In this document: piece by piece, positions 1 to 64,000 of the stretch
How the letters are laid out: the number at the start of each line of letters is the position of its first letter
Numbering within the stretch: position 1 is the first letter of the stretch
Source of the DNA: a virus
Taxonomy: Duplodnaviria > Caudoviricetes
Length of the DNA: 64,000 nucleotides
Reading direction: 5' to 3' (one strand)
Virus record (IMG/VR): IMGVR_UViG_3300049580_000022
Coordinates: 2,017-66,016 of that record
Position numbers and translations under genes: made by a program
Notes under the pieces: model-generated
Told to the model about the DNA's origin: nothing
Databases searched by the model: none
Seen by the model: the letters and a program-made list of their open reading frames with translations, nothing else

Positions 1-447
1 TTCGCGCTGTCCTGCACTGTCGGTGTGGCCCAGGGCCACACCGTTCTGACTTGCTCCTGCAAATCCGCGCCGCCCGCCCCGCGCTCCTTGCGTTTCGAGT
101 TTGGCCCCCCCCGTTAAGGTTTTCGGTGTCGCCCATGAAGATACGAGAGCCACCGTTTTGCGCGACGAGTCGTTGTTGCCCGCTTCGTTGTAATTCTCCG
201 TCGCCTTCGCGCCAGCCATAGGAGTCGGCCACCCAGTAGTTCCGATATCGGATGTGCGGCGCGCCCGCACCCGCAGAGCAGAGATTGATGGCCCCGCAGG
301 CATATCTATCTCCTTCCAGATCAGCACGAACTCCGGCGAACCATTCAAGTCCATCTTTGCTCGCAACTTGTTCGCCAAGCACCGTTGGAGGTCTGCGCTC
401 GGAGATAAGCTGGCAAAAAGCGGGCCAGAGGTGTCGTTCGTCGGCAT
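1..447 (-). CDS. Overlapping +1-frame ORF, putative methyltransferase beta polypeptide with WPTP/WATP repeats (partial)
   Basis: MPTNDTSGPLFASLSPSADLQRCLANKLRAKMDLNGSPEFVLIWK...GWPTPMAG...SWATPKTLTGG lies wholly inside the alpha ORF and has no stop codon. Confidence 0.7.
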   Translation of the reverse strand, partial: MPTNDTSGPLFASLSPSADLQRCLANKLRAKMDLNGSPEFVLIWKEIDMPAGPSISALRVRARRTSDIGTTGWPTPMAGAKATENYNEAGNNDSSRKTVALVSSWATPKTLTGGAKLETQGARGGRRGFAGASQNGVALGHTDSAGQRE

Positions 448-724
448 GGCCTTTTCGCGATCCCGCAAGCGAAAGCGGCTGACAGGGACATGAGCCAGTC
501 CAGATGGGCCGGTCGGTTGAGACGCCAGCAAGCGCGAGGGCGAGCGCCCATCCGCCTGCACCTGCGAAGAAGTGGCATTGGGTGTAACCGGTGAGGTCGG
601 AGGCTTTGACATCGAGAATACTCCTGTTGTCCACATCGCCATGCGGAATGAGGCCATCGCGCATAAGCTGTTCGAGCGCCGCGCAAACGAAATCGTCATT
701 ATCGTTGTAGTAAACGCGCCCCAT
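1..724 (-). CDS. DNA (cytosine-5) methyltransferase, phage type, alpha ORF (3'-partial, not in ORF track)
   Basis: Manual translation from ATG 724: MGRVYYNDND...TQCHFFAGAGGW (motif I)...WTGSCPCQPLS (catalytic PC)...GEQV...APHIRYR. The frame is open to the window edge, with a frame disturbance at the G8 run (105-112). Confidence 0.9.
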   Translation of the reverse strand, partial: MGRVYYNDNDDFVCAALEQLMRDGLIPHGDVDNRSILDVKASDLTGYTQCHFFAGAGGWALALALAGVSTDRPIWTGSCPCQPLSLAGSRKGHADERHLWPAFCQLISERRPPTVLGEQVASKDGLEWFAGVRADLEGDRYACGAINLCSAGAGAPHIRYRNYWVADSYGWREGDGELQRSGQQRLVAQNGGSRIFMGDTENLNGGGQTRNARSAGRAARICRSKSERCGPGPHRQCRTAR

Positions 725-725
725 G

Positions 726-2321
726 TCAGCCTGCCATATCGGCGGCGAGCGTATCGAGATTTAGGCTTGGCTGCGCTGGCGTTTGGGAGGTTGCGTAGCT
801 CGGTGCTTCATCACGGATAGCTGAGACTTCCATGCTGCACCATAGATCGAGCGAGAGCTTCGATATGGCGCCGTCACGGTTTTTGTAACCTACGGTGCGG
901 CATGAATTTTCCACCTCGCTCAATTCGGCTCGCCAGTTAATCCACGATTGCGAAACCGTGCCATCCGCATTCTTGTATTCTGGCGGTCGTTGTTCGATGA
1001 ACCATGCCTTGCGGAAGATGGTGAAGAGAATATCCACGGCCTGTTCAATGCCGCCGGACTCCCGGATGTCTGCGACGGTCGGAGGCGATTCCCGTAGCTT
1101 GCCGTTGGCATCGACATCCTTGTTTTTCATCTGCGCCAAGCCCACCAAGTCCCACCCGATATCTTTCACGATGTCGCCCAGCGCGTAGATGATGTCCGTA
1201 ATTTCCTGATCGCGGCGCACATCTCTTCCGCGGCGTGGGTCTTTCAGCTTTTGCACGAAGTCCACGACCAAGCGTCCCTGCTTCTTCGGATACTTCTTTG
1301 CCATCGCGCGGGCACGCATTCTGATGGTCGGCACATCTATGTCGCCTTCATCGCATACCGTGAGAGGCCAAGTTGCAATCTCACGCTGGGCCTCCAAAAG
1401 CTGCTCAATCTCGATGTTTGTGAGATTGCCGGAGCGCAGTTTCCAAGACGGTATGGGAGCAACGCCGTTGTAAATGAGGTGATGATATTCGCAGAGCGTC
1501 CGATTGCTCCACTGCTCGGCGCTCATGTCGGCGGAGATGATAAGCGTGGGGTTGCCGTCTTGTGCGGAAGCCCGGCCTATCACGTTGGCGATGGCGCTCT
1601 TGCCCATGCCGGATCGTGCGGCAATGACCGCCCGGTCGCCGGGCATCAATCCGCCGCCAAGCGCCCGGTCGAGTTTGCCCAAGCCCGTTGAGATACCGCG
1701 TGGCCGTTCGTTGCCATGTTTGAGCCAGCGCTCGGCCCGTTCCAGCGCCCCAAGCATGATGTCGCCGGCTGAGCGTGTGCGGTTGGGCGCATCGGCCCGC
1801 AGGTTCAATATCGCCTCAACGGATTCGGATGCGATCTTGGCCGACGAAAACTCATGTGGTGCCTCATAAGCGGCATTCACGACATCTTCACCAATGCGAA
1901 TAAGCGCCCGCCGCGCGGACAGTTCTTTGAGGATGCGAACAAAGGCTTTCACGTTTGGCATCGCTGGCGCGCTGAGTGCCAGACCCGCAAGGTAGCCATG
2001 GCCGCCCACCTCTACCAAGCCCGGATCGGCCTTCATCTCCGCGTGGAGAATGAGCGGTGTTACTTCGCCCTGCGCAGCGAGAACACAGAGGATTTGGAAT
2101 ATCCGCTGATGAAGAGCCTCGTAGAAATCTTCCTCCCGCAGGCTCGCTGCGGCTTCATCAATGAAGCTGTTATTGACCAACAGACTGCCAAGAAGAGCTT
2201 GCTCGCATTCGATATCGTAAGGGACATGGCGATATTCCTCAATCATCTCTGCGCCGCTCCCTGAAGCTCTGCGTTCAATTCCCGCTTGGCCTGTTTCCTG
2301 CGCCATCGTTCCTTGCGCCAA
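726..2321 (-). CDS. dnaB: Replicative DNA helicase, DnaB family
   Basis: N-terminal PYDIECEQALLGSLL...DFYEALHQRIF; ISTGLGKLDRALGGGLMPGD; Walker A ARSGMGKS; DIRESGGIEQAVD; KNRDG. Confidence 0.93.
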   Translation of the reverse strand: MAQGTMAQETGQAGIERRASGSGAEMIEEYRHVPYDIECEQALLGSLLVNNSFIDEAAASLREEDFYEALHQRIFQILCVLAAQGEVTPLILHAEMKADPGLVEVGGHGYLAGLALSAPAMPNVKAFVRILKELSARRALIRIGEDVVNAAYEAPHEFSSAKIASESVEAILNLRADAPNRTRSAGDIMLGALERAERWLKHGNERPRGISTGLGKLDRALGGGLMPGDRAVIAARSGMGKSAIANVIGRASAQDGNPTLIISADMSAEQWSNRTLCEYHHLIYNGVAPIPSWKLRSGNLTNIEIEQLLEAQREIATWPLTVCDEGDIDVPTIRMRARAMAKKYPKKQGRLVVDFVQKLKDPRRGRDVRRDQEITDIIYALGDIVKDIGWDLVGLAQMKNKDVDANGKLRESPPTVADIRESGGIEQAVDILFTIFRKAWFIEQRPPEYKNADGTVSQSWINWRAELSEVENSCRTVGYKNRDGAISKLSLDLWCSMEVSAIRDEAPSYATSQTPAQPSLNLDTLAADMAG

Positions 2322-2431
2322 TCATCATCGTATTGGCCTTGATCGAGGCTGTTGTAGAGTATGGATGTGCACGGGTCTTCGCAGAATGCGCGAACGTCGC
2401 GCCACATATCTTTCTTTTCCGCGAGGCTCAT
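2243..2431 (-). CDS. Hypothetical protein
   Basis: Fills the gap between MT-A70 and dnaB. Start uncertain; overlaps the dnaB 5' end. Confidence 0.4.
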   Translation of the reverse strand: MSLAEKKDMWRDVRAFCEDPCTSILYNSLDQGQYDDDWRKERWRRKQAKRELNAELQGAAQR

Positions 2432-2441
2432 GCGGTCGTAA

Positions 2442-3056
2442 TCAAATGCTGTTGCTGTGATCCTGGAATTTTCCGACTTCATTTCCATAGCTATCCCATC
2501 CCTTGCGCGCGTTTCGCGCAAACATTTCCAAATAAGGTCCATCTGCCAGGCGCTCGATGCGCCCATATACGCAGTCCGGTTTTCGGCTGTGCTGGCGCGC
2601 CGGTTCTATGATGCCCATGCGAACGCCAGCATCGTTGCGCTTGGGCTTCCCGCGCGTGGCAAGCAAGCACGGTTCGGTGTTGCTCCGTGTCCAGAAGCCA
2701 AGTTTCATATCGGCTTTGATGGAGTCGTCAAACATGTCCATCTGCATTCCGTTCGCCTTCATCCAATCGAAGCCGGCCGTCTTGTATGTGAAGCCATAAG
2801 CCTCAATACATTCAAGCGCGCGCGGAAGCATCGGCCACGTTGCCCACATCAAAAGGATGCAATCCTTCGCGGCGATGTCCGCGATGGGAAGCGCACACAG
2901 GTCTTCATGCGATAGTGTCTTGTAATGCTTTGTGGCGTTGCGATTGAGGGGCGCATCCGGCGCAGCCTCTTTCCACGGTCGCCAATGCCATGGGAAGTCT
3001 GCGTAGATGACGCGGTAATGGTTGCGCGGTATCGCAGCCAGTTCGGTATAGATCAT
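2442..3056 (-). CDS. MT-A70-family N6-adenine methyltransferase
   Basis: YRVIYADFPW, HYKTLSHEDLCALPIADIAAKDCILLMWAT, GFWTRSNTEPCLLATRGKP, HSRKPD, YLEMFAR..W..YGNE. Start chosen at the ATGA overlap at 3053-3056. Confidence 0.88.
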   Translation of the reverse strand: MIYTELAAIPRNHYRVIYADFPWHWRPWKEAAPDAPLNRNATKHYKTLSHEDLCALPIADIAAKDCILLMWATWPMLPRALECIEAYGFTYKTAGFDWMKANGMQMDMFDDSIKADMKLGFWTRSNTEPCLLATRGKPKRNDAGVRMGIIEPARQHSRKPDCVYGRIERLADGPYLEMFARNARKGWDSYGNEVGKFQDHSNSI

Positions 3057-3295
3057 AGACGCGAGAGCCAGATAAGCGCGTGACTGTCCATGATCTTCCC
3101 CCGTTCGTTCGGATGCTTCTTGACGAAATGATCCGCGCCATTGCGCAAAACCACGTAGCCGCGTTTGCGCAAGGTCATGATGGCCGCATAAACGGTTTTC
3201 CGTTCTGGGTATTTCGAGGGCGATTGCGTCTCGTTGAGCGGCAGACGATCCTGTCTCACAGCAATTTCTCTTGCAGGAATTGGCTGTGTCCCCAC
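3053..3295 (-). CDS. Hypothetical basic protein
   Basis: Its stop overlaps the MT-A70 start (ATGA). GTG start inferred. Confidence 0.5.
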   Translation of the reverse strand: MGTQPIPAREIAVRQDRLPLNETQSPSKYPERKTVYAAIMTLRKRGYVVLRNGADHFVKKHPNERGKIMDSHALIWLSRL

Positions 3296-3768
3296 ACAAG
3301 GATGCACGCGGCTTCGGCGGCGTTATGATCCGTGATGGTCCAGCCCTGCATGGCGCAATAGCGTAGCGCGTGGGCCTTTGGATTTGCCACGCGGCCATCG
3401 CCAAATAAGGCCTTGCGCCACGACTGCGGAGCAACCAGCAACACCTTCTTGGCGCCGCCCTCGATCGCTGCGCCTTGGGCAGCACCGGAAAGCATGACAA
3501 GCGAGCGGTCGCCGTGGGAGCTTGTCTGCACCCATGAGCCATCTTTGCGCTTGCGTTGAATGCCCATGAGAGCGCTTTCCATCACAACAACATCAACGCC
3601 GTTGGCCTTCACGAAGGCGCGCACATTGCCTGCGATGCTGGCGAGTGAGCGAGGCCGCTCTTGATCGCTAAACCCTTTGAGCTTCCATGTGCCCGACAAT
3701 GGGCGTCCGGTTCTTTCACCGAACGCCCATCCGGTCACATTGGCGAGGTCCAATGCGAGACACTTCAC
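3256..3768 (-). CDS. RuvC-like Holliday junction resolvase
   Basis: CLALDLANVTGWA (first acidic residue), VVVMES, VAPQSWRKALFG, DHNAAEAACI. Confidence 0.8.
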   Translation of the reverse strand: MKCLALDLANVTGWAFGERTGRPLSGTWKLKGFSDQERPRSLASIAGNVRAFVKANGVDVVVMESALMGIQRKRKDGSWVQTSSHGDRSLVMLSGAAQGAAIEGGAKKVLLVAPQSWRKALFGDGRVANPKAHALRYCAMQGWTITDHNAAEAACILVWGHSQFLQEKLL

Positions 3769-3771
3769 GGA

Positions 3772-4368
3772 TTATTCCTCTTCTTCGTGTTCGTCGTCTT
3801 CGTGCCAATCACCGTCACCATCGCTGGTGTCGGTGCCCTTCATCACCATGTCTTTCTGGCCCGCGTTCCAGCCACGCATGTATTCGTCGTAGCCTTTCGT
3901 GCCTTCGCCCCAGCGTTTGAGGTTGGCATTGCGACCGTTCTTGCCGTCGCCATAGCCTTCCGCATAAGCCTGCTCTTCGACCGTGCCATACTTGGCTTCG
4001 TAAAGGTCGATCTGCACCGGCAAGCCGCGCAGCTTGGCGAGTCTGCGCATCTCCATAAGCTGCGCAGCCAAGTCTTCGGGGTCGAGCCGTTCCAGCTTCA
4101 TGGTTTCCGTGAAGGCTTGGACGTTCATGCCCATTTCCTTCATCTTCTTCTTGTGATCGCCCACCTTCCCGGAGGCCGACCGCGCTTTCGCCATGAGATG
4201 CAGGAGCGTTTCATAGGCGAATGTTGCGTCTTTGTCGGATGGCAAATTGCTCAGCAACAATTGAGCGCCATGCGATGTCTCAACGGCTTCTTCCTTCGTG
4301 GGCTTCGCGGCGCGGCGTCCCCTTGCGGCTGGCTTCTTCTTGCCAGCAACTTTTCTTCCTTTCGGCAT
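3772..4368 (-). CDS. GapR/DUF2312-like nucleoid protein with C-terminal AYxEGY...YMRGW motif
   Basis: Basic N-terminal tail; KKKMKEMGMNVQAFTETMKLERLDPEDLAAQL resembles the UPF0335 core; AYAEGYGDG...YMRGWNAGQ. Confidence 0.5.
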   Translation of the reverse strand: MPKGRKVAGKKKPAARGRRAAKPTKEEAVETSHGAQLLLSNLPSDKDATFAYETLLHLMAKARSASGKVGDHKKKMKEMGMNVQAFTETMKLERLDPEDLAAQLMEMRRLAKLRGLPVQIDLYEAKYGTVEEQAYAEGYGDGKNGRNANLKRWGEGTKGYDEYMRGWNAGQKDMVMKGTDTSDGDGDWHEDDEHEEEE

Positions 4369-4519
4369 TCATCTTTCTCCGGTGGCGGCAGAGGGTTACG
4401 GAACACAGGCTTGCCGCCAAAGGCCGTGCGCCGAGAAAATGGTCCGTATGCAATTTTGTGCTTGGCAAACCACTTCGCAGGATTTATGCGTGTGCGAGGT
4501 AATTTCCGCAAGAGGCACC
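4369..4519. promoter_or_regulatory. Divergent intergenic region between the replication and recombination arms
   Basis: The coding strand switches here. Non-coding, with an AT-richer core; GAGG Shine-Dalgarno at 4512-4515. Confidence 0.6.
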
Positions 4520-4915
4520 ATGCAACAAAGTATCTTGTCGCTCGCACATCGCGCGCACTTCGCCATCTCGGCCCGTTACAGACGGGCGCTAGGCGATCTG
4601 ACCGACGCTCGTTTCCGCGTTCTGGAAGCTCTGATGGTGGACGAAGTGCCTGTTAGCCAAAGTGTTTTGCTGGGTTATGGCTTCGATACCTCCACCATTT
4701 CCGCAATGCTCCCCACGATGGAGCGCGACGGCCTGATACGAATCGTCCGTGATATGCAGGATCGGCGCCGCCGCATCGTCAGCCTCACACCGGATGGGCG
4801 CAAAGCCTATAAAAAGGCTGCAAAAGCTATCGAGAAGGTGGAGCAAAGTATCCCGGGAATCATACTGAGACAGTGGCGGACGGACCTGGAATCCATCATC
4901 CAATTGGAAGTGTAA
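4520..4915 (+). CDS. MarR-family winged-helix regulator
   Basis: DLTDARFRVLEAL...STISAMLPTMERDGLIRIVRDMQDRRRRIVSLTPDGR; GAGG upstream of ATG 4520. Confidence 0.85.
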   Translation: MQQSILSLAHRAHFAISARYRRALGDLTDARFRVLEALMVDEVPVSQSVLLGYGFDTSTISAMLPTMERDGLIRIVRDMQDRRRRIVSLTPDGRKAYKKAAKAIEKVEQSIPGIILRQWRTDLESIIQLEV

Positions 4916-4918
4916 GCC

Positions 4919-6202
4919 ATGAAGCATCTGGTTCTTGTCGATGCCAGCGGCTTCGCGCACAGGGCATTTCACGCGCTTCCCGCCACATACCGCGCCAAGG
5001 ATGGCTTCCCCACATGGGCAATCCTTGGGTTCATGGACATGGTGTGGAAGATGTTGGGGCGCTTGCAGGCCGACCCGGCGGATTATGGCGCAGCGGTATT
5101 TGACTTTCCGGGCAAGAACTTCCGGCACAAGCTGTTCCCCGAATACAAAGCCAACCGCGCCGCCGGCCGTTCGGAAGAATTGAACGTCCAGCTTCCGGTG
5201 ATGCGCCACGCCGCAGAAGCCTTGGGGCTGTGTCCTATCGAGGCAGAGGGCTACGAGGCGGACGATCTGATTGCGTCTCTGTGCGCTTGGGCGAGAGCGC
5301 AGAACATTCGGACCACCATTGTTTCCTCAGACAAAGACTTCGGCCAGTTGGTGGAGGATGGCTGGGTTGAGATAGCCGACCCCATGAGTCGCAAGCGCGT
5401 GGGTGAGGCGGAAATCAAAGAGCGCTGGGGGGTGAAGCCAAAATTCGTGCCGGAAGTGCAAGCCTTCATGGGTGATTCCGTCGATAACATTCCGGGCATT
5501 CCGGGATGCGGGGACAAGAAAGCCTCGCTGTTGATCCGCCGTTTCAATTCCATCGAAGGGGTGTTGGAAAACCTGAACCTCATTCGCTGGCCTGCGATTG
5601 AGCGGGAGTTGCGCAAGAAGGGCGCGCGCAAGCGGTTGGAGCTTTACCGCGATCTGGCAACGCTGCGGAGCGATGTGGAAATTCCCGTGACGCTGGAAGA
5701 GTTGACGCTCAGCCCAACGCAGCCCTCGCATGTCAAGGAAATCCTGCGTTTCCTGGATGCCGCGCACAAATACGAAGCGATGTTCGGACAGTCCACGGAT
5801 TATGATTTGGTGGCCGACAAGGTGCCAAACCCAAAGCAATGGTGGCGCGATGCCGTTGCGGGGAAGATCGCGCACCTGAATGACACGCCGCTTGTCCCAC
5901 AGGTGGGGTTCTATCAGCGCCGCCTTGTGCGTGGCGGTCCATGGGTGCCGTGCCGTATCTGGCGCGATCCGCAGATGGACTTTGAAACCGAACGCCCCAC
6001 GGGCCGGGACATCATCCGTTGCGAGGTCAACGGCAAGATCGCAAGCCCGGTGCGAGAATGGGACATCCTCTCCCGCTATCCCATCAAGGAAGAGCTATAC
6101 GATTACATGGTGGCGAATGCCGCGTGGGCAAAGCAGCATTCTCCCAACGAAGCGATTGCCCGGCCAACCGAACCGATTAACTGGCTTACCGAACCAGTTT
6201 AA
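4919..6202 (+). CDS. PolA-type 5'-3' exonuclease/flap endonuclease with extra C-terminal domain
   Basis: LVLVDASGFAHRAFHA, FRHKLFPEYKANR, GYEADDLIASL, IVSSDKDFGQL, GDSVDNIPGIPGCG. The last ~130 aa (PQVGFYQRRLVRGGPWVP...) are a different domain. Confidence 0.9.
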   Translation: MKHLVLVDASGFAHRAFHALPATYRAKDGFPTWAILGFMDMVWKMLGRLQADPADYGAAVFDFPGKNFRHKLFPEYKANRAAGRSEELNVQLPVMRHAAEALGLCPIEAEGYEADDLIASLCAWARAQNIRTTIVSSDKDFGQLVEDGWVEIADPMSRKRVGEAEIKERWGVKPKFVPEVQAFMGDSVDNIPGIPGCGDKKASLLIRRFNSIEGVLENLNLIRWPAIERELRKKGARKRLELYRDLATLRSDVEIPVTLEELTLSPTQPSHVKEILRFLDAAHKYEAMFGQSTDYDLVADKVPNPKQWWRDAVAGKIAHLNDTPLVPQVGFYQRRLVRGGPWVPCRIWRDPQMDFETERPTGRDIIRCEVNGKIASPVREWDILSRYPIKEELYDYMVANAAWAKQHSPNEAIARPTEPINWLTEPV

Positions 6203-6210
6203 CCAACCAC

Positions 6211-6222
6211 GAAAGACGAAAG
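6211..6222 (+). promoter_or_regulatory. GAAAGACGAAAG leader motif, copy 1
   Basis: Exact 12-mer, 11 nt before ATG 6234. Confidence 0.65.
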
Positions 6223-6233
6223 AAAGAAGACCC

Positions 6234-7415
6234 ATGACAGACGAAACCTCAGCCCCTATTGGGCACAACTCGCAAGAGACGCTTCCTACCGTCGATGCGC
6301 TCATTGACGATCTGACCGAGCGCAACAAAGATGCGCTTGAACATGTGGATGCGCTGCTGGAACGCGGCCAAGAATTTCTCGTTATCGAGAACGATGAACA
6401 GGATGCGCAAGCCACCGAGTTCATGGTGAAGGTGCGCGCCCGCTGGAAGGCCAGCGAGGCCGAGCGTGTGGCGGAGAAAGCGCCTTACGATGATCGCGCG
6501 GGTGCCATCCATGCGTTCTTCAAGACCCGCATTCTGGACCTCATTGGATTGGCGCCGGCGAACAAGGATGAATCGTTCGATCCGACACAGCGCGCGGACC
6601 TTGGTATCGGCCCGCGGGTGAACATGGCGCAGACGATCTACAAGCGCCGCAAGGTCGAAGAGGAACGCAAGCGCCGCGAAGAAGAGGCGCGCAAGCTCCG
6701 GGAGGCCGAGGAAGCCGCGCGCCGGGCGCGGGAGGTGGAAGCCCAACGCCAGCGTGAGGAAGAGGAACGGGCGCGCAGGGCCCGTGAGGAAGCCGAGCGC
6801 AAGGCCCGTGAAGAGGCCGAGCGCGCCAAGCGGGAGGCGGATGCCGCAGCGGCCAAAGCCCGTCAGGAGGCCGAGGAAGCCGCCGCAGCCGCAGCCCGCA
6901 AGCGGAACGCCTCCGCCAAGGCCGAAGCCGAAAAGGCCGCTCAGGAGGTCCGCAAGGCCGCTCAGGAGCGCGAGGAAGCCGCCCGGAAGGAAGCCGAGCG
7001 GCTGGCGCAAGAAGAGGCTGAGCGCCGCCGCAAGGCCGCTGTGGCGGAAGCGGAAGCCCAGGCACGGGAAGAAGAGCGCCAACGCAAGGCCCGTGAGGAA
7101 GAGAACCGGCTGGCCGAAGAGCGCGCCAAGGCCGAAGCGGCTGCGGCTGCGACTGCGGCGGAGATGTCCCGCAACCGCGGGCAGAAAGGTGGTGTGTCCA
7201 GCCTGCGCACCCGCGTCACCTTCCGGGACGTGGATCGTGAAAAGCTCGATTACGCCAAACTTGGCCCATATTTCAAAGACGATCACATCAAGGTCGCGCT
7301 CAACGCCTTCAAGGATGCCAACAAGGCGACGGTCCAGAATGGCATCAAGACCGGCAACCAGCCGATTGATGGGGTGATCTTCTACGAAGACACCGTGAAC
7401 AGTGGGAGGGCGTGA
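6234..7415 (+). CDS. Phage recombination-module coiled-coil protein (PIGHN N-terminus) with long E/R/K/A helix
   Basis: MTDETSAPIGHNS...ERVAEKAPY; ~150 aa of EEAERKAREEA-type repeats; C-terminal SSLRT...IDGVIFYED. Confidence 0.75.
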   Translation: MTDETSAPIGHNSQETLPTVDALIDDLTERNKDALEHVDALLERGQEFLVIENDEQDAQATEFMVKVRARWKASEAERVAEKAPYDDRAGAIHAFFKTRILDLIGLAPANKDESFDPTQRADLGIGPRVNMAQTIYKRRKVEEERKRREEEARKLREAEEAARRAREVEAQRQREEEERARRAREEAERKAREEAERAKREADAAAAKARQEAEEAAAAAARKRNASAKAEAEKAAQEVRKAAQEREEAARKEAERLAQEEAERRRKAAVAEAEAQAREEERQRKAREEENRLAEERAKAEAAAAATAAEMSRNRGQKGGVSSLRTRVTFRDVDREKLDYAKLGPYFKDDHIKVALNAFKDANKATVQNGIKTGNQPIDGVIFYEDTVNSGRA

Positions 7416-7657
7416 TGGCCGAGAGAATGGGTGTCTGTTCAGGGTGCGTTTTCTTCCAGTCCAATCCGAAGCTGGACGGAACGACCTTTGAAGGCGGAAC
7501 ATGCCGGATCAATCCGCCAGTCGTGCCATTCATGGATGTGCGGATATTTCTGGATGACGGCCAAGAAAATTCTAGTTCCACGCTTTCCAGCGGCTGGCCG
7601 CACACGCCGTATGATGGATGGTGCGGAAAGTTTGAGGCGCGCCGTGGACAAGGATAG
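7412..7657 (+). CDS. Small Cys-rich phage protein
   Basis: CSGC...GTCRINPP...WPHTPYDGWCGKF; GTGA overlap with the upstream gene. Confidence 0.65.
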   Translation: MMAERMGVCSGCVFFQSNPKLDGTTFEGGTCRINPPVVPFMDVRIFLDDGQENSSSTLSSGWPHTPYDGWCGKFEARRGQG

Positions 7658-7853
7658 CGTCCATCTCGCACTCGGAAAGCACTTCGGCCATCCGGTGTCG
7701 CGCGAGCTTGCCATTGTGATGACGGCTATCCTGGCGCTTCCGAAGGATGACCGTTGCCGGATCGCGGATGCCTGCGAGGCATTCTTTTGCCCGCGGTGCG
7801 GCCAAGAAGACCCGACATCAGTTCACTTATTTTTCTGCGGCTTTGACGATTAA
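7644..7853 (+). CDS. Hypothetical protein (CPRC motif)
   Basis: GTG start overlapping the upstream stop; fills the gap before recT. Confidence 0.5.
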   Translation: MDKDSVHLALGKHFGHPVSRELAIVMTAILALPKDDRCRIADACEAFFCPRCGQEDPTSVHLFFCGFDD

Positions 7854-7871
7854 CCGAACGAGGAACCCATA

Positions 7872-8987
7872 ATGGACCAACACCCCAAAATGCCGGAGGT
7901 AAATTTGTCTCCGGAGAATTTGCCAGCGCATATCACGACCGACGACTTGCATATGGCTGGCTTGCCGCAGGGCATCAAGATGAACAGCGGCCTTGCGCTT
8001 CTTTTCAACAATCCGCTTTACGAGCGCTGCAAAAACGTAGCGGCAGCGATGGCGCGGGCGAAAGGCTTTACGCCAGATCATCTGCTTGGCAACGAAGCGG
8101 CGTGTTTCGCCGTCATCAGTCTGTCGATTGGCTGGAACCTCAACCCCTACATGGTGGCGCGCTCTACCTATCAGACGCCCGGCGGCAATCTTGGATTCGA
8201 GGGGAAATTAATTCAGGCAATTTTGGAGAACAGCGGCGCGATCGAGGGCCGCGTTGAGTTCGAGCATTTCGGAGATTGGGACCGTATCCTTGGCAAGTTC
8301 ACTCTTCAAACCAGCCAGAAAACGAACAAGAAATATCCCGTTCCGGCATGGAAGGAAGAAGACGAAGAAGGGTTGGGCGTCATCGTTCGCGCGCAGGTGC
8401 GCGGCGAAGCCAAGCCGCGCGAAGAGAAGTTCTATCTCAAGGAGTTCTGGCCGCGCAATTCCACGCTCTGGCCGCTGCGTCCCAAACAGCAGATTTGCTA
8501 CGCGAGCGTGCGCGCCTTCTCCAACATCGCAACGCCTGGGTTGCTGATGGGCATTCCCTTCGATGTGGACCCCACGGACTTCTACTCCGGCGAGCCAATG
8601 CAGGAGTTGAATCCACGTCCCGCGCGCCCGGAGCGCAACGAGTTCGTCCGCAAAGTCGAAGATATCAAGGATTCTTCGCTCACGTCTGGCGAAAAAGAGC
8701 CGGAGAAGGAAGAGCCGCAAGATGTCACAACGCAGGAGGATTCCGTCGAGGCCGAAGACGAAAGCCAGGATGGTCATACGGCGGAGTCGCAGGAAGAAAC
8801 CGCGCTTGATCGTGGCAAGCGCATCCTTGCCAGCCTTACCAAGGTGACGGACATCGCGAGCCTTCGCGAGACGATCCGTGAAGAACTTGAAGACGACGCC
8901 GATCTGGTGGAGTGGACGAAGGTTTGCAATGCACGGTCGGACGCTCTGATGTCGAAGGCGCCGGGCGCGAAGAACAAGAAAAAATGA
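7872..8987 (+). CDS. recT: RecT-family single-strand annealing protein
   Basis: PDHLLGNEAACFAVISLSIGWNLNPYMVARSTY...GFEGKLIQAIL...RNSTLWPLRPKQQICYASVRAF; acidic C-terminal tail. Confidence 0.8.
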   Translation: MDQHPKMPEVNLSPENLPAHITTDDLHMAGLPQGIKMNSGLALLFNNPLYERCKNVAAAMARAKGFTPDHLLGNEAACFAVISLSIGWNLNPYMVARSTYQTPGGNLGFEGKLIQAILENSGAIEGRVEFEHFGDWDRILGKFTLQTSQKTNKKYPVPAWKEEDEEGLGVIVRAQVRGEAKPREEKFYLKEFWPRNSTLWPLRPKQQICYASVRAFSNIATPGLLMGIPFDVDPTDFYSGEPMQELNPRPARPERNEFVRKVEDIKDSSLTSGEKEPEKEEPQDVTTQEDSVEAEDESQDGHTAESQEETALDRGKRILASLTKVTDIASLRETIREELEDDADLVEWTKVCNARSDALMSKAPGAKNKKK

Positions 8988-9400
8988 AAGCGCCGTTCTG
9001 CCCAATGTGTGCGCGCATCTCGCGGCTTACCACAGGTTCGGAAGTCTATCCGCACCGGCCCGATTTGCGCGCCACGCATTACTACAAATGCGACGGCTGC
9101 GGCGGAAGCGTGGGCGTTCATAAAGGAACGCTGCGTCCGCTTGGGACGCCAGCCACCGCCGAACTACGCAGGGCGCGTTCACTCTTGCACGATGAACTTC
9201 TCGACCCGCTTTGGAAGGGCGGCGCGGTATCGCGATCTATCGTCTATGCGTATCTGGCACAACACATGGGGCTTTCCACAAAGAAGATGCATGTTGGCAT
9301 GTTCAATTTGGTTCAATGCCGGGAGGCGTGGAAAATTCTCAAGGGAAAGAAAGCCGCGGATATTCAGGCGTGGAAAAGCAACCAAACAAAAGGCGCGTAG
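8984..9400 (+). CDS. Zinc-finger protein, DUF3268-like
   Basis: CPMC...GSEVYPHRPDL...YKCDGCGGSVGVHKGTLRPLGTPATAELRRAR..H...DPLWK...HVGMF. Confidence 0.8.
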   Translation: MKAPFCPMCARISRLTTGSEVYPHRPDLRATHYYKCDGCGGSVGVHKGTLRPLGTPATAELRRARSLLHDELLDPLWKGGAVSRSIVYAYLAQHMGLSTKKMHVGMFNLVQCREAWKILKGKKAADIQAWKSNQTKGA

Positions 9401-10077
9401 ATGTCCGCAAGCCTCCCGTGTCGGCCCGGCTCAAGCTCCATCCGCAAGGTGTTCGAGGCATCTGCGGATGGTGCGGTCTGCCTGTCACGGAAACCACATC
9501 GAAGCGCGGCTGGCTCAAGTTCTGGCATGATGCCTGCTCTGCTGAGCGTACGATCATTGAACAGCCAGCCGCCGCACGGGAAGCACTCTTCAAACGTGAT
9601 CGCGGGGTGTGCGTGGATTGCGGCGAGGATTGGAGCCAAAAGGTGCGCTTCGTTCCTGAGTTCTACGCGCAGGCATGGCAGCGGGATCGCGCCGAAGAGG
9701 GAGAGTTCTGGACGCTTGGACCGGATGGCAAGAGATTTGTCCACCTATCCCGTGTGCATGGCGCCCCTTACGTCTCTCTCATTACCGTTTCTCTTTGGCA
9801 CGCCGATCACGCCGTTCCGCTTTGGGAGGTCGCACATCTTCCAGATATCAAGCGCCTGGAATATTTCATGCTCGCCAACCTGCTTACACGGTGCGAGCGA
9901 TGCCACATCATCAAGAGCCGTGAGGAAGCGGCGCGGCGGGCGAAGTTTGACCGCATGGCGCAAGAGCGCGTCACAAAATCCCAGCAGAAATTGAAATGGG
10001 GAAGCCGCCCCATGAAAAGCGGCAATCGTTTTCCGCCGCGCGGATCGCGGCCAATGAAGGGGAAAAACCGTGAGTGA
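9370..10077 (+). CDS. HNH endonuclease with zinc-binding motifs (start uncertain)
   Basis: CGWC, LFKRDRGVCVDCG, WHADHAVPL, NLLTRCERCHIIKSREEA. Confidence 0.75.
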   Translation: MEKQPNKRRVDVRKPPVSARLKLHPQGVRGICGWCGLPVTETTSKRGWLKFWHDACSAERTIIEQPAAAREALFKRDRGVCVDCGEDWSQKVRFVPEFYAQAWQRDRAEEGEFWTLGPDGKRFVHLSRVHGAPYVSLITVSLWHADHAVPLWEVAHLPDIKRLEYFMLANLLTRCERCHIIKSREEAARRAKFDRMAQERVTKSQQKLKWGSRPMKSGNRFPPRGSRPMKGKNRE

Positions 10078-10468
10078 GAATATGAGAGGCAAGAGGCGCC
10101 CGTCCGATATAGATATTGCAATCGGTCGGCGGCTTCGTATGGCGCGCGCCATCCACATGAAGAGCCAGACTGATGTTGCAAAGGCTATCGGCCTGACCTT
10201 CCAGCAAATGCAGAAATATGAGAACGGTCTGAACCGCATTTCTGCGGCGACGTTGCTCAAAGTCGCGGCCTATTTTGGCGAAAGCACTTCCTATTTTCTC
10301 GAAGCCATCACTGATGGGGAAGTCTCAGCGGTCAAAGAGCAGAAGAACCTATCGGCAGACATGCTCATGGTGGCGATGAAGCTTGATCGGTTGCCGCCCA
10401 AAGAGCGCAGCGCGATCACGTCGCTAATTCATTCGGTGGATGAGCTTTTGAAGGAGAAATTGGCATGA
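10070..10468 (+). CDS. XRE-family HTH regulator (alphaproteobacterial type)
   Basis: DIAIGRRLRMAR...SQTDVAKAIGLTFQQMQKYENGLNRISAATL. Confidence 0.9.
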   Translation: MSENMRGKRRPSDIDIAIGRRLRMARAIHMKSQTDVAKAIGLTFQQMQKYENGLNRISAATLLKVAAYFGESTSYFLEAITDGEVSAVKEQKNLSADMLMVAMKLDRLPPKERSAITSLIHSVDELLKEKLA

Positions 10469-12180
10469 GCAAGATGGTCATTCCGGGCGCGGCGCTCGAA
10501 CAGCACACCATTGTTCTGGGCAAAACCCGCGCGGGCAAATCCTCGAAGATGCGCTACCTCGTAGAGCATCTGCTGGAAGGCGGCATTCCAACAATCGTGA
10601 TCGATCCCAAGGGTGACTGGTGGGGCATCAAGTCTTCCGCCGATGGCAAGACGCCCGGCTATCCGGTCGTGATCTTCGGCGGCGAACATGCAGACGTTCC
10701 CATCAATGAGCATTCCGGTGCGGCGGTCGCGGAGCTTGTGGCGACAAGCAACCGTCCGTGCGTGATCGACTTGGGCGGCTGGATGGTGCGTCCGCGCACA
10801 CGCTTCTTCATCGACTTCGCCTCCACGCTCTTCAAGCTCACGAAGGGGCGCCGCTGCCTTGTGATTGATGAAGTTCACAACTTCGCACCGCAAGGCAAGG
10901 TGATGGACCCGGAAGCGGGCAAGATGTTGCATTGGGCCAACCGGCTGGCGAGCGAAGGTGCAGGCAAAGGGCTTATCCTATTGTCGGCCTCGCAGCGTCC
11001 CCAGAAGGTGCATAAGGATTTTGTCACATCAAACGAAACGCTGATCGCGTGCCGGGTCATTCACAACCTCGACCGAGGTGCCATCAAGGAGTGGATTGAC
11101 GGCTGTGCTGATCCGGCAATCGGCAAGGAAGTTCTCACGGGCTTGGCGCAATTGCAGCGTCCGCAAGCCTATGTGTGGTCGCCGGAGATTGGCTTCGGTC
11201 CCAAGCTGGTGGAGTTTCCGCTGTTCTCCACCTACGATTCCTTCAAGCCGCAGGATCATCGGACAGGCAGCTTGAAAGGCTGGGCATCGGTCGATTTGGC
11301 GGATGTGAAAGACAAGCTTGCCAAGGTGGTTGAAGAAGCCAAGGCGAACGATCCGAAAGAACTCAAGGCCAAGGTCGCAAGCTTGGAGAAGGCGCTTGCG
11401 GAAAAGAACGCCGTGAAGACGGTGGATGAGGGCACGGTCACGGATGCGCACAACAGCGGATATGAAACCGGTTATTTGAAAGGGCATGAAGATGGTTTCA
11501 AACTTGCGGCCAACGCGATGGTGAAGAATGCCGCCGATGTGATTGCAGCCGTCCGCATCGTTCCTCCCGAATATGTGGTGCCAAATGCAATTCCGCAGAT
11601 GACAAGTGGCGCGAGAAAGAAGCTCGTTCCTCAATCAACAGAATCCCAAGTGCCCGTTTCAACGCAGGCGGCGGCTTCGCGTTTCCATCTGAGTCAAGCG
11701 CGCGCTACGAAAGTGGATGGTATCAGCGCGCCTATGCAACGCATCCTGAACTCAGTCGGGTTCTGGAATTCGGTTGGCACACCGCAGCCCTCCCGCGCGC
11801 AAGTCGCTGTCGTTGCCGGTTACAGCCCAAGCTCCGGCGGTTTCAACAATCTGGTCGGCAAGCTCAATACCGAAGGTCTGTTGCGCATTCCTGGCGCAGG
11901 CCGTGTTGAATTGACGGAGAATGCGCCATGCGAAATCATGGGTGGCAGCGATGCGGTAAGCAAGCTGCGCTCCGTTCTGAGCGCGCCACAGCAAAAGCTT
12001 GTCGATAGTATGGGGTCGGAAGCCATGACGCGCGAGCAACTGGCGAGCCTCACTGGTTATTCTGCGGCAAGCGGAGGTTTTAACAATCTCATTGGATCGC
12101 TCTGCACTCTCACGGTCTTTACCAAACCTGCGGCGGGGTTCGTGGAGCTATCCGATTGGGCAAAGGAGGTTCTGCTGTAA
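10465..12180 (+). CDS. HerA/DUF87-like P-loop ATPase with tandem C-terminal winged-helix repeats
   Basis: Walker A GKTRAGKS; IVIDPKGDWWG; Walker B LVIDEVHNFAPQ; ASQRPQKVHK; two GYSxxSGGFNNLxG repeats. Confidence 0.8.
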   Translation: MSKMVIPGAALEQHTIVLGKTRAGKSSKMRYLVEHLLEGGIPTIVIDPKGDWWGIKSSADGKTPGYPVVIFGGEHADVPINEHSGAAVAELVATSNRPCVIDLGGWMVRPRTRFFIDFASTLFKLTKGRRCLVIDEVHNFAPQGKVMDPEAGKMLHWANRLASEGAGKGLILLSASQRPQKVHKDFVTSNETLIACRVIHNLDRGAIKEWIDGCADPAIGKEVLTGLAQLQRPQAYVWSPEIGFGPKLVEFPLFSTYDSFKPQDHRTGSLKGWASVDLADVKDKLAKVVEEAKANDPKELKAKVASLEKALAEKNAVKTVDEGTVTDAHNSGYETGYLKGHEDGFKLAANAMVKNAADVIAAVRIVPPEYVVPNAIPQMTSGARKKLVPQSTESQVPVSTQAAASRFHLSQARATKVDGISAPMQRILNSVGFWNSVGTPQPSRAQVAVVAGYSPSSGGFNNLVGKLNTEGLLRIPGAGRVELTENAPCEIMGGSDAVSKLRSVLSAPQQKLVDSMGSEAMTREQLASLTGYSAASGGFNNLIGSLCTLTVFTKPAAGFVELSDWAKEVLL

Positions 12181-12356
12181 TGGGAAAAGCAACCGGTCAT
12201 CCGAAGTGCAAGCTGTGTGGCGAAGAGCATCCTCTCGGTCGCTGCCCGAAGTTCTACAAATCGTCGCTGGCCGATAAGGTCCGTGAGATTGAGCGCCGCC
12301 CGCCGAAGCCAAAAAAGAAAAAGCCGGGGAAGCGCAAGGCCGCCCCGGCTGAATAA
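12180..12356 (+). CDS. Small basic CCHC zinc-knuckle protein
   Basis: CKLCGEEHPLGRC, Lys-rich tail, TAATG coupling to the ATPase. Confidence 0.6.
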   Translation: MGKATGHPKCKLCGEEHPLGRCPKFYKSSLADKVREIERRPPKPKKKKPGKRKAAPAE

Positions 12357-12374
12357 ACTGGCGGGATTATCCCG

Positions 12375-12677
12375 TCAGGTCTGGTTGCCCATCTTGGCGG
12401 TCGTGGCGTCGATCCACGCGCCAAGAAGCTGGCGACCCACCTTGTCCAGTTCGGTTTTCTCTTCGCCCAGCCACGTTGTCTCTGCGGCGTTGAGGGCGTC
12501 CGCCGCCGAGCCGCCGGCCGCCAGCACCTTGTTGGCCGCTGCCAGCGCATCGTGCAGGATCGTTACCTGATCGTCGGGCATTTCGTTGATGATGAGATTG
12601 ATGGTCGTGGCGACACGCGACCAAACCGAAATCGCGGCATTCGCGAACAGTGCCAGCACAGTCTTTATCCAATCCAT
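12375..12677 (-). CDS. Hypothetical protein, last gene of the late operon
   Basis: AAAGGA upstream of the ATG; amphipathic, Ala-rich. Confidence 0.65.
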   Translation of the reverse strand: MDWIKTVLALFANAAISVWSRVATTINLIINEMPDDQVTILHDALAAANKVLAAGGSAADALNAAETTWLGEEKTELDKVGRQLLGAWIDATTAKMGNQT

Positions 12678-12740
12678 GTTGAACAGTCCTTTCTTTCGTT
12701 CACCCCACATCGGGGCGGCCCGAAAGTCATGCCATACCGG

Positions 12741-12989
12741 CTAGCTGTTCTCAAACTGGCAGCGGCGGATTTTCTGCTTGAGGGCTGGAAGCTCTTGGCT
12801 TTGCAAGGTGTGGAGCGCGTGGGCGCTGTTCCACAGCTTGGGCATATTCGATACCTGGTAGTTTATCGAACACGCTCCCCACCCGATGATGAACGCCATG
12901 CCAAGATAGGCCAGATGGGTAAGAACTTCGTCGCGCCGTGCCCACTTGCCCGGCTTCGGATTGCCCTTTTGCGCCGTCATCGTCTGCAT
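12741..12989 (-). CDS. Single-TM protein in the lysis region
   Basis: Hydrophobic LAYLGMAFIIGWGAC segment. Confidence 0.55.
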   Translation of the reverse strand: MQTMTAQKGNPKPGKWARRDEVLTHLAYLGMAFIIGWGACSINYQVSNMPKLWNSAHALHTLQSQELPALKQKIRRCQFENS

Positions 12990-12992
12990 GTC

Positions 12993-13418
12993 TCAGCCTC
13001 CTTCCGGCGGTTGCGGTGCTGGCGCTGCTGGGACACCGCGGGCATGGAGCGCGCCGCTTATGAAATCCACAAGCTGTGCAACGCTCTTCGGCCCGGAGAA
13101 ACCCAGCAATGACAACGCCATCACGGCAAACGCATCTACGGACCAATGGATGCTTTGAAGGAACGCAAGATACAGAATTGTCACAAAGGGCGCGCCGAAG
13201 ATGCCACAGCCAATCCAGGCGAGGCTCCGGGCAAGCTGCACCTTGTCACCACGTTCGAGCGTCTTTTGCATTTCCAGCATTCCGCGCCCGATGACACCGA
13301 TGGCCGCAAAGAGCGTGCCGATGGCGATGTCTTCCAGAGAAACCCCGAAGGGTGCAGAGCTAAACCACGCGGCGAAGCCTAGCGCGGTTGCGGTCTTGGC
13401 GGGCGACGTGGTGAACAT
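12993..13418 (-). CDS. Multi-TM protein, holin candidate
   Basis: Three to four hydrophobic segments; lies downstream of the spanins and the putative endolysin. Confidence 0.55.
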   Translation of the reverse strand: MFTTSPAKTATALGFAAWFSSAPFGVSLEDIAIGTLFAAIGVIGRGMLEMQKTLERGDKVQLARSLAWIGCGIFGAPFVTILYLAFLQSIHWSVDAFAVMALSLLGFSGPKSVAQLVDFISGALHARGVPAAPAPQPPEGG

Positions 13419-13509
13419 GACCGGCGCTTCCTTGTGAAAGAGGATGAGGCCGGATGGCGAAGGAAAAGGTGGAACGTCGCTCCGGCCTTCTTTCTTTCGT
13501 CGTCGTCTT

Positions 13510-13881
13510 TTACTGCGCAGGCTGGCAGAGCGCCCCGATGGCTGCGTTATTCAGCTTCACCCGCAGAATCGTGTCGTCTGTATCTCCCACGATATGCCGC
13601 ACAGCGCCAGCCCAATCCCGCTCATTGAGCGCGGCCAGCACATCTTCCTTCGTGAGGTCTTGCACGCCAGTCGCAGTGATCTTGCCCAGATGGTAATGGA
13701 TGATCTTCACTTCATCGCAGACGAAGGCGCGCAGCGGGATCGAGGCGTTGGGAACCGGATTAACTGACGCCATCGGCACCGCGGCTTGCTGCGTCCCCAT
13801 CAGGCTCGCGCACCCGTTCAGGGTGAGAAGCGATGTCAGAATCGACACGATCACGCGCTTGTTGTGCAAGGTCGATTTCAT
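13510..13881 (-). CDS. Lipoprotein, o-spanin (Rz1-like)
   Basis: MKSTLHNKRVIVSILTSLLTLNG-C lipobox; overlaps the Rz-like gene; GGAC/GGAG-rich leader. Confidence 0.65.
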   Translation of the reverse strand: MKSTLHNKRVIVSILTSLLTLNGCASLMGTQQAAVPMASVNPVPNASIPLRAFVCDEVKIIHYHLGKITATGVQDLTKEDVLAALNERDWAGAVRHIVGDTDDTILRVKLNNAAIGALCQPAQ

Positions 13882-14032
13882 GGAGTCCCTCTTGTGCGAT
13901 GGCCGATTGTGTCTTGACGGTCCCAAGCTCTTCGCCGGTCTTTTGTGCCAGGGCAACCGGGTCGGCGGCTTTGGAATAGCCGAACAATCCCAAGACGAAA
14001 TTGAGCGCGGTGCCGATCCAACTGAGATTCAT
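13760..14032 (-). CDS. i-spanin (Rz-like)
   Basis: N-terminal TM helix then a helical domain; ATGA-coupled to the endolysin candidate. Confidence 0.6.
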   Translation of the reverse strand: MNLSWIGTALNFVLGLFGYSKAADPVALAQKTGEELGTVKTQSAIAQEGLHEIDLAQQARDRVDSDIASHPERVREPDGDAASRGADGVS

Positions 14033-14502
14033 TTCGGAACATCCTTTACGTCGAGCCACGCTTCGCCGCCGTCAATCGCCTTGTAGAACAGCGGGTAGAT
14101 TTCTTCAAAGGCTGGCATACTTGTGCCCGGCGGTATCTGATAGCCGTTCGGCGTTTCGGCAATTCCCGGTGTGACTTTCCCGGTGCCCAGACATCCGAGC
14201 AAATCCGTGTAGCGGTTGGCGGTATGGATGAGAATGGCGGTGCGTCCCGGCACCTGTGAGACTTCCACCATGTTGCGATACCAGCGCGGGAAGCGCGCCT
14301 TATAGCGGGCATCGAAGCGACTCCCGCCGGGCTTGTGAATAAGCGGGTATCGGCCAGCGGGGATGCAGGGATGATCCATGGGCGCCGGGCCGCGCTCCAA
14401 GATCGTGGCAATGAGGCGATCCCTGCCGTCGCGCAACTCGCCCCAGGTCGAAACCTTGTCATGCCCCCGGCGCTGTAGCGTAAAGGTCGTAATGACGGTC
14501 AT
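14029..14502 (-). CDS. DUF5675-family protein, putative endolysin
   Basis: TILERGP...CIPAGRYPL...VPGRTAILIHTAN...DLLGCLGTG; first gene of the lysis cassette. Confidence 0.75.
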   Translation of the reverse strand: MTVITTFTLQRRGHDKVSTWGELRDGRDRLIATILERGPAPMDHPCIPAGRYPLIHKPGGSRFDARYKARFPRWYRNMVEVSQVPGRTAILIHTANRYTDLLGCLGTGKVTPGIAETPNGYQIPPGTSMPAFEEIYPLFYKAIDGGEAWLDVKDVPK

Positions 14503-14515
14503 GCGATACCCTTTC

Positions 14516-17500
14516 TCACGCGGCCTTCAAAAGCCGGTCTTGTAAGTCTGGCCGCAAGGGATAGCGCGCCTCACGCAAAAGCGCAGCCGTCTCAGGCTGG
14601 CCCGCGTCGGTCGCGGCCTGAATGGCATCCTCCCGGCTCCATGTCGCCCCGGAGGCCGCGTAGCGGGTCAGGTTGCCCGTTTGGAGCGCGGCCTTGAGGT
14701 TGGGTGCCGGAAGGGCCGAACGCTGATCCTGAGCCTGCGCTGGGGCTGTGGCAGGCTTCGGCGTGGGCGTCTGCCCCGGCTCAAGCCCCTTCTCAATGTA
14801 GAGCTTGTTGAAGCCGGAGATGATCCGGTCGGAGGCCGCGTTAAACCGGTCGAGGCTCTGCTGGTAGCTATCCTTGGAGATTTCGTTGCGGTCGTAGCGC
14901 AGGCGGATGGCCGCCTTGTCCTTGTTGATCTTCGACAACATCGTGCGCGCCCGGTTGGCGACGTTCGACAGGGACAGGAGCGTTTGCTCCTGCTTCACGA
15001 ATGCGCGCGCGCCTTCGGGATCGCGGTTCTTCCGATAGGCTTTCAGGTAGGCAAGCTGCTGATCCACCTCTTGCGCGCGGTCATAGAAAAGAGAGCGGTC
15101 GATGGACTTGCTGGGGGCGCCCACAAGACGCCGGGCGAACGGCACATCGTTCCATGTGAATTCTGCCGCCGGGTCGGTCATCTTTTGCCACAGGTCGGCA
15201 TTGCGCAGATAGAAGCTGCCCGCCGCGCCCGTCGCCTGTCCGAACATATATTCGAGGACTTCGGGAGATACATCGATCGCGCCGGGACGCACTTCATCGC
15301 CACCGCTGATCTTGTTGAGGAAGTCCGTCACGTCTTTGGCGACCGGCGACACGCTATTCCAATAGCGCTGATTTTGCGGAACCTCCGGGCCGAATTGCTT
15401 TTGATCCGGCATGATGGGCCGGTCGGCATAATCGCGGTTGCGCACAAGGTCCACGATGGGATCGGCCACCGTGGGCGCGAGGAAGTTCAAGATGCTGCCC
15501 GTGCCGCCCACCGGATTGAAGGCGTCCACCGTGGAGGAAACGAGGCTGGACATAACGTCCGAGAACCGCTTGCCGCGGTAAAGCTCCACACCCGAACGGC
15601 CCACATTGAAGAAGGTGCCGTATCCGTATGGCAATGGGATTTTGAAGAACGCGCCCTTATCGGAGGTCGGGTCCATGATGATGAGGTTATGGTTTTTGTC
15701 ATAGTCGCTGATCTTGTCGTAGAAAAGCTGGCCGTCCTTGTCCTTCTGGCTGCTCATGCTGTTCATCACTTCGAGCGCCGCGCCCGTCGCCACCGCGCCA
15801 TACATGAGCTTGCGCACCGCCGGAGAGCGAAGCGCGTGAAGCATCGTCGCGGTGCCCTGCATACTGGCGTTGAAGAACATGTAAAAGCTGTTCATCAACG
15901 GGCCGTAGGTGCCGCGGCGATTGAAGTTGATGGTGAGATTTTTGGCGAGGCTCGCGGCCCGCGCCGGCGACAATCCGGCCTCGCGCGCGTTCTTGTAAGC
16001 CGCCAAGCGGATGCCGTTTTCCACGCCGTTGTTCACACGCTCCACGGTCTGGAAGACGGCCTTGATGGCCTTGCGCGCGCTCGCGCCCGGCTTTGCATCA
16101 CGGAACGCCGTCTCTAGACGATGGCGCTGCGAGGCGATGTCATCCATGCGATTGAAATACACCCGGCCACCGTTGGCACGGAACTCATGCGCGTATTCGC
16201 TCCACTTGCCTTTGTCGTGTCCGAACTCATGTTGCAATGAGGCTTTGAGCGCAGGCAGATAATCGCGCAGCACGCCGCGGCGCAGACCCTTGAGGCCATG
16301 CTGGCCGAGATTGAAGGTCGCCTCCTGCAAATCGCGGAATGCGTTGCTGATGACAAACTCCGGGTTAAAGGAGGTGTTCACCGTCGAGAGGAAGCGCGTG
16401 ATGGAACCAGCGAAGCGCACCACGAAACGCAATTGATCCTCGTCCAGAGAACGCATGGAACGCGCCAGCCGCACCGCCGCCGGATTATGACGGCTCATGG
16501 TGACGCGATGCTCTTGCCCGTCGATCTTGGCCGAGACGGTATAATCCTTGTCTTCCGCCAAAAGCTTGTCGGTGGTTTCTGTCCGCACCTCTCCTGTGCG
16601 CTTGTCGAAGACGCGGCGCTTGGAGAGCTTGTTGACCTTCCAGAAATCCGGCTCCTTCGCACCTTCGGCCAACTTCACGAATGCCTGAGCGACACGGTTT
16701 TTCTCACCGCGCAGGATGGCTTCCTCAGCCTGCATGATGACGTAGGGCAGAATATCGCGCGCCTTGGTGCGGCGCCCGAAGGCCATTTGGCTTTCCTTGC
16801 CGCGGATGTTGATGCCCTGCCCCGTGCGCGGACGTTCCGCGCCAAGCTCCGGGTCGGCCATCGGATCGCCACGGAGCGGAACATAGTTCTTGTAGGTCGC
16901 GCGCCATTTGTCGGCGTCGGCCCGCGAGAGAAGCCCGGAGTCCACACGCTCCTTCATCGCGAAGTCCAGGATGTCATCTACTTGCTTGGCGAGAGCTTGA
17001 AGCTGGTCGAGCTTCCCGGATTGCTTCGCTGCGTCCATGATCGTGGCGGCTTCCGCGTCCGTCATGCCGGAGCCTGCGCCCTCTTCCTTGAGCATGTCGC
17101 CACGAAACTCGGGATTGATCTTGGCAATGCGCGCGTTGCGCTCCGGCGCATGGCGGGCATAGAGGAAGGCTTCCAGTTCCGGGACCGTCACGCCCGCTTG
17201 GTGCATTCCCTCCACAAGCGGACGCACCATGTTTTCGCTTAAGTCTTCAAGCTTCGCGCCCTTGCGACCGGTGGAAAGCTCTTCGGTCAGATAAGGATTT
17301 TCGTCTTCCGCGAGCTTGCGGCGGAATTGGGTTTCGATGGCGTTCTGCACGCGCAAGAGGGGCAAGAATTTATCTTGCAACGCCGTGCGCCAGCGGTCAG
17401 TGGTTTCCTGAATGACTGCCGGGGACGCACCCATCTTGAGGCGATCCATCAGGGACAGATTATGCGCGGCCAGAACTTCGCCTAACGAAGGGTCGGGCGC

Positions 17501-19240
17501 GCTGCTGAGTTTGTCGAAAAGGTTTTCTTTGCGCTGGCGCTCTTGCTCCTGCGCCATGCGGTCGAATGGTTGACTGTCTTCGGCTAGTCCGGGATGTCCG
17601 CCAAGATTGCGTTGGCCTTCCGGCGCGCCTCTTTCACTTCCGGCCTCGCCGGCAACCCGTTCAGGCTTGCCAAGAAGTCGCTCACTTCCTTCTTCGAGGC
17701 GAAGGGGCTGGGCTGATCTATCAGGAGCAGCGGCGTATTCGATCCCGAGTTCTTGGGCTTGCTTGCGGGCATTGTCGGTGGCCTTTCCAATGAGCATGTC
17801 CAGACGGCTTTTCAGTTCGCCCGGAAGCTCCGCATTGCTGACGTAGTGGAGGATGCCCGCCCGATCAAGGGCGGTGTTGACCATGTGCGCCCACCAGCGG
17901 TTCGCCATCTGACGGCTGATCGTGCCTGCGTTAACCAGCTTTTTCAGCCGATTATAGAGCGCGTTTTCCGCGCTGGTGATGATGGAATTGAGCTTCATGT
18001 CGCGCCCAAAGAGGCGCGTTTCGGCGTGCAGGCTGGCGGAGGTTTCCGGTGTGAGGGATGCGCCGTAATAATCGCCATTGTGCGCGTAAGCGAAGATCGC
18101 CTTCATGCCGGGATAACGGAACGCGCGAAGATCGCCCGGCGACAATGAAGAGCTTGAGGGATGATTGTGATGCACAACCATCTCTGCGCCCGGCTTGGAC
18201 ATGGACGCAGCCATCTCCGGCGTGATGTCCACGGTATTTGCGGCGCCCACCGTTCCAGCATGGACGGTTTCACCCGTCGCATGATCGCGCATGATGAGGC
18301 TTTCGGTGCCGGTGTCTTTGCCTCGATCGACAAGGTAGGAGCGCAGTTCTTCCGGGCCGGAGCGTGGCGGAATGCGCTTATCGACTTCCGCCGTCAGGTC
18401 TTTGTATTCGCCTTTGGGCGGCGCGGTGACAAAGCTTCTGGAAAGCGGCTCCTTGTTCTCGAACAACGGCTGGCCTTGCATGACGCTCTCGCGCATCGCT
18501 GGGGTGATGTCGATGGAGTGCCCTTCGCGATTAATGGCCTCAAGAACAGCGGAGCGACTTGGAAATGTGGCGCTTGACGCAACTTCGTTATTGGAGCGGT
18601 TGCGAAACGACCATGTGCCATCAGACCTTTCGTATGGCTCCCATAGAGATTCATTGCCACTGATCTTTGTGTTTTCAACCTTCGCACCCCATTTCTTCGC
18701 ATACTTGTTTACGAATTGCGGGAGAATGCGGTCATAGAAGCCACGCATCCCTTCGCCGCCGACTTTCAGGTCCAATCCTTTCAGCGCGCGCCAATCGCGA
18801 TAACCACCCTCGTTGACGCGCTCGCCTTCGTCGGCTTCGATCTTCTTTGCGATGTCTTTCCCAAATAGGTCTTCCACGCGCTTAAGGTCGATATCGTCTT
18901 CTTCGATAACGCGACGGTTTCCCTTGTCGTATGCGTGAACCTCAAACCTTCCTTCGCCCGCAGGCTCGTATTCGATGCGATCAAGATGATTGCCAAGGTC
19001 GTAACGCGCAGTCTGCGTCTCGCCCGTATCCCACGACAGCTTGTCATAACCATGCTCTGCCGCGTAACGCAGCATTCGTTTCATCGCCAGTTCATGCCAT
19101 GTCGATTTGAAAGGCGCGGTAGGCACGAAATTTCCGCCGACATATTTCGTGAATAAGTCGCGGTCCTTCAGCAGGAGTTCTTTGAACTCATCATGGGAAT
19201 AGGTCTTGCCGTCGATGGTATATGTGCAGTTAGGCCCCAT
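14516..19240 (-). CDS. Large polyvalent/DNA-ejection protein part B (JAB-like + LPD38-like)
   Basis: N-terminal VPTAPFKSTWHELAMKRMLRYAAEHGYD; HHNHPSSSSLSPGD; C-terminal FNRRG...FYMFFNASMQG...KIPLPYGY. Confidence 0.85.
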   Translation of the reverse strand: MGPNCTYTIDGKTYSHDEFKELLLKDRDLFTKYVGGNFVPTAPFKSTWHELAMKRMLRYAAEHGYDKLSWDTGETQTARYDLGNHLDRIEYEPAGEGRFEVHAYDKGNRRVIEEDDIDLKRVEDLFGKDIAKKIEADEGERVNEGGYRDWRALKGLDLKVGGEGMRGFYDRILPQFVNKYAKKWGAKVENTKISGNESLWEPYERSDGTWSFRNRSNNEVASSATFPSRSAVLEAINREGHSIDITPAMRESVMQGQPLFENKEPLSRSFVTAPPKGEYKDLTAEVDKRIPPRSGPEELRSYLVDRGKDTGTESLIMRDHATGETVHAGTVGAANTVDITPEMAASMSKPGAEMVVHHNHPSSSSLSPGDLRAFRYPGMKAIFAYAHNGDYYGASLTPETSASLHAETRLFGRDMKLNSIITSAENALYNRLKKLVNAGTISRQMANRWWAHMVNTALDRAGILHYVSNAELPGELKSRLDMLIGKATDNARKQAQELGIEYAAAPDRSAQPLRLEEGSERLLGKPERVAGEAGSERGAPEGQRNLGGHPGLAEDSQPFDRMAQEQERQRKENLFDKLSSAPDPSLGEVLAAHNLSLMDRLKMGASPAVIQETTDRWRTALQDKFLPLLRVQNAIETQFRRKLAEDENPYLTEELSTGRKGAKLEDLSENMVRPLVEGMHQAGVTVPELEAFLYARHAPERNARIAKINPEFRGDMLKEEGAGSGMTDAEAATIMDAAKQSGKLDQLQALAKQVDDILDFAMKERVDSGLLSRADADKWRATYKNYVPLRGDPMADPELGAERPRTGQGINIRGKESQMAFGRRTKARDILPYVIMQAEEAILRGEKNRVAQAFVKLAEGAKEPDFWKVNKLSKRRVFDKRTGEVRTETTDKLLAEDKDYTVSAKIDGQEHRVTMSRHNPAAVRLARSMRSLDEDQLRFVVRFAGSITRFLSTVNTSFNPEFVISNAFRDLQEATFNLGQHGLKGLRRGVLRDYLPALKASLQHEFGHDKGKWSEYAHEFRANGGRVYFNRMDDIASQRHRLETAFRDAKPGASARKAIKAVFQTVERVNNGVENGIRLAAYKNAREAGLSPARAASLAKNLTINFNRRGTYGPLMNSFYMFFNASMQGTATMLHALRSPAVRKLMYGAVATGAALEVMNSMSSQKDKDGQLFYDKISDYDKNHNLIIMDPTSDKGAFFKIPLPYGYGTFFNVGRSGVELYRGKRFSDVMSSLVSSTVDAFNPVGGTGSILNFLAPTVADPIVDLVRNRDYADRPIMPDQKQFGPEVPQNQRYWNSVSPVAKDVTDFLNKISGGDEVRPGAIDVSPEVLEYMFGQATGAAGSFYLRNADLWQKMTDPAAEFTWNDVPFARRLVGAPSKSIDRSLFYDRAQEVDQQLAYLKAYRKNRDPEGARAFVKQEQTLLSLSNVANRARTMLSKINKDKAAIRLRYDRNEISKDSYQQSLDRFNAASDRIISGFNKLYIEKGLEPGQTPTPKPATAPAQAQDQRSALPAPNLKAALQTGNLTRYAASGATWSREDAIQAATDAGQPETAALLREARYPLRPDLQDRLLKAA

Positions 19241-19898
19241 GGATGAGCCTCAGAGTCGTGCGGTTTTTCCGATTTCCCGTAAGCATCCCGTGAAGATTCT
19301 GGACCGTCATCCCCTCGGCAACGGCGGCTGCGGTAATGCTTGGATAGCGGATGCCATTGGCGGCATCGACCACGAACCGGCTTCGATGGTGGGCATCGCC
19401 CGTTTTTCCATACATTGGGTTAAGCGAACCGACCTTCGCCTTTGCGATCCGATCTTTCCACCAGGCAGGCAATTTATCGCCACGTTTGACCACTCCGCCA
19501 TTGCCGCCATTCTTGCGGGCTGCGCGAATTGATGCCACCCAGGCCGCTGACCGCTTTCTTTTGGCGTTCTCGCTGCGCTTGATCCGTTCCGCTTGGGAAA
19601 AGACGCCATTCCTCCGTCCATCGCCGCCATCGGTCGCGTTGACCAAATTATCGCGACCCCGCTCCAAAATGCGGGCGATCTCAAATTGGCAGGCGTCATC
19701 GTCTGTTTGGAAATGGGCGATGATATCTACTCGGTATCCATGTGCGGCCATCGCTTTCCAGCGGCGATTACTCCGGTTTTTAGTGTTGGCGCGCTCATAA
19801 AGCGGCTTCCGATTTTTCCGGAATGCACCCTTGCCGACATAAAACACCTCATCGGTGTCCAGCCGCACATGCTCATAAACATAGTGCCGCCAAATCAC
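19230..19898 (-). mobile_element. Free-standing GIY-YIG-type homing endonuclease with NUMOD3/NUMOD1-like tail
   Basis: YVYEH...VFYVGKG...R...E...LVNATDGGDG; KAKVGSLNPMYGK; YPSITAAA. Overlaps both neighbours (GTGA; 11 nt). Confidence 0.8.
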
Positions 19899-22800
19899 TT
19901 GCAGACCTCCGTGAGTAGGCCATCTTTTTTCATACGGTCGATAGCGGATGCCAGCTTATCATCGGTCAAGGCTTCTCGCATCCTCCGATGTGATTGCAAC
20001 CAATCACTCTGCACTTCCGCGATGTGAAGGATTTTCTCACCATTCGGCCCTGTGCGGTCATCGAAGCGCACATGCGCGAGGATGTTGGGCTCGTCGAAGT
20101 GGCTGGATTTGAAAGGCTGGTATTTGGAGCTTGCTTCCTGGCGCGCGTTTCTCGCGGCATTGAGTGCGTCCCTAGCCTCGTCGAAGGCCGTGATGATCTC
20201 CGGGTGCTGGTCGAGCGTGCCAGCTTCGCGGGCGTCCTGCATTTTATATGAGGCCGTGCGGAAGCGATCATTGGCCAAATCTTGTGCATGTTCCAACGCA
20301 TCAAGTTTTGCGCTGCCATCGTCGGCCTTCGTCAGAAGCAGCTCGCGGTAGTTCTCGCCACCGGGGAGCGTGTATTCGCCGTACTTTCCCCGGGTGTCGG
20401 ACGACAACCAAGGATTCGGCTGGTCGTCGAGCACCTCCCGCGCCTTATCCATTTCAGTGGCTTCGGCATCCGAAAGTGGGGTCTTTTCCGACTTGTCGCT
20501 CAGTTGCTGGAATCGTTCACGCGCGGCTGCGATCGCAGGCGGCTCCGTCGGGGCGCCGTGCTGGACCTCCTGCACGCGCACTTCATTCTCGCGCAGATGT
20601 TGGAGCACCGCGTCTTTCGTGACCGGCCCGGCCTGGGTGGCGAGCCAGTCCTTCACGCCGCTCCAATTTATCTCTTCGGCCTTCACACCTTTGGAGCGCA
20701 GATTGTCGATGATGCCTGCCCATTGTGCGGACGGCGCTTTCTCCTGCTTGAATCCTTCGATGGCGCGTGTGAGCGCGGAATAGAACGGCGGTTCTTCGCG
20801 TTTCGAGAACGGCTCGTTCTCTTCATAGAATGCAGCCGGTTTCTGGCCGCTAAAAGATAGCTCGCCTTCATCGTTGTAATGCGCGGCCTTCAACAGGCGC
20901 GCGGCATCGTGGAAGTCATGTGCGCCCGGAGCGATGTTGATATTCACGGACGCTTTGCCGTGGATGACATGACCGACGCTTGATGTGTTTGGGTGATCGG
21001 AGATGCGAACGCCAACGGAAATATCCTCTGGCGTTTCACCATCTTCATCCGTGACGCCGCGCCGTTTCAAATCCGCGACTTCTTCCGGCGTGAGCTTGCG
21101 CGTTGCCATGAGATAGCGGTCGCCTTGGCCGCGCGTCGAGCGATCTACTTTCCAGCCACGGCCTTCCGCCATTGTGCGGAATGCTTGCGCGGCGGCATAT
21201 TCCGCGCCGGATGTCTGTGTCTCAAGCCCGCGCATGACATGATCGAGTGTATCGGCGGGGAGCAAGCCGCCCTCGTCTTCAACGGATTGGCGTTCAAACT
21301 CTTCGCGCGTGGGAGCTTTGTCAGGTGACAGATGTTCTATGCTGTTTTCGTCGGTCATAATCTCGACCGCGTGCCCATGCTTTTCGAGAACATCGCGAAG
21401 ATCGGGCGGCCAATCTTCCTTGTCCGATCCGAAGACATCTTCGGCATCCTTGGGCGTCATCACTTGATAGTGACGTTTCTCGCCCGCGAATTGATTGTAT
21501 TGGTCGCGCACCGAAGGCAGTTCGGCATTGTAGGCCGAAACCATGCGGCCTTCTTCATCGCGCCCGATGTCGCCACGTTCTTCTTGGGCGCGCTGCGGTG
21601 TTACTTCTGGTTCTTGAACGCCTTTTGCGCGTAGGCGTTCGCTTCGCGCCTCGCCTGCCTTAGCGATTGCAGTTCGGAGGGCGTCAGCATCCCGGAAGTT
21701 GGCGAGGTAGTGCGCTTCATCGGCTGTGAGAGCGCCGGGTTCGATCCCAAGTTTGTTGCGGACTTCATCGCCAAAGCGCTCTCCTGCGATCCTCACATGC
21801 GGAGGATGAGGGGCGAATTTACCCGTGCGGCTCGCATTTGCAAGCGTTACCACGCCCGCGACTTCACCGCCATTGCTGCGGATGTGATTTGCCAAGTCCG
21901 CTAGCGAGCCGCCCATAACGGTTGTATCGTCCACCAGCACATAGCGGCGCCCAGCCTCTACCGGGCCGTCGAAGCTCGCCCGCGAGGCCATGCGCTCCAT
22001 GGGACCGGCACCCGTATGGTAGGCGCGGTTTGATTGCATGATGCCGGTGTCCGCAGTCGCGCCGGTCTTGGCCGCATAGTAATCCGCGAGCATGGATGGG
22101 ATTTGGTTACGGCCAGTCATTTCCTCAGCCATGACCGGCACATACGTCACGTCCGTTCCAAAGCGGCGCTTGGCTTGCGTGACCGTTTCCGGCTTTACCA
22201 TCTGCTGGACGAAGCGAGCCGCCGCCGCCGGATCGCCAGCCTTGGCGGCTTTGTAATCGGGATGCTCCTTGAGGATGGCCGGATCGTTATAAGAATGGAT
22301 CGGCTGGCTGGCGGCTTTGGGAATGCCAAATTTCCGGGGCGCGAAAGCATTCTCGTCTTCCTCGAAGCCGGGCAGTTTTGCTTCTTCCTCCGGCTTCTCC
22401 GCGAACATGCCGCCAGCTTCGCGCTGTTCGGCGCGTGGTGTCACACGTCCGCGGCCTGCACTTTCGCGCGCTTGTGCAAGCTGACGGGCGGAACCTTCCG
22501 CGCCGGGAATTACAGTTTGGGGGAGTCCTTCGGCGCCGGCTTCTTCGCTTGGTGCGCGTGGACCTTCTTCAACAGGTCCGCCGTTCTCAGGGCGCGCTCC
22601 CGCGTTTGCGGTTTCAGCTTCGGATGCGCGGCCATCTTCTCCAACTGCGCGGCCATTTTCTGCCGGTTCATCATACGGGATTTCGGCATAGTGGTTCTCG
22701 CCAGTCTCTTGCGCGCCTTCGTCCGCCAAGCGCATGGCATCGCGTTCGGCATATTCCGCAACGGCATTCTCGGCGTCAAGCTGCGGGTTCTCTGCCATCA

Positions 22801-25195
22801 TGCCAAGGATTTCGTGCTGCTGATCCGGCGTGAAGTCGTAATTCAAGGCTTTGCCATGTTCGGCAATGTCCGCCATGGCGGCGGCATTCTGCTCTTCCGC
22901 CCGCGCGCCGCCCTGCGCTTCTCGGACAGCCGCTTCGCCTTCCGGCGCATAGACTTTGTTGCGGCCCGCGGTGCGTTCCAGCAATTGCAAGACATCGTTT
23001 TCGGTCGGGCGCGGCGTGTGGTCGGGAGGTCCGAAGAAACCGTTTTCCCACAAAAGCTCGCCCGCGCTGTCGATCGAGCGCCCGGTGGGCCGGATCAATG
23101 GCCCGGCGCCCGGCACCATCTGTTGCAGCCCGCGGCCGGCGCGTAAGTCGTGGCCCTCATCGTCCCGGATGCCGCCGTTCTTCGCCAGCAGCCGGGCAGC
23201 ATCGAGCGGCCCTGTAAGAACCGGCGCGCGCCGCAGCACACCGTTGCTCCCCACCGTAACGCCGCTGTCTTTCTGAGCCGCGGTCGCCGCCAGAACGCGG
23301 GCCGCTTGGTCGGCGGAGATGCCAAGATCGTTGCCGACCGCAGCCGGGGTGAGAGGCTTCTTGGTGTCGCGGATGCGCGCCAGCACCGCCGGAACGTGGG
23401 CCTGCGGGTCAAACTCCGGTGGGGTGTTAATTTTTTCGACCCTATCGGATGGGGAAAAACTAGAAGTATTTTCGATCGCCGGGCGCACCTCTTGGGGCCG
23501 CGGCGGCTCAAGGTCGATGATTTTCTGCATTCGCGCGCGCATCTCGCGCAGCGCGGTGTTGCCCTTGGGACGCTGGCCGGTCGCCGGGTCGATATTGGTT
23601 TCGAGCGCCTGGGCAGCGGCGTCGGGGGTGATTTCCTCCGGGGCATTTGCAGGTGCAGGCGCGGGAGTTTCCTGTGCAGCAACAGGCTCTTGGCTCGGCG
23701 GAGGGGTGATTTCCTCCGGGGCCGCCGGTGCGCCGCGCGTTCCCTGCGCGTCGGAAGGGAGGCTTTGCGCGTTCTCTGCGGCGGAGAGCGGCGTCTCTGG
23801 CACCGGTGGCGTGCCGGGCGCACCTATCGGCAGCACGGACCCATCCTGCGCCTCCCAGCCCACCTGGGCGTTTGTGTCAGGGTCGAATACCGGCTCGAAG
23901 GCTGGCGCGGGTGTTTCATGTGAAACATCGCCAGCGGGCTTAGGAGCGGGCTGGGCAGGCGTTTCCGGTTGGGGCTGTGTGGGAGCGGCTTCGGGCTGGG
24001 TGCCCTGCGGAGCCTCCGCTGTGGGCGCTGTGACGGGTTTCCTCGCGATGGCGCGCGCGCCGCCCTTGACGGCCAGATGGCCGATGGCCGGAACGAGGGT
24101 GCCAGCCACGCCGCCAGCCGCCGCCTGCCCGATGCCTTCGCTTGCTGGGCGTCCCGCGGCCACGTTCTGCAAAGCTTGGCCGCCAGCCATGACGCTGGGC
24201 TGGATCGCGAAGGCTTGGAGCATGAGCTTCTTAACGGCGCTGTTGCGGAAAACCGGAAGGCCGAACGCCGCCACGCTCGCAGCGGATATGCCTGCATCCT
24301 GGGCCGTCTTTTTCAGAGCGCGGTCATAGGCGCCATCCGGGTCTTTCGGCGTGGCCTTCAGTTCCTGCGCAAGGTTCGGGCCGAAGACCTGAAGGGCGGT
24401 TCCCGCCGCGCCGCCAGCCGCCATGCCGCCAAATTCGCCCACGCCGGTTTCACCCAAGACGGGGATGGCGCTTCCGGCGATGCCGCCTGCAATCGTGCCC
24501 GCCAACATCGGCGCGGACTTGCCGAAGCCATAGGCGGTTTTTGACAGGGCGTTGAGCGGATGAAGAAGGTCCGACCACTCGTAGCCTTGGGCCGCGGGAT
24601 TGGCTTCGTCGGCGCTGCCGCCTCCCACGCCAAAGGTCTGGCCTACATCTTTGCCGCCGGCGACGATGCCTTGAACGAGAGCGGACAGCGGGTTCGGCAT
24701 CGCTGGAGCCGCAGGAGCGGGAGGCGTCTTTGGAATCAGGTCAGCAAAGACGTTCCCTTGCGCGGGGAGCGCGCCGCCCTGCGAGCCGTTTGGAATTAGG
24801 TCTTCAAAGGCATTCCCTCCGGGGAGCGCCGCGGGGGCGCTGGGTGTCTTCGGACCAAACCCCCAATGGATGTGATCGCCTGTTGAATGAGGATCGCCTG
24901 CCCGCTCATGCAGCCATTCGGTCGTGGGATAGCCTGCCGCGCGCGCCGCTTCCTGGATTTGCGCGCCGGTCACGCCCGCGGGCGGCACAAAGTCCACGGC
25001 TTCTCCTTCGCCGCGCGTGTGGAGGGAATGCGCCGCACCGCCGATGGCCGCGTTATGATCCGGCGTCCGATACCCGCTGGTGATGCGCGTGCCGGGGAAA
25101 GCAGTCGTGAGGAATTGTTGGACGTTATCCTCACTCGGAAGCGCGCCACCGCTCGTTCCGTCCGTGGGAACGAGGTCATCAAATGCTCCGGCCAT
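19895..25195 (-). CDS. Large polyvalent/DNA-ejection protein part A (M15 peptidase, PRTase-like and other domains)
   Basis: TSGYRTPDHNAAIGGAAHSLHT...AVDF...HIH; VLVDDTTVMGGSL; PFYSALTRAI...TLPGGENYRELLL...HFDEPNILAHVRF...AEVQSDW. Confidence 0.85.
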   Translation of the reverse strand: MAGAFDDLVPTDGTSGGALPSEDNVQQFLTTAFPGTRITSGYRTPDHNAAIGGAAHSLHTRGEGEAVDFVPPAGVTGAQIQEAARAAGYPTTEWLHERAGDPHSTGDHIHWGFGPKTPSAPAALPGGNAFEDLIPNGSQGGALPAQGNVFADLIPKTPPAPAAPAMPNPLSALVQGIVAGGKDVGQTFGVGGGSADEANPAAQGYEWSDLLHPLNALSKTAYGFGKSAPMLAGTIAGGIAGSAIPVLGETGVGEFGGMAAGGAAGTALQVFGPNLAQELKATPKDPDGAYDRALKKTAQDAGISAASVAAFGLPVFRNSAVKKLMLQAFAIQPSVMAGGQALQNVAAGRPASEGIGQAAAGGVAGTLVPAIGHLAVKGGARAIARKPVTAPTAEAPQGTQPEAAPTQPQPETPAQPAPKPAGDVSHETPAPAFEPVFDPDTNAQVGWEAQDGSVLPIGAPGTPPVPETPLSAAENAQSLPSDAQGTRGAPAAPEEITPPPSQEPVAAQETPAPAPANAPEEITPDAAAQALETNIDPATGQRPKGNTALREMRARMQKIIDLEPPRPQEVRPAIENTSSFSPSDRVEKINTPPEFDPQAHVPAVLARIRDTKKPLTPAAVGNDLGISADQAARVLAATAAQKDSGVTVGSNGVLRRAPVLTGPLDAARLLAKNGGIRDDEGHDLRAGRGLQQMVPGAGPLIRPTGRSIDSAGELLWENGFFGPPDHTPRPTENDVLQLLERTAGRNKVYAPEGEAAVREAQGGARAEEQNAAAMADIAEHGKALNYDFTPDQQHEILGMMAENPQLDAENAVAEYAERDAMRLADEGAQETGENHYAEIPYDEPAENGRAVGEDGRASEAETANAGARPENGGPVEEGPRAPSEEAGAEGLPQTVIPGAEGSARQLAQARESAGRGRVTPRAEQREAGGMFAEKPEEEAKLPGFEEDENAFAPRKFGIPKAASQPIHSYNDPAILKEHPDYKAAKAGDPAAAARFVQQMVKPETVTQAKRRFGTDVTYVPVMAEEMTGRNQIPSMLADYYAAKTGATADTGIMQSNRAYHTGAGPMERMASRASFDGPVEAGRRYVLVDDTTVMGGSLADLANHIRSNGGEVAGVVTLANASRTGKFAPHPPHVRIAGERFGDEVRNKLGIEPGALTADEAHYLANFRDADALRTAIAKAGEARSERLRAKGVQEPEVTPQRAQEERGDIGRDEEGRMVSAYNAELPSVRDQYNQFAGEKRHYQVMTPKDAEDVFGSDKEDWPPDLRDVLEKHGHAVEIMTDENSIEHLSPDKAPTREEFERQSVEDEGGLLPADTLDHVMRGLETQTSGAEYAAAQAFRTMAEGRGWKVDRSTRGQGDRYLMATRKLTPEEVADLKRRGVTDEDGETPEDISVGVRISDHPNTSSVGHVIHGKASVNINIAPGAHDFHDAARLLKAAHYNDEGELSFSGQKPAAFYEENEPFSKREEPPFYSALTRAIEGFKQEKAPSAQWAGIIDNLRSKGVKAEEINWSGVKDWLATQAGPVTKDAVLQHLRENEVRVQEVQHGAPTEPPAIAAARERFQQLSDKSEKTPLSDAEATEMDKAREVLDDQPNPWLSSDTRGKYGEYTLPGGENYRELLLTKADDGSAKLDALEHAQDLANDRFRTASYKMQDAREAGTLDQHPEIITAFDEARDALNAARNARQEASSKYQPFKSSHFDEPNILAHVRFDDRTGPNGEKILHIAEVQSDWLQSHRRMREALTDDKLASAIDRMKKDGLLTEVCK

Positions 25196-26803
25196 TTACA
25201 GCCCCGTTGGATCGCCACCCATTGCCTTCAAGCGTGCCTTCACCGTGGCGGGATTGGCACCTCTGGCGATAGCGGCTTGCGCCTGCTGGCGTAAAGCCTG
25301 TGGCGTCGGTAGCGCGCCACCTCTGCCGCCAGCCCCAGGCGATGGCAACGCACCGGCGCCCATGTCTTCCGCCGCCGAGTTGACACGCGAGCGCACATTG
25401 GCGCGCGCCATCTTCTCAAGATCGGCGTCCGACATGCCCGCGCCATCGGGCGAGCTTTGCAGAATTTTCTTTTCAGACTGCACAAGCCGGTTGAACTCGA
25501 CCGAATTGTTGACGCCCGAACGCAGCATCTTCACGGCAGACCCGATATCCTTTGCCACGCCATTCCGGACGAGGAATTGCGCGTTCTTCTCCAAGCCCGT
25601 GGGCTGATTGCCGGGACCACCCGTGACGGTGAAGCCGGGATAGAATTGCGGTGCCCCACCTTGGAGATTGGCTTGCAAGACGCCATTGACGGTCTGGCCG
25701 GTCGCGGGATCGATTCCGCTTCCGGGAAGAAGGGTGCTGTATCTCCCTGCCGCCGCGCGCGCGGCGTTCGCCTTCGCATTCGCCAGCGCCGCATCGGCGG
25801 TCTTGCCTTTGGCGGTCGTTTCGTCCGGGATCGCGCCAGCTTGCGCAGTGTAGAGGTTCCCCTGCGCGGCGTCTTTGTCTGCCTCGGCCTTGGCCTTGAT
25901 GGCCGCCAGCTCCGCGTTCTGTTGGGCGACACGCTGGTCATAGACCGCATTGATGCCGGTGAGTGCGCCGTTGGAAAGCGCATCGCCAAACGTGCCCGGC
26001 GCGGAGGATCGGCCCAGCATGGAAAGACCGCCAGTTACGAGCGCGAGCGCCAGCGGGTTTTTCTGCAAGCGCGTAAAGTAATCATCCTGTGTTGCGTCGG
26101 CTGGCTGGGCCGAGGGAGCCGCGGCGCCGGGAACATCGGACGTGGCAAGCGGAGGGGCTGCATTCGCAGCCTGCGTAGAGGCTTTGTCGCCGTGAAAGAA
26201 GTTCATCAGCTTGTCGAACATGCCGCCTTGCTGCGAAGGATCGTTTACCGCGGGCGTGACGGTCACGTCCGGGATGGCACCGGTGGGCGCGCCGCCGATG
26301 ACTCCGGCCTTCTTTGCTATCCCTGCCACCAGCGCACCCAGAGCCGCGCCGTTGTCATCCTGCGGCTTCGGCACAGGCGTTGGCATCCGCAAGATGCTTC
26401 CGGGCTGGCGGGGATGAAACCGATGGGTGTTGAGCGCAACCACGTTGTCGCCCGGAAGTGCTCCGCTGGGTGACACCGCGCCGCTCGCGCCAGCGGCATT
26501 GATGGCGCGCGCCAATGTGCGCTCGCCGGAGTTATTGAGCAACGCAGCCGCGATGGCCGGTGCTGCGGAGGCATTGATAGCGCCCCGGCGTGGGATGAGC
26601 GCGCCATTCAGTGCCCCGGCAGCAATGGCGGGAGCCGCAGAGGAAGCGGCAATGTCGTTCGTTTCCGGCGGGGCATTGAGAGCCGCAGCCGCCGCAGCGG
26701 GGGAAACGGGATTGACGTTCACAAGTCCGCCACCGCTGGCAGGCACAAGCGTTCCGTCCGGGAGCGTAACGAGGGAATCGTAGCTGTTCGCCAAAGCGGC
26801 CAT
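25196..26803 (-). CDS. Ala/Gly-rich internal virion (ejection) protein
   Basis: Position between the tail and the giant ejection proteins; low complexity; ends LKAMGGDPTGL. Confidence 0.7.
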   Translation of the reverse strand: MAALANSYDSLVTLPDGTLVPASGGGLVNVNPVSPAAAAAALNAPPETNDIAASSAAPAIAAGALNGALIPRRGAINASAAPAIAAALLNNSGERTLARAINAAGASGAVSPSGALPGDNVVALNTHRFHPRQPGSILRMPTPVPKPQDDNGAALGALVAGIAKKAGVIGGAPTGAIPDVTVTPAVNDPSQQGGMFDKLMNFFHGDKASTQAANAAPPLATSDVPGAAAPSAQPADATQDDYFTRLQKNPLALALVTGGLSMLGRSSAPGTFGDALSNGALTGINAVYDQRVAQQNAELAAIKAKAEADKDAAQGNLYTAQAGAIPDETTAKGKTADAALANAKANAARAAAGRYSTLLPGSGIDPATGQTVNGVLQANLQGGAPQFYPGFTVTGGPGNQPTGLEKNAQFLVRNGVAKDIGSAVKMLRSGVNNSVEFNRLVQSEKKILQSSPDGAGMSDADLEKMARANVRSRVNSAAEDMGAGALPSPGAGGRGGALPTPQALRQQAQAAIARGANPATVKARLKAMGGDPTGL

Positions 26804-26813
26804 GGTGTTCTCC

Positions 26814-28403
26814 TTACGCGGCGCGTTTCAAATGACGGGTGCGCTTTTCCAGACCGCGCACCGCAGAGGTGAGGGCGCCCACGGCTTCCGGCATGGGAAT
26901 GACCTTGCGGTTTGGATCGCCTGCAAACTCACGGCCCCAATCCTGCGCCATGGGGCCAATGCGCTTTCGGCCATCATCGCCAATCTGGGCGCGCACCTCC
27001 GGCTTGTAGCGATAGCCTTTCGCGCCGACGCGGCGCAGCTTGTCCAGCACGTCTTCATCATCGACTGGCTTGATGTCTTCCTTGGCGTTTTCGTCCGATG
27101 CGATGATTGCGCCGCCAATTGTCGAACCGGCGCCAAGCAATTGGCCCAACAGATTGCTGGGCTGGGATGTCGTGGTGGTTCCCGTCGCAGTCGTGGTCGC
27201 CCCATAAGGCACGCCGCCCGCCGCAGCGATGAGCGCATTAAGCTGGGTTAACGGATAATTCTGCTCGTTCTGCCATTGCTGGTAGGCGGCATTGTCTTCG
27301 TTCTGGCCCTGCTCCTGTTGGAGCGCGCCGGTGGACAGGAGACGGTTGAGCGCATCGTTCGCAAGCTGGCTTTGGGTGGTAGCCGTGCTGTTGCCCATGC
27401 CTGCGACCGCCAGCAGGCGGTTCACGTCATCGGTCGAAAGCTGGCTTTGCGTGGTGCCCAGATTAAGCTGGTTCTGCCCGGCCTGGCTGAGACGGTTAAG
27501 CGCCGCCGTCGCCAAATCGCTCTGGGTCGTTCCGGCGGTTTCGTTGGCGCTGGCGGCCTGCGTAAGCCGCGAGAGCGCATCATTGGACAGCGTGTTGGCC
27601 GTGGAGGCGTTCGTCTGGGACAGCCCCGCCGCGGTTGCATCGCGCGCTGCGCGGTTCTCTGCCTCCGCCACCGCAGCATTGTAGGCGTCCGAATAACCCT
27701 GCCCGGTGACCTGGGCGACCTGATTGAGAAGATCGGACTGGTTCTGCGCATCCTGCAATCCATAACGGGAGCCGCCGAAGCTGCCTCCCATGGCGGCCTT
27801 GGAGGCGAGATTGACGGAGTTCTGCCCGGCGACTTTCTGCAATTGCGCAACCACCGGATCGACCGCCGCCGAAACATACGGGTTGATGTAGCTGTTGATT
27901 TCGTCCGGGGAGAACGAGCCTGCGGAGTTCGCCGTGTAGGTGCGCGCCGCGTCCAGGTCGGCCTGCCCGGCGGTGTTGTCATTCACAGCCTTGTTGCCAG
28001 CCAGCGCCGCGAGGGCTGCGGCATTGTTCGCGGAGGTCGCGCCGGCACCCGTGGTCCCGGCGGCAAGATCGCCGGCCGCATTGTAGAGGCCAGTGGCGTT
28101 GTTGACGGCGCCCATCCAGTTCCCCGTTGCTCCATTGGCCGTGCTGGCCGCGCCGCCCAGCGCATTGCTGGCCGTCGATGCCGCGCCCTGCCCAGCTCCG
28201 GCGAGCGTCGGCGCCAGCGAGATGGCGGAATTCTGATTGCTGGAAAGCGGTGCGACAAGCTGGCCTGTGTATGGCGTGTAGGGTTTGTTCGCGATGGTCT
28301 GCGCTTTGTTGACCGCAGCTTGCCCGGCCTGATTCAGCCATTCGGGAAGCTGGACGGTCTGGGTCTGATTTTGCTTCTGCGTCGTCTTGCTGGAACCGCC
28401 CAT
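26814..28403 (-). CDS. Ejection/pilot protein with C-terminal peptidase S74-like domain
   Basis: MGGSSKTTQKQ...LPEW; YINPYV; GGSFGGSR; ASDENAKEDIKPV...YRYK...RIGPMAQD. Confidence 0.75.
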   Translation of the reverse strand: MGGSSKTTQKQNQTQTVQLPEWLNQAGQAAVNKAQTIANKPYTPYTGQLVAPLSSNQNSAISLAPTLAGAGQGAASTASNALGGAASTANGATGNWMGAVNNATGLYNAAGDLAAGTTGAGATSANNAAALAALAGNKAVNDNTAGQADLDAARTYTANSAGSFSPDEINSYINPYVSAAVDPVVAQLQKVAGQNSVNLASKAAMGGSFGGSRYGLQDAQNQSDLLNQVAQVTGQGYSDAYNAAVAEAENRAARDATAAGLSQTNASTANTLSNDALSRLTQAASANETAGTTQSDLATAALNRLSQAGQNQLNLGTTQSQLSTDDVNRLLAVAGMGNSTATTQSQLANDALNRLLSTGALQQEQGQNEDNAAYQQWQNEQNYPLTQLNALIAAAGGVPYGATTTATGTTTTSQPSNLLGQLLGAGSTIGGAIIASDENAKEDIKPVDDEDVLDKLRRVGAKGYRYKPEVRAQIGDDGRKRIGPMAQDWGREFAGDPNRKVIPMPEAVGALTSAVRGLEKRTRHLKRAA

Positions 28404-28404
28404 T

Positions 28405-28908
28405 TCAGTTCTCCGATTTCGGCGGGAAGAAAACGTGGTTTCCGCCAACGTAGGTGAAGCCCTTGATTCTGCGATAACGGTCTTGCGCTTCCGGACGCAT
28501 ACCCCACACGTTGTCCATGCGCAGCATCATGTTGTTTGTGATGGCCGCTGCTTGGGCGGCGCGCAGGAGCTTATCCGACGCATCCGTGACGCGCCGGTCT
28601 GGACGCACATAGAACCACAGGGCATTGAGGTGCTTGGAAAGCGGTGCCCATGGGAAACTGTCCACTTCCATGCCGACCGATCCGATAATCTGGCCGCCTT
28701 CTTCCGCGACGATCACGCCTTGGCGCAGGATGACATTAAGCCCCCATGCAATCGTCGGCGCTTCCTCCGCCGCCGGATAGGCGAGACGCAGTTCTTCAAA
28801 GTAGCCTTTCAGGAGAACATAGAGCGCGATCACATCGCGAGGTGTGGCGGCGCGCAGCGTAATTTCGCTGTCAGGAATCGCTGCCTTGGCTTTGGTCTTC
28901 GGGGCCAT
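28405..28908 (-). CDS. GNAT-family acetyltransferase
   Basis: ITLRAATPRDV...VIVAEEGGQIIGSVG...WFYVRPDRR...LLRAA...GFTYVGG. Confidence 0.75.
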   Translation of the reverse strand: MAPKTKAKAAIPDSEITLRAATPRDVIALYVLLKGYFEELRLAYPAAEEAPTIAWGLNVILRQGVIVAEEGGQIIGSVGMEVDSFPWAPLSKHLNALWFYVRPDRRVTDASDKLLRAAQAAAITNNMMLRMDNVWGMRPEAQDRYRRIKGFTYVGGNHVFFPPKSEN

Positions 28909-28937
28909 ATTCGCTCCGGGCGTTAAGCTTCTTTCTC

Positions 28938-28949
28938 CTTTCGTCTTTC
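28938..28949 (-). promoter_or_regulatory. GAAAGACGAAAG leader motif, copy 2
   Basis: Exact; intergenic, 29 nt before the GNAT ATG. Confidence 0.65.
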
Positions 28950-28950
28950 A

Positions 28951-29190
28951 TCAGCCCTTGGCCGCGCGGCCAACCGCCTGAAGGTCAGATATCAGAGTGG
29001 CGAGGAAATTTCCAATGTCATCCGCCGTCGCCGTCCCCATGTCCAAGGTGCGCGTTTCGGTGTAGTTCGCCACCGTGTAGGGGCCAATCATCTTTTCCAG
29101 CACCTGAAAACGCCGGTCGATGTCCGTGAGGATTTGGCGCATCCGGCGCGCATCGTAGGTCTGGCTTGGCTCAGATATGCGCTTTGTCAT
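28951..29190 (-). CDS. Small tail-associated protein
   Basis: Coupled (TGATG) to the tail tubular gene. Confidence 0.7.
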   Translation of the reverse strand: MTKRISEPSQTYDARRMRQILTDIDRRFQVLEKMIGPYTVANYTETRTLDMGTATADDIGNFLATLISDLQAVGRAAKG

Positions 29191-31028
29191 CAGCGGCGCC
29201 CTGCGGGTGAGCCATCAACGCGCCATTGGCCCAGCGAGATGTCATTGCCCAATTCGTTGCCTTCCCATCGCAATGCGATCTGGCGCGCGCGCATGTGCAT
29301 ATCCAATCGCAGCGTCGAGACATTGAAGGACTTTGGACCTTTCACCATCTGCTGGCCCACTGGATATTTGCGTGCCTTCACGGAGAACTTGTGATTCCCG
29401 ATGATGACCGGCGCGCCGTCCCGATAGGCATAGTCGGGGAAGAAGCGCGCAAAGCGTTCGATGATTTCGCCCGAGCCTGTGGAAGCACCTGTGAGGACCG
29501 AACTCGAAGCCGGAATTTCCATATCGTAGGTTTCGAGAAAGTAGGGCAACGGGTCCACATCTGCGTCATGCCCAACCTCGGTTTGGCAAAGATAGCTGTT
29601 GTTGCCAGAGGGCTTTGCAGCCATTGGCACATCGCCAAAGACGTTTTGATCGAGAAGCGCGGTGAAGTTCCACGGATCGTCGCCAACCCACCATGTGCCA
29701 TCCTCGTAATTGAAGCCGGCGACCTTATCGACCTCCTGAGCGTTTTTGGACGGCCAGAAAATGAGGATTTCGTTCTTCGACTTGTTGCGGCCAACAACGC
29801 ACTTCGCCGCCTGGACGATGTTGATGTTCTCGAAAATCTTGCTCTGCACATCGCAAGGCAAAATCTTCACCGAACCATCGTAGGTCCAGAACGTGCCGCG
29901 GCCCATCGCATAAACGACGCCGTTCACATCGCACGCCGCATTCGGGCCGGTGAGCGATGCCACCTGTCCCTTGTCGGCAAAGTTGAAGATCAGATTGTCG
30001 CCGGAGAGCGTCATGGAATAGACGGTCGTATCGGTGATAACCACGATTTCATCCCGGCTGAGTAGGGCCGTGATGATTTGGCTTCCGTTATCCAACCGCT
30101 TGTCGCCCGCCGCATTTGTCGGGCTGGGCGTCCAGTCCGTGTAATCCTCACTGTCGGACCAGCGGATCAACATGGGATCGGGATTGGTTCCGTCATGCGA
30201 GCCGCACGAAACGAGAATGCGAAGCTGCGGCGATAGGATGACGCGGCGGTTTTGCGAAGGCGCTTCGGAGATGAGTGTGGCGCGCGTATCCGTTCCGCCG
30301 CTGGCCTGCCAGATATAGATTTCACGATCAACCGGAGAGGCAACCAGGTCTTCGCCCCAATTCACCAGCGACCAGATGCGCGCGATGGTGAGGAATTGCG
30401 AGACGCGCGCAGTCCCCCATGTGCCGCTGCCCCAGCCTCCGGCTCCCCATCCCGTGCCCAAGATAGAGTCCTGCGGGCCAGTGGTAATCTCATAGGCATA
30501 ATCCACGGCATCGCCACCGCCGGTTTCGGTCGCTGTGGCTTCGCTATCGTGGATGAACGTGTAGGTGTCATCATCCGGCACGGTGTCGATCACCCAACCG
30601 GCGTTCATGTCGAGGCCACCCACCGTGTCGGCACCCGTGAAGTTCACAAAATCTCCAACCGAGCGTCCATGGCCTGTGTCGGTAACGGTGACTTCGGCGC
30701 TTCCGTCTGTGGTGGAGAAAGGATCGGTGCCGAGCGTTCCGCTTTCGGCAATCGGCGTGATGTCGAAGAACGACACGCTGTCCGAAAGGTAGAGCTTCAA
30801 ATTCGTGCCCAGCGCCAGAATGTCTTGAAACGAAAGCGTCTGCCAAGACAGCAGAGAACGGCATATACCCAGCATGGAAGTGGCGATGTATTTCACCCAG
30901 CCGCCAAGCTTTTCGGGATTGGATTTGAAGAAGCGGACATTCGAGCCGTTCTTGAAACGGCCAACCGCCGTGCGTGGCGAGGCTTCCGAATAGATGCCTG
31001 GATTAATCGCGATGGGAAGCAGGCTCAT
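29190..31028 (-). CDS. Tail tubular/stabilisation protein (gp10/gp12-like beta-propeller)
   Basis: PGIYSE...NVRF...KLGGW; WSLVNWGEDLVA; IRWSDSEDYTDWTPSPTNAAG; RARQIALR...G.WR.D..P.GRR. Confidence 0.85.
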   Translation of the reverse strand: MSLLPIAINPGIYSEASPRTAVGRFKNGSNVRFFKSNPEKLGGWVKYIATSMLGICRSLLSWQTLSFQDILALGTNLKLYLSDSVSFFDITPIAESGTLGTDPFSTTDGSAEVTVTDTGHGRSVGDFVNFTGADTVGGLDMNAGWVIDTVPDDDTYTFIHDSEATATETGGGDAVDYAYEITTGPQDSILGTGWGAGGWGSGTWGTARVSQFLTIARIWSLVNWGEDLVASPVDREIYIWQASGGTDTRATLISEAPSQNRRVILSPQLRILVSCGSHDGTNPDPMLIRWSDSEDYTDWTPSPTNAAGDKRLDNGSQIITALLSRDEIVVITDTTVYSMTLSGDNLIFNFADKGQVASLTGPNAACDVNGVVYAMGRGTFWTYDGSVKILPCDVQSKIFENINIVQAAKCVVGRNKSKNEILIFWPSKNAQEVDKVAGFNYEDGTWWVGDDPWNFTALLDQNVFGDVPMAAKPSGNNSYLCQTEVGHDADVDPLPYFLETYDMEIPASSSVLTGASTGSGEIIERFARFFPDYAYRDGAPVIIGNHKFSVKARKYPVGQQMVKGPKSFNVSTLRLDMHMRARQIALRWEGNELGNDISLGQWRVDGSPAGRR

Positions 31029-31266
31029 TTTTCTTCGCCTTTACGATTTGCTTGTTCCAGTCATCGAACATCGCTGTTGCGTCGATCGTATCCCGGCAGA
31101 ACTGCGGAGCGTTCATATCGCAATGCGCTCCCGGATAATTGGCGAGACGCCAAATCAAATCCATCTGCGCTTGCGTGAGGGTGAGCGTATAGGTCTGCTG
31201 TGCTTCACCCGCCGAGGCGCAAGCGCAAGACGCGATAATTGCTAGGGCGGCCACAAGCGCTTTCAT
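31003..31266 (-). CDS. Small protein with Sec-type signal peptide
   Basis: MKALVAALAIIASCACASA|GE. Confidence 0.6.
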   Translation of the reverse strand: MKALVAALAIIASCACASAGEAQQTYTLTLTQAQMDLIWRLANYPGAHCDMNAPQFCRDTIDATAMFDDWNKQIVKAKKNEPASHRD

Positions 31267-31278
31267 GCGTTGCCTCGT

Positions 31279-31770
31279 TTATGTTCTGACAAGCGTAACG
31301 GAAACCGCACCCTGCGCAGTCTTTCCCGTCGCATCCGTTACCGTGCAAATGAAGGTGCCATCCTTCTCATTGCCCGGCGTTACGCCAGACTGAAAGCCCG
31401 TTGTTGCAGATGTGGGTGCCGTGATGGTCATGTTATCGCCGCTCGCATACGTCCATGCGTAAGTGTATGGCGCGGTGCCCCCGTTCACCGTGCATGTCGT
31501 ATAGCCGGCGAAGACCGGTGACGTTGAGCTTCGCCCTGTCAAAAACGATGGATCGGCATAAGCGGAATAGTAGGTGTAAACGAGATGCCATGAGCCACCG
31601 CTTCCCGCATAGACGGATTGCGGCAACCGATAAGCTCCGCCCGAACCCCCATAGGGAATAGTCACGGTGCGCCATGAGCCGCCCGAACCCGCATAGATGG
31701 TTGCCCATGCGGTTGCAGTCAGGAAGCCTGCGAAGATTGCGCCGAGCGCGAGTGCGAGAAGTTTGCGCAT
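31279..31770 (-). CDS. Tail-fibre-associated Ig-like protein with signal-peptide-like leader
   Basis: MRKLLALALGAIFAGFLTATAWA|TIYAGSGGSWR; GGTAPYTYAW; FICTVTDA. Confidence 0.75.
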   Translation of the reverse strand: MRKLLALALGAIFAGFLTATAWATIYAGSGGSWRTVTIPYGGSGGAYRLPQSVYAGSGGSWHLVYTYYSAYADPSFLTGRSSTSPVFAGYTTCTVNGGTAPYTYAWTYASGDNMTITAPTSATTGFQSGVTPGNEKDGTFICTVTDATGKTAQGAVSVTLVRT

Positions 31771-32888
31771 CAGTAGGTCATCCAGATGTCGCCATTGGCG
31801 GGAGTGCCAGATGGGCCGGAAGTGCTGACGGTGATGGTCGCCGTTGCACCATTCGCAAGACCGAGATTGGAACGCGCAGCACTGGCGCTTCCGAGATCGC
31901 TCAGGTTGCTTGCGCGCTGTAGGCTCGCAGCAATGGCGCTGGAATAATAGCTGGCTGCGGTGCCCGCCGCGTCAAACGCCGTGGTGTTGGAAGTTGCCGC
32001 GGTGCCAAGGCCAAGAGCCGTGCGCGTTCCCGCCGCGTTGGAGAACACCGGAGCCGCCGTGAAGGTCTGCGTTGTCGCCCAGGTGTTTGCGCCGTTGAGA
32101 AGCGGGATCGTGCCCCCCGATGTGCCGATGCTGTAAACCGCCGCATTCCCCAAGCCCAAGGCCGTGCGTGTCCCCGCTGCGTCCGAGAACACCGGGGCGC
32201 TGGTGAATGTCGCAGTCGTGGAGAACGTCACCGCCGAAGAGAATGTCTGCCCGGCGCTCCATGTATTTGCGCCGTTGAGAAGCGGGATCGTTGCGCCGGA
32301 AGTGCCGGTGTTCTGTGTGGCTGCTGTGCCCAGCCCCATGGCAGTTGCAAGCGCGGAAAGCGATGTGACGCCCGTGCCGCCATTGGCGACCGGAAGCGTT
32401 CCCGTCACCGCCGACAAATCGCCCACGGGAAATAGTTGATAGACGTTCCCGGCGGCGTCTCCGAAGACCTGAGCGTATTGATGGCTTGGCAGGCTTACCG
32501 TCACGCCGGAGCCTGCGGTGATGGTGATGGCGCTGTCAGAGGTGTTGTAGATCGCCGCCGTCTTGGCGAGGTCCGGGATTGTGATGGTGCGCGCCGTGCC
32601 CGGCGTGCCGGTGATGACCACCAGAGCATTGCGGGCCTGATCGGGCGAATTGTTCTCGGTCGTGAGCGTCACGTCCCCGGAGGTATCGTCCACGCTGACA
32701 ACGCCACTGGCGCATTTGTCCAGCATGGCAAACGCCGCATTGGCCTTGGTGCCCCACTGGGTATCGTTCGAGCCTGTCGGCATCTGCACAATGCGGCAGT
32801 TGGGCGTGTAGGTGTCGGCGCCGAAGGCCGGAGCGCAAAGCCACGCGCTTGCGGCCAGCGCCAGAGAAAGAAGCTTCCACAGTTTCAT
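31770..32888 (-). CDS. Tail fibre 1 with signal-peptide-like leader
   Basis: Leader then ADTYT...MPTGSNDTQWGTKAN (uvMED-type fibre anchor); LGLGTAAT/PLLNGANTW repeats; PANGDIW at the C-terminus. Confidence 0.8.
   Translation of the reverse strand: MKLWKLLSLALAASAWLCAPAFGADTYTPNCRIVQMPTGSNDTQWGTKANAAFAMLDKCASGVVSVDDTSGDVTLTTENNSPDQARNALVVITGTPGTARTITIPDLAKTAAIYNTSDSAITITAGSGVTVSLPSHQYAQVFGDAAGNVYQLFPVGDLSAVTGTLPVANGGTGVTSLSALATAMGLGTAATQNTGTSGATIPLLNGANTWSAGQTFSSAVTFSTTATFTSAPVFSDAAGTRTALGLGNAAVYSIGTSGGTIPLLNGANTWATTQTFTAAPVFSNAAGTRTALGLGTAATSNTTAFDAAGTAASYYSSAIAASLQRASNLSDLGSASAARSNLGLANGATATITVSTSGPSGTPANGDIWMTY
32086..32291. repeat. 180-bp-period intragenic repeat in tail fibre 1
   Basis: tttgcgccgttgagaagcgggatcgt at 32086-32111 and 32266-32291. 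Confidence 0.9.
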
Positions 32889-32890
32889 CG

Positions 32891-33310
32891 TTACGCTCCC
32901 ACGCGGATGATTGCGTTATTGTCGGTCGGCTGCGGCCATATCAGTGCGAAGCTGTTTGCAGCCGTATAGATGGCACCCAGGTCAATGACCGCGATGGCGC
33001 GATTATCCTTGGAGGCATTGTAGATCAAGCCGCAGCGCGCCGTGAACTGCGCGGGATTGACGATGATGTCCTCGAAGTCGATCAGTAGCTTGAAGGCGTC
33101 GGTAGCGAGTTTCGGAAAGCCATCGCTCAAAGTGAGGTCGAAGCCGCCAGCCGCATAGCCGGTCCCGGACGTTTCGCCATCGCTTGTGTAGGCGGTGAGC
33201 GTATCGGGATCGAGCGTGTCGCCTTCGTAGAGCGCCAGCTTCATCTGGTCCACGCCCCATTCGTCTTGAGCGCTCGCCAGCAGGTAGGATTTGCAGATGC
33301 GCTGTTTCAT
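32891..33310 (-). CDS. Conserved tail structural protein (KLALY...SGTGYxAGG family), paralog 1
   Basis: MKLALYEG...TAYTSDGETSGTGYAAGG...ARCGLIYNAS...AVIDLG...AIIRV. Confidence 0.8.
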   Translation of the reverse strand: MKQRICKSYLLASAQDEWGVDQMKLALYEGDTLDPDTLTAYTSDGETSGTGYAAGGFDLTLSDGFPKLATDAFKLLIDFEDIIVNPAQFTARCGLIYNASKDNRAIAVIDLGAIYTAANSFALIWPQPTDNNAIIRVGA

Positions 33311-33969
33311 AGCGGTGTGTTCGCCACGCTGGATTGACGGGATAGCTGATACTCTGCTCTGGCATTGCCGCGAAACTCGATCTTCGCCTTGGGCAATTGA
33401 TCGGCTGTGTAGCGGTTCTCCCAGACCTTCACCTGATCGGGATTGGTGAGATATTCCTCCGACGACAGCAGGCAGGCATAGAGAAGCAACTCCGGCACGT
33501 TCTTGGAGAGCCATGTGGTGGGGTTGGTTTCCGACAATCCCGCCGGCCGCACGATGCCGAAGGTCAAGACCTGATAGGCTTTGTCGGGCGCGTTCACGAA
33601 CAGGAGCGTTGATGGGCTGACTTCCGCATAGAAGGTCGGAAGCTCATTGTCCGTCTGGTTTTCCGCCCACGCCTCGCAATAGCTCTTCGTCTTGCGCACA
33701 ACACGCTTACGCTTTTGCGTGTCGGGATCGACCACATAGAGGTCGCGAATTTTCAGGACGCCATCCGGCCTTGTGAAATTGCGGCTCCCCACCGTGAGAT
33801 TGCCGCTGTTCAATTCGTCTTGGAAAATCTCAAGGTCCAGATCGCGCAGAACCTTCGACTCGCCCAAGCCAATGATGGCGTCCAAATTGGAAATCATGTC
33901 GTCCGACTGATCGTCCGTCATCTGCAAGATGTCGGCCTTGAGGCCCGCATATGTGGTTGGTCCCATCAC
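33307..33969 (-). CDS. Head-tail adaptor-like virion protein
   Basis: TYAGLKADI...I.LGESKVLRDL...TTWLSKNVPELLLYACL; coupled on both sides. Confidence 0.75.
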   Translation of the reverse strand: MMGPTTYAGLKADILQMTDDQSDDMISNLDAIIGLGESKVLRDLDLEIFQDELNSGNLTVGSRNFTRPDGVLKIRDLYVVDPDTQKRKRVVRKTKSYCEAWAENQTDNELPTFYAEVSPSTLLFVNAPDKAYQVLTFGIVRPAGLSETNPTTWLSKNVPELLLYACLLSSEEYLTNPDQVKVWENRYTADQLPKAKIEFRGNARAEYQLSRQSSVANTPL

Positions 33970-34280
33970 GTCACCTGAATGGTCGGAACGCCGACTTCGT
34001 AGAACATTGCGAGCGAACGCGGAACGTCGCCCGTGGAAAGATCGAAGGCATTGGCGAGATATACGACCGTGCCGATTTGATCGAGGTCGGGCGCGGGGCG
34101 TTCCAACGCGATGCCATCGTTCAAGTCTTCCGGCGGTCGCATGAGCGGCGGCTCAGCCCATGCTGGGTCCACCAGCAATCCGGTAAGCGGGTCTTCCACC
34201 ATGTCGCGAAGGAGCATCCGACGATTACTCCGTGCACACATTCCATACGCTCTTGAACCTCGCGCATATATCGTGTTCAT
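33966..34280 (-). CDS. Conserved neck-region protein (YAxGxxAxGxC family)
   Basis: YARGSRAYGMCARS...GLLVDPAWAEP. Confidence 0.75.
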   Translation of the reverse strand: MNTIYARGSRAYGMCARSNRRMLLRDMVEDPLTGLLVDPAWAEPPLMRPPEDLNDGIALERPAPDLDQIGTVVYLANAFDLSTGDVPRSLAMFYEVGVPTIQVT

Positions 34281-34309
34281 AATCTGCGCCCCCCAAGGTT
34301 AATCCCCAC

Positions 34310-34837
34310 ATGCAAGAGAAAGATAAGATAGAAATATGGAAGCCCGTTCCAGAAGTTCACGGAATTTATGAAGTTTCTGATTGGGGAAGAGTTCGGCGTG
34401 CGGCCTGTCCCCATTGCAGAACAAAACCGAGATTGGTTACGCCGTGCCTTGATGGTTCTGGTTATTTCCAAGTTGGACTTTCCTATGGCGGCAGGAAGCC
34501 AATTCGTCGGAAAGTGCATCGTCTTATCATGGCTGCGTTTCATGGTGCCGATCCACGATGGGTAAATCATATTGATGGCAACCCGTCTAATAATCATCTT
34601 GAAAATTTGGAGTATGTAACTCCGCGCGAAAACGCTCTTCACAAGAGTCGAGTTCTTGGCAGATGGGGAGGTCCAGCGGGCAACAAGAATCATAAAGCTC
34701 TTGATCTTGATGTCGCCGCCATTCTCGAAATGAAAGCGCAAGGGATGAGTAATCGCGCAATTGCCCGTGAGCTTGATTTGAAATGCCACAAGGTCATCGG
34801 CGTTGTCGTTAATAGACGGCATTGGTCGCAACGATAA
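34310..34837 (+). mobile_element. NUMOD4-HNH homing endonuclease, antisense insertion
   Basis: EIWKPVPEVHGIYEVSDWGRVR; VHRLIMAAF...VNHIDGNPSNNHLENLEYVTPREN; lower GC; opposite strand. Confidence 0.9.
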
Positions 34838-34842
34838 GAATT

Positions 34843-35556
34843 TCATCGTCTCGGCCTCCGGTTCTTGTGAACAACGAAGGTCGTATCGGCGCGCTCGCGG
34901 TTGCCCATGCGGGCGATGGCATACGCTCCCACGGGTTTGCCAGCCGCATAGGTGGATGTGCCGGGACCGCCGTATTTGACATCCTTCTCGGCCATCCTTG
35001 CGGGCGCGAACTTCTCCGCCAGATACCATGTCAGGCCAGCCGTGAAAGCTTCGTTCCAGGTCGGCGGGACATCCGCTTGCGCATTCAGGATCGCGGAATC
35101 GTAGGAGCGCACCATCGCGTCGTAGATGATGATGTCCGTATCGTTCTCGGCCTTCGGATAGATGTAGCACTCCGCGCTGTTCTGTAGGCGCTGCACCCAG
35201 CAACGGTTGGGCATTCCGCGCGTCACGTCTTTGTCCGGGATGGCGAACCAATCGCTGGCGGCAATGAGCGTGATGGGCGTCGTGTAGCTGTCCCGCTTGA
35301 GCGTCATGCGCAGCATGTCGATGAAGCCATCGACCGCCGGGGTGAAGGTCTGCATCAGAACGGAGGTCGGTTGCTCAACACCTGAAACGACCTTCCAGAA
35401 ATCCACGCTGTCATTGTTCCAGAGGTCCAGCATGAGATGGATGGAGCGCCGGGCCGATGCGAGATGACGGGCGGTCAAGCCTTCCGGGTCGAAGCCGATG
35501 CGCTCGAAAGCTTCGTCTATCGCCTCGTAGGTTTTGAAGATGGGCGGCAGGGTCAT
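34843..35556 (-). CDS. Tail tubular protein A / head-tail connector
   Basis: EAIDEAFERIG...ARRSIHLMLDLWNN...P.RCWVQR...IYP...PPTWNEAFTAGLTWYLA. Confidence 0.8.
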   Translation of the reverse strand: MTLPPIFKTYEAIDEAFERIGFDPEGLTARHLASARRSIHLMLDLWNNDSVDFWKVVSGVEQPTSVLMQTFTPAVDGFIDMLRMTLKRDSYTTPITLIAASDWFAIPDKDVTRGMPNRCWVQRLQNSAECYIYPKAENDTDIIIYDAMVRSYDSAILNAQADVPPTWNEAFTAGLTWYLAEKFAPARMAEKDVKYGGPGTSTYAAGKPVGAYAIARMGNRERADTTFVVHKNRRPRR

Positions 35557-35564
35557 CGTTGCCT

Positions 35565-35909
35565 CTATCCTGCGGCGGCGACAGCAGGCGATACGACCAC
35601 GCGGCCCGATGCCACCACGTTTGATCGCTGCGCCAGCGTCACTTCCAGATTGTGCCAATAGAGGCCCGATTGCGGGATATCGCCATCCGAAATCTTGAGC
35701 CAGACGTTTCCATTCTTGGGATCGCCGTTAATCATCACACCGTTGGGCGATGTCTTTTGCAGCGTGGCCGCGCCTCCGGCCTGCGGGCCCATGCGCCAGC
35801 GCAACGTTGCGCCTGTCAGATCCAGCGGCGTATCGCCGTCCAGGAGGTTGAAATACACGTCTTTCGACATGCCGGCGTCCATCTCGAAATCTTGCCGTTT
35901 GTCGCTCAT
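35565..35909 (-). CDS. Ig-like virion protein (BppU N-terminal-like)
   Basis: PLDLTGATLRW...GNVWLKISDGD...YWHNLEVT...VASGRVVV. Confidence 0.6.
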   Translation of the reverse strand: MSDKRQDFEMDAGMSKDVYFNLLDGDTPLDLTGATLRWRMGPQAGGAATLQKTSPNGVMINGDPKNGNVWLKISDGDIPQSGLYWHNLEVTLAQRSNVVASGRVVVSPAVAAAG

Positions 35910-37006
35910 AGGAAATTTCCTCCAAGGACTGTGCGGCTTGAGCGGTTTCCAGCCAATGTTGGCGGCGATACCGAAGAATCACCCGACAGCGTGACGGACG
36001 ATATTAGGTTTCCGGTCAGGACGTCATAAGGCCCGACAAGACCGGCCATGTGCCCGGCCGCGCCGGTCGCACTCACGCCCACAAGCCAGACTTGCGCCGC
36101 TGTCGTGAAGCTTCCTGCCGCCGCATGCGCAATGGCCGCGCCGAGTGGGAAATCAATCTCCGGCAGGGTGAAATCTGCCGCATGCGCGGTCGCGCTGACC
36201 ATCGCAAGCTGGATGCTCTCTGTCTTCGAGAACGAAGCGGCGGCGCCTGTGCAGGTCGCGGCGGTAAGAGCATGTTGTTCTGCGATGGTGAAAGCTGCCG
36301 CATGCGCGGTGCAACTTGCCGCTGGCAGAGACTTTTGTGCCGAAGGGAAGAACGCAGCAACCGCGCCCGTCGCAGCGGCGGCCACAATGCTCGGCCCAGA
36401 CACCGGGGCGAATGCGGTCGCACTTCCGGACGCCGCCACACCTGCGATCGCTACGTCCACGCTTGAGACGAAGGCGGCAGCGGCACCGATCGCTGCAATG
36501 GCCGGCAACGTCTTGCTGGAAGTCGTGCCGATCAGTCCGGCGGCGCCGGTTGCGGCAACGCCAGTGAGCCCGTGTGCGATGGTCTTGGACGGGAAAGACG
36601 CAGCAACACCCGTCGCGTGAACGCCGGTGAGATTGAAGCTTGGCGAAGAAAGGATGGCTGCGGCTGCGCCAGTTGCGCTCACCGCCGTCATGGCATGCGT
36701 GGCGCTCTTTCCGAAGCTGGCAACCGCGCCGGTCGCCGCTGCGGCTGCCAGCGCGAAAGACGGTGAAGGCACGAAGGGCCTGACCGCCGCTGTTGCGCTT
36801 ACTCCAGATAGCGCGCGCGTATCGGATGGCGTGAAGCTCGCCACGCCAGCCGCGATGGTCGCTGCCGAGAGAACCAAGGACGCGGTTTTTGAGAACGCGC
36901 CAACCGCTGCCGTAGCGGATGCGGCGGGAAGTGCCGCGTTGACCGGGATCTGGCCTGATGTTGAAGCGGCAATCGGCCTTGAGGAAATAGGCGCAAAGCC
37001 CAGCAT
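35906..37006 (-). CDS. Ala/Thr-rich repetitive virion protein
   Basis: MLGFAPISSRPIA N-terminus; repeated LxGVxATGAxx units. Confidence 0.75.
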   Translation of the reverse strand: MLGFAPISSRPIAASTSGQIPVNAALPAASATAAVGAFSKTASLVLSAATIAAGVASFTPSDTRALSGVSATAAVRPFVPSPSFALAAAAATGAVASFGKSATHAMTAVSATGAAAAILSSPSFNLTGVHATGVAASFPSKTIAHGLTGVAATGAAGLIGTTSSKTLPAIAAIGAAAAFVSSVDVAIAGVAASGSATAFAPVSGPSIVAAAATGAVAAFFPSAQKSLPAASCTAHAAAFTIAEQHALTAATCTGAAASFSKTESIQLAMVSATAHAADFTLPEIDFPLGAAIAHAAAGSFTTAAQVWLVGVSATGAAGHMAGLVGPYDVLTGNLISSVTLSGDSSVSPPTLAGNRSSRTVLGGNFL

Positions 37007-37016
37007 TGCCTACCTC

Positions 37017-38318
37017 CTATGCCGGTGCAGCTTTTTCCAATGCCTCAATGCGAGCAACGAGAGAGGCAATAGTGGCTTGATCTTTTTGGCGCAGCCATCG
37101 CTGATAAATTACTTCCATGGAGTGAGCTTCGGCATATCGGATTCCGTATTCGACGACCTGCTTACCGTTCACATCAAGCACTGCCGTCCAAATGCCATTC
37201 GGATGATCAGCCTCGACATAGATGTCATCGGGAGAGCTTGGATAGGGAACGACTTCCCATTTCGGATCGGCGCAGAAGAAAGAATAAACGCTGATGTCCA
37301 ATCCTCGGTCGGAAAAGACCTTCATTGCCTGTTGGGCGATAAGGCCCATTTTATAACGTGCGCCGCCTTGTGCCGGATCATCGCTTTCCTTTTCCGCGAT
37401 ACTTTCAAGAAGTTGGTAGCGACCCCATTCGATCTCTCCCCACGCTTCCATTTCGGTATCGCTGAGAGGCGAGAGTGGTGTCTTAATGCGCGCATCCGAT
37501 CCTGTCGTAATTCCATTAACGACGTAGCCATTTGAGTATCGAAAGGATGTCGGCACTCCGAGCTGCTTTGCATTGTCCTGCACAGGAAAAATCTGTTGCG
37601 TATCAAATTCCCACGTCGCAGGAATGGAGCCGCCGTTTTGAACATAAATATTAAATCCAGAAGTGGTCGAACCTCCGATTAATTGCCCCACGGTGGACGT
37701 GCTGGATAGTGACCAGTTCCTAGAAGCCGTCCCATCAGACAGGATCAGACCGGTTGATGAATATGGTCTAACGCCACCGCTGCCATCAATCTGTACCGGG
37801 TGGGAAAGGGCGGAACCTATAAGAAATAGAGATGTTCCATCGGTGCCAATATAACCGCCCGTCGTACCAGCATAAGAGATTCCAATGCTGTAAGTGTTGT
37901 TAGTGCTTCCAAAGACATTCGCAACGCTACTACCGACCGAATATAGGGCGGTAGAACCTGCGGAGCCCGGAGCGCCACCGATGCCAACCTTGTTGAATTG
38001 CGGGTTCTGCAAGAAATCCGCGCTCGCATCGCACCACACGGTCGGCGTGTTGGCGAAAGCCACCTTCGTTGTGCCACCGGCGCTCGATGACGTGACCGTG
38101 CGCGAAAGCGTGTTGGTGTCGCTGTTATAAGTCGTGAGGCCGACTTCCCATGTCGGCGGGACCGCAAGATCGTCTCGCGCCGAATATCGGCTCGTATCGC
38201 CATTGGCGAGGATGGCCGACCACGCGCGAAAGCCTGATACCGCTCCCGACAAGGTGAAATCGGCCGTGCCCGTGCTGGATGCGGTCTCTTTGACGTTATC
38301 ACCAAGGACGAAACTCAT
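37017..38318 (-). CDS. Tail fibre/spike 2 with C-terminal S74 chaperone
   Basis: MSFVLGDNVKETASSTGTADFTL...WEVGLTTY anchor; GSDARIKT...GLIAQQ...YGIRYAE...IEALE. Confidence 0.85.
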   Translation of the reverse strand: MSFVLGDNVKETASSTGTADFTLSGAVSGFRAWSAILANGDTSRYSARDDLAVPPTWEVGLTTYNSDTNTLSRTVTSSSAGGTTKVAFANTPTVWCDASADFLQNPQFNKVGIGGAPGSAGSTALYSVGSSVANVFGSTNNTYSIGISYAGTTGGYIGTDGTSLFLIGSALSHPVQIDGSGGVRPYSSTGLILSDGTASRNWSLSSTSTVGQLIGGSTTSGFNIYVQNGGSIPATWEFDTQQIFPVQDNAKQLGVPTSFRYSNGYVVNGITTGSDARIKTPLSPLSDTEMEAWGEIEWGRYQLLESIAEKESDDPAQGGARYKMGLIAQQAMKVFSDRGLDISVYSFFCADPKWEVVPYPSSPDDIYVEADHPNGIWTAVLDVNGKQVVEYGIRYAEAHSMEVIYQRWLRQKDQATIASLVARIEALEKAAPA

Positions 38319-38359
38319 GCGCCACCTTCCATGACGCCGGAGCGGTCGCTACCCGGCGT

Positions 38360-38821
38360 TTAATTCAACTGAAGCAGGCTCGTACCTACGCCGTTCGTCG
38401 GCTGGACCAGCGTGAGCGTTCCGCCCGCAACGGTCTGGGTGCCACCGAAAGAACCAACATATACGGCTTTGTTCGTGGCAGACGAATTGTAGATGATAAG
38501 CCCATCGGTGCTGAAGCTTGCGCCGGTCCACGATGGATTGACTGACCATTGCCAGTACGCGCCTGTTCCGGACGTCAGCGGTGTGATGTTCTGCGCCGCC
38601 GTCCAGGCGAAACCGCCCGCCGTGTAGCCTGTGCCCGATACCTCGTCGGAATTTCCGGTAAGGTTGGAATAGTTCGTCGTGCCGGCGCCGTATGTTCCGG
38701 TCGGGGAGTTTTTGCAAAGCGCGGCCTTGAAGACATGGCCGGTCGTCGCCACGAAATTATGGATCGCTTGCGGCAGTTCGCCTTTGAAGCTCGTCGGAAA
38801 GGCGGTGGTGATTCCGGCCAT
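38360..38821 (-). CDS. Conserved tail structural protein (KxALY...SGTGYTAGG family), paralog 2
   Basis: TSFKGELPQAIHNF...FKAAL...EVSGTGYTAGG...LIIYNSS...FGG. Confidence 0.8.
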   Translation of the reverse strand: MAGITTAFPTSFKGELPQAIHNFVATTGHVFKAALCKNSPTGTYGAGTTNYSNLTGNSDEVSGTGYTAGGFAWTAAQNITPLTSGTGAYWQWSVNPSWTGASFSTDGLIIYNSSATNKAVYVGSFGGTQTVAGGTLTLVQPTNGVGTSLLQLN

Positions 38822-38833
38822 CGTGGTTTCTCC

Positions 38834-39409
38834 TTACTGCGGCTTCGCGCCATGCTTGTGCGCATGGTGGCGGCGGCGGACGTGTTTGTGGGTCGCCATG
38901 TGGGTGCCGATCACTTGGCGGATCGTCTGGGTGCGGATGTAGCGGTCGTATTCGACCTGCTGGCTTGCAGAGAGAGGCTCGACGTTCTCCGCCCCCAGCT
39001 CGTCGATGTCCTTCTCGCGCTGATCGAGCCACGTCGGACGTGCGCCATAGGTGAAATTGTCCGCCCATTCCGTGCCCTTCACGGCTGCGGAGATTTCGGC
39101 CATCGCGGCTTCGACTTCGGTGTCCTCCATCTTCACCTCGGCATCGGCATGGACCATGCCGCGCGTGGAGAGAAGACTGGCTTCCTTGGAATGCAGATCG
39201 TTGTGATGCTTTTCCAGCACCGTCGCGATCTTGTTCTGGAAGTCCTGAGCCGCGCGCAGACGCGCACCTGTCAGGCCGTCGCCCAGCGGCGCAAGCTGGC
39301 GCGCAGCGGCTTCGGCGTAAAGCTCCGGCGGATGCTCGCCGTGGGACGTGACCATCACCATGCCGCCCGTCGCCGGGTTATGGCTGATGTGAGATTTTGT
39401 TGCGGGCAT
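38834..39409 (-). CDS. Hypothetical virion-region protein
   Basis: GGAGG Shine-Dalgarno; fills the operon. Confidence 0.7.
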   Translation of the reverse strand: MPATKSHISHNPATGGMVMVTSHGEHPPELYAEAAARQLAPLGDGLTGARLRAAQDFQNKIATVLEKHHNDLHSKEASLLSTRGMVHADAEVKMEDTEVEAAMAEISAAVKGTEWADNFTYGARPTWLDQREKDIDELGAENVEPLSASQQVEYDRYIRTQTIRQVIGTHMATHKHVRRRHHAHKHGAKPQ

Positions 39410-39418
39410 ATCTGCCTC

Positions 39419-39589
39419 CTAACCGTTTGTTTTCTTGATGCGGCCGACCGCAGCATTGGCCTCGCGGATCGCCGCACCTTCGGAGAGCCCGCGCTTCAAC
39501 CCATCGTTCGCCACGCTGGCCCACACACGGCCTTTGTTGCCGGTGGCTTTCTTATTGTGCCGAGTGGCATCGGTGGGTTTCCACGGCAT
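39419..39589 (-). CDS. Small ChaB/DUF2188-like protein (not in ORF track)
   Basis: MPWKPTDATRHNKKA...WASVAN..L..G.SEGAAIREANAAV (56 aa); TGATG coupling. Confidence 0.65.
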   Translation of the reverse strand: MPWKPTDATRHNKKATGNKGRVWASVANDGLKRGLSEGAAIREANAAVGRIKKTNG

Positions 39590-40263
39590 CAGGGACGCCC
39601 CAAGCTGTTGGGCGCGACGGAGAATTTCTGGCTACCGCCGCTGGAAAAGTTCGTAAGCGTGAAGCGAATGGCCGTGATGTTGCGCACCGATCCAATCGCA
39701 TCCGCGCTCAGATTGTCATAGTCAGTGAGCGCCACAGGTGTGAGATAGGGCGCGCCTTTGGGATTGATGTTGCCGCCGCCTTGGGTGATGGGGAACGGTT
39801 CTTCGGCGGTGACTTCGATCTTGCCCGCGAACGTGCCTGCGAGCTTCGATACCTGAAAGCCAATGCCGTTGTTGTCGTATCGGTCCACGATAAACCAAGG
39901 CGTGGAGAGCGCCGCCGCGGTGCCGACCGTGATGTTGCCCGTCGCTGCGCCGTCGATCGACACGGCAAGCGGGCCAGTGCCGTAATCCTTGAGGCTGGTC
40001 ACGCTGGCTGTGTCGGGACCGGCAAGCTCTTCGGATTGCACGTTGCCGTTGCGATCCACGCCCGTAATGGTGAACGTGCGCCCGGTGTCATCGGCATCCG
40101 ACGCAATGGCGATCCGGCGCGGCATGTCGAACGTCACTTTCCCGGCGTCCATCATCGTGCCCGCCAAGGTGAGGTTTCCAGCAGCGCCGGGCTTTTGCGA
40201 AGCCGCAATGCCATCTGCGTCTGCGTCTTCGGGAGCCAGTGTCCAGAAACGGCTGCGTTGCAT
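39589..40263 (-). CDS. Virion structural/decoration-like protein
   Basis: PRRIAIAS...FTITGVDRNGNVQSEEL, similar to a segment of 41084-41890. Confidence 0.7.
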   Translation of the reverse strand: MQRSRFWTLAPEDADADGIAASQKPGAAGNLTLAGTMMDAGKVTFDMPRRIAIASDADDTGRTFTITGVDRNGNVQSEELAGPDTASVTSLKDYGTGPLAVSIDGAATGNITVGTAAALSTPWFIVDRYDNNGIGFQVSKLAGTFAGKIEVTAEEPFPITQGGGNINPKGAPYLTPVALTDYDNLSADAIGSVRNITAIRFTLTNFSSGGSQKFSVAPNSLGRP

Positions 40264-40272
40264 CGTGGCCTC

Positions 40273-40707
40273 CTATGCCGTCCGCAAGCGGCGCGTTCGC
40301 ACCATGCTTACGGTTGCTACGATGGCGAGTTGCACCATGTAGGCCAAGTTCAAAGACAGATCGTAGGCATAGCGGGCCGCGTAGCTGTTATCTCCGCCAT
40401 GGAAGAACGCCATGTGGCGTGCGCCCATGAGCATGAAGAGCGCTGCGATCCCGAAGGTCCACCATTCGTTGTCATCGTCCTTGAGCCACATGGTCAGGAA
40501 GACGATGCCGAAAACGCTGTCCATCAGCGGATAGAACTGGCCGTGGAAAGGCCGGGCATAGAGGACGAAAAGGTTGGATAGAACATACGAGCAAGCCAGC
40601 AGGTAAGCCGCTGGCCGCACGCCCTTGATGGCGTCAGGCGCCCGAAAGGCGATGCCGACCGTGAGCATGGTCAAGATGCCGTAGAAGATCGTCCAGCCGT
40701 CCAGCAT
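40273..40707 (-). CDS. Polytopic membrane protein (4-5 TM)
   Basis: MLDGWTIFYGILTMLTVGIAF...; TGATG coupling to the upstream peptide gene. Confidence 0.7.
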   Translation of the reverse strand: MLDGWTIFYGILTMLTVGIAFRAPDAIKGVRPAAYLLACSYVLSNLFVLYARPFHGQFYPLMDSVFGIVFLTMWLKDDDNEWWTFGIAALFMLMGARHMAFFHGGDNSYAARYAYDLSLNLAYMVQLAIVATVSMVRTRRLRTA

Positions 40708-40934
40708 CACGCCCCCGTGCCTTTCGATGTGCCGCCGCTGTCCGGGTGAACCGTGCCCGCTACGCCGCCATAGGCGCCCTGCGGCTGGCCGTCCTGATCC
40801 TCCATAGCGAGGGCCACGGTGTTGAGTTGCGCGTGGAGGACGGCAACCAACCGACATTCGGGATAGCGGCTTTCCAGCGCGGCCAACGTGGTGCCGATCC
40901 TGGATGCCAGCTTCTTGCGTTCCTCAATGGTCAT
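40707..40934 (-). CDS. Small protein with Gly-rich tail (PDSGGTSKGTGA)
   Basis: GGAGG Shine-Dalgarno; 75 aa. Confidence 0.65.
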   Translation of the reverse strand: MTIEERKKLASRIGTTLAALESRYPECRLVAVLHAQLNTVALAMEDQDGQPQGAYGGVAGTVHPDSGGTSKGTGA

Positions 40935-41079
40935 GCAGCCCTCCGGTCGGCCAGCAGGCGTTGGCCTCGCTCATTTTCACGACCGCCCGATACTCGCCCA
41001 CCGTGAGCAAGATGCAGATGCCGTAAAAGATGATCTTGAGCCATTTGGTGGCCTCGATCTTTCGCAATCGCCCCCACAT
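40924..41079 (-). CDS. 51-aa single-TM protein (not in ORF track)
   Basis: MWGRLRKIEATKWLKIIFYGICILLTVGEY... Confidence 0.5.
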   Translation of the reverse strand: MWGRLRKIEATKWLKIIFYGICILLTVGEYRAVVKMSEANACWPTGGLHDH

Positions 41080-41083
41080 ACGT

Positions 41084-41890
41084 TTATGCCGGTGTGACAC
41101 CGAAGAGCGTCTTGGCGGCCTGCTTATCGTCTGCGGTGGGCGTCAGATAATACTCGTAGGTCTTCGTGCCATCAGGCGCGGAGTTGGGCGCGTAGGTGCC
41201 GCGCACATCGCCCGTGCTGGCGCTGGCGGCGTTATCGTCTGCGACGACCACGGTGCCGGAGGTGTCCAGCGCGCCGTTGCCGAAGGCCAAAAGCTGGCTC
41301 TTGGCGGCAATGCGATACTTCAGACCCAGCACATTGCCCCAGCCAAGGTTCACGGTGTTGGCGGTTGCATCGCTCGCGGAGATGAGCGCCATGGAGAAGA
41401 TGGCCGCAAATGCCTTCTTGCCCGCCACGGTCTTGGACGTGCCGGTCGCGCTCACCGTGAGAGTTTCGCTCTGCGGCTGGCCGTAGATGTCGGCACCCTT
41501 GACGGTGATGGTCATGGGGACGATCGAGGTTTCGTGGGTGACGCTGGCGCTGACGTTGCGCGCCACATCGAGCGTGTAGGCGACCTGGCTCTTGCCGTCC
41601 GTGCTGCGATAGCCGTCCTTGACCGTCGCGCGCGTGCCAGCGTCGAGCGGCGACGTGCCATCCGTCGCAGGCGTGTAGGTCTTGGTGGCGTTGTTGGGCA
41701 GTTCCGCGCCCGTGGCGGCATTGATGAGGCCCGTGGCGGCTGCGGTTTTGACCGCGCCAAGCTGCACATAGCAGGCCGGGAGAAATTCGTAACCGCGCGC
41801 GTTGGAGCCATCATACTGCGCCATGTGGGGCGGGAAGACAGCGGCGCCAGTCAAAAGACGGTCGGCGGCGGTGAGGTGATGCTTGTTCAT
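41084..41890 (-). CDS. Virion structural/decoration-like protein
   Basis: AAGGAG Shine-Dalgarno; VARNVS...TITVKGADIYGQPQSETL...GKKAF; GDVRGTYAP. Confidence 0.75.
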   Translation of the reverse strand: MNKHHLTAADRLLTGAAVFPPHMAQYDGSNARGYEFLPACYVQLGAVKTAAATGLINAATGAELPNNATKTYTPATDGTSPLDAGTRATVKDGYRSTDGKSQVAYTLDVARNVSASVTHETSIVPMTITVKGADIYGQPQSETLTVSATGTSKTVAGKKAFAAIFSMALISASDATANTVNLGWGNVLGLKYRIAAKSQLLAFGNGALDTSGTVVVADDNAASASTGDVRGTYAPNSAPDGTKTYEYYLTPTADDKQAAKTLFGVTPA

Positions 41891-41965
41891 CGTAAGCTCC
41901 TTTCGAGCAACCCAATGTTTCAGGGCAACGAATGACTGCGCTGCCTATCTCCGGCGGCGGGTCTT

Positions 41966-41977
41966 CTTTCGTCTTTC
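41966..41977 (-). promoter_or_regulatory. GAAAGACGAAAG leader motif, copy 3
   Basis: Exact; downstream of the capsid terminator, 75 nt before ATG 41890. Confidence 0.65.
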
Positions 41978-42026
41978 GAGAGGAGTCGGCGGATATGACA
42001 CCGGAACCGCCCAAAGATCAATCGGC

Positions 42027-42058
42027 AAAAAAAGAGGGGCAGCATTTCTGCCGCCCCT
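42027..42058 (-). terminator. Intrinsic terminator after the major capsid gene
   Basis: AGGGGCGGCA-GAAA-TGCTGCCCCT followed by C and T7. Confidence 0.85.
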
Positions 42059-42081
42059 AGTTACTCCCCATGAAGAAGAAC

Positions 42082-42990
42082 TCAGTCGTTGCCCGCGGAA
42101 GCGAACGTGCCGCGCGGGTCATGCCATCCAAATACGTACCGTTCTCTGCACTTATAGCGCATGTTGCCCGTCTCGAAATCCCCTTCGATCCCGCGGCTGA
42201 GCGCCTTGCGCTTGAAGTGCTGCAAGCCGCCTTCCTGATCGGTCGTGAGGAAGAAGGCATCGGGGTCCGTGAGGAACAGGTTGCAAGACCAATCCGGGAT
42301 TGTGCCCAGCTTGTTCATCGCGTTGATGTCGCGATCCGCCGTTCCCGGACGTTCCACGCCGGCGAGCAAGCGCTCGGCCACGAACTTCAGTTCCTTCGGA
42401 AGGATCATCTTCTTGATGCGGATTTGCGCAGGGATACCGCGGTCATCCACCGTGCCATCAACCATGATGGACAGCGCTTCGAGGGAGCTTTCGCTCAGGT
42501 CTGCCGGGGTATCCAGCGTATTGGCGAAGGTGCCTCCGCCGCCCAGAGGATGGGAGGTGGAATACAACGACTGGCCGTCACCGCCCTTGTAGTTAGGGTC
42601 GAAGCCGTTGTTGAGGATCGAGGCACCCTTGATCTCCTTGGTAAAGACCATGGAGCGCGCCAGCGACTTGGCATACTTGCCGCCGATGGAGCCATAGAGG
42701 CCATCCTCTTCCGCTTCCTCGGTGATCGCGAAGGCCAGCGCGATGGTTTCGGCCTCGAAGCGCGAGAACCACAGTTCACGCCCTTCGTCGTAAGCCACCC
42801 CGGAGCCTTCCGGTTTCACCCGGCCGGCACCAAGGCCCATCTCCTGCACCTGTTCCTCGACCGCCTTGTCTGCGGCAACCTGCTCGTAGATGTCTTTCCA
42901 CATCTCCGGGTAGGAGCGGTATTTCAGGCCGAACACCGCATTCAGCCCCAACTGAAGCTGCTTGCGGAATAGATTGCGATTCATAACCAT
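42082..42990 (-). CDS. Major capsid protein (HTVC010P/uvMED-like family)
   Basis: QLQLGLNAVFGLKY...ETIALAFAITEEAEEDGLY...LARSM..TKEIKGASILNNGF...GDFETGNMRYKCRERYVFGWHDPRG. Confidence 0.92.
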   Translation of the reverse strand: MVMNRNLFRKQLQLGLNAVFGLKYRSYPEMWKDIYEQVAADKAVEEQVQEMGLGAGRVKPEGSGVAYDEGRELWFSRFEAETIALAFAITEEAEEDGLYGSIGGKYAKSLARSMVFTKEIKGASILNNGFDPNYKGGDGQSLYSTSHPLGGGGTFANTLDTPADLSESSLEALSIMVDGTVDDRGIPAQIRIKKMILPKELKFVAERLLAGVERPGTADRDINAMNKLGTIPDWSCNLFLTDPDAFFLTTDQEGGLQHFKRKALSRGIEGDFETGNMRYKCRERYVFGWHDPRGTFASAGND

Positions 42991-43005
42991 GGGTTCGCCC
43001 CTCCG

Positions 43006-43593
43006 TTAGATACCGACAATCGCGCCGGCGAAGAGTTCATGCTGAGCGATCAGCACCTCCGCGACAGCGTAATCGCCGTAAGCGTTGAACCCGCGACCGG
43101 GCAGAACCGCAGATTCCGCAAGGCCAAGGATTTTGATTTGGTTCTCGGTGTTGCCCGGCGGCTGGGCGGCGGTCCAACCAGACTGTCCAGTCTGAGTGTT
43201 GCCTGCGCCGGATACCAGGTTGGCGAGCGCCCGGACGTTCGCCGCAGAGAGCGCATCGAACATCACCTCATAGACGATGAACGGATCGTCGTAGATGAGC
43301 GCCTTGGCACCTTCGCCGTTGTAGGTCGCTTGCGCGGCGGGCCAGATTTTCGAGAAGTAGGTGTCGCCCGCGGCGTTGCGATATTCGCAGCCGTTGAAAA
43401 CGCCCGTGATTTTGTCGCTATCGCCAGCGCTTGCAAGCTGGATGTTGCGACCAGTCCCCGTGCAGACGACAGGATCGCCAATGCACAGTTGGGTGCCGTA
43501 GCCGTCTGCGATTGTGTAGGCGTTGTCGCGCACAAGGCCACCGAAGTAGTGGCGCTTCACTCGCAGACCGAACGGCGCGTTGGGATTTCCCAT
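43006..43593 (-). CDS. Capsid cement/minor head protein
   Basis: MGNPNAPFGLR...IGDPV...GVFNGCEY...YDDP..VYEV...I.ILGL...V.I..H. Confidence 0.8.
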   Translation of the reverse strand: MGNPNAPFGLRVKRHYFGGLVRDNAYTIADGYGTQLCIGDPVVCTGTGRNIQLASAGDSDKITGVFNGCEYRNAAGDTYFSKIWPAAQATYNGEGAKALIYDDPFIVYEVMFDALSAANVRALANLVSGAGNTQTGQSGWTAAQPPGNTENQIKILGLAESAVLPGRGFNAYGDYAVAEVLIAQHELFAGAIVGI

Positions 43594-43617
43594 AGCTTTT
43601 CTCCGTTGATTTCAGGT

Positions 43618-44211
43618 CTATTCGTCGCTCGCAGCGATGGGCTGGCGAACGCCTACTTTCGTCTTTCGCGACATGGTGATTGGCCCGAAGGCATCGCCAC
43701 CTTCAGCCCGGAGGTTGTGATCGCTGATGTGCGATTGCACCAAGGACTGGACCTGACGTTGACGCAGGCTGCGATAGTAAGCCCGCTTTTGCTCGAAGAG
43801 CGGGCGCGGCATCTCGCAGAGGACCAGATCGCCCTGCTTGATGACTTCGCCCAAGGATTTGGTTTGCACGGACGGGAACTTGCTGCGTTCGCCCGCGGGA
43901 ATGCTGCTGAACGGACGCGGGCGCCAGCCTTGGCGGGATTGGTTCGCCACGTTCTTCGCGTCGGCCTTCCCGACAAGATCGGTGCGTATCCAGCGCTGCA
44001 CCATGTTGGGACGCGCCGGCGGCGCATCGAGCGCGCCCGGCGGCGTCCACTCCTGCGGCCACTGATCGTGCACCTCGTTGTCGAAGTGCGACATGGCGTC
44101 GTGAAGATCGTGCATCCCGTGGTGCATCGGCTGATTGTTCTCGACCATCTTCGGCTTCTTGGTCGAGGACGGCGCAGCGGCGGCGGGAGATTGTGCGGGT
44201 CTGCGGACCAT
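43618..44211 (-). CDS. Conserved head-module protein
   Basis: WTPPGALDAPPARP..VQRWIR...D..NV....QGW...GDLVLCEMP...RAYY. Confidence 0.8.
   Translation of the reverse strand: MVRRPAQSPAAAAPSSTKKPKMVENNQPMHHGMHDLHDAMSHFDNEVHDQWPQEWTPPGALDAPPARPNMVQRWIRTDLVGKADAKNVANQSRQGWRPRPFSSIPAGERSKFPSVQTKSLGEVIKQGDLVLCEMPRPLFEQKRAYYRSLRQRQVQSLVQSHISDHNLRAEGGDAFGPITMSRKTKVGVRQPIAASDE
43656..43667 (-). promoter_or_regulatory. GAAAGACGAAAG leader motif, copy 4
   Basis: Exact; within the 3' end of the upstream CDS, 62 nt before ATG 43593. Confidence 0.45.
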
Positions 44212-45326
44212 TAGGCTTGTGCCCTTTCTTTTGCGGCAAGCTGGCGTTTGTCGAACAGCCATTGTCTGCGGTGGGCCGGAATAGCCGGGTCCATGCCAAA
44301 GCGTCTCATCTCGCGGAGGTCCGCATTGTCCAGCTTCACCTCCTTGGGATTGACGGGTTGGCGCTGGACGCCGCTTGTGCCGCTGGGGACTGGGGCTGCG
44401 CCGCTACCGTTGCCGCGGGTGCGCGTGCCGGTGGCGATGGCGCGACCGTCCGTGGTCTTGATGATGCCCGGATGCAGGCGGTTGAACCGCTTGCCGAGTT
44501 CCACGAAATACTCCGGCGTATCCTTGTCGAGCTTGCCTTCGGCGGAGAGGTCACGATCAAGGGCGCGCAAGACCGCTGCCTTGCTGGCGTATTTCGGGTC
44601 CGTAAACCACTTGTTGTGCTGCAAGAACTGAGGGGTGAGCTTGGAGCCTTGCTGTTGGGCAGGCGCGGCCTTGGTCTGGGCGCGCACAACCTGATCGACC
44701 ACCGGATTGCCAGCGGCGTCACGCGGCGCGCGGGCAAGCAAAGCATTGGCGCGCGCTTTCACATCGGCGCGCTGGTGGGCGATGGTCTGCAAATCCACCG
44801 CGTTCTGCCGCTGGTTGGCGACCAGATCGGCCAGGTCGTTCGTGAGGCGCACAACCTTCTTGGAATCGCCTGCATCCTGGGCGGCTTCCAGATCGGCATT
44901 CAGGCGGTCACGTTCGGCCTTGAAGCGCTCTTCATCGCGTTTCGCTACGGCCTCCCGCGCATCGAGCGCGTTGGCTTCGCCCACGACAATCTGCACGTCC
45001 TTGGGGTCGAAGATGATTTCACCTTCGGCCTGGGCTGCGGCGGGGGCGGCTTCTTCCGCAGCGGGTTCTTCGCCCTCGTCAATGATTGGGGATGGTTCGG
45101 ATTCTTCCTCCGCGACCTTGAGGTCGGGATCATCCGCAAAAGGATCGTCCAAATCCTTCTCGCTGGCCGGGCGCTTCTTGGACGAACGCCGCTCGCTTTC
45201 GGCGGCTATTTCGTCATCGAAATTCAGGTCATCCGTTTCGGTATCGAAATCGGGATCGGGATTGCCACGGAGGTCCGTGAAGTCCTCGAAGTCGTCTTCG
45301 GCGGCGGCGGTGCGGCGCGGTGCCAT
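44211..45326 (-). CDS. Scaffolding protein (putative)
   Basis: Acidic N-terminus, coiled coil, NKWFTDP, VKL...MRRFGM...W; between portal and capsid genes; AAGGAG Shine-Dalgarno. Confidence 0.75.
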   Translation of the reverse strand: MAPRRTAAAEDDFEDFTDLRGNPDPDFDTETDDLNFDDEIAAESERRSSKKRPASEKDLDDPFADDPDLKVAEEESEPSPIIDEGEEPAAEEAAPAAAQAEGEIIFDPKDVQIVVGEANALDAREAVAKRDEERFKAERDRLNADLEAAQDAGDSKKVVRLTNDLADLVANQRQNAVDLQTIAHQRADVKARANALLARAPRDAAGNPVVDQVVRAQTKAAPAQQQGSKLTPQFLQHNKWFTDPKYASKAAVLRALDRDLSAEGKLDKDTPEYFVELGKRFNRLHPGIIKTTDGRAIATGTRTRGNGSGAAPVPSGTSGVQRQPVNPKEVKLDNADLREMRRFGMDPAIPAHRRQWLFDKRQLAAKERAQA

Positions 45327-45398
45327 TGCATCTCCTTGCGGAGCCGCCCGGCGCACACGCGCGCGATGTCAGCCCCTTCGTCTGGCGTTCGACATCTT

Positions 45399-45410
45399 CT
45401 TTCGTCTTTC
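45399..45410 (-). promoter_or_regulatory. GAAAGACGAAAG leader motif, copy 5
   Basis: Exact; intergenic, 72 nt before the scaffold ATG. Confidence 0.65.
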
Positions 45411-45436
45411 TTCTTTCGGGAGGAAGCGTTGCCCGG

Positions 45437-45667
45437 TTAGGCAAGCTCGACATCAACGGCGCAGTCGCGTCCGTTGAATTGGCCGACATTGCACAGAAGG
45501 TGGACTCCTTTCAAGAGTCTGTCCGGTGGGACATGTCCCTTCCGCACCTCGTAAGCGTGGATGTAGAGGTCGTGAGGATAGCCGTCGAGCTTGAGGAACC
45601 CATGCCCTTTGTCCCGGCTATACCAGATGACCTCGGCCCGATGTTTCGATTTTGCGTGCGCGCTCAT
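45437..45667 (-). CDS. Cold-shock (CSD) domain protein
   Basis: VIWYSRDKGHGFL (RNP1-like), DLYIHAYEV (RNP2-like), AVDVEL. Confidence 0.85.
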   Translation of the reverse strand: MSAHAKSKHRAEVIWYSRDKGHGFLKLDGYPHDLYIHAYEVRKGHVPPDRLLKGVHLLCNVGQFNGRDCAVDVELA

Positions 45668-45668
45668 A

Positions 45669-46157
45669 TCACCGTTCCAGCTTGAAATCCCACGGGTTTG
45701 CACCCTTTTCAGTGGGGATGCGTCCCAGCAGCGTTTCATCGTTCATCACGATAAGCCGCGTGTCTTTCCACTTCATCCGCTGGTAGCTGTTGAGCGGGTA
45801 GAGCCACCACTCGCCACGCTTGGGAATGTCCGCTTGGGTTAAGCCCATCTCGGCGTATTTCTGATGCTTGTAGGCCAGCGGGCCGAGCGCAACGATTCGC
45901 CCAACGTAGGTGAGATATTCGTCCAGTTCCTGGCGCACCTGCGGGATGAGGATGCCGCCTTCCGACACCATCGCCGGCCGCAGCGGCATGACAAGGATGC
46001 GCCAGCCGAACACCCGCACAACACCTTCGGGGTCAGGTAGTGGCGTGCGCTCATCGTTCGTCCAGTCGAGGCCGCTATCGGCGCCACGCTCTTCCACGCC
46101 TATGTCATCCAAGCCGCTTGTGCCCAGCGCACCCAGAATGTCCTTTTCGTCGTTCAT
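45669..46157 (-). CDS. GroES-like co-chaperonin
   Basis: GWRILVMP...SEGGILIP...VGRIVALGPLAY...IVMNDETLLG. Confidence 0.85.
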   Translation of the reverse strand: MNDEKDILGALGTSGLDDIGVEERGADSGLDWTNDERTPLPDPEGVVRVFGWRILVMPLRPAMVSEGGILIPQVRQELDEYLTYVGRIVALGPLAYKHQKYAEMGLTQADIPKRGEWWLYPLNSYQRMKWKDTRLIVMNDETLLGRIPTEKGANPWDFKLER

Positions 46158-46336
46158 CAGTCGTCTTCCTCTTCCTCACCTGCAAGCATTTCGATTTCCG
46201 CTTGCGTTCGCTTGTAAAGCCGGAGCGCCATTGTGGCCGCCCGGTATTCGAGTTCGTTCATCTGCCCCGTTAAGATCATGCGCTCCTGATCGGCTACGAG
46301 GCGCGTCATGTATTCACGAAGCTTCTTGTTCTTCAT
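46157..46336 (-). CDS. 59-aa hypothetical protein (not in ORF track)
   Basis: MKNKKLREYMTRLV...LEYRAATMAL...EEEEDD; TGATG coupling to the GroES-like gene. Confidence 0.6.
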   Translation of the reverse strand: MKNKKLREYMTRLVADQERMILTGQMNELEYRAATMALRLYKRTQAEIEMLAGEEEEDD

Positions 46337-46616
46337 GTCCGCTGTCGTAGAGAAGTTTCTGGTTCGGCGTCATGTCGCCCAGCGCCCGCTGGGGGTCGAG
46401 ACGATCTTCGCCGGCGGTCGCGATGGGCGACGGTCCATTGCCTGAGCCGCCCGAAAGCAGGAGCGCCAGATAGTTCAAGGTCTGAGAGAACGTCTTACCC
46501 GTTTCCTTCGCCACGGCCACGAAGCGCCGCGGTGCGATGTCGGACGTGCGCACGCCGCGCTGTTGCAGGAAGGCGCGCGCTTGACGGATTTCCAGTGGCG
46601 TCACGGCTGCGGTCAT
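46314..46616 (-). CDS. Hypothetical protein
   Basis: ATGA-coupled start at 46616. Confidence 0.65.
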   Translation of the reverse strand: MTAAVTPLEIRQARAFLQQRGVRTSDIAPRRFVAVAKETGKTFSQTLNYLALLLSGGSGNGPSPIATAGEDRLDPQRALGDMTPNQKLLYDSGHEEQEAS

Positions 46617-47044
46617 AGACTGAGGCTCCTTACGCTTCCGCCACTCCATCCATCCACTTTCATGGCGATGGCAACGGCCTCGCGGGCATCGGCGCCCATG
46701 TAGAGCGCGCCGTATGCCGCCGCGGCTCCGCTTCCCCACGCTGCAAAGGTGCGGATCGTGAGCCGGAAATAACCGTGCTGTTCATAGATGCGCGCCTTTG
46801 TGCGGCTATAAATCTCCACAACGCGGGTGCTGTCGTTCTTGATGGTTGGAAGCGGCCATGGATGCTTCGTCTCTGCGAGAATCCGGGCAAAATCGCAGCC
46901 CTCCGCATAATCGCCTGTGACGGCAAGGAGACGCCCATCTTCGGTTTTCCACGCCTTGGGGCAAGGATTGGGCGTTTTCATCTCGCCTTGAGACATGAGC
47001 GTGTCGAACGCCAGCACGCCATCCCGATAGACAATGGTGGTCAT
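46613..47044 (-). CDS. Proteasome-beta/HslV-like Ntn peptidase
   Basis: N-terminal M-TTIVYRDGVLAFD; AWGSGAAAAYGAL..GADAREAV.IA.KVD.WSGG. Confidence 0.75.
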   Translation of the reverse strand: MTTIVYRDGVLAFDTLMSQGEMKTPNPCPKAWKTEDGRLLAVTGDYAEGCDFARILAETKHPWPLPTIKNDSTRVVEIYSRTKARIYEQHGYFRLTIRTFAAWGSGAAAAYGALYMGADAREAVAIAMKVDGWSGGSVRSLSL

Positions 47045-47298
47045 GCGTCACTCCCATCGCTCAGGCCCACCAGCGTCACCCGGTCTAGCAGGTTGATGGA
47101 CGATACCAGCTTGGAGCGCGCGCCTATCGCTTGGGTATAGCGGGCGTGCTGGGCATTCAGCCATGCCTCGGCTGTCGCACGATCGACATTGCCCAAGCTG
47201 ACTTCCGGCTTGACGGCTTTCGGGTCCAGCACCTGCTTGTAGAGCGGCTGCAAGTCCGTGAAGGACGCATCCTTGGAATGATCGAAGGTGAACGTCAT
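47041..47298 (-). CDS. Hypothetical protein
   Basis: ATGA-coupled on both sides. Confidence 0.6.
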   Translation of the reverse strand: MTFTFDHSKDASFTDLQPLYKQVLDPKAVKPEVSLGNVDRATAEAWLNAQHARYTQAIGARSKLVSSINLLDRVTLVGLSDGSDA

Positions 47299-47540
47299 GC
47301 GCGGCCTCCGGGCGTGATGATGCGAGGCTGCGGCACTTCCATGAAATTGCCGCTGATCTGCACGAAGGCAATGAGGTTGGCGCGGAAGAACCGCACCGGT
47401 CGATTGTGCGCCTTGTCGATCAAGTCGATGAACCCACGCTCTGTCAGAATGTCACGCGCTTCCTCAAAGGTCTGGAAAACGTCGCTTGTGCAGCGCACGG
47501 CCCCGATAGCCGACACGCAATCCACTTCAAGCTTTGCCAT
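47295..47540 (-). CDS. Hypothetical protein
   Basis: Follows the portal gene; ends PRIITPGGRA. Confidence 0.6.
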   Translation of the reverse strand: MAKLEVDCVSAIGAVRCTSDVFQTFEEARDILTERGFIDLIDKAHNRPVRFFRANLIAFVQISGNFMEVPQPRIITPGGRA

Positions 47541-47543
47541 CTT

Positions 47544-47555
47544 CTTTCGTCTTTC
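47544..47555 (-). promoter_or_regulatory. GAAAGACGAAAG leader motif, copy 6
   Basis: Exact; intergenic, 3 nt before ATG 47540. Confidence 0.65.
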
Positions 47556-47561
47556 TGCCCA

Positions 47562-50003
47562 TCATTGGGCGGCTGGTGGTAACGGCGGCCCTGCTTCCTG
47601 GGCACCAATGTCTGGTTGCGGGGCGGGCGCAGCGGCTTGCATTTCCTTGTCGATTTGCCCTGCCTGAGCGGCGCCGGGCTGTATGGCACCTCCGGCTTTC
47701 GCCAACGATGCCACGCCGGCCGCGACGTTCTTGAAGATGTTGGCCTTGGTTTCATCGTCCGAGAGATTGTCCTTCTCGGCATCTGCGGGCGGGATTGTGA
47801 GGCCGGAGGATTGCATGAACGCGCCCACCATCTGGGCCGCCGCCTGGGCGATGGCATTCGCGGGGATGGGCGATTGATCGGGGTTGTCGAGCGGCGTGCC
47901 CGGCGGGGCTGCGATGTTGATAGGCGGCACGGGAACGCCAGCGCCGCGGTAGATGTCCGCCTGCTTGAGCGCGAGATGCTGGGCAATGTGGGCGATCATG
48001 GCCGGTCCCAGCGCCTGCTGGGCCTGTGGCAAGCCACCGAATTGCGGGTGCTGCATGAATGCCATGTGGACGGCAAGATGCGCGTCATGGTCCTGGCCCT
48101 CGATCGCCACCGCAGGGTGGCCGGTTGCCATGGCGGCATTCTCCGTCACCGGGTCGATGTCGGGCAGCTTCTCGCTGTCGATCAGGACGGTATCAATCTC
48201 CGGGTCTTTGAGCGCGGTAAGGAGCGAGCGCAAGACGGGCGTGCGGCGAAAGTCTTGCGGATTGTCCCGGAAAAGCTGGTAACGCGCCTGCGCCAGCGCG
48301 ATGCGCTGCGTCTGGCTGAAAATGTTGGGATCGCTCACCGGTTCGGCACCGGTAATCTTCTCGTTGTAATCCTGCTGATAAACCGCGAGGTCTTCGCCCG
48401 GCACGGTATATTCGTAGCCTTCCGCAGGAATGAACTTGGCATTGAGCTTGTAGAGAATGCGCAACTCCACGCCGTTGGAGAAATGCGCGCGCTTGTGAAT
48501 GCCCGAATAGACCTTCATGCCCTGTTCGATGAGGGCGACGATCGATCCGACCGGCGCACCCTTGGCATCTTGCTGGCCGGTCAAGAGGTCTGTGGTGGAG
48601 GCGAATTTCTGCGCCAAATCCACCAGCGTTCCGAACAGCTTGTAGAGCGCTTCGCTGGGTTCCTTGAACGGCGGCGTGTGGAACGCCTTCGCAAGCTCAT
48701 CCGATGTCATGTCCACATCGGTCCACTGGCCGGGGCGCATGTGAATCTCGCCCGCCTTCGATGAGGCATCCTTGGCTTTGAAGCCGCCTTGCAAGTTCGC
48801 CCATGTGGCGCTGTCCAAGAGCGCTCGGAGCGTATCGGTGCCCGCTTCCGCCAGCGTGCCAAGCCAATGCAAAAGGCCCGTGCCGTAGGCTCCCAAGCCG
48901 GGCAGATACCAGTATTCCGCGTAGCGCACGCAAGGCAGGCGTAGCGGGTCTTCCTCTTCCCAGTTGCGGCGAATGGAAACGATCTTGCGGGAATCCTTTT
49001 CCATCGTGACCGTGTAGGGCAGCGCTATGCCGTCTGGGTCCGCCATGGGATCATCCGCAAGCACAAGGCGCAGATCGGTTTCGTAGAACGTCCACGCCAC
49101 ATCCTTGGAGGCTTTCTCGGGCGTGAGGCTGTCGGACTTGTCCATTTCCTGCTGGACTTCATCCGGCTGTTCGATGTCGCCAATTTCGTCCAACTGGACA
49201 TTCTGCGCATATGCGCCGGCGCGCTGGCCCAAGATGTATTCGTTCTTCTCGACCGGGTAACGATGGGTGGCGCGGGGCGCGCTTTGCAGATTGCGCGCGC
49301 CGTAGGGGAGAATGAGGTCTTCGGCTGTCACGAAGCGCAGCAAGTTCTGGTCGCGCACATAGTCGTGATAGCCCTTGCGATAGCCGCTCCCATAGATCGC
49401 CAGATAGAGCGCGAGCTTTTCGCTCTCCGGCATGTAGATCGGGTCTTCAACCGTAAGCTGGTGGTTCATGTGCTTTTGCACACGGTCGGCGGCTTCGCGC
49501 TTCTCCGGCGTTTCCTTGCCCATCACCACGGTTTTGCAGGGACCCTGGGCGGGAAAGATTTCTTCCATGAAGCGCGCCTGGCTCTGCACAACAGCCGTTG
49601 TCATCAGCGGTGCAATGACCGTGGACGCGCCCTCAAAGGGTGCGGTGCCGTTCTGCCAGACGTAATCCTTGAGACCGACAATCTCTAGCCCGCGGGCGAA
49701 GCGCTGATACCAGTCTGCGCGAGAGCGGAGGTCTGCCTCGATCGCTTCGCTCAGATCGTCTGCGATTGTCGTGAGGTCTGAGCTAGAGACGAATGCCACA
49801 AGATTTTCGTCATGCGAAACCGATATCGGCCCCTGTTCCTCCAATGGCCCCGACGCGCTGATTTCTTCCAAGGTGAGAAGATCGGCGTCCGGGATATCGG
49901 AGCCGGTCCCATCCATGAGCGTTGTCATGTCTGGGTTGCGCGGATCGGGTGCAGGCGCTGGCGTGCCTTGCACCCGCATGGCGGGGATACCGGGGCCGCT
50001 CAT
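47562..50003 (-). CDS. Portal protein
   Basis: SRADW...GL...PFEGASTVIAPLMTTAVVQSQAR..EIFPAQGP...EAADRV..HMNHQLT; PFKEPSEAL; APVGSIVALIEQG.KVYSGIHKR.H. Confidence 0.92.
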   Translation of the reverse strand: MSGPGIPAMRVQGTPAPAPDPRNPDMTTLMDGTGSDIPDADLLTLEEISASGPLEEQGPISVSHDENLVAFVSSSDLTTIADDLSEAIEADLRSRADWYQRFARGLEIVGLKDYVWQNGTAPFEGASTVIAPLMTTAVVQSQARFMEEIFPAQGPCKTVVMGKETPEKREAADRVQKHMNHQLTVEDPIYMPESEKLALYLAIYGSGYRKGYHDYVRDQNLLRFVTAEDLILPYGARNLQSAPRATHRYPVEKNEYILGQRAGAYAQNVQLDEIGDIEQPDEVQQEMDKSDSLTPEKASKDVAWTFYETDLRLVLADDPMADPDGIALPYTVTMEKDSRKIVSIRRNWEEEDPLRLPCVRYAEYWYLPGLGAYGTGLLHWLGTLAEAGTDTLRALLDSATWANLQGGFKAKDASSKAGEIHMRPGQWTDVDMTSDELAKAFHTPPFKEPSEALYKLFGTLVDLAQKFASTTDLLTGQQDAKGAPVGSIVALIEQGMKVYSGIHKRAHFSNGVELRILYKLNAKFIPAEGYEYTVPGEDLAVYQQDYNEKITGAEPVSDPNIFSQTQRIALAQARYQLFRDNPQDFRRTPVLRSLLTALKDPEIDTVLIDSEKLPDIDPVTENAAMATGHPAVAIEGQDHDAHLAVHMAFMQHPQFGGLPQAQQALGPAMIAHIAQHLALKQADIYRGAGVPVPPINIAAPPGTPLDNPDQSPIPANAIAQAAAQMVGAFMQSSGLTIPPADAEKDNLSDDETKANIFKNVAAGVASLAKAGGAIQPGAAQAGQIDKEMQAAAPAPQPDIGAQEAGPPLPPAAQ

Positions 50004-50009
50004 GGGAGG

Positions 50010-50387
50010 TTATGCGCCCTTCGGCTCGGCGTTGGCGAACTCCCAATAGTTCTCGCCGTTGCCGCGCTCGCTGGCGTGTTTGATGTTGTGATGCGTGATA
50101 CCGCGCCCATCTTCGTCTTCCGTGCGGATATCCACGATGTTGGAGCCGTCCGTTTCCTTGACGATCACGCCTTCCTTGGGCGGCTGATAGCCTGAGGCGG
50201 GACGCCCATCGGAAGCGACGTTGGCCTCATGGAGATAAACACTCGCGCCCAACTGCGGGATGTGCTGGACCGCCGCGCTCATTGCGGTGCCTTCCAGAAC
50301 GGCCACGCGCTTTTCGAGATCGGATACGCGCTGCGTAATGTCCAGCACACCGCCCACATTCTGCCCGCTGGTGTTGATACCGTCCAT
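50010..50387 (-). CDS. Hypothetical protein
   Basis: GGAG Shine-Dalgarno; lies between the accessory genes and the portal. Confidence 0.6.
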   Translation of the reverse strand: MDGINTSGQNVGGVLDITQRVSDLEKRVAVLEGTAMSAAVQHIPQLGASVYLHEANVASDGRPASGYQPPKEGVIVKETDGSNIVDIRTEDEDGRGITHHNIKHASERGNGENYWEFANAEPKGA

Positions 50388-50465
50388 GAGGATGCTCCCG
50401 GTTCCAAGTGATTCAGGATCGCACCGGTAGCACGGTTAATGGCGTTTCGCCACTAGACCTTGTGG

Positions 50466-51243
50466 TTAGGGTTTTTCGGGTGGGTAGAATAGATCGGAAT
50501 CTGCAAGCACGGTGCGCGTGATCGCCAGTCGTGCATGGGCACGAAAGCGCCGCGTCCCGCTCCCCGTTTGCATGTCTAGCTCAGGCGGGGTGCGCCATAT
50601 CAGCGTTCCGCCATCGAAATGGCCGTCCAAGATTGCGCGCTTGAGAGCGTGAAGTGCTTGGGTAGCTGTCTCAGCCCACGATCTTGGCGATCCTTCCCGT
50701 ATGATTCCTGTCAAACCATATGTCTGGAATGCCTGACCGTTTGGCGCAAATGCTCCGCAGCCGCCGTCCCATACCTTTGTGAAGTGCGCTTCGATTTCCT
50801 TGCGTGTCTGCTCGCACATGCGCGCCCATTCTATGGCAGAGTCGTCCGCTTGCATTTCGGGAAGGACCTCTTCACCGGCGCGCGCAGTTTCCAGCCGCGA
50901 GAACGCATAGAGCGGCCATAACTGGCGTATGCAATCCTCGTAGGAGAACTTGCGGCCAAGCTCATCATTGAAGTTCGCCGGATCGAGTGGCGCGGATTTG
51001 CCTATCACCACGAAGCCGTTGCGCATGGTGAGGACGCAGATCGTCATGGCACGTAGATGTGCGCGCGGCGAGTGTCCTATCCTGAGTGTTATCAGGTGCA
51101 TATTCGACCGTCGCCCGTCCCAGCGCATCAAGGCCGGTCGTAAAGGATTTCGTGTCGATCTGGCTTTCGATGAACGCCAGCGAAATACGGTTGTCGTTCT
51201 TCGCAATGGCGCGGCTGGCGGCATCGGTTTCTTCAACTGACAT
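50466..51243 (-). pseudogene. Gp49/Gp66-family protein split by a +1 frameshift (or recoded)
   Basis: N-terminal half (MSVEETDAAS...RISLAFIESQI) is in the 51243 frame; the family core (MTICVLTMRNGFVVIGKSA..DPANFNDELGRKFSYEDCIRQLWP) is in the next frame. Confidence 0.65.
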
Positions 51244-51255
51244 CTTTCGTCTTCC
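51244..51255 (-). promoter_or_regulatory. Leader motif variant GGAAGACGAAAG
   Basis: 11/12 match, abutting ATG 51243. Confidence 0.55.
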
Positions 51256-51257
51256 TC

Positions 51258-51467
51258 TCAGTGGAGGCGCAGGTTTCCATCTTCATAATCTTCGCGGCGG
51301 TCCATCGCATGATGGATGATCGCACCGCCATCATCGGTCGGAACACACCAGCATTCCTCGCTGTGAACGTGAGGCATGAGGTCGTTCACCGGCATGACGT
51401 GACCGGTATCGTATTGGCTCCAACCCATGCTGGCGAAGCCGTGCTGCCTGACATCTGTGCCGGTCAT
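51258..51467 (-). CDS. Small His/Cys-rich phage protein
   Basis: HVMPVNDLMPH...CWCVP...HHAMDRRE; ATGA-coupled to terL. Confidence 0.7.
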   Translation of the reverse strand: MTGTDVRQHGFASMGWSQYDTGHVMPVNDLMPHVHSEECWCVPTDDGGAIIHHAMDRREDYEDGNLRLH

Positions 51468-53188
51468 CGCCGCGCTCCGTAGAATTGTCTGGACGGCCGG
51501 CGGATGCGCGCCTTGGCCTCTGCTTCTTCGTCTATATCCGATCCCAACTCCACCCGGTAGGTCTGGCGGACGTAGATCATGGCGCTTGTCACTGTGTCGG
51601 GTAGATCGTCGCTATCGTCGGTCCCGTCGAAGCGGCACTCGGCGCATTCCTTGATGACATCCTGCGCCCAATTGCGGTTCATATACCAGACGGCCCCTTG
51701 CTCAAGCACAAGGCTTGCCATCACGGCGCGGGCGTATTTGCCCATTTCCTGTCCGCGGCCGCCGCGCGGTGCCATCCACGGCCAGATAGGCAACGGCCTG
51801 GGCTTGCGGATTTTGCGTAGCTCCTTGATGAGCCAGATGCCGGATGCCTTGTTTTCGATCAGGATACGGTCGGGGTGCATCCCGATCTTGGTTTCGTCTA
51901 TGTCTGCCGCCATTTCTGGGTCGGTCGGGTTCATCTCCAAGAGCGCGCGCTTCGCTTCTTTGCCGCCCCATGCGCCCACAAGCACATGCTTCTTGAGGTC
52001 AGGCGCTTCCACGCGATCCTTCCAGCGATCGAGCAGGATCATGTGCATTGAGGGGCGTTCGCCATCGCGCTCGCGATGCTCGAATACGCCCCATGTTGTG
52101 CGCGCGCTGTAATCGTTCCGAGTCTTCTCATCGAAGGCGGTATCATACATTTGGAAGACAAACAGGCATTGCGGCGGGTCCTTCTTCGGCCACAGCCGCC
52201 AGTGCTGCGACTTAAGGACGAATCCTTGGCTGCGGGTGGGCGTGCCCTGGTAGAGCGCGTTCCAATCGTCTTCGGTTAGCTGGGCTTTGGAGCGCAGCAA
52301 TTCTTCCTTGCTCCATCGCACGGGGCTGAAGGAATCGCCTTCCTCAAATTTGTGCACATGTTCCATCGCGCCGTATTCCTTGGCGACGATGTAGAGCTTG
52401 CGGGCGCTATCTTTGTCCAGGAAGGCCGGGATGTTGAGGACGGTCCATTTGTCCGCACCGGTGTTCTGTCTGGCCTGATCCAGCAGTCGGCCCGGCAAAT
52501 CGTCTTTCGCCCACCGCGTCATGCTCAGCACGATGGCGTTCTTTTCCGGCTGGCGCCGCGTGTAGAAGCCCGGCCCCCACCAGTTCCAAAGCCGGTCTTT
52601 CACCAGCTTGGAATCCTTGTCCTGTTCGGACATCGCGTCATCTACAACGCCCAGGTTAAAGCCTATGCCAGCAATGCCAGTGGTGACGCCGGCGGCTTTG
52701 TATTCGCCCTGCTTGCGGCGCTGGATGGTGGACTCCACTTGCGCCAGCGAAGCCCCGATTTCTTCCAAGCGCCAGCGTCCCGCGGCGCGTGCGGACTTGG
52801 ACATCTGCACACCGGGGAATATCCACCGGTAGGCGGGCAGCGCCATAAGCTCCCGCACATCGAGGGAGAAATTTCGGGAGAGCGGCGTGGAGTGGCCGAC
52901 CTGAAGGATTTTGTCCGATGGGAATTTGCCGCCCCACCATGAGGGCAGGAATATGGATGCCATCTGGGATTTGCCGGCGCGTGGCGGCATGGCGATCATC
53001 AGGCGGTCTATTTCGCCACGCGCGACCGCTTCAAGATGTTCGGCTATGACGCAGTGGACTTCCTCGATGGTAAACCACGGCGCGACTTCACGGATAAACT
53101 CGATCAGGCTTTCGCGGCATAGGACGCGCCGCATCTGCGCCCAATCGGTATCAAGCTCTTCGGGTGTCGCTATGGGGGTTCCAGCCAT
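51464..53188 (-). CDS. terL: Terminase large subunit
   Basis: Walker A MPPRAGKS; Walker B VVDD; VLSMTRWAKDDLPG; WNALYQGTP; YDTAF...DYSA; IENKASG; DDLPDTVTSA. Confidence 0.95.
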   Translation of the reverse strand: MAGTPIATPEELDTDWAQMRRVLCRESLIEFIREVAPWFTIEEVHCVIAEHLEAVARGEIDRLMIAMPPRAGKSQMASIFLPSWWGGKFPSDKILQVGHSTPLSRNFSLDVRELMALPAYRWIFPGVQMSKSARAAGRWRLEEIGASLAQVESTIQRRKQGEYKAAGVTTGIAGIGFNLGVVDDAMSEQDKDSKLVKDRLWNWWGPGFYTRRQPEKNAIVLSMTRWAKDDLPGRLLDQARQNTGADKWTVLNIPAFLDKDSARKLYIVAKEYGAMEHVHKFEEGDSFSPVRWSKEELLRSKAQLTEDDWNALYQGTPTRSQGFVLKSQHWRLWPKKDPPQCLFVFQMYDTAFDEKTRNDYSARTTWGVFEHRERDGERPSMHMILLDRWKDRVEAPDLKKHVLVGAWGGKEAKRALLEMNPTDPEMAADIDETKIGMHPDRILIENKASGIWLIKELRKIRKPRPLPIWPWMAPRGGRGQEMGKYARAVMASLVLEQGAVWYMNRNWAQDVIKECAECRFDGTDDSDDLPDTVTSAMIYVRQTYRVELGSDIDEEAEAKARIRRPSRQFYGARR

Positions 53189-53242
53189 GAGGCCGGAAGC
53201 TGTCAGGGTTCGTGTGTCTTCGCAACCTTGGATCGGTTGCGA

Positions 53243-53347
53243 TTATCTGCGTCCCCAGAGACTCACGATTATTGCCGCGAATGCCAAGATGACGGCTACG
53301 ACATCCAGCACCACCAAAAACTGAATTTGCGTCGGATCGCTCATCAT
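53243..53347 (-). CDS. 34-aa single-TM peptide
   Basis: MMSDPTQIQFLVVLDVVAVILAFAAIIVSLWGRR; ATGA overlap. Confidence 0.5.
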   Translation of the reverse strand: MMSDPTQIQFLVVLDVVAVILAFAAIIVSLWGRR

Positions 53348-53451
53348 TGACGCATCCACAGCCGCACCGCGGCGGCGATCAACACGATGGCGATAATGCC
53401 CCAGCCCATGGCAATCAGAACGCCCGCTAAGGTTTGGTCTTCCATTCCCAT
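53344..53451 (-). CDS. 33-35-aa single-TM peptide
   Basis: MGMEDQTLAGVLIAMGWGIIAIVLIAAAVRLWMRQ; GGAG upstream. Confidence 0.5.
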   Translation of the reverse strand: MGMEDQTLAGVLIAMGWGIIAIVLIAAAVRLWMRQ

Positions 53452-53565
53452 CTTCCAAACTCCCCGGCTTCGATACACACCCATGCGCCTATGATGGCGC
53501 CCCGCTCATCGTGGGCGCAAATGATCCGTCCCACGTCATACCACATGCGGCCCAACTTGGACGCC

Positions 53566-54186
53566 TCAGCCCTGCTTTGTGCTTCGTGCGTCTGGTTCAT
53601 GGCCCTTGCCGCCCTCGATCACCTGAATGCCTTTCGCCTGCTTTTTGCGATAGCGCTCAAGGCGCTCAAGGATGCGCGGGTCTTCCACATTCTTGGGAGC
53701 GGCTAGATCGGCCGGCGGCGGAGGCTGGAACTCGGTCTTGAACATGCCCTCTTCCATGCCCAGCAGATGCAGGGCGCGGAGCGCGGAGGCGGGCTTGTGA
53801 ACGAATACGTCCATGACCTCAACCTTTTTCGTGGCGGGGTTGAGGCGGCGTTTGCGCAAAGGTTTTTCACCCATGCAGACCTGGACGTTGTGAACGAGCT
53901 TATCCAGCACCCACTCCCGGCGCCCGACGCTCGCCTCGATCGTCTCAACCATGCGCTGGGATACCTTGCGCGCCGCCTGTTCTTTCAGGTAGCCGATGCG
54001 CGCGGAGACGAGGGGGTGATTGTAGAGGTGCGATGCGCTCACCTTGGCGGCGCGCGCCTTACTGAAGCCCGCCTGTCCATACGCCTCCTTGATGGACCCG
54101 CAGGCTCCCGTGGCGACGAGCTGGGCGAATAGCTCCCACTTGCCGCGATACAAGGGGACATTTGGGGGCGTGGGGTGCGTTAACAT
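53566..54186 (-). CDS. terS: Terminase small subunit
   Basis: ELFAQ...EAYGQAGFS...ASHL..HP.VSARI..L; WVLDKL; ALRALHLLG...GMF. Confidence 0.8.
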   Translation of the reverse strand: MLTHPTPPNVPLYRGKWELFAQLVATGACGSIKEAYGQAGFSKARAAKVSASHLYNHPLVSARIGYLKEQAARKVSQRMVETIEASVGRREWVLDKLVHNVQVCMGEKPLRKRRLNPATKKVEVMDVFVHKPASALRALHLLGMEEGMFKTEFQPPPPADLAAPKNVEDPRILERLERYRKKQAKGIQVIEGGKGHEPDARSTKQG

Positions 54187-54392
54187 TCGTCTCTCGGATT
54201 GCTGGGAACGATGAACTCGAAAAGCAGGATAAGCATGATGCCGAACGGCCAAAGCGCCACGATCCACGGGTCTTGACGCTCCCAGCCATCTATCCCGCGC
54301 CGCTGATTATGCGCAGAGATATCCACACCCATCAGGCACGCGCCAGCCAAGTAAAGCCACACGCCGATTATCCATCCCCACATGGCGCTCAC
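54180..54392 (-). CDS. Small 2-TM protein
   Basis: Two hydrophobic segments; GTGA coupling. Confidence 0.5.
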   Translation of the reverse strand: MSAMWGWIIGVWLYLAGACLMGVDISAHNQRRGIDGWERQDPWIVALWPFGIMLILLFEFIVPSNPRDEC

Positions 54393-54757
54393 TCCGATAC
54401 CTTGAGGTGGGTGAACTTGCCCTTCACATGGGCGCCGAAGCGCTTGCCTTTGGATGGCGCGGCTACGAAGGCGGCGTGGTGATCGGCGGTGAAATTCTCG
54501 TAGCGATAGATCGAGCCGGGAACCTGGTTCAACACTGGACCACTATTTGCACCCGGTTCAGGAGCCTTCCAATTCGCATGACGAAAGTTCAAGCGGCCAT
54601 TCTGCTGGGCGTCTTCGCGTTCGACATCTGAAGGCTTGCGCCAGAACTGCACGAACAGATGGTTCTTCGCCGGGTCGTGGCCTATGCGGGCGATCTGGCT
54701 TGAGCCGGTTACGTCCGTCATGAGCGGTAACACGGGCTTGCTAGGCATGTCTGACAT
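54389..54757 (-). CDS. KTSC-domain protein with insertion
   Basis: SSQIARIGHDP...LFVQF ... IYRYENF...F..APSKGKRF..HVKGKF. Confidence 0.75.
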   Translation of the reverse strand: MSDMPSKPVLPLMTDVTGSSQIARIGHDPAKNHLFVQFWRKPSDVEREDAQQNGRLNFRHANWKAPEPGANSGPVLNQVPGSIYRYENFTADHHAAFVAAPSKGKRFGAHVKGKFTHLKVSE

Positions 54758-54860
54758 AAGCTTTCATCCTTCTTTCGAGAGAAAGTGGGGCGTCCCTTCC
54801 GGCACCGTCGCCCCGCCGGCCGTCTCAGGTGGGGGATGGCTCACCCGCCGGAGAGATTTG

Positions 54861-55025
54861 TCAGCCCTTCACCTTCTTCAGGCGTGGGTTCTTAGCCTTT
54901 GCGGCCGCGCTGGCATTGCGCGTGGAGGCGGCAAGGACCGCACCGGCGCGCTTGGGCGATATCCCCATGCGCTTGGCGATCTGCGATTGCGCGGCCTTGA
55001 AGCCTGGGTGGGATTTGGAAGCCAT
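54861..55025 (-). CDS. 54-aa basic conserved phage protein
   Basis: MASKSHPGFKAAQSQIAKRMGISPKRAGAVLAASTRNASAAAKAKNPRLKKVKG. Confidence 0.7.
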   Translation of the reverse strand: MASKSHPGFKAAQSQIAKRMGISPKRAGAVLAASTRNASAAAKAKNPRLKKVKG

Positions 55026-55290
55026 CAGCTTGAGCCTTTCGTGGAGGTTGAGAGCGACCGCAGGTATTTCACCACGCCGGGTGAGATGGACGGACGCCTC
55101 AGCATTTCCCGGCTGGCCGCAGATGAGCCAAGCAAGCTTGCCCGCAGGCTGCGAAGAGGCATTCGCATGTGGGCCTTGAGCCTGAGCGGCTTGGGTGCGG
55201 TCGGCTGGGTGGTCATTGTGCAGGTGGTCCCGGTTGGAATCAGACTTGCTCTGAGAGCCGTATAGCACGCTCAGGAGCGCCAGTCGTGGG

Positions 55291-55548
55291 TTAGGGATGG
55301 TTCCGGGTGGGCTCCCATACGTCCACGTCCGTGCAGGTGCCGTCTTTGGGCGTCTGGTGGCAAACGACATGACCGGAAGCTTTCGGGGTCGGGAGGGTGA
55401 TGGCATCGCCTTCGGTGTGGAGGGAGGCTGGGCGGTTATTTGCGGCGTCTGTTTCCTCGTAGATGGGCGCGGGGGCTGGCGGCTGGGCTGCGAAGGCTGG
55501 GGTGGCAGAGATGAGTTGGAGGGCGAAGATTATGGTGGCGAGCATCAT
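55291..55548 (-). CDS. Small secreted protein
   Basis: Signal peptide ending PAFA; ATGA coupling. Confidence 0.55.
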   Translation of the reverse strand: MMLATIIFALQLISATPAFAAQPPAPAPIYEETDAANNRPASLHTEGDAITLPTPKASGHVVCHQTPKDGTCTDVDVWEPTRNHP

Positions 55549-55754
55549 GCTTTTCCTTTGGCTTTAGAGATTGGCGTTTTGTTCTTCAGCTTCAAGTTCT
55601 GGCATGTGGCGCAGTCGCAGGATTTAACCGGCGTTTTGGTTGCCGCTGGATCGTGATAGATCGCGCCGGTTTTCTGTGAGGTATGGCGCGTCATATGAAA
55701 AGCTCGCTCCCATTGGGAAGTGAAAGGGATGTTGGTGTCAGTAGTGTGGGTCAT
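55545..55754 (-). CDS. Hypothetical protein (CDCxxC)
   Basis: Overlapping tandem small ORF. Confidence 0.45.
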   Translation of the reverse strand: MTHTTDTNIPFTSQWERAFHMTRHTSQKTGAIYHDPAATKTPVKSCDCATCQNLKLKNKTPISKAKGKA

Positions 55755-55920
55755 GGCGCTTCCTCAAAAACTCTTTTGTTTGTTTCGGATATTCGCGAAC
55801 GAGTCTTTCCAGAGTTTGCATGTCTCTCTGGAATTCTGCGGAGGCGCGAGCAAAACTCCGAAAAAATTCCACTTGCCGTTCCCAGTCTCTTTGCGCTCGC
55901 ACTATGCTTTTGGCGCTCAT
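55738..55920 (-). CDS. Hypothetical protein
   Basis: ATGA coupling. Confidence 0.5.
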   Translation of the reverse strand: MSAKSIVRAQRDWERQVEFFRSFARASAEFQRDMQTLERLVREYPKQTKEFLRKRHDPHY

Positions 55921-56378
55921 CTCTTGTTTGCCTCTTGTGTTTTGAGCGAGCGGATGGCCGGATACCGCTTCCAGTATTCGCTGTCGCAGCCTTCGTCATA
56001 GATCGCGAGTGAGGCTTCGCAATCTGCTAAGTGCCGTTTCAGTTCTTTGAAAGCTTCGGTTTCGTTCACCGCGTGGTGCAGGAGTCCGTCACACTTGGCT
56101 TGGAGGGACGCGAGGGCCGCAGCCGGAACGTATTTCACCATATGCCGCTCTATACAGCACGGGATCGGGCTTGGCGACAGCTCCAACCAGTTACAGCTTG
56201 AGCAGACTTCAATCTCATCTTCTACCGGTTCGGTGAGAGCTTTGATGAGGCGCGCCGCTGCGAGAAGGCACTCCGCTATTTCTTTCGCTGGCACAGGCTC
56301 GGCTATCAGAAATATGGCTTCGCTCATTACCCCCAAGCGCGTAATAAGCGCGGCTATGGCTGCATCAACTGTGGTCAT
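55917..56378 (-). CDS. Hypothetical protein
   Basis: Start at ATG 56378 overlapping the upstream stop region. Confidence 0.55.
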   Translation of the reverse strand: MTTVDAAIAALITRLGVMSEAIFLIAEPVPAKEIAECLLAAARLIKALTEPVEDEIEVCSSCNWLELSPSPIPCCIERHMVKYVPAAALASLQAKCDGLLHHAVNETEAFKELKRHLADCEASLAIYDEGCDSEYWKRYPAIRSLKTQEANKR

Positions 56379-56676
56379 CGAAGATATCCTTTGTTTTGTC
56401 GCAACGATATGGAATCTCTTGACCCTCTTCCACGAAGGCCGTGCACCGCGCGCCTTTGCCTCCGATAAGACCTCGTTCGGCGTCTTCGTCCCGCACCCAT
56501 TCTTTCGGATAATGAGGATCGGAAGTGTAATAGGCGAAGGCCGCGAGAAGGATTGGACATGAAACACCTTCTTCAGGATCATCCCGAAATTCCACGTCGC
56601 GCGCGCAGCGATGGCAAAAGCGGGACATGAAGATGTCGCCTTCCGTGCCATTGCTGGGACGATAGGGCACCGTCAT
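56365..56676 (-). CDS. Conserved Cys-rich phage protein (YRPSNGTEG family)
   Basis: YRPSNGTEG.IF...CHRC...CPIL...PKEW...CTAF. Confidence 0.7.
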   Translation of the reverse strand: MTVPYRPSNGTEGDIFMSRFCHRCARDVEFRDDPEEGVSCPILLAAFAYYTSDPHYPKEWVRDEDAERGLIGGKGARCTAFVEEGQEIPYRCDKTKDIFDDHS

Positions 56677-56912
56677 GGCAGGCTTCTTTCGTAGCCGTTC
56701 ACCAGCAATGGGGCATGTCCCTGTGGTTCGGCCGGCGGAACGAGCGCGTAGATAATCAGTAGTGCGCCGATGGCGAGCGCGAAGAACAACAGCCGGAACC
56801 AGAACGGCGCGCCGGTTGGCTCGGTGGGCTGCAATTCCAGGAAGGCTCCGTTCCAGAAATCCTCTTCCTCGCGCTTTGTGAGGCGCCGCATACCTTTGGG
56901 ATAGCGGGTCAT
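56673..56912 (-). CDS. Small single-TM protein
   Basis: FWFRLLFFALAIGALLIIYALV; ATGA coupling. Confidence 0.55.
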   Translation of the reverse strand: MTRYPKGMRRLTKREEEDFWNGAFLELQPTEPTGAPFWFRLLFFALAIGALLIIYALVPPAEPQGHAPLLVNGYERSLP

Positions 56913-57133
56913 TTGGATGTTTCCTTTACGGAAATTGCATTCATCTCATCGTTTATCAGCGTTACGATCCCCGCATATTTCAGCAGCAACTTTACTGCGC
57001 TGAGATGATCCATGGTAGCGGCCTGATCGAGAAGCGCAGCGCCTTCTCGCGCAAGCGCCGCGGCGCTCCGCAGTCGAGCGCTGTAGAAGTATTCGCCCGG
57101 CTGTAGCGCCTTATGATCTTCTTTCATTTTCAT
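56909..57133 (-). CDS. Hypothetical protein
   Basis: ATGA coupling. Confidence 0.5.
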   Translation of the reverse strand: MKMKEDHKALQPGEYFYSARLRSAAALAREGAALLDQAATMDHLSAVKLLLKYAGIVTLINDEMNAISVKETSK

Positions 57134-57139
57134 CCTTCA

Positions 57140-57364
57140 TCACTCCCACATTTGAGGGTTGTAGAAATCGGCATCATGCTCTTTGGCGATCTTTTCCAGC
57201 AGTCTGACAATGGGGCCGCTGATATCCCGCTTTCCGGTTTCCATGAGGTGAACGCGCTCGCGGATCGCGTCCGCGTTGCCGCTCAACCCCAATTCCCACC
57301 CCATGCGAAACTGCGACCAGCCCAAGAAGCCGCGCAGGTGAAGCATCCTGTCTGCGTTGGTCAT
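57140..57364 (-). CDS. Small HTH DNA-binding protein
   Basis: LRGFLGWSQFRMGWELGL...VHLMETGKRDISGP. Confidence 0.7.
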   Translation of the reverse strand: MTNADRMLHLRGFLGWSQFRMGWELGLSGNADAIRERVHLMETGKRDISGPIVRLLEKIAKEHDADFYNPQMWE

Positions 57365-57588
57365 TGCGATTGCTCCACGATGTAGCTGCCAGCCGGTTCC
57401 GCATGGTGTTCGCCGCCCAACAGCACGCCGTAGGCGTTCGGCTCAATGGCGATCACGCGCTTGCGCAAGCGTATCAGGGTTGAATGCAAGACAGATTTGG
57501 CGAAGCCGCGCGGGTGCGCGCAGCCTTCCGGTATCTCGATTGTCATTCGGACTTTCATTCCCATGGGCAATGTAACCTCGCGATCCAT
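57361..57588 (-). CDS. Hypothetical protein
   Basis: ATGA coupling. Confidence 0.5.
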   Translation of the reverse strand: MDREVTLPMGMKVRMTIEIPEGCAHPRGFAKSVLHSTLIRLRKRVIAIEPNAYGVLLGGEHHAEPAGSYIVEQSQ

Positions 57589-57779
57589 ACAAAACCGGTT
57601 AAAGGGTAGAGCGTGTCATCGCCTGTGATGAGGACATATAATTCTCCTGTGCCATCACAGGGGTCACCCACCGCCACAAACTCAGGCCGAAGCGCTTGAC
57701 CGCCATCCCATCGCGAACGCGCGATATACCAACCCGTTTCGGTTGGCAGTCCATTCATGGTTTCAGCTTCAATTGTCAC
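57555..57779 (-). CDS. Hypothetical protein
   Basis: PTETGWYIAR motif; tandem overlap. Confidence 0.5.
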   Translation of the reverse strand: MTIEAETMNGLPTETGWYIARSRWDGGQALRPEFVAVGDPCDGTGELYVLITGDDTLYPLTGFVWIARLHCPWE

Positions 57780-57993
57780 GAAGCCTCTCTTTCCACGCCC
57801 GGTCGGCGCGTTCGCGTTCGATTTCCTCCCGCTTGGCGCATTCGTCCAGGTAAAGCCCGCGCCTATGGAATTGCAGCGGAATGCCCAGCGTGAGGAACAC
57901 GATGCCCCACACGATGGGATGTTCGAGCGGTAGAAGGTTGGCGACGATCAAGATCGCGCCAGCCGATAACAGGAAGTCCGTGAGAGTTTTCAC
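57769..57993 (-). CDS. Small 2-TM protein
   Basis: Two hydrophobic segments. Confidence 0.5.
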   Translation of the reverse strand: MKTLTDFLLSAGAILIVANLLPLEHPIVWGIVFLTLGIPLQFHRRGLYLDECAKREEIERERADRAWKERLRDN

Positions 57994-58382
57994 GCATTGT
58001 TTCCTTTCGCTCGCTCGGCGGCAAAAATAGCTTTCACCTTGGCACGCATCTCAATGAGGGCGTCTGGATCGTAGGTAATGATATCCGTATAAAAATTGAT
58101 CGACGGCTCAAGCGTGAAAAGCATGTGAAGCTGTGGGTGATAGTTCGGATACACCTTGTCCAAGCTTGGAGAGTATTTCCACGGCCAATCTTTATAGGCT
58201 TCTCGTTCGCCTTCCGTCATGGGTTTGCGGCGGTTCAGCGCGACCGGCAACATGTCTTCCATGCTGGTGCCCCAAAATCCGAGGGTTTCGATATCGTCGG
58301 CTAAATTGCTTGTCGTGAGATTGCAGACAAGACACTTCGCACTTTGATAATCGCGGAGAATTACAAGGCGTAGCGCGATCAT
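57990..58382 (-). CDS. Hypothetical protein
   Basis: Coupled tandem ORF. Confidence 0.5.
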   Translation of the reverse strand: MIALRLVILRDYQSAKCLVCNLTTSNLADDIETLGFWGTSMEDMLPVALNRRKPMTEGEREAYKDWPWKYSPSLDKVYPNYHPQLHMLFTLEPSINFYTDIITYDPDALIEMRAKVKAIFAAERAKGNNA

Positions 58383-58678
58383 TTTGCACCATCCTTCTTG
58401 TTGCGCAGTTCAATGCCAGCCTTCGCAGCCGTTCTTTCAAAACGGAAATTCTTGGGAATGAGATTGCCGTCCACATACACTGAGAATGTTTTGGCGTGGA
58501 AGCGGCGCTCAATCACGATCCGGGCATCATCGCTGCGCCACTCGCGGGACCACATGGCCGTCCGATAAAGGCGAAACGTGACACCAAGATATTTTCGCAT
58601 GTGCCCGGAGAGCAGTTGCGCGCTGCCGTGTTCTTCCCCCGGCACAAAGCCATCCGGGGATTTGAATTGTCTCATCAT
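58379..58678 (-). CDS. Hypothetical protein
   Basis: ATGA coupling. Confidence 0.55.
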   Translation of the reverse strand: MMRQFKSPDGFVPGEEHGSAQLLSGHMRKYLGVTFRLYRTAMWSREWRSDDARIVIERRFHAKTFSVYVDGNLIPKNFRFERTAAKAGIELRNKKDGAK

Positions 58679-58860
58679 GGGGTGCCTCTGAAATTCAGGA
58701 TTTCAAAGCTCTGGCGAATGATCTTTTGGAAAATCTCCCACTGCGTATCTGTCATTCGACAAAGCTTCTCGTAGGTTTCTGGGGTAATGGTGATGGTCGG
58801 CCCAAACTCATTGTTTCCGATAACGGTTGAGCTTTCTGCGTCTTCGATGGCAATTCGCAT
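58675..58860 (-). CDS. Hypothetical protein
   Basis: ATGA coupling; preceded by the leader motif. Confidence 0.5.
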   Translation of the reverse strand: MRIAIEDAESSTVIGNNEFGPTITITPETYEKLCRMTDTQWEIFQKIIRQSFEILNFRGTP

Positions 58861-58871
58861 CGGACTTCTAC

Positions 58872-58883
58872 CTTTCGTCTTTC
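58872..58883 (-). promoter_or_regulatory. GAAAGACGAAAG leader motif, copy 7
   Basis: Exact; 11 nt before ATG 58860; 8-bp hairpin at 58899-58924 just upstream. Confidence 0.65.
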
Positions 58884-58935
58884 AAGATCACACCATGACG
58901 CCCAGCAGCCGGAGCCGCTGGGCGCTTGCTATGGT

Positions 58936-60021
58936 CTATGCGGCCTCTGCGATCTGGCGCCAGTCGTTCGCCGCCAGTTCGACAATCTGGCCGCCAGCGC
59001 GTTCCAGTTCGGTTGCCCGATCATAGGACGCAGCATCCTCCGCCGTGCGTGTGATGGCATTCAGAACGCCATAGCGGGTGAGGTCGCCACCTTCGATCAA
59101 GTGCCGCAGCACGGACTTCTTCTCGGCTTCCACAAGGTTGAGCCAGGCCGATGTCAGTTCCACAACCTTGATGGGATCGCCGCTGATCCGCTGCTCTGTC
59201 AGCGCGCGGACCTGATCCACGTTCTTCTCAAAGCGCACGGTATCGAATGCGCCCTTCACCACGTCCTGGACCTGCATCCAAAGCGCGGCGTCGGTGACGC
59301 GGCGCGTCTTGTCCGACATAAGCTCGCGAAGGTTCTCTCCGAAAAGCTCATGCTTGCCGCCGACATGATATTTCTTCAGCGAAGACTCACGGAAGAGCAT
59401 CATGTTTTTGCAGGCGTGGGTGAACATGCCCACGTCCAGCGACAGCGCGCCCATGCCGACTTCCGAATTGGAAAGGCACAGGGTCGGGCACACGTCATCG
59501 TAGGTCACAAGGCTACCGTTCACCATGCGGCGGGTCGGAACCTTGGAAACGATGCGTGGGTCCACGGCCTTGATGTAGAGGCGGTAGTCGGTGACTTCGC
59601 AGGAAACCACTTGGAGCTTGAGGTCGGCAAAGATCGGAAGCGCCGCCTCCGCTAAGTCCACGTTCTCAAGCGGACGATACTTGTCCGACAGGAAGGCGCG
59701 GACCTTGCCATCGAGCGAACGCACCATGCGTGAGGATGGCTCCTGACGCATCCATGTGTTGACGTTCTCGGCCAAGAGCGCCGGATTCTTGGTCAACATG
59801 CGGTCGTAGTAGATCGCCGGGATGTTGGTATGCGTCCCGATCTGGCGGTGTCCCACCTGATTGATGCCGAAGTCATCGTTGCCCAGCGCCAGCGAGACAG
59901 CGGTATTCTCTGTGTTCGCCTTCACTTCAATCGCGCGGGTATCCACCACGAAGTCGCGCTTCGTGAGGTTTTGCCGTTCGATTTCCTGCGCCAGTTCCGA
60001 GAGTGTCTTACCGTTTTTCAT
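58936..60021 (-). CDS. DUF932-family protein
   Basis: HRQIG...IPAIYYDRM...RAFLSDKYRPLEN...LSNSEVGMGAL...ACKNMM...HVG...TRYGVLNAITRTA...YDRATELERAGG. Confidence 0.8.
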   Translation of the reverse strand: MKNGKTLSELAQEIERQNLTKRDFVVDTRAIEVKANTENTAVSLALGNDDFGINQVGHRQIGTHTNIPAIYYDRMLTKNPALLAENVNTWMRQEPSSRMVRSLDGKVRAFLSDKYRPLENVDLAEAALPIFADLKLQVVSCEVTDYRLYIKAVDPRIVSKVPTRRMVNGSLVTYDDVCPTLCLSNSEVGMGALSLDVGMFTHACKNMMLFRESSLKKYHVGGKHELFGENLRELMSDKTRRVTDAALWMQVQDVVKGAFDTVRFEKNVDQVRALTEQRISGDPIKVVELTSAWLNLVEAEKKSVLRHLIEGGDLTRYGVLNAITRTAEDAASYDRATELERAGGQIVELAANDWRQIAEAA

Positions 60022-60134
60022 AGCTTCTTTCTTCCTTTGTCATTCCCGAAATTCTCAGCATCATTGCCAAGACCATCCGGGATACGGTGCCAATCGCACC
60101 ACAAGGCGCACCCGAAGATGCGCCCAAGCTGCGG

Positions 60135-60359
60135 TTAGTCTTTTCTGCCAGAGCGTGCGCGTGCCTCTTCTTCGTCCGCTTGCTGGCGGAGAAGGCGGCG
60201 CGCTGTAATGAGGTGCATACTGTGAGTGGTGCCAAGTTCAACTCGGCCATAGTCCATCATTTCGATGACGACGACATCGAGCATCGCCAAGATGCGCTCG
60301 GTGCGCGTGGCGTCTGCTTCTGATGGAACTGAGGTGGAAAGGGGTCGGTTATCGGCCAT
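60135..60359 (-). CDS. Hypothetical protein
   Basis: GGAG Shine-Dalgarno; first gene after the candidate promoter. Confidence 0.6.
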   Translation of the reverse strand: MADNRPLSTSVPSEADATRTERILAMLDVVVIEMMDYGRVELGTTHSMHLITARRLLRQQADEEEARARSGRKD

Positions 60360-60400
60360 TTCAATTCTCCCGCCCGTTGGGCTTTTGAGATAACGACCCT

Positions 60401-60429
60401 CACATAATCCGCAAGCGAACCAATGTCAA
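60401..60429 (-). promoter_or_regulatory. Sigma70-type promoter candidate (leftward)
   Basis: TTGACA-N17-TATGTG, bracketed by a 9-bp inverted repeat (ATAATCCGC 60404-60412 / GCGGATTAT 60445-60453). Confidence 0.6.
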
Positions 60430-60449
60430 CTGCCCGCGGTTTGCGCGGA

Positions 60450-60677
60450 TTATTTCATCCCCGCAGCCATCCATGTGGCATCTTCATAAGGCTTGGCTGG
60501 CTTGCCATCCTTGGCGCATTTCAGTTCCACCAGCCGGCAAAGAACCTGGATAAGCGCGGCTCGATCGTTCGGCGTGTTGCCGATGCCAAGACCTTGCCGC
60601 ACTTCTTCCAAGGTGAAGGATTTGCGCGGGCGCAAGCGTAACCATTCTTGCACTTGCTTGAGCGTTGGCTCTGTCAC
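60450..60677 (-). CDS. Small winged-helix-like protein
   Basis: GTGA-coupled start; FTLEEVRQGLG...LCRLVE. Confidence 0.5.
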   Translation of the reverse strand: MTEPTLKQVQEWLRLRPRKSFTLEEVRQGLGIGNTPNDRAALIQVLCRLVELKCAKDGKPAKPYEDATWMAAGMK

Positions 60678-61270
60678 GCTTTCTGCCGCTGTTCGGGATG
60701 GGCCGCGTTGAATTGCGCGAGTGCTTCGGGCGGGACTTTGTTGCGCGGATCGTCTGGCGGAAAGCTCCATCGTCCAGACCAGATGCCGGGGCGTTCGGGA
60801 TTGTAGAATATCTCAAGCCTCTTCACCCATCCTTCGATTGTCGTTTGCTCGAAGATGACCGTTTCGGATTGTGTCTGCTTGGCGCTCGGCGCGCGGATGA
60901 AGTTCACCTGATTGCGATACCATGTTGTCCATGTGCGCGGCCAACTCTTGGCGCGCGTCGGCGTCACAGGATCGCCATGATGGGCGCGGAAATCATCCAC
61001 GATCCGCTCTATTGCCCCGCATAGGTCGGCGCGATTGTGCTTCGTCCAATAGGTGATGGCGGTGGTCTTGGCAGCTTCGTCTGGGAAATCGTCCGGGAGG
61101 AATGTCTGCGCTGATGTCGATGGTGGGCGCTTTTTCTTCGGTGCTGGAATAAGCCCGATGATCCGTGACCATCCACCCTCAGTCTTCACCAGCTTCACAA
61201 TCTCCGGTGCTGCTGTTGGGCCTTGGGCTTTGAGTGCGTGTAGCTGTCTGGCAAGTTCTTCGTCCGTCAC
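60674..61270 (-). CDS. Replication-organiser C-terminus-like protein
   Basis: GTGA-coupled start; DDFRAHH...KSWPRTWTTWYRN; W.KRL..F...W...W..PP...VP. Confidence 0.45.
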   Translation of the reverse strand: MTDEELARQLHALKAQGPTAAPEIVKLVKTEGGWSRIIGLIPAPKKKRPPSTSAQTFLPDDFPDEAAKTTAITYWTKHNRADLCGAIERIVDDFRAHHGDPVTPTRAKSWPRTWTTWYRNQVNFIRAPSAKQTQSETVIFEQTTIEGWVKRLEIFYNPERPGIWSGRWSFPPDDPRNKVPPEALAQFNAAHPEQRQKA

Positions 61271-62511
61271 AGCCGATATTCCTTGTCGATAAAGCCAAGA
61301 TCGGGATTGCCGCGCAGGAACGCCTTTATCCACGCCTTGTGATTTGGATAGTGGCGCCAATGTCCGCGGACGATGTGCAGCCGTGGGTGGCGTTTGTCGT
61401 TCTCGACTTCGCCCGGCTCAGGCAGGCGCGCCGCATAGCGCGTGCGATGGGCGAGATTGACAATGTGATAATCGTAGATCGGTAGCTTGCCGGCGTGTTC
61501 GCGTTTCTGGTTGAGCTTGTGAGGCGCGCGCACCACTTCGGTTTCCGCAACCTCCATGTCCAGCGCCAGACACATGGCGCGAATTTGTGACCAGCAGAGT
61601 GCGAAAATGTTTTCGCTAATGCTGCCCGATTCCTCTATGAGGTGGAATTTTCCGTGTTCCCAATCATGCAAGGATGCGAGCGCCCATTCGCCGCTTGCCA
61701 GTTCAATGAACATCGCAAACCAATTGTGCATCCCCTCCTTGCCATCGGCGCAAAGGACCACGCGATGCCCGGAAATGCGAAACTCGTAATCGGCCTTCTC
61801 GTAAGGCACGCGAATTTCGCCTTCGTGAATGTCCGTGGACTTTGCAAATGCCGCCGCCCAATCGTGTTGAACGACAAAGGTGTGACCGCCGCGCACTTCT
61901 TTCTGGAATGCCGATCGTGTTCCTTCCGGCATCCCCGCCAAGATAAGCTCACTTGTCATCGCGGCTTCCATGATCTTGTGCATACCGGTTTCGCCAAGGC
62001 GTTGGAGAACCGGCGATTTGTTTATCTCCCAAATCTCACTTCTGGCTTCGGCGCGTTTCAGCCTTCGCTGCGCCTCTGTGAGTTGTTGCTGTTTCTCCGT
62101 GTATTTTTCTCGGAGAGCTTTCAGCTTCTCCTTCCGTTTCAACCGTTCAAAAGCGCGCTGCACCAAGCCTGCGCGCCGATGATTCTCTATGGAATGTTCT
62201 TCCAATATCGCGTTTATCCGCACCGCCTCCTTTTCCACTTCATCATCGGAAACATGGGAAAGAGATGCCTTGAGGCGTTCGAGCATCCCATGTGCACCGT
62301 CTTGAAAGAATGCCGCGTCGGCCTTTTGTGGATTTACCGCGTCTAATTTCTTCTCGAAATTATCAATGTTGACTTTTTTAATCACATGGAAGGTTGGCGT
62401 CTTGCCGTCTTTCGATAGCTCGCGAAGATCGACCTTCTCGTCCATGCCGATATGTTTCAGCTTCCCGGCTTTCATTGCCAGCAAGCGCGCGAGGTCTGGA
62501 TCATCGCTCAC
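61267..62511 (-). CDS. Hypothetical protein with C-terminal PRxHxxRGHWR domain
   Basis: Coiled-coil N-terminus; PRLHIVRGHWRHY...W...F.RG..DLGFIDKEY. Confidence 0.7.
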   Translation of the reverse strand: MSDDPDLARLLAMKAGKLKHIGMDEKVDLRELSKDGKTPTFHVIKKVNIDNFEKKLDAVNPQKADAAFFQDGAHGMLERLKASLSHVSDDEVEKEAVRINAILEEHSIENHRRAGLVQRAFERLKRKEKLKALREKYTEKQQQLTEAQRRLKRAEARSEIWEINKSPVLQRLGETGMHKIMEAAMTSELILAGMPEGTRSAFQKEVRGGHTFVVQHDWAAAFAKSTDIHEGEIRVPYEKADYEFRISGHRVVLCADGKEGMHNWFAMFIELASGEWALASLHDWEHGKFHLIEESGSISENIFALCWSQIRAMCLALDMEVAETEVVRAPHKLNQKREHAGKLPIYDYHIVNLAHRTRYAARLPEPGEVENDKRHPRLHIVRGHWRHYPNHKAWIKAFLRGNPDLGFIDKEYRL

Positions 62512-62750
62512 GGCATATCTCTCTCGGTTAAATCCTCGATCCCACCGATAATCTCATTGCGCGGACGGATGAGGAAAGCATTGCTGGGAGTGCGCAAGCC
62601 TGCCGTCCCAACACCTCCGACCCGCTTCCACGCATCGGCATTCACACGCACGATAACCGGCGGACGCGCACAGCCGGAGTGCGTCATAATTTCAATCTCG
62701 CAATCCTTCGGATACCGGGAAAGTTCTGCGATCAATTCTGCGATGGTCAT
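62508..62750 (-). CDS. Hypothetical protein (MTxxELIxEL family)
   Basis: MTIAELIAELSRYPKDCEI; ATGA coupling. Confidence 0.65.
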   Translation of the reverse strand: MTIAELIAELSRYPKDCEIEIMTHSGCARPPVIVRVNADAWKRVGGVGTAGLRTPSNAFLIRPRNEIIGGIEDLTERDMP

Positions 62751-63028
62751 TTGTCCCTCGCCAGTGGAATGTTGTTCTTCGTCGCAAACCAGCGGAAAAC
62801 CTTGATGGCGACAAGCTGCCCTTCCTGCTGGCGCACGGTCTTTTCGTGCGGCCCGAATATCAGCGAACGCGGAATCCACCGGATGACGCCCGCGCTGTCC
62901 CGGACCTTAATCGCTGCCCGCCCATGGGGTGCTGCAATTATATCCACGTTGATCTTCACATAATCATCGCCGGGATTGTGACGTTCCTCCCGTTCGGGCC
63001 TTGGTTCGTTAAACGGCATTTTGCTCAT
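62747..63028 (-). CDS. Hypothetical protein
   Basis: WIPRSLI motif; GGGAG upstream. Confidence 0.6.
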   Translation of the reverse strand: MSKMPFNEPRPEREERHNPGDDYVKINVDIIAAPHGRAAIKVRDSAGVIRWIPRSLIFGPHEKTVRQQEGQLVAIKVFRWFATKNNIPLARDK

Positions 63029-63049
63029 CCCATTCTCCCTCTCTAGAAA

Positions 63050-63540
63050 ACTTCCCTAGTGATTGCTCACTGGAGAAGTGACCGTGAAGCGGTAGAGGAC
63101 CGTCTGCTCCCCATATCTCAGGGTAGTTACGGTCCCTACCGGGGGTGCTTGCTCACCGGAGCCAGCGACCGCTTGCGGTATCGGATGTGGGGTGCAGCCC
63201 CATCCAACGGAGGTGTTCTTTCTCTAGGACCTTGCACGGTCCCGGTGGACAGGCATCACCCCTTCGGACTGCCATCGGCCCATGTGTCCACGCTCCCGAC
63301 AGTTGGGCCTGGTTATCGACTCGCTACCCTGCCGGTCACGGACCCGGAAAGCCTCCGGGGGCGCGCAAACGCCAGCGAGCCGCCTTGGAAAGCCAAGGCA
63401 CCGAAACCGTCTGTAGCGATTGGAGGGGTTGCTTTCCGGCCTATAAATCGCGATATTCTGCGCAAGGCTTCAAGCCCTCCGATGCCGCTACATCGGTTTC
63501 GCCCCTGCCGAGTTTGCGCTTGGCGGGGGCAATTTTTTCT
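63050..63540. ncRNA. Candidate structured non-coding RNA/DNA element
   Basis: At least 7 closely spaced hairpins and no convincing CDS; strand unresolved. Confidence 0.4.
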
Positions 63541-63808
63541 GAGGGAATGGTTTCCCTTCGACACGCCGATCATGGGCGCGATTCAGGTTCCGGCACAAGT
63601 CCTTGAATTGGTAGGCGCCCGGTGCCGACTCGCAATTTGTTGTGTCAACCGGGAACGGCTGTTGAACGGGTTGATGGAAGTCTCGGACATCCGCTATAAG
63701 GCTCGCGCAGGGATACGTCACTAGCAGCGACGGCCTGTCAGACCAGATCATCTGGTGATCCGGTCCCTAAGCGTCCCTCCCGTTACAAGTATTTCGTATC
63801 ATTTTGCG

Positions 63809-63830
63809 AAATATCGGAATTTCGATATTT
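63809..63830. promoter_or_regulatory. 22-bp near-perfect palindrome, operator candidate
   Basis: AAATATCG-GAATTT-CGATATTT in an AT-rich non-coding patch. Confidence 0.5.
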
Positions 63831-64000
63831 GTTCTCTATGCAGGGCTTTTTCATGCGCCATAGCGGCGAGCCTTCGGCTTCCGGGACGAACCGATGGACG
63901 GTAACCAATCCGCGCCGTTGTCAGGTCGGGGACGAAGGCTCACCGCTGCGGCGGCGGGGGAAGCAGACCCGCATGGAGAGCAATGGCGGCAACGGCGCGT

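What the first reader, a model, noticed from the sequence alone, without database searches (positions are those of the whole stretch)
1..724. Dual-frame C5 methyltransferase: a second protein written inside the first
Seen: two stop-free minus-strand frames overlap for at least 447 nt. The frame from 724 carries C5-MTase motifs (FFAG, PCQ, GEQV, PHIR). The +1 frame from 447 reads as an ordered protein with repeated WPTP/WATP units. Both run off the edge, so neither appears in the ORF track. Established: M.EcoHK31I has its beta subunit encoded in an alternative frame inside the alpha gene. Inference: this is a two-polypeptide MTase whose variable region is coded in both frames.
Basis: partly seen in the sequence, partly recalled or inferred. 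Interest (0 to 1): 0.7.

Follow-up and report, generated by a model that had tools for sequence, protein, structure and literature searches.

The report
Two-frame, two-chain phage cytosine methyltransferase
This phage's DNA cytosine-methyltransferase gene is read in two overlapping frames, one giving the catalytic body and the other, nested inside it, most likely the DNA-recognition half. The layout is conserved across many phages and prophages but is usually annotated as a single gene.

Summary
The window starts 2,016 bases into a 66-kb phage genome. Extending left completes both frames.

- **Frame A (alpha):** 345 codons with C5-methyltransferase motifs I-VIII and motif X (GNAI). Between them lies an unconserved linker that is predicted disordered.
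- **Frame B (+1, beta):** 277 codons, wholly nested in alpha. It starts at an ATG (window 612) preceded by AGGAG. It carries the WPTP/WATP repeats and LNPYFSGWLMGYPAAW, which looks like motif IX.

Both frames are open in 78 of 82 viral loci, and in 70 of 79 bacterial loci that were fetched through beta alone. Codon shuffles predict about 3 stops per gene. In the middle of the gene only frame B is conserved. A complex prediction scored 0.89 against 0.02 for the best control.

The best reading is a two-chain enzyme of the M.EcoHK31I type, split differently: beta carries the whole small domain. No expression or activity data exist.

One feature is particular to this phage. A 39-codon stretch of beta is out of register (its ancestral reading lies in the third frame) between a G8 run (window 105-112) and a 1-base loss just left of the window.

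This scan has noted the same layout in at least 55 other genomes.

The parts
1..724 (-). Alpha ORF (frame A), in-window part. The full ORF is 345 aa and runs 313 nt beyond the left edge (L003 1703-2740). It is the catalytic large domain: motif I FFAGAGG (571-551), motif IV PCQ (487-479), motif VI GEQV (376-365) and motif VIII PHIRYR (259-242). An unconserved linker follows (aa 170-258). The C-terminal part with motif X (GNAI) lies outside the window.
   Evidence: Pfam PF00145 at 38.2 bits. 7,994 homologues. The AlphaFold model matches M.HaeIII 1dct_A and M.HhaI at E about 2e-7 over about 194 columns; residues 173-258 have pLDDT below 50.
1..612 (-). Beta ORF (frame B, +1), in-window part. The full ORF is 277 aa (L003 1795-2628) and is wholly nested in alpha. 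It has a Ser/Pro-rich leader that is free to vary (aa 1 to about 60). Then come a conserved helix and hairpin (SPSADLQ...GSPEFVLIWKEIDMPAGPSISALR), WPTP (231-220), NEAGNNDSSRKTVAL and WATP (135-124). The motif IX-like LNPYFSGWLMGYPAAW lies left of the window.
   Evidence: 5,145 relatives at E<=1e-3 and 1,453 at <=1e-10. tblastn matches in the +1 frame of annotated phage methyltransferase genes. In the middle region, 1,177 of 2,850 frame-B pairs are significant, against 104 for frame A.
621..625 (-). AGGAG ribosome-binding site for beta, written inside alpha codons Asn-Arg-Ser (AAC AGG AGT), 8 nt before the beta ATG.
   Evidence: AGGAG occurs in nt 70-118 of 30 of 76 genes, against 5.6% of other 48-nt windows. 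AGG is used at alpha R34 in 25 of 75 genes, against 8% overall.
610..612 (-). Likely beta start codon ATG. It is formed by alpha codons Asp38-Val39 (GAT GTC).
   Evidence: 71 of 82 loci have a frame-B ATG at +40 to +125, and 44 of these have a Shine-Dalgarno-like core. GAT is used at alpha D38 in 41 of 60 Asp codons, against 36.5% overall.
105..112 (-). G8 run on the coding strand (C8 on the + strand). It is the 5' boundary of the out-of-register patch in beta, and the only G/C run longer than 6 in the 66-kb genome.
1..104 (-). In-window part of the 39-codon patch. Here the homologue-like beta sequence (GGPNSKRKERGAGGADLQEQVRTVWPWATPTVQDSANNAG) is in frame C, not frame B. Register returns to frame B at GCGGGGCG (about L003 2008-2015, just left of the window). 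All three frames are open in this stretch.
   Evidence: The frame-C patch matches beta homologues (P0130 at E 1e-13 and 84% identity; P0146 has WATPTVQDSANNAGPSQFHRNSLPLN). The frame-A and frame-B patches match nothing.

Best explanation
The locus encodes a heterodimeric C5 cytosine DNA methyltransferase from one stretch of DNA read in two frames.

Alpha (frame A, 345 aa) is the catalytic large domain. It has the AdoMet-binding motif I, the catalytic Cys of motif IV, motifs VI and VIII, and the C-terminal motif X helix. In place of the small domain it has a roughly 90-aa linker that is free to vary and is predicted disordered. That linker must only stay stop-free, so that the ribosome can reach motif X.

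Beta (frame B, +1, 277 aa) is translated separately from its own AGGAG-N8-ATG, which is embedded in alpha codons 33-39. It supplies the small domain: the variable recognition region built of WPTP-type units, plus motif IX.

The two chains assemble, and DNA binds in the cleft between them. The phage probably methylates its own DNA to escape host restriction.

What is shown: both frames are kept open by selection, the protein-level constraint switches from frame A to frame B and back along the gene, and a start signal is embedded. What is inferred: beta is translated, the chains bind, both are needed, and the biological role.

In this phage one recognition unit of beta is scrambled by a compensated pair of 1-base indels (+1 at the G run, -1 about 115 nt later). 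The pair leaves motif IX of beta and motif X of alpha in register.
For: **Anatomy**
- Alpha has motifs I-VIII and X but no motif IX. Beta has LNPYFSGWLMGYPAAW.
- In a profile comparison, beta's only match to E. coli Dcm is Dcm's motif IX (PRRLTPRECARLMGF, residues 399-415). Alpha aligns to Dcm motifs IV-VII.

**Family-wide layout**
- 78 of 82 viral loci have both frames open. The WPTP and motif IX patterns occur only in frame B. The third frame is always closed.
- In 80 bacterial loci fetched through beta alone, 79 have alpha's N-domain in the -1 frame, and 70 show the full layout. No free-standing beta gene was seen among them.

**Selection**
- Shuffles expect 3.35 stops in frame B (open in 3.6% of trials), but 0 were seen in 78 of 78 loci.
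- Frame A in the middle expects 2.17 stops (open in 14.5% of trials), but 0 were seen.
- The control frame C shows 9.56 stops against 9.27 expected.
- Entropy at alpha's third codon position falls from 1.4-1.6 (aa 1-90) to 0.97-1.15 (aa 91-168) and 0.84 (aa 261-300), which is where beta is conserved.
- In the middle region, frame B gives 1,177 significant pairs, frame A 104 and frame C 251.

**Start signal**
- AGGAG and ATG are embedded through rare AGG and GAT codons.

**Structure**
- The alpha model matches the M.HaeIII and M.HhaI catalytic domain and has a disordered linker.
- Complex prediction scored 0.89, against 0.02 for the best of 3 controls. That mark was reached by 58 of 80 solved complexes and 2 of 110 mismatched pairs. 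The runs agree in at least 69% of contacts, and the partner's pLDDT is at least 54.
- In that model, beta 243-265 touches alpha 304-321 and 15-25. The pass may reflect likeness to solved single-chain C5 methyltransferases.

**Annotation precedent**
- Xanthomonas phage PhiXhv-5 already carries two overlapping CDSs here.
Against: - There is no direct evidence that beta is made: no proteomics, Ribo-seq or activity data.
- Beta matches no Pfam family and no solved structure by sequence. The motif IX alignment to Dcm is not significant (E 0.31).
- Beta alone folds with low confidence (pLDDT 58).
- 11 of 82 loci lack a frame-B ATG at +40 to +125, so the start site is not uniform.
- In this phage beta carries a 39-residue scrambled patch, so this copy may be impaired.
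- The viral loci were picked by full-length alpha matches. That choice biases the viral set towards an open frame A.
Confidence: 0.7

Rival explanations
1. One polypeptide is made by two programmed ribosomal frameshifts: frame A through motif VIII, a +1 shift into frame B for the recognition region and motif IX, then a -1 shift back to frame A for motif X. This would recreate a canonical single-chain enzyme.
For: The order of motifs along the DNA (I-VIII in A, IX in B, X in A) is the canonical order. YWVADS in frame A and GWPTP in frame B share the same bases at the first junction.
Against: - Frame A stays open through the middle although its sequence is unconstrained.
- Frame B stays open about 260 nt upstream of its conserved part and has its own embedded AGGAG and ATG.
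- Neither feature would be needed by a frameshifting ribosome.
- I noticed no conserved slippery site, though I did not search for one systematically. Two efficient shifts in one gene would be unusual.
Confidence: 0.07
2. Beta is a real, translated protein, but it is not a subunit of the methyltransferase. It could be, for example, an independent DNA-binding or anti-defence protein overprinted on the gene. Alpha would work alone or with a host factor.
For: Beta has no significant sequence or fold match to any known methyltransferase part.
Against: - Beta was found only inside alpha genes (79 of 80 loci fetched through beta).
- Alpha lacks motif IX and a conserved recognition region.
- Beta's one weak match to Dcm falls exactly on motif IX.
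- The complex prediction places that segment next to alpha's motif X region (score 0.89 against 0.02 for the best control).
Confidence: 0.1
3. The family layout is real, but this phage's copy is damaged or mis-assembled. The G8 run and the second indel would be homopolymer assembly errors, or recent mutations that cripple beta.
For: - The ancestral reading of 39 codons sits in frame C and is still 73-84% identical to homologues, with the 14-residue WATPTVQDSANNAG segment identical in P0146. The shift is therefore very recent or artefactual.
- The first boundary is a G8 run, the only G/C run longer than 6 in the genome.
- Another locus (L108) hops frame at a G8 run.
Against: - The two indels compensate exactly, so both ORFs stay full length.
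- The rest of the genome has long intact ORFs (for example 5.3 kb), which argues against an error-prone assembly.
- The patch lies outside the predicted alpha-beta interface.
Confidence: 0.2
4. Frame B is a non-coding shadow of a GC-rich gene, and there is only one protein.
For: The genome is 59% GC, and long shadow ORFs occur elsewhere in it (a 734-nt double-open stretch).
Against: - Frame B is open in about 95% of loci, where shuffles allow 3.6%.
- It is the only conserved frame in the middle region.
- It has 1,453 relatives at E<=1e-10.
- The third frame behaves as noise.
Confidence: 0.03

Closest known systems
M.EcoHK31I (E. coli HK31, YGGCCR; Lee, Kam and Shaw 1995, as described in PMC2836561 and PMC3404938)
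   Same: A C5 methyltransferase made of two polypeptides. The second chain is encoded in another reading frame inside the first chain's gene. [quoted passage not shown]
   Different: In M.EcoHK31I the large chain keeps the target-recognition domain, and the small chain holds motif IX only. Here beta is 277 of 345 codons and carries the whole conserved variable region as well as motif IX, while alpha's own middle is an unconstrained linker. Sequence relatedness to M.EcoHK31I was not tested, and the 1995 paper itself was not held.
M.AquI (CYCGRG; two-subunit C5 methyltransferase, PMC3404938)
   Same: A natural split of a C5 methyltransferase within the variable region into two chains that must associate.
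   Different: As I recall (not stated in PMC3404938), its two genes are separate and do not overlap. In M.AquI the small subunit carries motifs IX and X; here motif X stays on alpha.
Single-chain C5 methyltransferases M.HhaI and M.HaeIII (PF00145; 1dct, 2i9k)
   Same: The alpha model superposes on their catalytic domain (Foldseek E about 2e-7, about 194 columns). The motif order along the DNA is canonical.
   Different: In those enzymes the small domain (recognition region plus motif IX) is part of the same chain. Here it is read from the +1 frame.
Overlapping CDS pair annotated in Xanthomonas phage PhiXhv-5 (PV764598.1, 8701-9720 and 8706-9638); single gp33 in Burkholderia phage BcepC6B (NC_005887.1)
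   Same: These are homologous loci with the same two open frames, each about 310 aa in frame B.
   Different: They are annotated as two 'methyltransferase' genes (PhiXhv-5) or one gene (BcepC6B), with no explanation in the record. I found no paper on them.

Membership tests
C5 cytosine DNA methyltransferase (PF00145) | Pfam model hit above the gathering score | tested here: met
   Alpha scores 38.2 bits against a cut-off of 22, over residues 76-166 only.
C5 cytosine DNA methyltransferase (PF00145) | Motif I FxGxG, motif IV PCQ with the catalytic Cys, motif VI ENV-like, motif VIII QxRxR-like | tested here: met
   FFAGAGG (52-58), SCPCQP (78-83), GEQV (117-120) and PHIRYR (156-161). These residues are invariant in 40 homologues.
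C5 cytosine DNA methyltransferase (PF00145) | Motif X (GNAV/GNSV) at the C-terminus | tested here: met
   Alpha has GNAI at 322-325. G322 and N323 are invariant.
C5 cytosine DNA methyltransferase (PF00145) | Motif IX and the recognition region lie in the same chain as the catalytic motifs | tested here: not met
   Alpha residues 170-258 are unconserved and disordered. The motif IX-like segment is in frame B.
C5 cytosine DNA methyltransferase (PF00145) | Catalytic-domain fold | tested here: met
   The alpha model matches 1dct_A and M.HhaI entries at E 1.8e-7 to 7e-7, TM about 0.33, over about 194 columns.
C5 cytosine DNA methyltransferase (PF00145) | 5-methylcytosine-forming activity | not testable with these tools
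   This needs expression and methylation mapping.
M.EcoHK31I-type two-chain enzyme with a nested second gene | The second chain is encoded in another frame inside the first chain's gene | tested here: met
   Beta (L003 1795-2628) lies wholly inside alpha (1703-2740), in the +1 frame. The layout is conserved in 78 of 82 viral and 70 of 79 bacterial loci.
M.EcoHK31I-type two-chain enzyme with a nested second gene | The second chain supplies motif IX, which the first chain lacks | tested here: inconclusive
   The pattern LNPxFSxWLMGYPxxW is nearly invariant in beta. It aligns to Dcm motif IX, but only at E 0.31. The complex model places it next to alpha's motif X region.
M.EcoHK31I-type two-chain enzyme with a nested second gene | The large chain retains the target-recognition domain | tested here: not met
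   The only conserved reading of the variable region is frame B, i.e. beta.
M.EcoHK31I-type two-chain enzyme with a nested second gene | Both chains are required for methylation | not testable with these tools
   The complex prediction supports binding only (0.89 against 0.02 for the best control).
Simple-sequence contingency locus (phase-variable methyltransferase) | A homopolymer tract inside the ORF whose length varies between reads or close relatives and switches the frame | tested here: inconclusive
   A G8 tract is present and sits at a frame break. G runs of 7 or more occur 15 times in 160 family genes. No reads or near-identical relatives could be obtained.

The most novel reading that the evidence does not exclude
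Poly-G tracts in the recognition region act as slippage hot spots. Because all three frames are locally open, single-base slips followed by nearby compensating slips can scramble or swap individual WPTP recognition units without breaking either chain. This would give the phage a fast way to change or switch which sequences it methylates. The G8-bounded, exactly compensated 39-codon patch in this phage would be one such event caught in the act.
Probability: 0.1. Interest if true: 0.75.

Novelty: new variant of a known kind. Interest (0 to 1): 0.6.

Why it matters
If both chains are made and needed, this large family of phage and prophage cytosine methyltransferases is routinely mis-annotated as single genes. 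The search with alpha returned 7,994 relatives, the limit of what was scored, and beta has 5,145 relatives. The half that decides which DNA sequences are protected is invisible to standard pipelines.

The overlap would also be an unusually long, conserved same-strand one for a phage: about 830 nt, with one gene wholly inside the other. It shows a clean division of constraint, with one frame conserved and the other merely kept open, switching twice along the gene. That makes it a good natural model for how dual coding evolves and is maintained.

In practice, predicting phage methylation specificity, and so restriction evasion and host range, requires reading the second frame.

Tried and rejected

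As a result no read-level check of the G8 run or of expression was possible, and read laying was not used.

**Searches that found nothing**
- Exact-pattern scans for G6-G10 variants of the tract found nothing in viral contigs or metagenome contigs.
- The alpha protein's cluster has one member, on two contigs from one source, so the assembly has no independent confirmation.
- Beta alone has no Pfam family at E<=1, either for this copy or for 40 relatives.
- A profile search of beta against PDB sequences gave only a chance hit at E 1.7.
- A fold search with the beta model gave nothing above Z 4.3. The model is confident only at residues 70-125 and 240-270.
- Five literature searches found nothing on this family's layout. 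Two apparent leads turned out to be about Rz/Rz1 spanins and a plant virus. The 1995 M.EcoHK31I paper is not held.

**Readings considered and rejected**
- A frameshifted pseudogene or sequencing error as the cause of the two frames. The layout recurs in about 150 independent loci.
- A GC-rich shadow ORF. Shuffles and conservation contradict it.

**Exceptions seen**
- L063, L108 and L127 carry uncompensated frame hops of beta segments.
- L079, L131 and L157 have early stops in alpha.
- P0198 reads as a beta-to-alpha C-terminus chimera.
- These look like broken copies or draft-assembly errors. I did not pursue them.

Full report
**What is there**

The window is bases 2017-66016 of a 66,016-bp phage genome. 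The genome has 127-bp terminal repeats and 59% GC. The finding sits at the left edge, so I fetched the missing 2,016 bases (L003; window coordinate = L003 - 2016).

On the minus strand, frame A is a complete 345-codon ORF (L003 1703-2740; ATG at window 724). It starts one base after the stop of a DnaB-type helicase gene.

Frame B, shifted +1, has no stop for 1,026 nt (L003 1798-2823). Frame C is full of stops.

They extend well beyond the 447 nt noted.

**What each frame says**

Frame A reads the C5-methyltransferase motifs:
- FFAGAGG (motif I)
- SCPCQP (motif IV)
- GEQV (motif VI)
- PHIRYR (motif VIII)
- GNAI (motif X), after a gap

Pfam PF00145 matches at 38.2 bits against a cut-off of 22, but only over residues 76-166.

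Residues 170-258 are Arg/Gly-rich and align with nothing. In 40 homologues the N-terminal 170 and C-terminal 80 residues align well, while the middle varies freely in sequence and length.

Frame B reads, from about codon 85 of the ORF defined below:
- GSPEFVLIWKEIDMPAGPSISALRVRARRTSDIGTTGWPTPMAG
- NEAGNNDSSRKTVAL
- WATP
- LNPYFSGWLMGYPAAWSD, near its end

That last pattern resembles canonical motif IX. A profile of beta relatives has one match to E. coli Dcm, and it is Dcm's motif IX (PRRLTPRECARLMGF, 399-415). At E 0.31 this is suggestive only. Alpha's profile aligns to Dcm motifs IV-VII at E 5e-5.

**Frame B is a real protein family**

The frame-B peptide has 5,145 relatives at E<=1e-3, and 1,453 at <=1e-10, among 1.84 billion representative proteins.

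By tblastn it also hits annotated phage methyltransferase genes in their +1 frame. Burkholderia phage BcepC6B gp33 is annotated as one gene. Xanthomonas phage PhiXhv-5 already lists two overlapping CDSs.

**The layout is family-wide**

Viral loci, chosen through alpha:
- In 82 loci (this one, two phage records and 80 viral contigs), both frames are open over the whole gene in 78.
- The WPTP-type and motif IX-type patterns occur in frame B only.
- Frame C never spans the gene.

This set is biased towards an intact frame A, so I also fetched 80 bacterial-genome loci through beta alone:
- 79 have alpha's N-domain in the -1 frame over the same DNA.
- 70 show the full layout, and 3 more are cut by contig ends.
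- The hosts span Pseudomonadota, Planctomycetota, Verrucomicrobiota, Gemmatimonadota, Acidobacteriota, Chloroflexota, Bacteroidota and candidate phyla.
- I saw no free-standing beta gene among them.

**Selection**

Shuffling synonymous codons of frame A predicts 3.35 stops in frame B per gene, leaving it open in 3.6% of trials. Even the part upstream of beta's conserved region predicts 1.26 stops. None was observed in 78 loci.

Frame C serves as a control: 9.56 stops observed against 9.27 simulated.

Shuffling frame B predicts 2.17 stops in frame A's middle, leaving it open in 14.5% of trials. None was observed. In the set ascertained through beta, frame A is open in 70 of 79 loci.

Entropy at alpha's third codon position tracks where beta is conserved:

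| Alpha residues | Third-position entropy |
|---|---|
| 1-90 | 1.4-1.6 |
| 91-168 | 0.97-1.15 |
| 261-300 | 0.84 |
| after beta ends | 1.39 |

In the middle region, all-against-all BLASTP gives these counts of significant pairs out of 2,850:

| Frame | Significant pairs |
|---|---|
| B | 1,177 |
| A | 104 |
| C | 251 |

So frame A is conserved as protein at both ends and merely kept open in the middle. Frame B is conserved in the middle and near its end, and merely kept open at its start.

**Where beta starts**

In this phage a frame-B ATG at window 612-610 follows AGGAG (625-621) by 8 nt. The AGGAG is written in alpha codons AAC AGG AGT, and the ATG in GAT GTC.

Across the family:
- 71 of 82 loci have a frame-B ATG at +40 to +125, and 44 of these have a Shine-Dalgarno-like core.
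- AGG is used at alpha R34 in 25 of 75 genes, against 8% overall.
- GAT is used at D38 in 41 of 60 Asp codons, against 36.5% overall.
- AGGAG occurs there in 30 of 76 genes, against 5.6% of other 48-nt windows.

Starting there, beta is 277 aa and wholly nested in alpha. Its first 60 or so residues are Ser/Pro-rich, unconstrained and predicted disordered.

**Structure**

The alpha model is confident for residues 1-170 and 320-345 and disordered for 173-258. It matches M.HaeIII and M.HhaI over about 194 columns at E about 2e-7, which corresponds to the catalytic domain.

Beta alone folds poorly (pLDDT 58).

The complex prediction for alpha with beta 85-277 gave these results:
- It scored 0.89, against 0.02 for the best of three controls.
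- That mark was reached by 58 of 80 solved complexes and 2 of 110 mismatched pairs.
- The runs agree in at least 69% of contacts, and the partner's pLDDT is at least 54.
- The motif IX-like helix of beta (243-265) touches alpha 304-321 and 15-25.

Because single-chain C5 methyltransferases are solved, this pass may reflect likeness to them. It supports binding but does not show it.

**How it most likely works**

[quoted passage not shown] Here the large domain is alpha and the small domain is beta, made from the same DNA.

The closest precedent is M.EcoHK31I. Its beta chain, holding motif IX, lies in another frame inside the alpha gene (PMC2836561, PMC3404938). In that enzyme alpha keeps the recognition domain. 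Here beta has it, and the overlap covers about 80% of the gene.

A single chain made by two frameshifts is unlikely. It would need neither an open frame-A linker nor an upstream-open frame B with its own start signal.

**Peculiar to this phage**

Between the G8 run (window 105-112) and GCGGGGCG just left of the window, the homologue-like beta sequence lies in frame C: GGPNSKRKERGAGGADLQEQVRTVWPWATPTVQDSANNAG.
- It matches P0130 at E 1e-13.
- P0146 reads WATPTVQDSANNAGPSQFHRNSLPLN straight through.
- The frame-A and frame-B readings of the same bases match nothing.

Relative to relatives, this is +1 base at the G run and -1 base about 115 nt later. Both ORFs therefore stay full length, but beta has 39 scrambled residues and loses its third WxTP unit.

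The G8 is the only G/C run longer than 6 in the genome. Family genes are rich in coding-strand G runs: 40 of length 6 or more, against 10 C runs. Another locus, L108, hops frame at a G8.

I could not obtain reads or near-identical relatives. The choice between real compensated slippage and assembly error therefore stays open. Long intact ORFs elsewhere in the genome, and the exact compensation, favour a real change.

**Standing**

This scan has noted the same layout in at least 55 other genomes. I re-tested the core claims on my own data. I found no paper describing this family's layout.

Noticed in passing
window 105-112, and L003 2008-2015 (just left of the window): The G8 run is the only G/C homopolymer longer than 6 in the 66-kb genome. 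It bounds a 39-codon stretch of beta that is out of register; a 1-base loss about 115 nt downstream restores register. All three frames are open in between.
   Followed up: partly
family loci L006-L166 (gene bodies): Coding-strand G runs are enriched in these methyltransferase genes: 40 G runs of 6 or more against 10 C runs, including six G8 runs, in 165 kb. Most encode Gly-Gly in frame B. L108 (Azospirillum sp. B506) shifts beta into the third frame at a G8 where L115 has an in-frame G7.
   Followed up: partly
P0198; L063; L127: There are rare rearranged readings. P0198 is a predicted protein that runs from beta's N-terminal part straight into alpha's C-terminal motif X region. L063 has beta's C-terminal half in frame A and alpha's C-terminus in frame C. 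L127 has beta's C-terminal half in frame C. These may be broken copies, assembly errors or natural fusions.
   Followed up: no
window 2442-3542 (-): A second methyltransferase-like ORF (366 aa) with ...IYADFPWHW..., resembling the MT-A70/DPPW type of adenine methyltransferase. The phage may therefore carry two DNA methyltransferases. No search was run on it.
   Followed up: no
L003 1468-1716 (-), left of the window: An 82-aa ORF with a Cys/His-rich start (CAVPGCRRSCKAETGFTDWLCPKHW) overlaps the 3' end of alpha by 14 nt. It may be a small zinc-binding protein that is translationally coupled to the methyltransferase.
   Followed up: no
window 726-2321 (-): A DnaB-type replicative helicase (531 aa) whose stop lies one base before alpha's ATG. 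Its best phage match is Caulobacter phage DMCA at 31% identity, so the phage has no close cultured relative.
   Followed up: partly
genome 46208-47493 (+), i.e. window about 44192-45477: The second-longest same-strand double-open stretch in the genome (734 nt). I did not examine it; it may be a GC-rich shadow ORF.
   Followed up: no

What the first reader, a model, noticed from the sequence alone, without database searches (positions are those of the whole stretch)
6211..58883. Recurrent sense-strand leader motif GAAAGACGAAAG (GAAAG-AC-GAAAG)
Seen: exact copies at 6211-6222 (+) and at 28938-28949, 41966-41977, 43656-43667, 45399-45410, 47544-47555 and 58872-58883 (all -). There is an 11/12 copy at 51244-51255 and a stuttered variant AAAGACGACGACGAAAG at 13494-13510. 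Every copy is on the local coding strand; 6 of 7 exact copies are intergenic, 3-75 nt ahead of a start codon, and several sit just past the previous stop. My rough expectation for this 12-mer at 60% GC over both strands is about 0.004 copies. Some downstream genes lack a GGAG Shine-Dalgarno. Inference: a phage-wide cis-regulatory code, either an RNA element (translation enhancer, antitermination or processing site) or a phage-specific promoter/operator. Candidate readers encoded here are the cold-shock, KTSC, MarR, XRE and small HTH proteins. I recognise no described motif.
Basis: partly seen in the sequence, partly recalled or inferred. Interest (0 to 1): 0.82.

Follow-up and report, generated by a model that had tools for sequence, protein, structure and literature searches.

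The report
Start-associated purine repeat in a phage
A 12-base purine-rich word (GAAAGACGAAAG) sits on the coding strand at the head of eight gene blocks of an uncultivated 66-kb phage, and a related phage keeps a slightly different word at the same five places, so it is a real gene-expression signal, most like the still unexplained "start-associated sequences" of mycobacteriophages.

Summary
There are 7 exact copies plus two 1-mismatch copies, against 0.29 expected. All lie on the coding strand. Six of the 7 are intergenic (p about 3e-5).

The window is nearly all of a complete 66-kb phage genome, probably from an alphaproteobacterial host. The unit is a heptad, GAAAGNN, repeated two or three times. 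Four copies lie 0-11 nt before an ATG that has no other Shine-Dalgarno (SD). Five lie 29-75 nt upstream of genes with their own SD, and one of these is inside a coding region.

The only usable close relative (portal 57% identical) has no copy of the 12-mer. It carries GRAAG-N3-GCAAG or (AAGC)n at the five orthologous positions, sense strand only. So position is conserved while the word is homogenised within each genome.

Pairing with the 16S tail is weak (-4.9 kcal/mol, about background), so this is not an ordinary SD. I found no phage RNA polymerase, sigma factor or integrase.

An unannotated cold-shock-domain (CSD) gene lies 19 nt upstream of the largest repeat cluster in both phages.

Best reading (about 0.42): a single-stranded RNA landing pad for translation initiation at the head of translational units, possibly read by the CSD protein.

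The closest known analogue is the Cluster K SAS. This scan earlier noted an SAS-like repeat in an unrelated Bacteroidota prophage.

The parts
6211..6233 (+). Class i copy. GAAAGACGAAAG plus AAAGAAGACCC, then the ATG at 6234 of a 393-aa gene. It begins 8 nt after the stop (6200-6202) of the exonuclease gene 4919-6202. There is no GGAG.
13494..13510 (-). Degenerate class ii copy, AAAGACGACGACGAAAG (the ACG unit is stuttered), followed by AAAGAAGG. It starts at the stop codon of gene 13510-13956 and ends 75 nt before the ATG at 13418.
28931..28949 (-). Class ii copy with three pentamers, GAAAGACGAAAGGAGAAAG. It lies 1 nt after the stop of the 79-aa gene 28951-29190. The 12-mer (28938-28949) ends 29 nt before the ATG at 28908 of a GNAT-like gene that has its own GGAG. 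Its orthologue in the relative reads GGAAGAGAGCAAGCA-ATG.
41966..41977 (-). Class ii copy, 48 nt downstream of the T-tract (to 42025) that follows the major-head-gene terminator hairpin and 75 nt before the ATG at 41890 (own SD, GAAAGGAG). The leader between the copy and the ATG is conserved in the relative, where CAAGCAAGCA directly follows the terminator.
42035..42058 (-). Intrinsic terminator hairpin (10 bp, 7 of them G-C) followed by a T-run, after the major head protein gene 42082-42990.
43656..43667 (-). Class ii copy inside the 3' end of ORF 43618-44262, where it encodes R-K-T-K 13 codons before the stop. It lies 62 nt before the ATG at 43593 of a 195-aa gene with its own SD. The relative has CGAGCAAG at the same place in the orthologous ORF.
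45396..45417 (-). The largest cluster, GAAAGAAGAAAGACGAAAGAAG (three heptads). It lies 19 nt after the stop of the CSD gene and about 70 nt before the real start (about 45326) of the scaffold-like 381-aa gene. It is fully unpaired in the minimum-free-energy fold. The relative has (AAGC)n at this place.
45326..45395 (-). Structured leader of the scaffold-like gene. GGGGCTGA, GTGTGCGC and GGCGGCTC are conserved in the relative, and in both phages the AAGGAG SD is paired with an upstream CUCC/CUCU.
45437..45667 (-). Unannotated 76-aa cold-shock-domain protein gene, the candidate reader of the motif. Its orthologue in the relative (51% identity) occupies the same position.
47544..47555 (-). Class i copy. 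It lies 6 nt after the portal stop (47562-47564) and is followed by AAG and the ATG at 47540 of an 81-aa gene. There is no other SD. The relative reads TAA-GAAAGCGAGCAAGCA-ATG at the same junction.
51244..51255 (-). Class i copy matching 11 of 12 bases (GGAAGACGAAAG). It lies 2 nt after the stop of the 69-aa gene 51258-51467 and abuts the ATG at 51243.
58872..58883 (-). Class i copy, 11 nt before the ATG at 58860. It heads a chain of overlapping small genes (58860 down to 57769). Here the second pentamer reads GAAAGG.

Best explanation
The motif acts in the mRNA. It is a U-free, purine-rich, single-stranded heptad repeat (GAAAGNN, two or three times) placed at the head of translational units of the long polycistronic transcripts. 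There it promotes de novo loading of ribosomes.

Where it lies 0-11 nt from an ATG (6211, 47544, 51244, 58872) it is the only ribosome-binding information. A GRAAG pentamer sits 7-11 nt from the ATG. That is the register expected for pairing with the terminal CUUUC of an alphaproteobacterial 16S rRNA (...CCUCCUUUCU-3').

Where it lies 29-75 nt upstream (13494, 28938, 41966, 43656, 45399) it precedes leaders that carry their own SD, which is hairpin-sequestered in at least the scaffold-like gene. There it would serve as a standby or melting platform.

The word is kept identical within a genome but differs between related phages. The host ribosome alone is therefore unlikely to be the whole reader, and a lineage-specific trans factor probably recognises it. 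The adjacent phage cold-shock-domain protein is the best candidate: it is a single-strand binder with a footprint of roughly 6-7 nt per domain.

Shown: the non-randomness, the strand and position bias, the positional conservation with sequence turnover, the lack of another SD at class i sites, and the predicted single-strandedness.
For: 1. Statistics: 9 matches against 0.29 expected. All are on the sense strand, and 6 of 7 exact copies are intergenic, p = 2.7e-5.

2. Position: every copy lies at the head of a gene or of a chain of overlapping genes, and often directly after the previous stop codon.

3. Class i starts: the four class i start codons have no GGAG or AGGA. In both phages all six class i sites carry a GRAAG 7-11 nt before the ATG.

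4. 16S tail: likely host-clade 16S genes end in CCTCCTTTCT. Distant relatives use exact AGAAAGGA cassettes before their ATGs, so the GAAAG part of the anti-SD tail is in use in this phage group.

5. Comparative evidence: the relative keeps a sense-only element at all five comparable positions. These are after the portal stop, in the scaffold-gene leader, after the major-head terminator, in the ejection module, and inside the orthologous ORF.

6. Accessibility: predicted unpaired probability is 0.66 at the sites against 0.43 for random sense-strand windows (Mann-Whitney p = 7e-4). In the scaffold leader the repeat is fully open and the SD is paired in both phages.

7. Shape of the word: it has no dyad symmetry, and its 7-nt period is out of phase with the DNA helix.

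8. Candidate reader: a CSD gene lies immediately upstream of the largest cluster in both phages.

9. Against a polymerase-based reading: no phage RNA polymerase, sigma factor or integrase appeared in Pfam or PHROGs scans of the called ORFs of roughly 100 aa or more and several smaller ones.
Against: - Pairing of the 12-mer with the 16S tail is only -4.9 kcal/mol (-6.0 with AAGA). That is no better than the background median of -5.0 and weaker than GGAG at -5.8. The relative's (AAGC)n pairs at -0.3.
- An unstructured landing pad should tolerate sequence drift, yet seven copies are identical. That points to a sequence-specific reader which I have not identified.
- Fold z-scores of the leaders are not significant. 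The 41966 copy is predicted mostly paired (0.15). High predicted accessibility is also partly a by-product of purine-rich composition.
- The major head, portal and terminase genes lack the motif.
- A more distant relative (L169) has a CSD gene but no such motif.
- The comparison rests on one relative.
- There are no transcript data.
Confidence: 0.42

Rival explanations
1. The motif is a phage-specific promoter or promoter core. The 12-15 bp word would be read by a phage-encoded or phage-modified RNA polymerase. It would start transcripts with 0-12 nt leaders (near-leaderless) at class i sites and with SD-bearing leaders at class ii sites.
For: - The word is strand-specific and lies at the head of gene blocks.
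- One copy follows the strong terminator after the major head gene in both phages, the classic terminator-then-promoter layout.
- A word that is uniform within a genome but differs between relatives is what T7, T3 and SP6 promoters do (established knowledge).
- Genes with long leaders have an SD and genes with short leaders do not, as expected if transcripts start at the motif.
Against: - No RNA polymerase or sigma factor was found among the ORFs scanned.
- Nothing is conserved upstream of the word.
- The distance to the ATG is 0, 3 or 11 nt, so a fixed start site cannot coincide with the AUG as leaderless translation needs.
- The word has no T and does not resemble sigma-70 or ECF elements. 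The sigma-70 scan finds nothing at the sites.
- There is no copy ahead of the terminase genes or at the early control regions.
- One copy is embedded in a coding region.
Confidence: 0.18
2. The motif is an ordinary ribosome-binding cassette with no special reader. It would be a weak, 5'-shifted SD (GAAAG pairing with the CUUUC tail) plus an A-rich spacer. Its identical copies would reflect copying or gene conversion between junctions, and the distant copies would be leftovers.
For: - Exact repeated RBS cassettes are common in distant relatives. Examples are GAAAGGAGAAAGttATG three times in L154 and TGAGAAAGGA, TTAGAAAGGA and TAGAAAGGATAGA five of five times before an ATG.
- GAAAGAAG, one mismatch from GAAAGGAG, occurs 15 times in the window, 9 of them intergenic on the sense strand.
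- Extensions longer than the 12-mer are shared: AAGACCC at 6211 and 41966, and AAGATG at 45399 and 47544. This suggests copying.
- The phage encodes RecT and an exonuclease.
Against: - Five of the nine sites are 29-75 nt from the start and have their own SD.
- These distant sites are positionally conserved in the relative with that genome's own word, which leftovers would not be.
- The part shared by all sites in the relative (GCAAG/AGCAAGCA) has no complementarity to 16S.
Confidence: 0.15
3. The motif is a DNA-level protein site read in one orientation. It could be stoperator-like, with a phage repressor blocking elongation at asymmetric intergenic sites. Or it could be ops-like, with the non-template strand in the transcription bubble recruiting an elongation or antitermination factor such as the CSD protein.
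For: - The word is an asymmetric 12-mer, oriented with transcription, in short intergenic gaps near stop and start codons, like the 13-bp stoperators of Cluster A mycobacteriophages. Their consensus co-evolves with the repressor (PMC9283540, PMC6550527).
- ops is also a 12-nt element specific to the non-template strand (established knowledge).
- XRE-type HTH and CSD proteins are encoded.
Against: - No integrase or other sign of lysogeny was found.
- There is no copy at the divergent region 4369-4918 or at the upstream tract 63050-63540, where an operator at the early promoter would be expected.
- There are only 8-9 sites, concentrated in the head module.
- The copy after the major-head terminator lies downstream of the terminator, not upstream, which does not suit an antiterminator loading site.
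Confidence: 0.12
4. The motif is an RNA processing or stability signal. It would be a cleavage site for a host or phage endoribonuclease that cuts the polycistronic mRNA into units, as T4 RegB cuts at GGAG. Or it would be a 5' stabiliser that binds a 30S subunit without translation, like STAB-SD (GAAAGGAGG) of cry3A.
For: - The copies lie at intercistronic junctions and at the 5' ends of leaders.
- The word is purine-rich and SD-like, as are RegB targets and STAB-SD (PMC3014915 for RegB; STAB-SD from established knowledge).
- RNase J, against which such stabilisers act, occurs in Alphaproteobacteria (established knowledge).
Against: - No ribonuclease gene was recognised.
- The weak 16S pairing argues against stable 30S parking.
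- Nothing in the sequence distinguishes this reading from the translation model.
Confidence: 0.08

Closest known systems
Start-Associated Sequences (SAS) of Cluster K mycobacteriophages (Pope et al. 2011, PMC3203893; survey of 188 genomes in PMC12699233)
   Same: - A short asymmetric word (13 bp there, 12 here), repeated almost exactly about 10 times per genome.
- Almost always in one orientation, in tiny intergenic gaps, and often overlapping the previous stop.
- Immediately before mostly ATG starts.
- Absent from the host and from other phages.
- More conserved than pairing with 16S can explain.
- Its reader is unknown.
   Different: - SAS contains a canonical AGGAG core and sits 3-7 bp from the start in nearly all cases. 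Here there is no GGAG, and five of nine sites lie 29-75 nt upstream of genes with their own SD.
- SAS is confined to the non-structural arm. This motif is concentrated in the head module.
- SAS is conserved across subclusters, whereas this word changes in a relative with a 57%-identical portal.
- This word is an internal heptad repeat.
- There is no counterpart of the ESAS inverted repeats.
Stoperators of Cluster A mycobacteriophages (L5 gp71 and relatives; PMC9283540, PMC6550527)
   Same: An asymmetric 12-13 bp site, oriented with transcription, in short intergenic gaps across the operons. The consensus differs between related phages.
   Different: Stoperators number 20-35 per genome, include the operator at the early lytic promoter, and belong to temperate phages with an identified repressor. 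None of these three features was found here.
Extended Shine-Dalgarno sequences and the STAB-SD mRNA stabiliser (GAAAGGAGG)
   Same: GAAAG is the 5' part of the full complement (AGAAAGGAGG) of the 16S tail CCUCCUUUCU. At class i sites a GRAAG sits at the matching register. STAB-SD shows that such a sequence can act far from a start codon.
   Different: The GGAGG core is missing. The predicted pairing (-4.9 kcal/mol) is at background level. The exact AC spacer and second pentamer have no rRNA partner.
Ribosome standby sites and unstructured A/C-rich translational enhancers
   Same: A single-stranded, U-poor stretch upstream of a structured ribosome-binding site, whose distance from the start codon can vary.
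   Different: Standby sites need no particular sequence. Here seven copies are identical, which implies specific recognition.
HutP and TRAP type RNA sites (short triplets repeated at a fixed period, bound by oligomeric proteins)
   Same: A short purine-containing unit repeated at a fixed period (7 nt in hut mRNA), read on single-stranded RNA.
   Different: Those sites are single attenuator sites per operon, and they are read by proteins for which no homologue was recognised here. This resemblance rests on my own knowledge and was not tested.

Membership tests
Cluster K Start-Associated Sequences (SAS) | A short asymmetric word repeated about 10-19 times per genome in one orientation | tested here: met
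   There are 7 exact, 2 near and 1 stuttered copies, all on the sense strand.
Cluster K Start-Associated Sequences (SAS) | Virtually all copies lie 3-7 bp upstream of a start codon | tested here: not met
   Only 4 of 9 sites lie within 11 nt of a start. The others lie 29-75 nt away.
Cluster K Start-Associated Sequences (SAS) | Matches the consensus GGGATAGGAGCCC, including the AGGAG Shine-Dalgarno core | tested here: not met
   The word is GAAAGACGAAAG and contains no GGAG.
Shine-Dalgarno sequence | Complementarity to the 3' end of 16S rRNA that gives pairing clearly above background | tested here: not met
   Pairing is -4.9 kcal/mol against a background median of -5.0, with GGAG at -5.8. The tail sequence was checked in two alphaproteobacterial MAGs. 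The true host is unknown.
Shine-Dalgarno sequence | Located at a fixed short distance (aligned spacing about 5-10 nt) from the start codon | tested here: inconclusive
   A GRAAG lies 7-11 nt before the ATG at all 4 class i sites and at 2 sites in the relative. The 5 class ii sites do not fit.
Stoperator (Cluster A type) | The same site also serves as the operator at the early lytic promoter of a temperate phage that encodes the cognate repressor | tested here: not met
   There is no copy in the divergent or upstream control regions. No integrase was found. An XRE HTH protein exists, but no link to the motif is shown.
Phage-RNA-polymerase promoter (T7-like) | The phage encodes its own RNA polymerase or sigma factor | tested here: not met
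   No RNA polymerase or sigma family appeared among the ORFs scanned with Pfam and PHROGs. Several proteins remain without any family, so absence is not proven.
Phage-RNA-polymerase promoter (T7-like) | Transcripts start at a fixed position relative to the word | not testable with these tools
Ribosome standby site | A single-stranded stretch upstream of a structured, SD-sequestering initiation region | tested here: inconclusive
   At 45399 the repeat is fully unpaired and the SD is paired in both phages. Mean unpaired probability is 0.66 against 0.43. However, the fold z-scores are not significant, and the 41966 copy is predicted paired.

The most novel reading that the evidence does not exclude
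The phage's own cold-shock-domain protein (45437-45667) may be a sequence-specific reader of heptad GAAAGNN repeats, on mRNA or on the non-template strand. If so, it defines a private post-transcriptional regulon for head-assembly genes. Word and reader would co-evolve: GAAAG with RNP motifs KGHGFL / LYIHAY in this phage, against GCAAG with KGYGFL / LFVHNS in the relative. That would give a first mechanism for 'start-associated' repeats in phages and a first sequence-specific regulatory role for a phage CSD protein.
Probability: 0.15. Interest if true: 0.75.

Novelty: new variant of a known kind. Interest (0 to 1): 0.5.

Why it matters
Exact, oriented, start-linked repeats have been described in Cluster K mycobacteriophages since 2011. 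They were still called functionally unverified in 2025 (PMC12699233).

This is an independent example in an unrelated, probably alphaproteobacterial podovirus-like phage, and it adds three things:
- The positions are conserved while the word turns over between relatives, including one copy forced into a coding region. This argues for a trans-acting reader rather than the ribosome alone.
- The word has a heptad architecture that matches the footprint of a single-strand-binding OB or CSD domain.
- A concrete candidate reader is encoded next to the largest cluster in both phages.

Together these turn an unexplained pattern into a small set of bench-testable hypotheses. If the element proves to be a portable, SD-independent translation or loading signal, it would also be useful for annotating start codons in uncultivated phages and as an expression part.

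Tried and rejected
Tools that did not run:
About 30 contigs encoding portal homologues at 48-63% identity could therefore not be fetched.

Searches that found nothing useful:
- megablast against phage records.
- IMG/VR scans with the portal alone, the scaffold-like protein pair and the CSD pair.
- The portal profile found only one close IMG/VR fragment (L008, covering the region upstream of the portal only) and one MAG contig (L168). All other hits were at or below 46% identity.
- The exact 12-mer is absent from all 234 fetched loci.
- The 18-mer GAAAGACGAAAGAAGATG gives only single, apparently coding hits in six unrelated IMG/VR contigs.
- Rfam gave no match.
- The literature held no use of the word in a phage context.
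- The two giant proteins (1574 and 1766 aa) have no PDB sequence relative.

Leads rejected:
- The 27 AGCAAGCAAG hits in the MAG that holds the relative's contig lie in ordinary coding contexts of an AT-richer genome. The 61% GC phage contig is probably mis-binned there, so this says nothing about the host.
- The second recurrent 12-mer, the palindrome TGGCGCGCGCCA, has 3 sites and is not above chance.
- The 11-nt CTGCGCAG repeats in L235 form a tandem array between 5.7 and 6.2 kb and are unrelated to this motif.
- The 8-codon mini-ORF after the 45399 copy is not conserved in the relative.
- I found no sense-strand sequence complementary to the motif in non-coding DNA, so a phage antisense RNA partner is unlikely.
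- Hfq (ARN)n and CsrA (GGA) site patterns do not fit the word. This was judged by inspection only.

Full report
**What the window is.** The window is bases 2017-66016 of a 66,016-bp IMG/VR virus record rated complete. The record has a 127-bp terminal repeat, which may be only an assembly overlap of a circular contig.

I built a codon-usage gene map and checked it with PHROGs and Pfam.
- A long minus-strand series runs from about 63.0 kb down to 12.4 kb. It holds small early-type genes, terminase small and large subunits (53566-54267, 51464-53188), portal (47562-50003), a GroES-like gene, a scaffold-like 381-aa gene, the major head protein (42082-42990), tail fibre and spike genes, ejection proteins and two giant polyvalent proteins.
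- A plus-strand block at 4919-12356 encodes an exonuclease, RecT, an HNH endonuclease, an XRE HTH protein and a HerA-like ATPase.
- A minus-strand block at 1-4368 encodes DnaB and DNA methyltransferases.

No RNA polymerase, sigma factor or integrase family was hit. The nearest cultured phages by portal (32-37% identity) infect Roseobacter, Pelagibacter and Caulobacter. Distant relatives sit in alphaproteobacterial MAGs. The host is therefore probably an alphaproteobacterium with about 60% GC.

One search finds the seven exact copies at the stated coordinates plus two 1-mismatch copies. Shuffles give a mean of 0.29 and a maximum of 2. This is the most frequent 12-mer in the genome.
- All copies are on the coding strand.
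- Six of the seven exact copies are intergenic, where only 12.8% of the window is intergenic (p = 2.7e-5).

The flanks show no conservation upstream of the word. Downstream there is a purine-rich continuation: AAGA in four copies, AAGACCC shared by 6211 and 41966, and AAGATG shared by 45399 and 47544.

The unit is a heptad. GAAAGNNGAAAG occurs nine times in the window, and no other spacing between two GAAAG occurs at all. Two sites carry three pentamers (28949-28931 and 45417-45396).

**Two classes of site.**
- Class i (6211, 47544, 51244, 58872). The word ends 11, 3, 0 and 11 nt before an ATG that has no GGAG or AGGA. At three of the four sites it begins 2-8 nt after the previous stop codon; at 58872 the gap is 52 nt.
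- Class ii (13494, 28938, 41966, 43656, 45399). The word lies 29-75 nt upstream of genes that have their own SD: GGAG, GAAAGGAG, ACGGAG or AAGGAG.
- The ATG that follows the 45399 copy opens only an 8-codon ORF.
- The 43656 copy lies inside ORF 43618-44262, which is a real gene because it is homologous to the relative's ORF.
- Every site heads a gene or a chain of overlapping, presumably translationally coupled, genes.

**Comparison with the one usable relative.** The portal profile found contig C25 of a MAG (L168 plus L262, 31,150 bp, 61% GC, portal 57% identical). That contig has no GAAAGACGAAAG. It does have AGCAAGCA five times at four places on the sense strand and never on the other strand. 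Those places are orthologous to window sites.

| Place | Relative | Window |
|---|---|---|
| After the portal stop | TAA-GAAAGCGAGCAAGCA-ATG | TGA-N6-GAAAGACGAAAG-AAG-ATG |
| Leader of the scaffold-like gene | (AAGC)n, with GGGGCTGA, GTGTGCGC and GGCGGCTC conserved downstream | GAAAGAAGAAAGACGAAAGAAG |
| After the major-head terminator | CAAGCAAGCA, ahead of a conserved leader | GAAAGACGAAAG |
| Ejection module | TGA-AGGAAGAGAGCAAGCA-ATG | TGA-T-GAAAGACGAAAGGAGAAAG |
| Inside the orthologous ORF | CGAGCAAG | GAAAGACGAAAG |

Read as units, the window has GRAAG-N2-GAAAG and the relative has GRAAG-N3-GCAAG(CA). So the positions are conserved, even at the cost of changing a protein's C-terminal residues. 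The word is uniform within each genome and differs between them. That pattern needs either homogenisation between copies or selection by a reader that differs between the two lineages.

The other close fragment, L008, covers only the region upstream of the portal. There GGGCTGGGGC-ATG occurs twice, another private pre-ATG word.

**Is it just a Shine-Dalgarno?**
- For: 16S genes of two alphaproteobacterial MAGs that carry distant relatives end in CCTCCTTTCT. Distant relatives use exact AGAAAGGA-type cassettes before their ATGs. So GAAAG is the 5' end of the full SD in this group.
- For: at all six class i sites in the two phages a GRAAG lies 7-11 nt from the ATG. That is the register expected for pairing with the terminal CUUUC.
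- Against: the predicted duplex is only -4.9 kcal/mol (-6.0 with the AAGA extension). This equals the background median for random sense 25-mers (-5.0) and is weaker than a bare GGAG (-5.8).
- Against: the relative's shared part, GCAAG/AGCAAGCA, has essentially no complementarity (-0.3).
- Against: class ii sites are far from any start.

SD-type pairing can contribute at class i sites. It cannot explain the exact 12-mer or the class ii sites.

**RNA or DNA?** I could not get transcript data. The indirect evidence leans to RNA:
- the spacing to the ATG varies;
- there is no upstream conservation and no dyad symmetry;
- the 7-nt period is out of helical phase;
- the composition is U-free;
- predicted unpaired probability is 0.66 against 0.43 for random sense windows (p = 7e-4), although purine richness contributes to this and the 41966 copy is an exception;
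- in the scaffold-gene leader the repeat is open while the SD is paired with an upstream CUCC/CUCU in both phages, though the fold z-scores are not significant.

A promoter remains possible. The copy after the major-head terminator and the rule that long leaders have an SD and short leaders have none both fit it. However, no polymerase or sigma factor was found, nothing upstream is conserved, and the word does not resemble known host promoter elements. A stoperator-like operator is disfavoured because there is no copy at the early control regions and no lysogeny genes were found.

**A candidate reader.** While reading the 312-nt 'gap' upstream of the 45399 cluster I found an uncalled 76-aa ORF (45437-45667).
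- It has an orthologue at the same place in the relative (51% identity).
- The relative's protein passes the Pfam CSD threshold (2.9e-9).
- The two-sequence profile hits solved cold-shock proteins at 3e-9 to 1e-5.
- In both phages the gene ends just upstream of the largest repeat cluster (19 nt in the window).
- Cold-shock domains bind about 6-7 nt of single-stranded nucleic acid per domain and melt RNA structure (established knowledge). That suits a heptad repeat.
- The residues at the RNP1 and RNP2 positions differ between the two proteins (KGHGFL / LYIHAY against KGYGFL / LFVHNS).

This is circumstantial, with n = 2. A more distant relative (L169) has a CSD gene but no such motif.

**What is known.** The closest described class is the Start-Associated Sequences of Cluster K mycobacteriophages: a 13-bp asymmetric repeat, 11-19 copies, one orientation, 3-7 bp before mostly ATG starts, more conserved than rRNA pairing explains, and of unknown function (PMC3203893; still unverified in 2025, PMC12699233).

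This motif works like an SAS in layout but fails the membership tests. It has no AGGAG core, half of its copies are far from starts, it has a different sequence, and it lies in the structural rather than the non-structural module. Stoperators (PMC9283540, PMC6550527) share the oriented intergenic layout but not the other defining features.

This scan earlier recorded an SAS-like repeat in an unrelated Bacteroidota prophage (e1-686259). I reached the SAS comparison independently and read the primary paper myself.

**Verdict.** This is a real, selected, strand-specific expression signal and a new variant of the start-associated-repeat kind. The most likely mechanism (about 0.42) is an RNA landing pad for translation initiation at the heads of translational units, probably needing a lineage-specific reader. 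The rivals are a phage-specific promoter (0.18), an ordinary RBS cassette spread by copying (0.15), an oriented DNA protein site (0.12) and an RNA processing or stability signal (0.08).

Noticed in passing
window 45437-45667 (-): A 76-aa cold-shock-domain gene lies inside the head-morphogenesis module, between a GroES-like gene and the scaffold-like gene. My ORF model missed it, and the relative keeps it at the same place.
   Followed up: yes
window 45326-45395 (-) and L168:5050-5125: The roughly 70-nt leader of the scaffold-like gene is conserved between the two phages (GGGGCTGA, GTGTGCGC, GGCGGCTC). A hairpin pairs the AAGGAG SD with CUCC/CUCU, and the first stem looks compensated (GAUGUC/GACAUC against AGAUC/GAUCU). 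This may be a translational operator, as known for P22 scaffold autoregulation.
   Followed up: partly
window 41891-41965 (-) and L168:8491-8540: A second conserved leader (TCGTTxCCCTGAAA..GGGTTG) lies between the motif and the gene after the major head protein. In the window an anti-SD-like CUCCUCUC just 5' of the motif can pair with the downstream GAAAGGAG. CCUCC-like runs also precede the 45399 and 51244 copies, but this is not statistically secure.
   Followed up: partly
window 42035-42058 (-): A strong intrinsic terminator directly follows the major head protein gene. It is conserved in kind in the relative (L168:8441-8475), which suggests attenuation of the downstream head and tail genes.
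   Followed up: partly
loci L100, L103, L117, L122, L154, L188, L219: Distant relatives each carry their own exactly repeated pre-ATG cassette: TGAGAAAGGA, TTAGAAAGGAAA, GAAAGGAGAAAGTT, TAGAAAGGATAGA and GGAGACCTGAC. Each occurs 3-7 times and is always followed by an ATG. Private RBS cassettes seem common in this phage group.
   Followed up: partly
L008:2555-2575 and 5005-5030: The other close relative fragment has GGGCTGGGGC-ATGG before two genes: at the probable terminase start and before the gene that follows the 214-aa ORF downstream of it.
   Followed up: no
L235:5745-6245: A roughly 500-bp array of 11-nt CTGCGCAG-containing repeats lies in a Rhizobiales-MAG relative, about 5 kb downstream of the portal. 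It may be a repetitive coding segment.
   Followed up: no
window 14516-19240 and 19895-25195 (-): Two giant proteins (1574 and 1766 aa) flank a 222-aa ORF. The first matches only the C-terminal parts of PHROGs built from proteins of about 3400 aa. The second has an N-terminal lysozyme-like stretch. Neither has a PDB sequence relative.
   Followed up: partly
genome ends (G000:C1:1-127 and 65890-66016): The 127-bp 'direct terminal repeat' has the length of a common assembler k-mer. It may be a circular-assembly overlap rather than a physical terminal repeat.
   Followed up: no
G001 (the MAG that holds L168): The 61% GC phage contig C25 sits in a bin whose sampled contig stretches (20 x 310 nt) look clearly AT-richer by eye. 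It is probably mis-binned, so the bin gives no host assignment.
   Followed up: partly

What the first reader, a model, noticed from the sequence alone, without database searches (positions are those of the whole stretch)
14516..25195. Giant polyvalent protein domain split in two by a free-standing homing endonuclease
Seen: part A ends ...HIAEVQSDWLQSHRR...KDGLLTEVCK*, and part B starts MGPNCTYTIDGKTYS...VPTAPFKSTWHELAMKRMLRYAAEHGYD. From my recall of the family, E(I/V)QSDW and PxAPF..W..L..K are halves of one continuous domain. The GIY-YIG ORF fills the gap exactly (GTGA overlap at 19895-19898, 11-nt overlap at 19230-19240, GAGG 7 nt before the part B ATG), leaving no intron-like flanks. Each fragment has a Cys at the break (EVC / PNC). 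Established precedent: mobE splitting nrdA in phage Aeh1, where the two polypeptides reassemble. Inference: a ~3340-aa ejection protein made as two chains that rejoin, possibly through short Cys-bearing docking peptides.
Basis: partly seen in the sequence, partly recalled or inferred. Interest (0 to 1): 0.75.

Follow-up and report, generated by a model that had tools for sequence, protein, structure and literature searches.

The report
Endonuclease cassette with docking peptides splits phage protein
A selfish endonuclease gene has cut one giant phage protein gene into two, and it brings along two short cysteine-tipped peptides that recur wherever this cassette lands and probably clip the two halves back together without any splicing.

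Summary
On the minus strand, a 1766-aa ORF (19895-25195), a 222-aa GIY-YIG endonuclease ORF (19230-19898) and a 1574-aa ORF (14516-19240) are packed with 4-nt and 11-nt overlaps.

The two large ORFs end and begin inside one conserved domain. That domain is a single open frame in about 90 related phage loci and folds as one GNAT-like unit.

No intron, intein or room for either was found.

New here: the last about 30 residues of part A (Cys-ended "tail") and the first about 38 residues of part B (Cys-started "head") do not belong to the host domain.
- The same tail/head pair flanks related endonucleases in five other phage contigs, at four different places in the domain.
- It also flanks a ferritin-like gene twice and an almost empty 36-nt gap once.
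- It never occurs in unsplit relatives.
- Split genes are scattered among unsplit ones on the domain tree.
- In one relative the endonuclease (76%) and head (82%) are far more similar to the window's than the rest of the protein (about 20%).

So this is a mobile cassette that carries its own putative docking peptides. It is a recurring sequence family of the kind shown once for phage Aeh1 NrdA. Physical rejoining is inferred, not shown. Earlier notes of this scan describe the same connector on other DNA (crAss-like phages).

The parts
19895..25195 (-). Part A ORF (1766 aa) of the giant polyvalent protein. It has an N-terminal peptidase M15 domain, a phosphoribosyltransferase-like region, and the first half of the split domain at its C-terminus.
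19988..20797 (-). N-terminal half of the split GNAT-like domain. It ends with the strand and helix that carry the E-x-QSDW motif.
   Evidence: tblastn to about 90 unsplit loci; 26 of 27 invariant columns of the family are kept over both halves
19898..19987 (-). Cassette 'tail': the last 30 residues of part A, ending ...VCK. It is absent from unsplit relatives and conserved at other cassette junctions.
19906..19910 (-). GGAGG ribosome-binding site 7 nt before the endonuclease GTG, lying inside the tail codons.
   Evidence: read directly
19230..19898 (-). Free-standing GIY-YIG homing endonuclease gene (222 aa, GTG start). It is in another frame than A and B, with an I-TevI-like DNA-binding C-terminal part.
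19248..19251 (-). GAGG ribosome-binding site 7 nt before the part B ATG, inside the endonuclease ORF.
   Evidence: read directly
19127..19240 (-). Cassette 'head': the first 38 residues of part B (MGPNC..., a predicted beta-hairpin plus helix). It is absent from unsplit relatives and conserved at other cassette junctions.
18431..19126 (-). C-terminal half of the split domain, starting at the VPxAPF..W helix.
14516..19240 (-). Part B ORF (1574 aa), with LPD38 at residues 1174-1369 and long matches to phage polyvalent-protein families.

Best explanation
A mobile cassette has landed in a variable surface insert of a GNAT-like domain of the phage's giant polyvalent (probably virion-packaged, ejected) protein. 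The cassette consists of a coding stretch for a roughly 30-residue Cys-ended tail, a GIY-YIG homing endonuclease gene, and a coding stretch for a roughly 38-residue Cys-started head. The tail supplies the stop for part A and the ribosome-binding site for the endonuclease. The 3' end of the endonuclease supplies the ribosome-binding site and ATG for part B. Three proteins are therefore translated from one transcript. Parts A and B then reassemble non-covalently into the complete domain. The tail (helix plus one strand) pairs with the head (hairpin plus helix) right at the cut, and the two cysteines end up next to each other. The endonuclease spreads the whole unit by cutting cassette-free alleles and being copied in together with its flanks. 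Shown: the anatomy, the continuity of the domain elsewhere, the endonuclease fold, the exclusive association of tail and head with split junctions, and the mobility signature. Inferred: separate translation, re-association, docking by tail and head, any Cys-Cys link, and the cleavage target.
For: Anatomy.
Domain continuity: the domain is continuous in about 90 loci, and the gap between the two conserved motifs is 0-228 residues of unalignable sequence.
Domain fold: the unsplit domain folds as one unit with pLDDT 86.8, and its core matches GNAT folds across both halves.
Endonuclease:
- PHROG 'homing endonuclease', E 1e-12.
- Invariant Tyr/Tyr/Arg/Glu/Asn pattern.
- The AF2 model matches the I-TevI catalytic domain at TM 0.69 and GIY-YIG restriction enzymes.
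- The profile hits the I-TevI DNA-binding domain at E 0.005.
Tail and head at other junctions: homologous pairs flank related endonucleases in L070, L100, L101/L183, L102 and L186. They sit at four different positions of the domain (after QSDW; in the hairpin before it; before FKSSHFDE; after the following helix in P0265). They also occur without an endonuclease in L183 j1, L078 and L055.
Absence elsewhere: profiles of tail, head and a fused module find nothing in unsplit loci.
Independent detection: the profiles pick up 8 new heads exactly at protein N-termini and a new tail exactly at a C-terminus.
Tree: split genes need at least 5 gains or losses, and the window's sister is the unsplit L005.
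Identity gradient: against P0127 the head is 82% identical and the endonuclease of P0084 (a protein recorded, like P0127, with a 53,100-nt longest contig; adjacency could not be checked) is 76%, but the rest of the protein is about 20%.
Selection: the split domain keeps 26 of 27 invariant columns.
Sites: all insertion sites map to loops or variable inserts of the model.
Precedent: tails that came with mobE are essential for the split Aeh1 reductase (PMC3045599).
Against:
- In the Aeh1 precedent the tails were not needed for the two fragments to bind each other, only for a later assembly step, so the tails here may do something other than hold A to B.
- Tail and head show no consistent opposite charge.
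- One invariant glycine, just after QSDW, is lost where the tail begins.
- No cassette-free near-identical allele was found, so the exact borders of the inserted DNA are not defined.
- The GC content of the cassette is barely different from the flanks.
Confidence: 0.65

Rival explanations
1. The tail and head are passive hitch-hikers. They are flanking DNA of the first invaded allele that is co-converted each time the endonuclease homes. The two halves reassemble simply because they are halves of one domain, and the peptides and their cysteines have no docking role.
For: - Co-conversion of flanks is normal for homing.
- The identity gradient against P0127 is what co-conversion gives.
- Many unsplit inserts at the same site also contain a hairpin-plus-helix element resembling the head, so the head may descend from a native insert.
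- In Aeh1, heterodimer formation did not need the tails.
Against: - The pair is kept at protein level between GC-rich and AT-rich phages whose endonucleases are only 26-41% identical.
- It is kept at four or more unrelated positions where there is no flanking homology to drive co-conversion.
- It is kept after the endonuclease is gone or replaced by a ferritin-like gene.
- Both cysteines are present at all 9 junctions.
Confidence: 0.2
2. The split inactivated the domain. Parts A and B work as two independent proteins through their other domains, and the half-domains are decaying remnants.
For: - Polyvalent proteins are modular.
- One invariant glycine next to the cut is lost.
- No function is known for the domain.
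Against: - 26 of 27 invariant and 38 of 45 nearly invariant columns are intact across both halves.
- Split forms recur in many lineages: 8 of the 119 best relatives of the part B start begin with the head.
- Those split forms keep both halves' motifs.
Confidence: 0.08
3. One chain is restored by RNA splicing, protein splicing or ribosomal bypass across the endonuclease gene.
For: - A and B are in the same frame.
- A Cys stands at the end of A, and Asn-Cys stands near the start of B, which is reminiscent of intein junction residues.
- Endonuclease genes often sit in introns or inteins (PMC2677866).
Against: - No Rfam intron match even at E 10.
- The 654 nt between the A stop and the B ATG are all endonuclease ORF.
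- The endonuclease is in another frame.
- No Hint or intein family was found in A or B.
- The tail (30 aa) and head (38 aa) are too short for a split intein and have the cysteines at the wrong ends.
- The Asn before the Cys is not conserved.
- 657 nt is far beyond any known bypass.
- Both downstream ORFs have their own ribosome-binding sites.
Confidence: 0.04

Closest known systems
Aeromonas phage Aeh1 nrdA-a / mobE / nrdA-b 'genes in pieces' with endonuclease-derived tails (Friedrich et al. 2007, from my own knowledge; Crona et al. 2011, PMC3045599)
   Same: A free-standing homing endonuclease gene splits a gene inside one fold, between adjacent strands. Its 3' end overlaps the downstream fragment. 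The fragments carry C- and N-terminal extensions that are absent from unsplit relatives and came with the endonuclease. No splicing occurs. The authors predicted further cases.
   Different: mobE is an HNH enzyme, whereas this one is GIY-YIG. The Aeh1 tails are a single case with opposite charges. Here the tails form a conserved sequence family with a cysteine at each cut end. They are found at several sites of the host protein and in many phages, and they persist without the endonuclease. The function of the tails was shown biochemically in Aeh1 but not here.
[quoted passage not shown] 2009, PMC2677866)
   Same: The three-gene layout is the same: host N-part plus add-on, endonuclease, add-on plus host C-part. 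It occurs mainly in phages, and the add-ons travel with the endonuclease.
   Different: There the add-ons are split inteins of about 100 and about 40 residues that splice the halves into one chain. Here they are 30 and 38 residues, no Hint family is detected, and the cysteines are at the opposite ends from where an intein needs them.
T4 gene 39 / mobA / gene 60 with the 50-nt bypass element (Bonocora et al. 2011, from my own knowledge; bioRxiv 10.1101/2022.08.31.505936)
   Same: A homing endonuclease travels as a cassette with a device that neutralises the damage of its own insertion.
   Different: There the device is an RNA and nascent-peptide signal for ribosome hopping over 50 nt. Here it is a pair of peptides on two separately translated proteins.
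I-TevI and the Seg endonucleases of T4 (GIY-YIG family)
   Same: An N-terminal GIY-YIG catalytic domain and a C-terminal NUMOD3 / helix-turn-helix DNA-binding part; free-standing like the Seg genes.
   Different: Sequence similarity is low: Pfam GIY-YIG is below its threshold for the window's protein. The Seg genes sit between genes, not inside a domain.

Membership tests
Endonuclease-fragmented gene rescued by endonuclease-borne tails (Aeh1 NrdA type) | The gene is continuous in relatives | tested here: met
   In about 90 loci both halves lie in one frame with no stop between them at the junction; L030, L039 and L064 have a stop or frameshift further downstream. Three loci are annotated as single CDSs.
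Endonuclease-fragmented gene rescued by endonuclease-borne tails (Aeh1 NrdA type) | A free-standing homing endonuclease ORF lies between the fragments | tested here: met
Endonuclease-fragmented gene rescued by endonuclease-borne tails (Aeh1 NrdA type) | The fragments carry terminal extensions that are absent from unsplit relatives | tested here: met
   The alignment and the profile searches show this. The extensions are homologous among 9 junctions.
Endonuclease-fragmented gene rescued by endonuclease-borne tails (Aeh1 NrdA type) | No RNA or protein splicing | tested here: inconclusive
   No intron model matched and no intein family was found. No RNA run holds the sequence, so the transcript was not seen.
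Endonuclease-fragmented gene rescued by endonuclease-borne tails (Aeh1 NrdA type) | The tails are required for assembly or activity | not testable with these tools
   This needs biochemistry.
GIY-YIG homing endonucleases (I-TevI / Seg type) | GIY-YIG catalytic fold with conserved Tyr, Tyr, Arg, Glu and Asn | tested here: met
   Y6, Y8, Y20, R36, E73 and N87 are invariant in 62 relatives. The AF2 model (pLDDT 86) matches I-TevI 1LN0 at TM 0.69 and rmsd 2.9, and also UvrC and PD-T4-3 GIY-YIG domains. Pfam GIY-YIG itself is below threshold.
GIY-YIG homing endonucleases (I-TevI / Seg type) | C-terminal NUMOD3 / helix-turn-helix DNA-binding part | tested here: met
   The profile hits the I-TevI DNA-binding domain 1I3J at E 0.005. 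NUMOD3 scores 3e-9 in the L183 relative but is weak in the window's protein. Foldseek matches 1I3J with probability 0.91.
GIY-YIG homing endonucleases (I-TevI / Seg type) | Site-specific cleavage and homing | not testable with these tools
   Only indirect evidence exists: the patchy distribution on the host tree and the identity gradient.
Fractured gene with split intein | An N-intein starting with Cys/Ser (about 100 aa) and a C-intein ending in His-Asn before Cys/Ser/Thr | tested here: not met
   The tail is 30 aa with Cys at its end. The head is 38 aa with Cys at its start. The Asn is not conserved. No Hint or intein family was found in A or B.
Group I intron-encoded endonuclease | Structured intron RNA around the ORF | tested here: not met
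   No Rfam match at E up to 10 in 18700-20500. No non-coding bases lie between the three ORFs.
Phage polyvalent proteins (Iyer et al. 2017, PMC5512222) | A very large multidomain protein with polyvalent-associated domains in a virion or ejection gene module | tested here: met
   LPD38 at 1e-40 and Peptidase_M15_3. phrog_14770 at 1e-170. The neighbouring gene is a DNA ejection protein. BFVD matches are polyvalent proteins.
GNAT acyltransferase fold (the split domain) | A GNAT core fold with an acyl-CoA binding loop | tested here: inconclusive
   All of the top 50 structure matches are GNAT folds, but Z is only 9.2-6.4 over 112-152 residues. Foldseek E is 0.014. There is no Pfam match, and the cofactor motif was not verified.

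The most novel reading that the evidence does not exclude
The Cys-ended tail and Cys-started head are a self-sufficient, portable two-piece connector. Inserted with the endonuclease into any surface loop, they re-join the cut protein on their own. The two cysteines form a disulfide or metal-bridged clasp once the protein is in the virion or periplasm. That would make this a third natural way, besides introns and inteins, for a selfish gene to neutralise its own insertion, and a ready-made small tag pair for splitting proteins.
Probability: 0.25. Interest if true: 0.85.

Novelty: new variant of a known kind. Interest (0 to 1): 0.7.

Why it matters
Crona et al. (2011) showed one case in which peptides brought by a homing endonuclease rescue the gene it split. 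They guessed that such tails would be common but too variable to find by similarity. Here the tails are a recognisable, conserved family. They move with the endonuclease to different loops of a protein, outlive the endonuclease, and always place two cysteines at the cut.

This makes the general idea testable. It offers an explanation for how giant phage polyvalent proteins come to be encoded in several pieces. It also points to a natural pair of roughly 30-residue peptides that might be usable to assemble split proteins.

For annotation, part A and part B should be treated as one functional protein, and the 222-aa ORF as a mobile element.

Tried and rejected
The gene neighbourhoods of P0084/P0127 and of the other head-bearing proteins could therefore not be read. 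That P0084 and P0127 are neighbours rests only on the same recorded contig length.
- No RNA holder was listed for the region.
- Laying DNA contigs of four rhizosphere runs showed the same endonuclease-bearing form at low depth, with no joint that skips the endonuclease. This is no evidence that a cassette-free allele does not exist.
- Rfam at E up to 10 gave only chance-level hits.
- phmmer of the endonuclease against PDB sequences found nothing.
- Scans of viral contigs with head and tail patterns found only loci already known.
- Strict regular expressions at first missed L101 and L102. Profiles fixed that.
- A fused tail-head profile found no uninterrupted module in any locus or retrieved protein. 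An apparent internal tail in P0200 is an FtsK-gamma winged helix, not a relative.
- The 36-nt spacer at the endonuclease-free junction in L183 resembles the two ends of the neighbouring endonuclease gene only weakly, in AT-rich DNA. I do not rely on it.
- The cassette shows no clear GC difference from its flanks, and no promoter or minus-strand terminator lies near it.
- Pfam finds no family for the split domain, even in stand-alone unsplit proteins.
- Ribosomal bypass was considered because of matching Cys codons on both sides. It was rejected for the window because the distance is 657 nt.
Full report
**What is in the window**

Three minus-strand ORFs are packed head to tail.
- Part A is 19895-25195, 1766 aa.
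- The middle ORF is 19230-19898, 222 aa, with a GTG start.
- Part B is 14516-19240, 1574 aa.

The part A stop and the middle ORF's start share GTGA. The middle ORF's stop and the part B ATG overlap by 11 nt. GGAGG lies 7 nt before the GTG, and GAGG lies 7 nt before the part B ATG. A and B are in the same frame and the middle ORF is in another.

The window is nearly the whole of a 66,016-bp viral record with direct terminal repeats, and the endonuclease gene is single-copy in it. The same phage, with the endonuclease, is present at low depth in other rhizosphere metagenomes.

Part A carries a peptidase M15 domain. Part B carries LPD38 and long matches to phage polyvalent-protein families. The gene upstream is a DNA ejection protein. 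This is therefore a giant polyvalent protein in an internal-virion or ejection module. Its delivery into the host is inferred from that family (PMC5512222).

**The two ORFs divide one domain**

The last 300 residues of A and the first 300 of B hit adjacent parts of single annotated CDSs in three GenBank phages. In about 90 viral and metagenomic loci the two matches are in one frame with no stop between them at the junction; the only stops or frameshifts (L030, L039, L064) lie further downstream.

Between the motif E-x-QSDW and the motif PxAPF..W these relatives have 0 to 228 residues that do not align with each other. The cut is therefore in a hypervariable insert flanked by the two most conserved stretches.

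An AlphaFold model of the nearest unsplit relative (L005, alignment A6) is confident (pLDDT 86.8, pTM 0.79). Pfam has no family for the domain, even for stand-alone versions. Structure search gives only GNAT acyltransferase folds, spanning both halves, at moderate scores (Z 9.2 to 6.4). BFVD gives uncharacterised polyvalent proteins. I call the domain GNAT-like with moderate confidence.

The window's two halves keep 26 of 27 invariant and 38 of 45 nearly invariant columns of the family. The one invariant residue lost is a glycine just after QSDW, where the tail begins. The domain therefore looks selected, not decaying.

**The middle ORF is a GIY-YIG homing endonuclease**

- PHROG 314 'homing endonuclease' matches at E 1e-12.
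- Pfam GIY-YIG, NUMOD3 and NUMOD1 are weak for the window's protein, but relatives reach NUMOD3 at 3e-9.
- The profile of 12 relatives hits the I-TevI DNA-binding domain.
- 62 relatives keep the Tyr/Tyr/Arg/Glu/Asn pattern.
- The AF2 model (pLDDT 86) matches the I-TevI catalytic domain (TM 0.69, rmsd 2.9), UvrC and PD-T4-3 GIY-YIG domains, and the I-TevI DNA-binding domain.
- The family is large: 671 proteins at E 1e-20 or better.

**No splicing device**

Rfam finds nothing even at E 10. All 654 nt between the A stop and the B ATG are endonuclease ORF. No intein or Hint family is in A or B. No minus-strand promoter or terminator separates the genes.

**The main result: the ends at the cut belong to the cassette**

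The last 30 residues of A (19898-19987) and the first 38 of B (19127-19240) have no counterpart in unsplit relatives. Homologous pairs stand at other split junctions, listed here.
- L070: after QSDF, with an endonuclease.
- L101 (the same place as L183 junction j2): after QSDF, with an endonuclease.
- L102: after QGDW, with an endonuclease.
- L100: about 25 residues further upstream, in the hairpin before the QSD strand, with an endonuclease.
- L186: before the FKSSHFDE motif, with an endonuclease.
- L183 junction j1: about 100 residues upstream of the domain, with only 36 nt between the ORFs.
- L078 and L055: elsewhere in the protein, with a ferritin-like gene in between.

All tails share a helix, a Gly, a short strand and a Cys within two residues of the end. 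All heads share Met, one to three residues, Cys, then a Tyr-rich hairpin with a Gly turn and a helix (alignments A7, A8).

Profiles built from these sequences then found more ends among database proteins. Eight further heads lie exactly at protein N-termini, each followed about 38 residues later by the PxAPF motif. That is 8 of the 119 best relatives of the part B start. One further tail lies exactly at a C-terminus after QSDW (P0312). Another lies after the helix that follows PxAPF (P0265), which is a further site.

No uninterrupted tail-head module was found anywhere. On the L005 model all sites fall in loops or variable inserts.

**The cassette moves**

A tree of the domain was built with the tail and head removed. 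On it the six split genes are scattered among 43 unsplit ones. Well-supported branches force at least five gains or losses. The window's sister is the unsplit L005, and the sisters of L102 and L186 are also unsplit.

The closest endonuclease in the database (P0084, 76% identical) is recorded with the same longest-contig length (53,100 nt) as P0127. P0127's head is 82% identical to the window's, while the remainder of the two proteins is about 20% identical. This gradient is what homing with co-conversion of flanks into a diverged allele produces.

The 80 other endonuclease relatives in viral contigs sit between unrelated genes without tail or head.

**How it most likely works**

One transcript carries all three genes. 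Part A ends in the tail, whose last codons hold the endonuclease's ribosome-binding site. The endonuclease's last codons hold the signals for part B. The two large proteins fold and reassemble the domain.

The tail and head are placed exactly at the cut, are conserved at protein level between GC-rich and AT-rich phages, and are kept after loss of the endonuclease. Most likely they pair (strand against hairpin) and hold the ends together, with the two cysteines adjacent. Whether the cysteines form a disulfide or bind a metal is open.

In the Aeh1 case the tails were needed not for fragment binding but for the next assembly step, so a different role is possible.

**Comparison with what is known**

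The closest case is Aeh1 nrdA-a/mobE/nrdA-b, where tails that came with mobE are essential for activity. Its authors predicted further, hard-to-find examples (PMC3045599).

Fractured genes have the same three-gene layout but use real split inteins (PMC2677866). The intein features are not met here.

The T4 mobA/gene 60 bypass cassette is a parallel in logic only.

The polyvalent-protein survey does not mention endonucleases, inteins or splits, and full-text searches found no description of this peptide pair.

Earlier notes of this scan report the same Cys tail/head connector in crAss-like phages. I read them after my own analysis. They agree with it but are unchecked AI notes, not independent evidence.

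**Verdict**

The feature is a new, recurring and portable variant of a mechanism known from a single case.

Noticed in passing
L078:932-1420 and L055:6494-6988: A ferritin-like gene (Pfam Ferritin, E 6e-20 and 8e-15) sits between two polyvalent-protein fragments that carry the same Cys tail and Cys head. The junction can therefore host cargo other than an endonuclease.
   Followed up: partly
L183:17440-17600: A third junction lies in the same 120-kb phage. The upstream fragment ends ...IPDCV and, after 113 nt, the next starts MAKC, again with Cys at both ends but otherwise different peptides. Several database relatives end in similar Cys-bearing C-termini (for example ...SIVCKT...SLEC).
   Followed up: no
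L046:4747-5432: One unsplit relative has a 228-residue insert, in frame, at exactly the site where the window is cut. I did not examine what it is.
   Followed up: no
P0329 and P0340: Two related polyvalent proteins carry a LAGLIDADG_3 family hit (PF14528). This suggests inteins or endonuclease domains elsewhere in this protein family.
   Followed up: no
window 21632-22336 (part A residues 954-1188): This conserved region matches phrog_22413 (E 1e-56).
   Followed up: partly
L001:3001-3798 and 5800-6636 (Dolichospermum phage Dfl-JY45): The first half of the domain matches twice within one 2387-aa protein, so the domain or its N-terminal half is duplicated there.
   Followed up: no
window 18050-18320 (part B) and L070:3-90: An HxH...S..D motif of the JAB/RadC type occurs in part B and also in the upstream fragment of L070. 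I did not test it.
   Followed up: no
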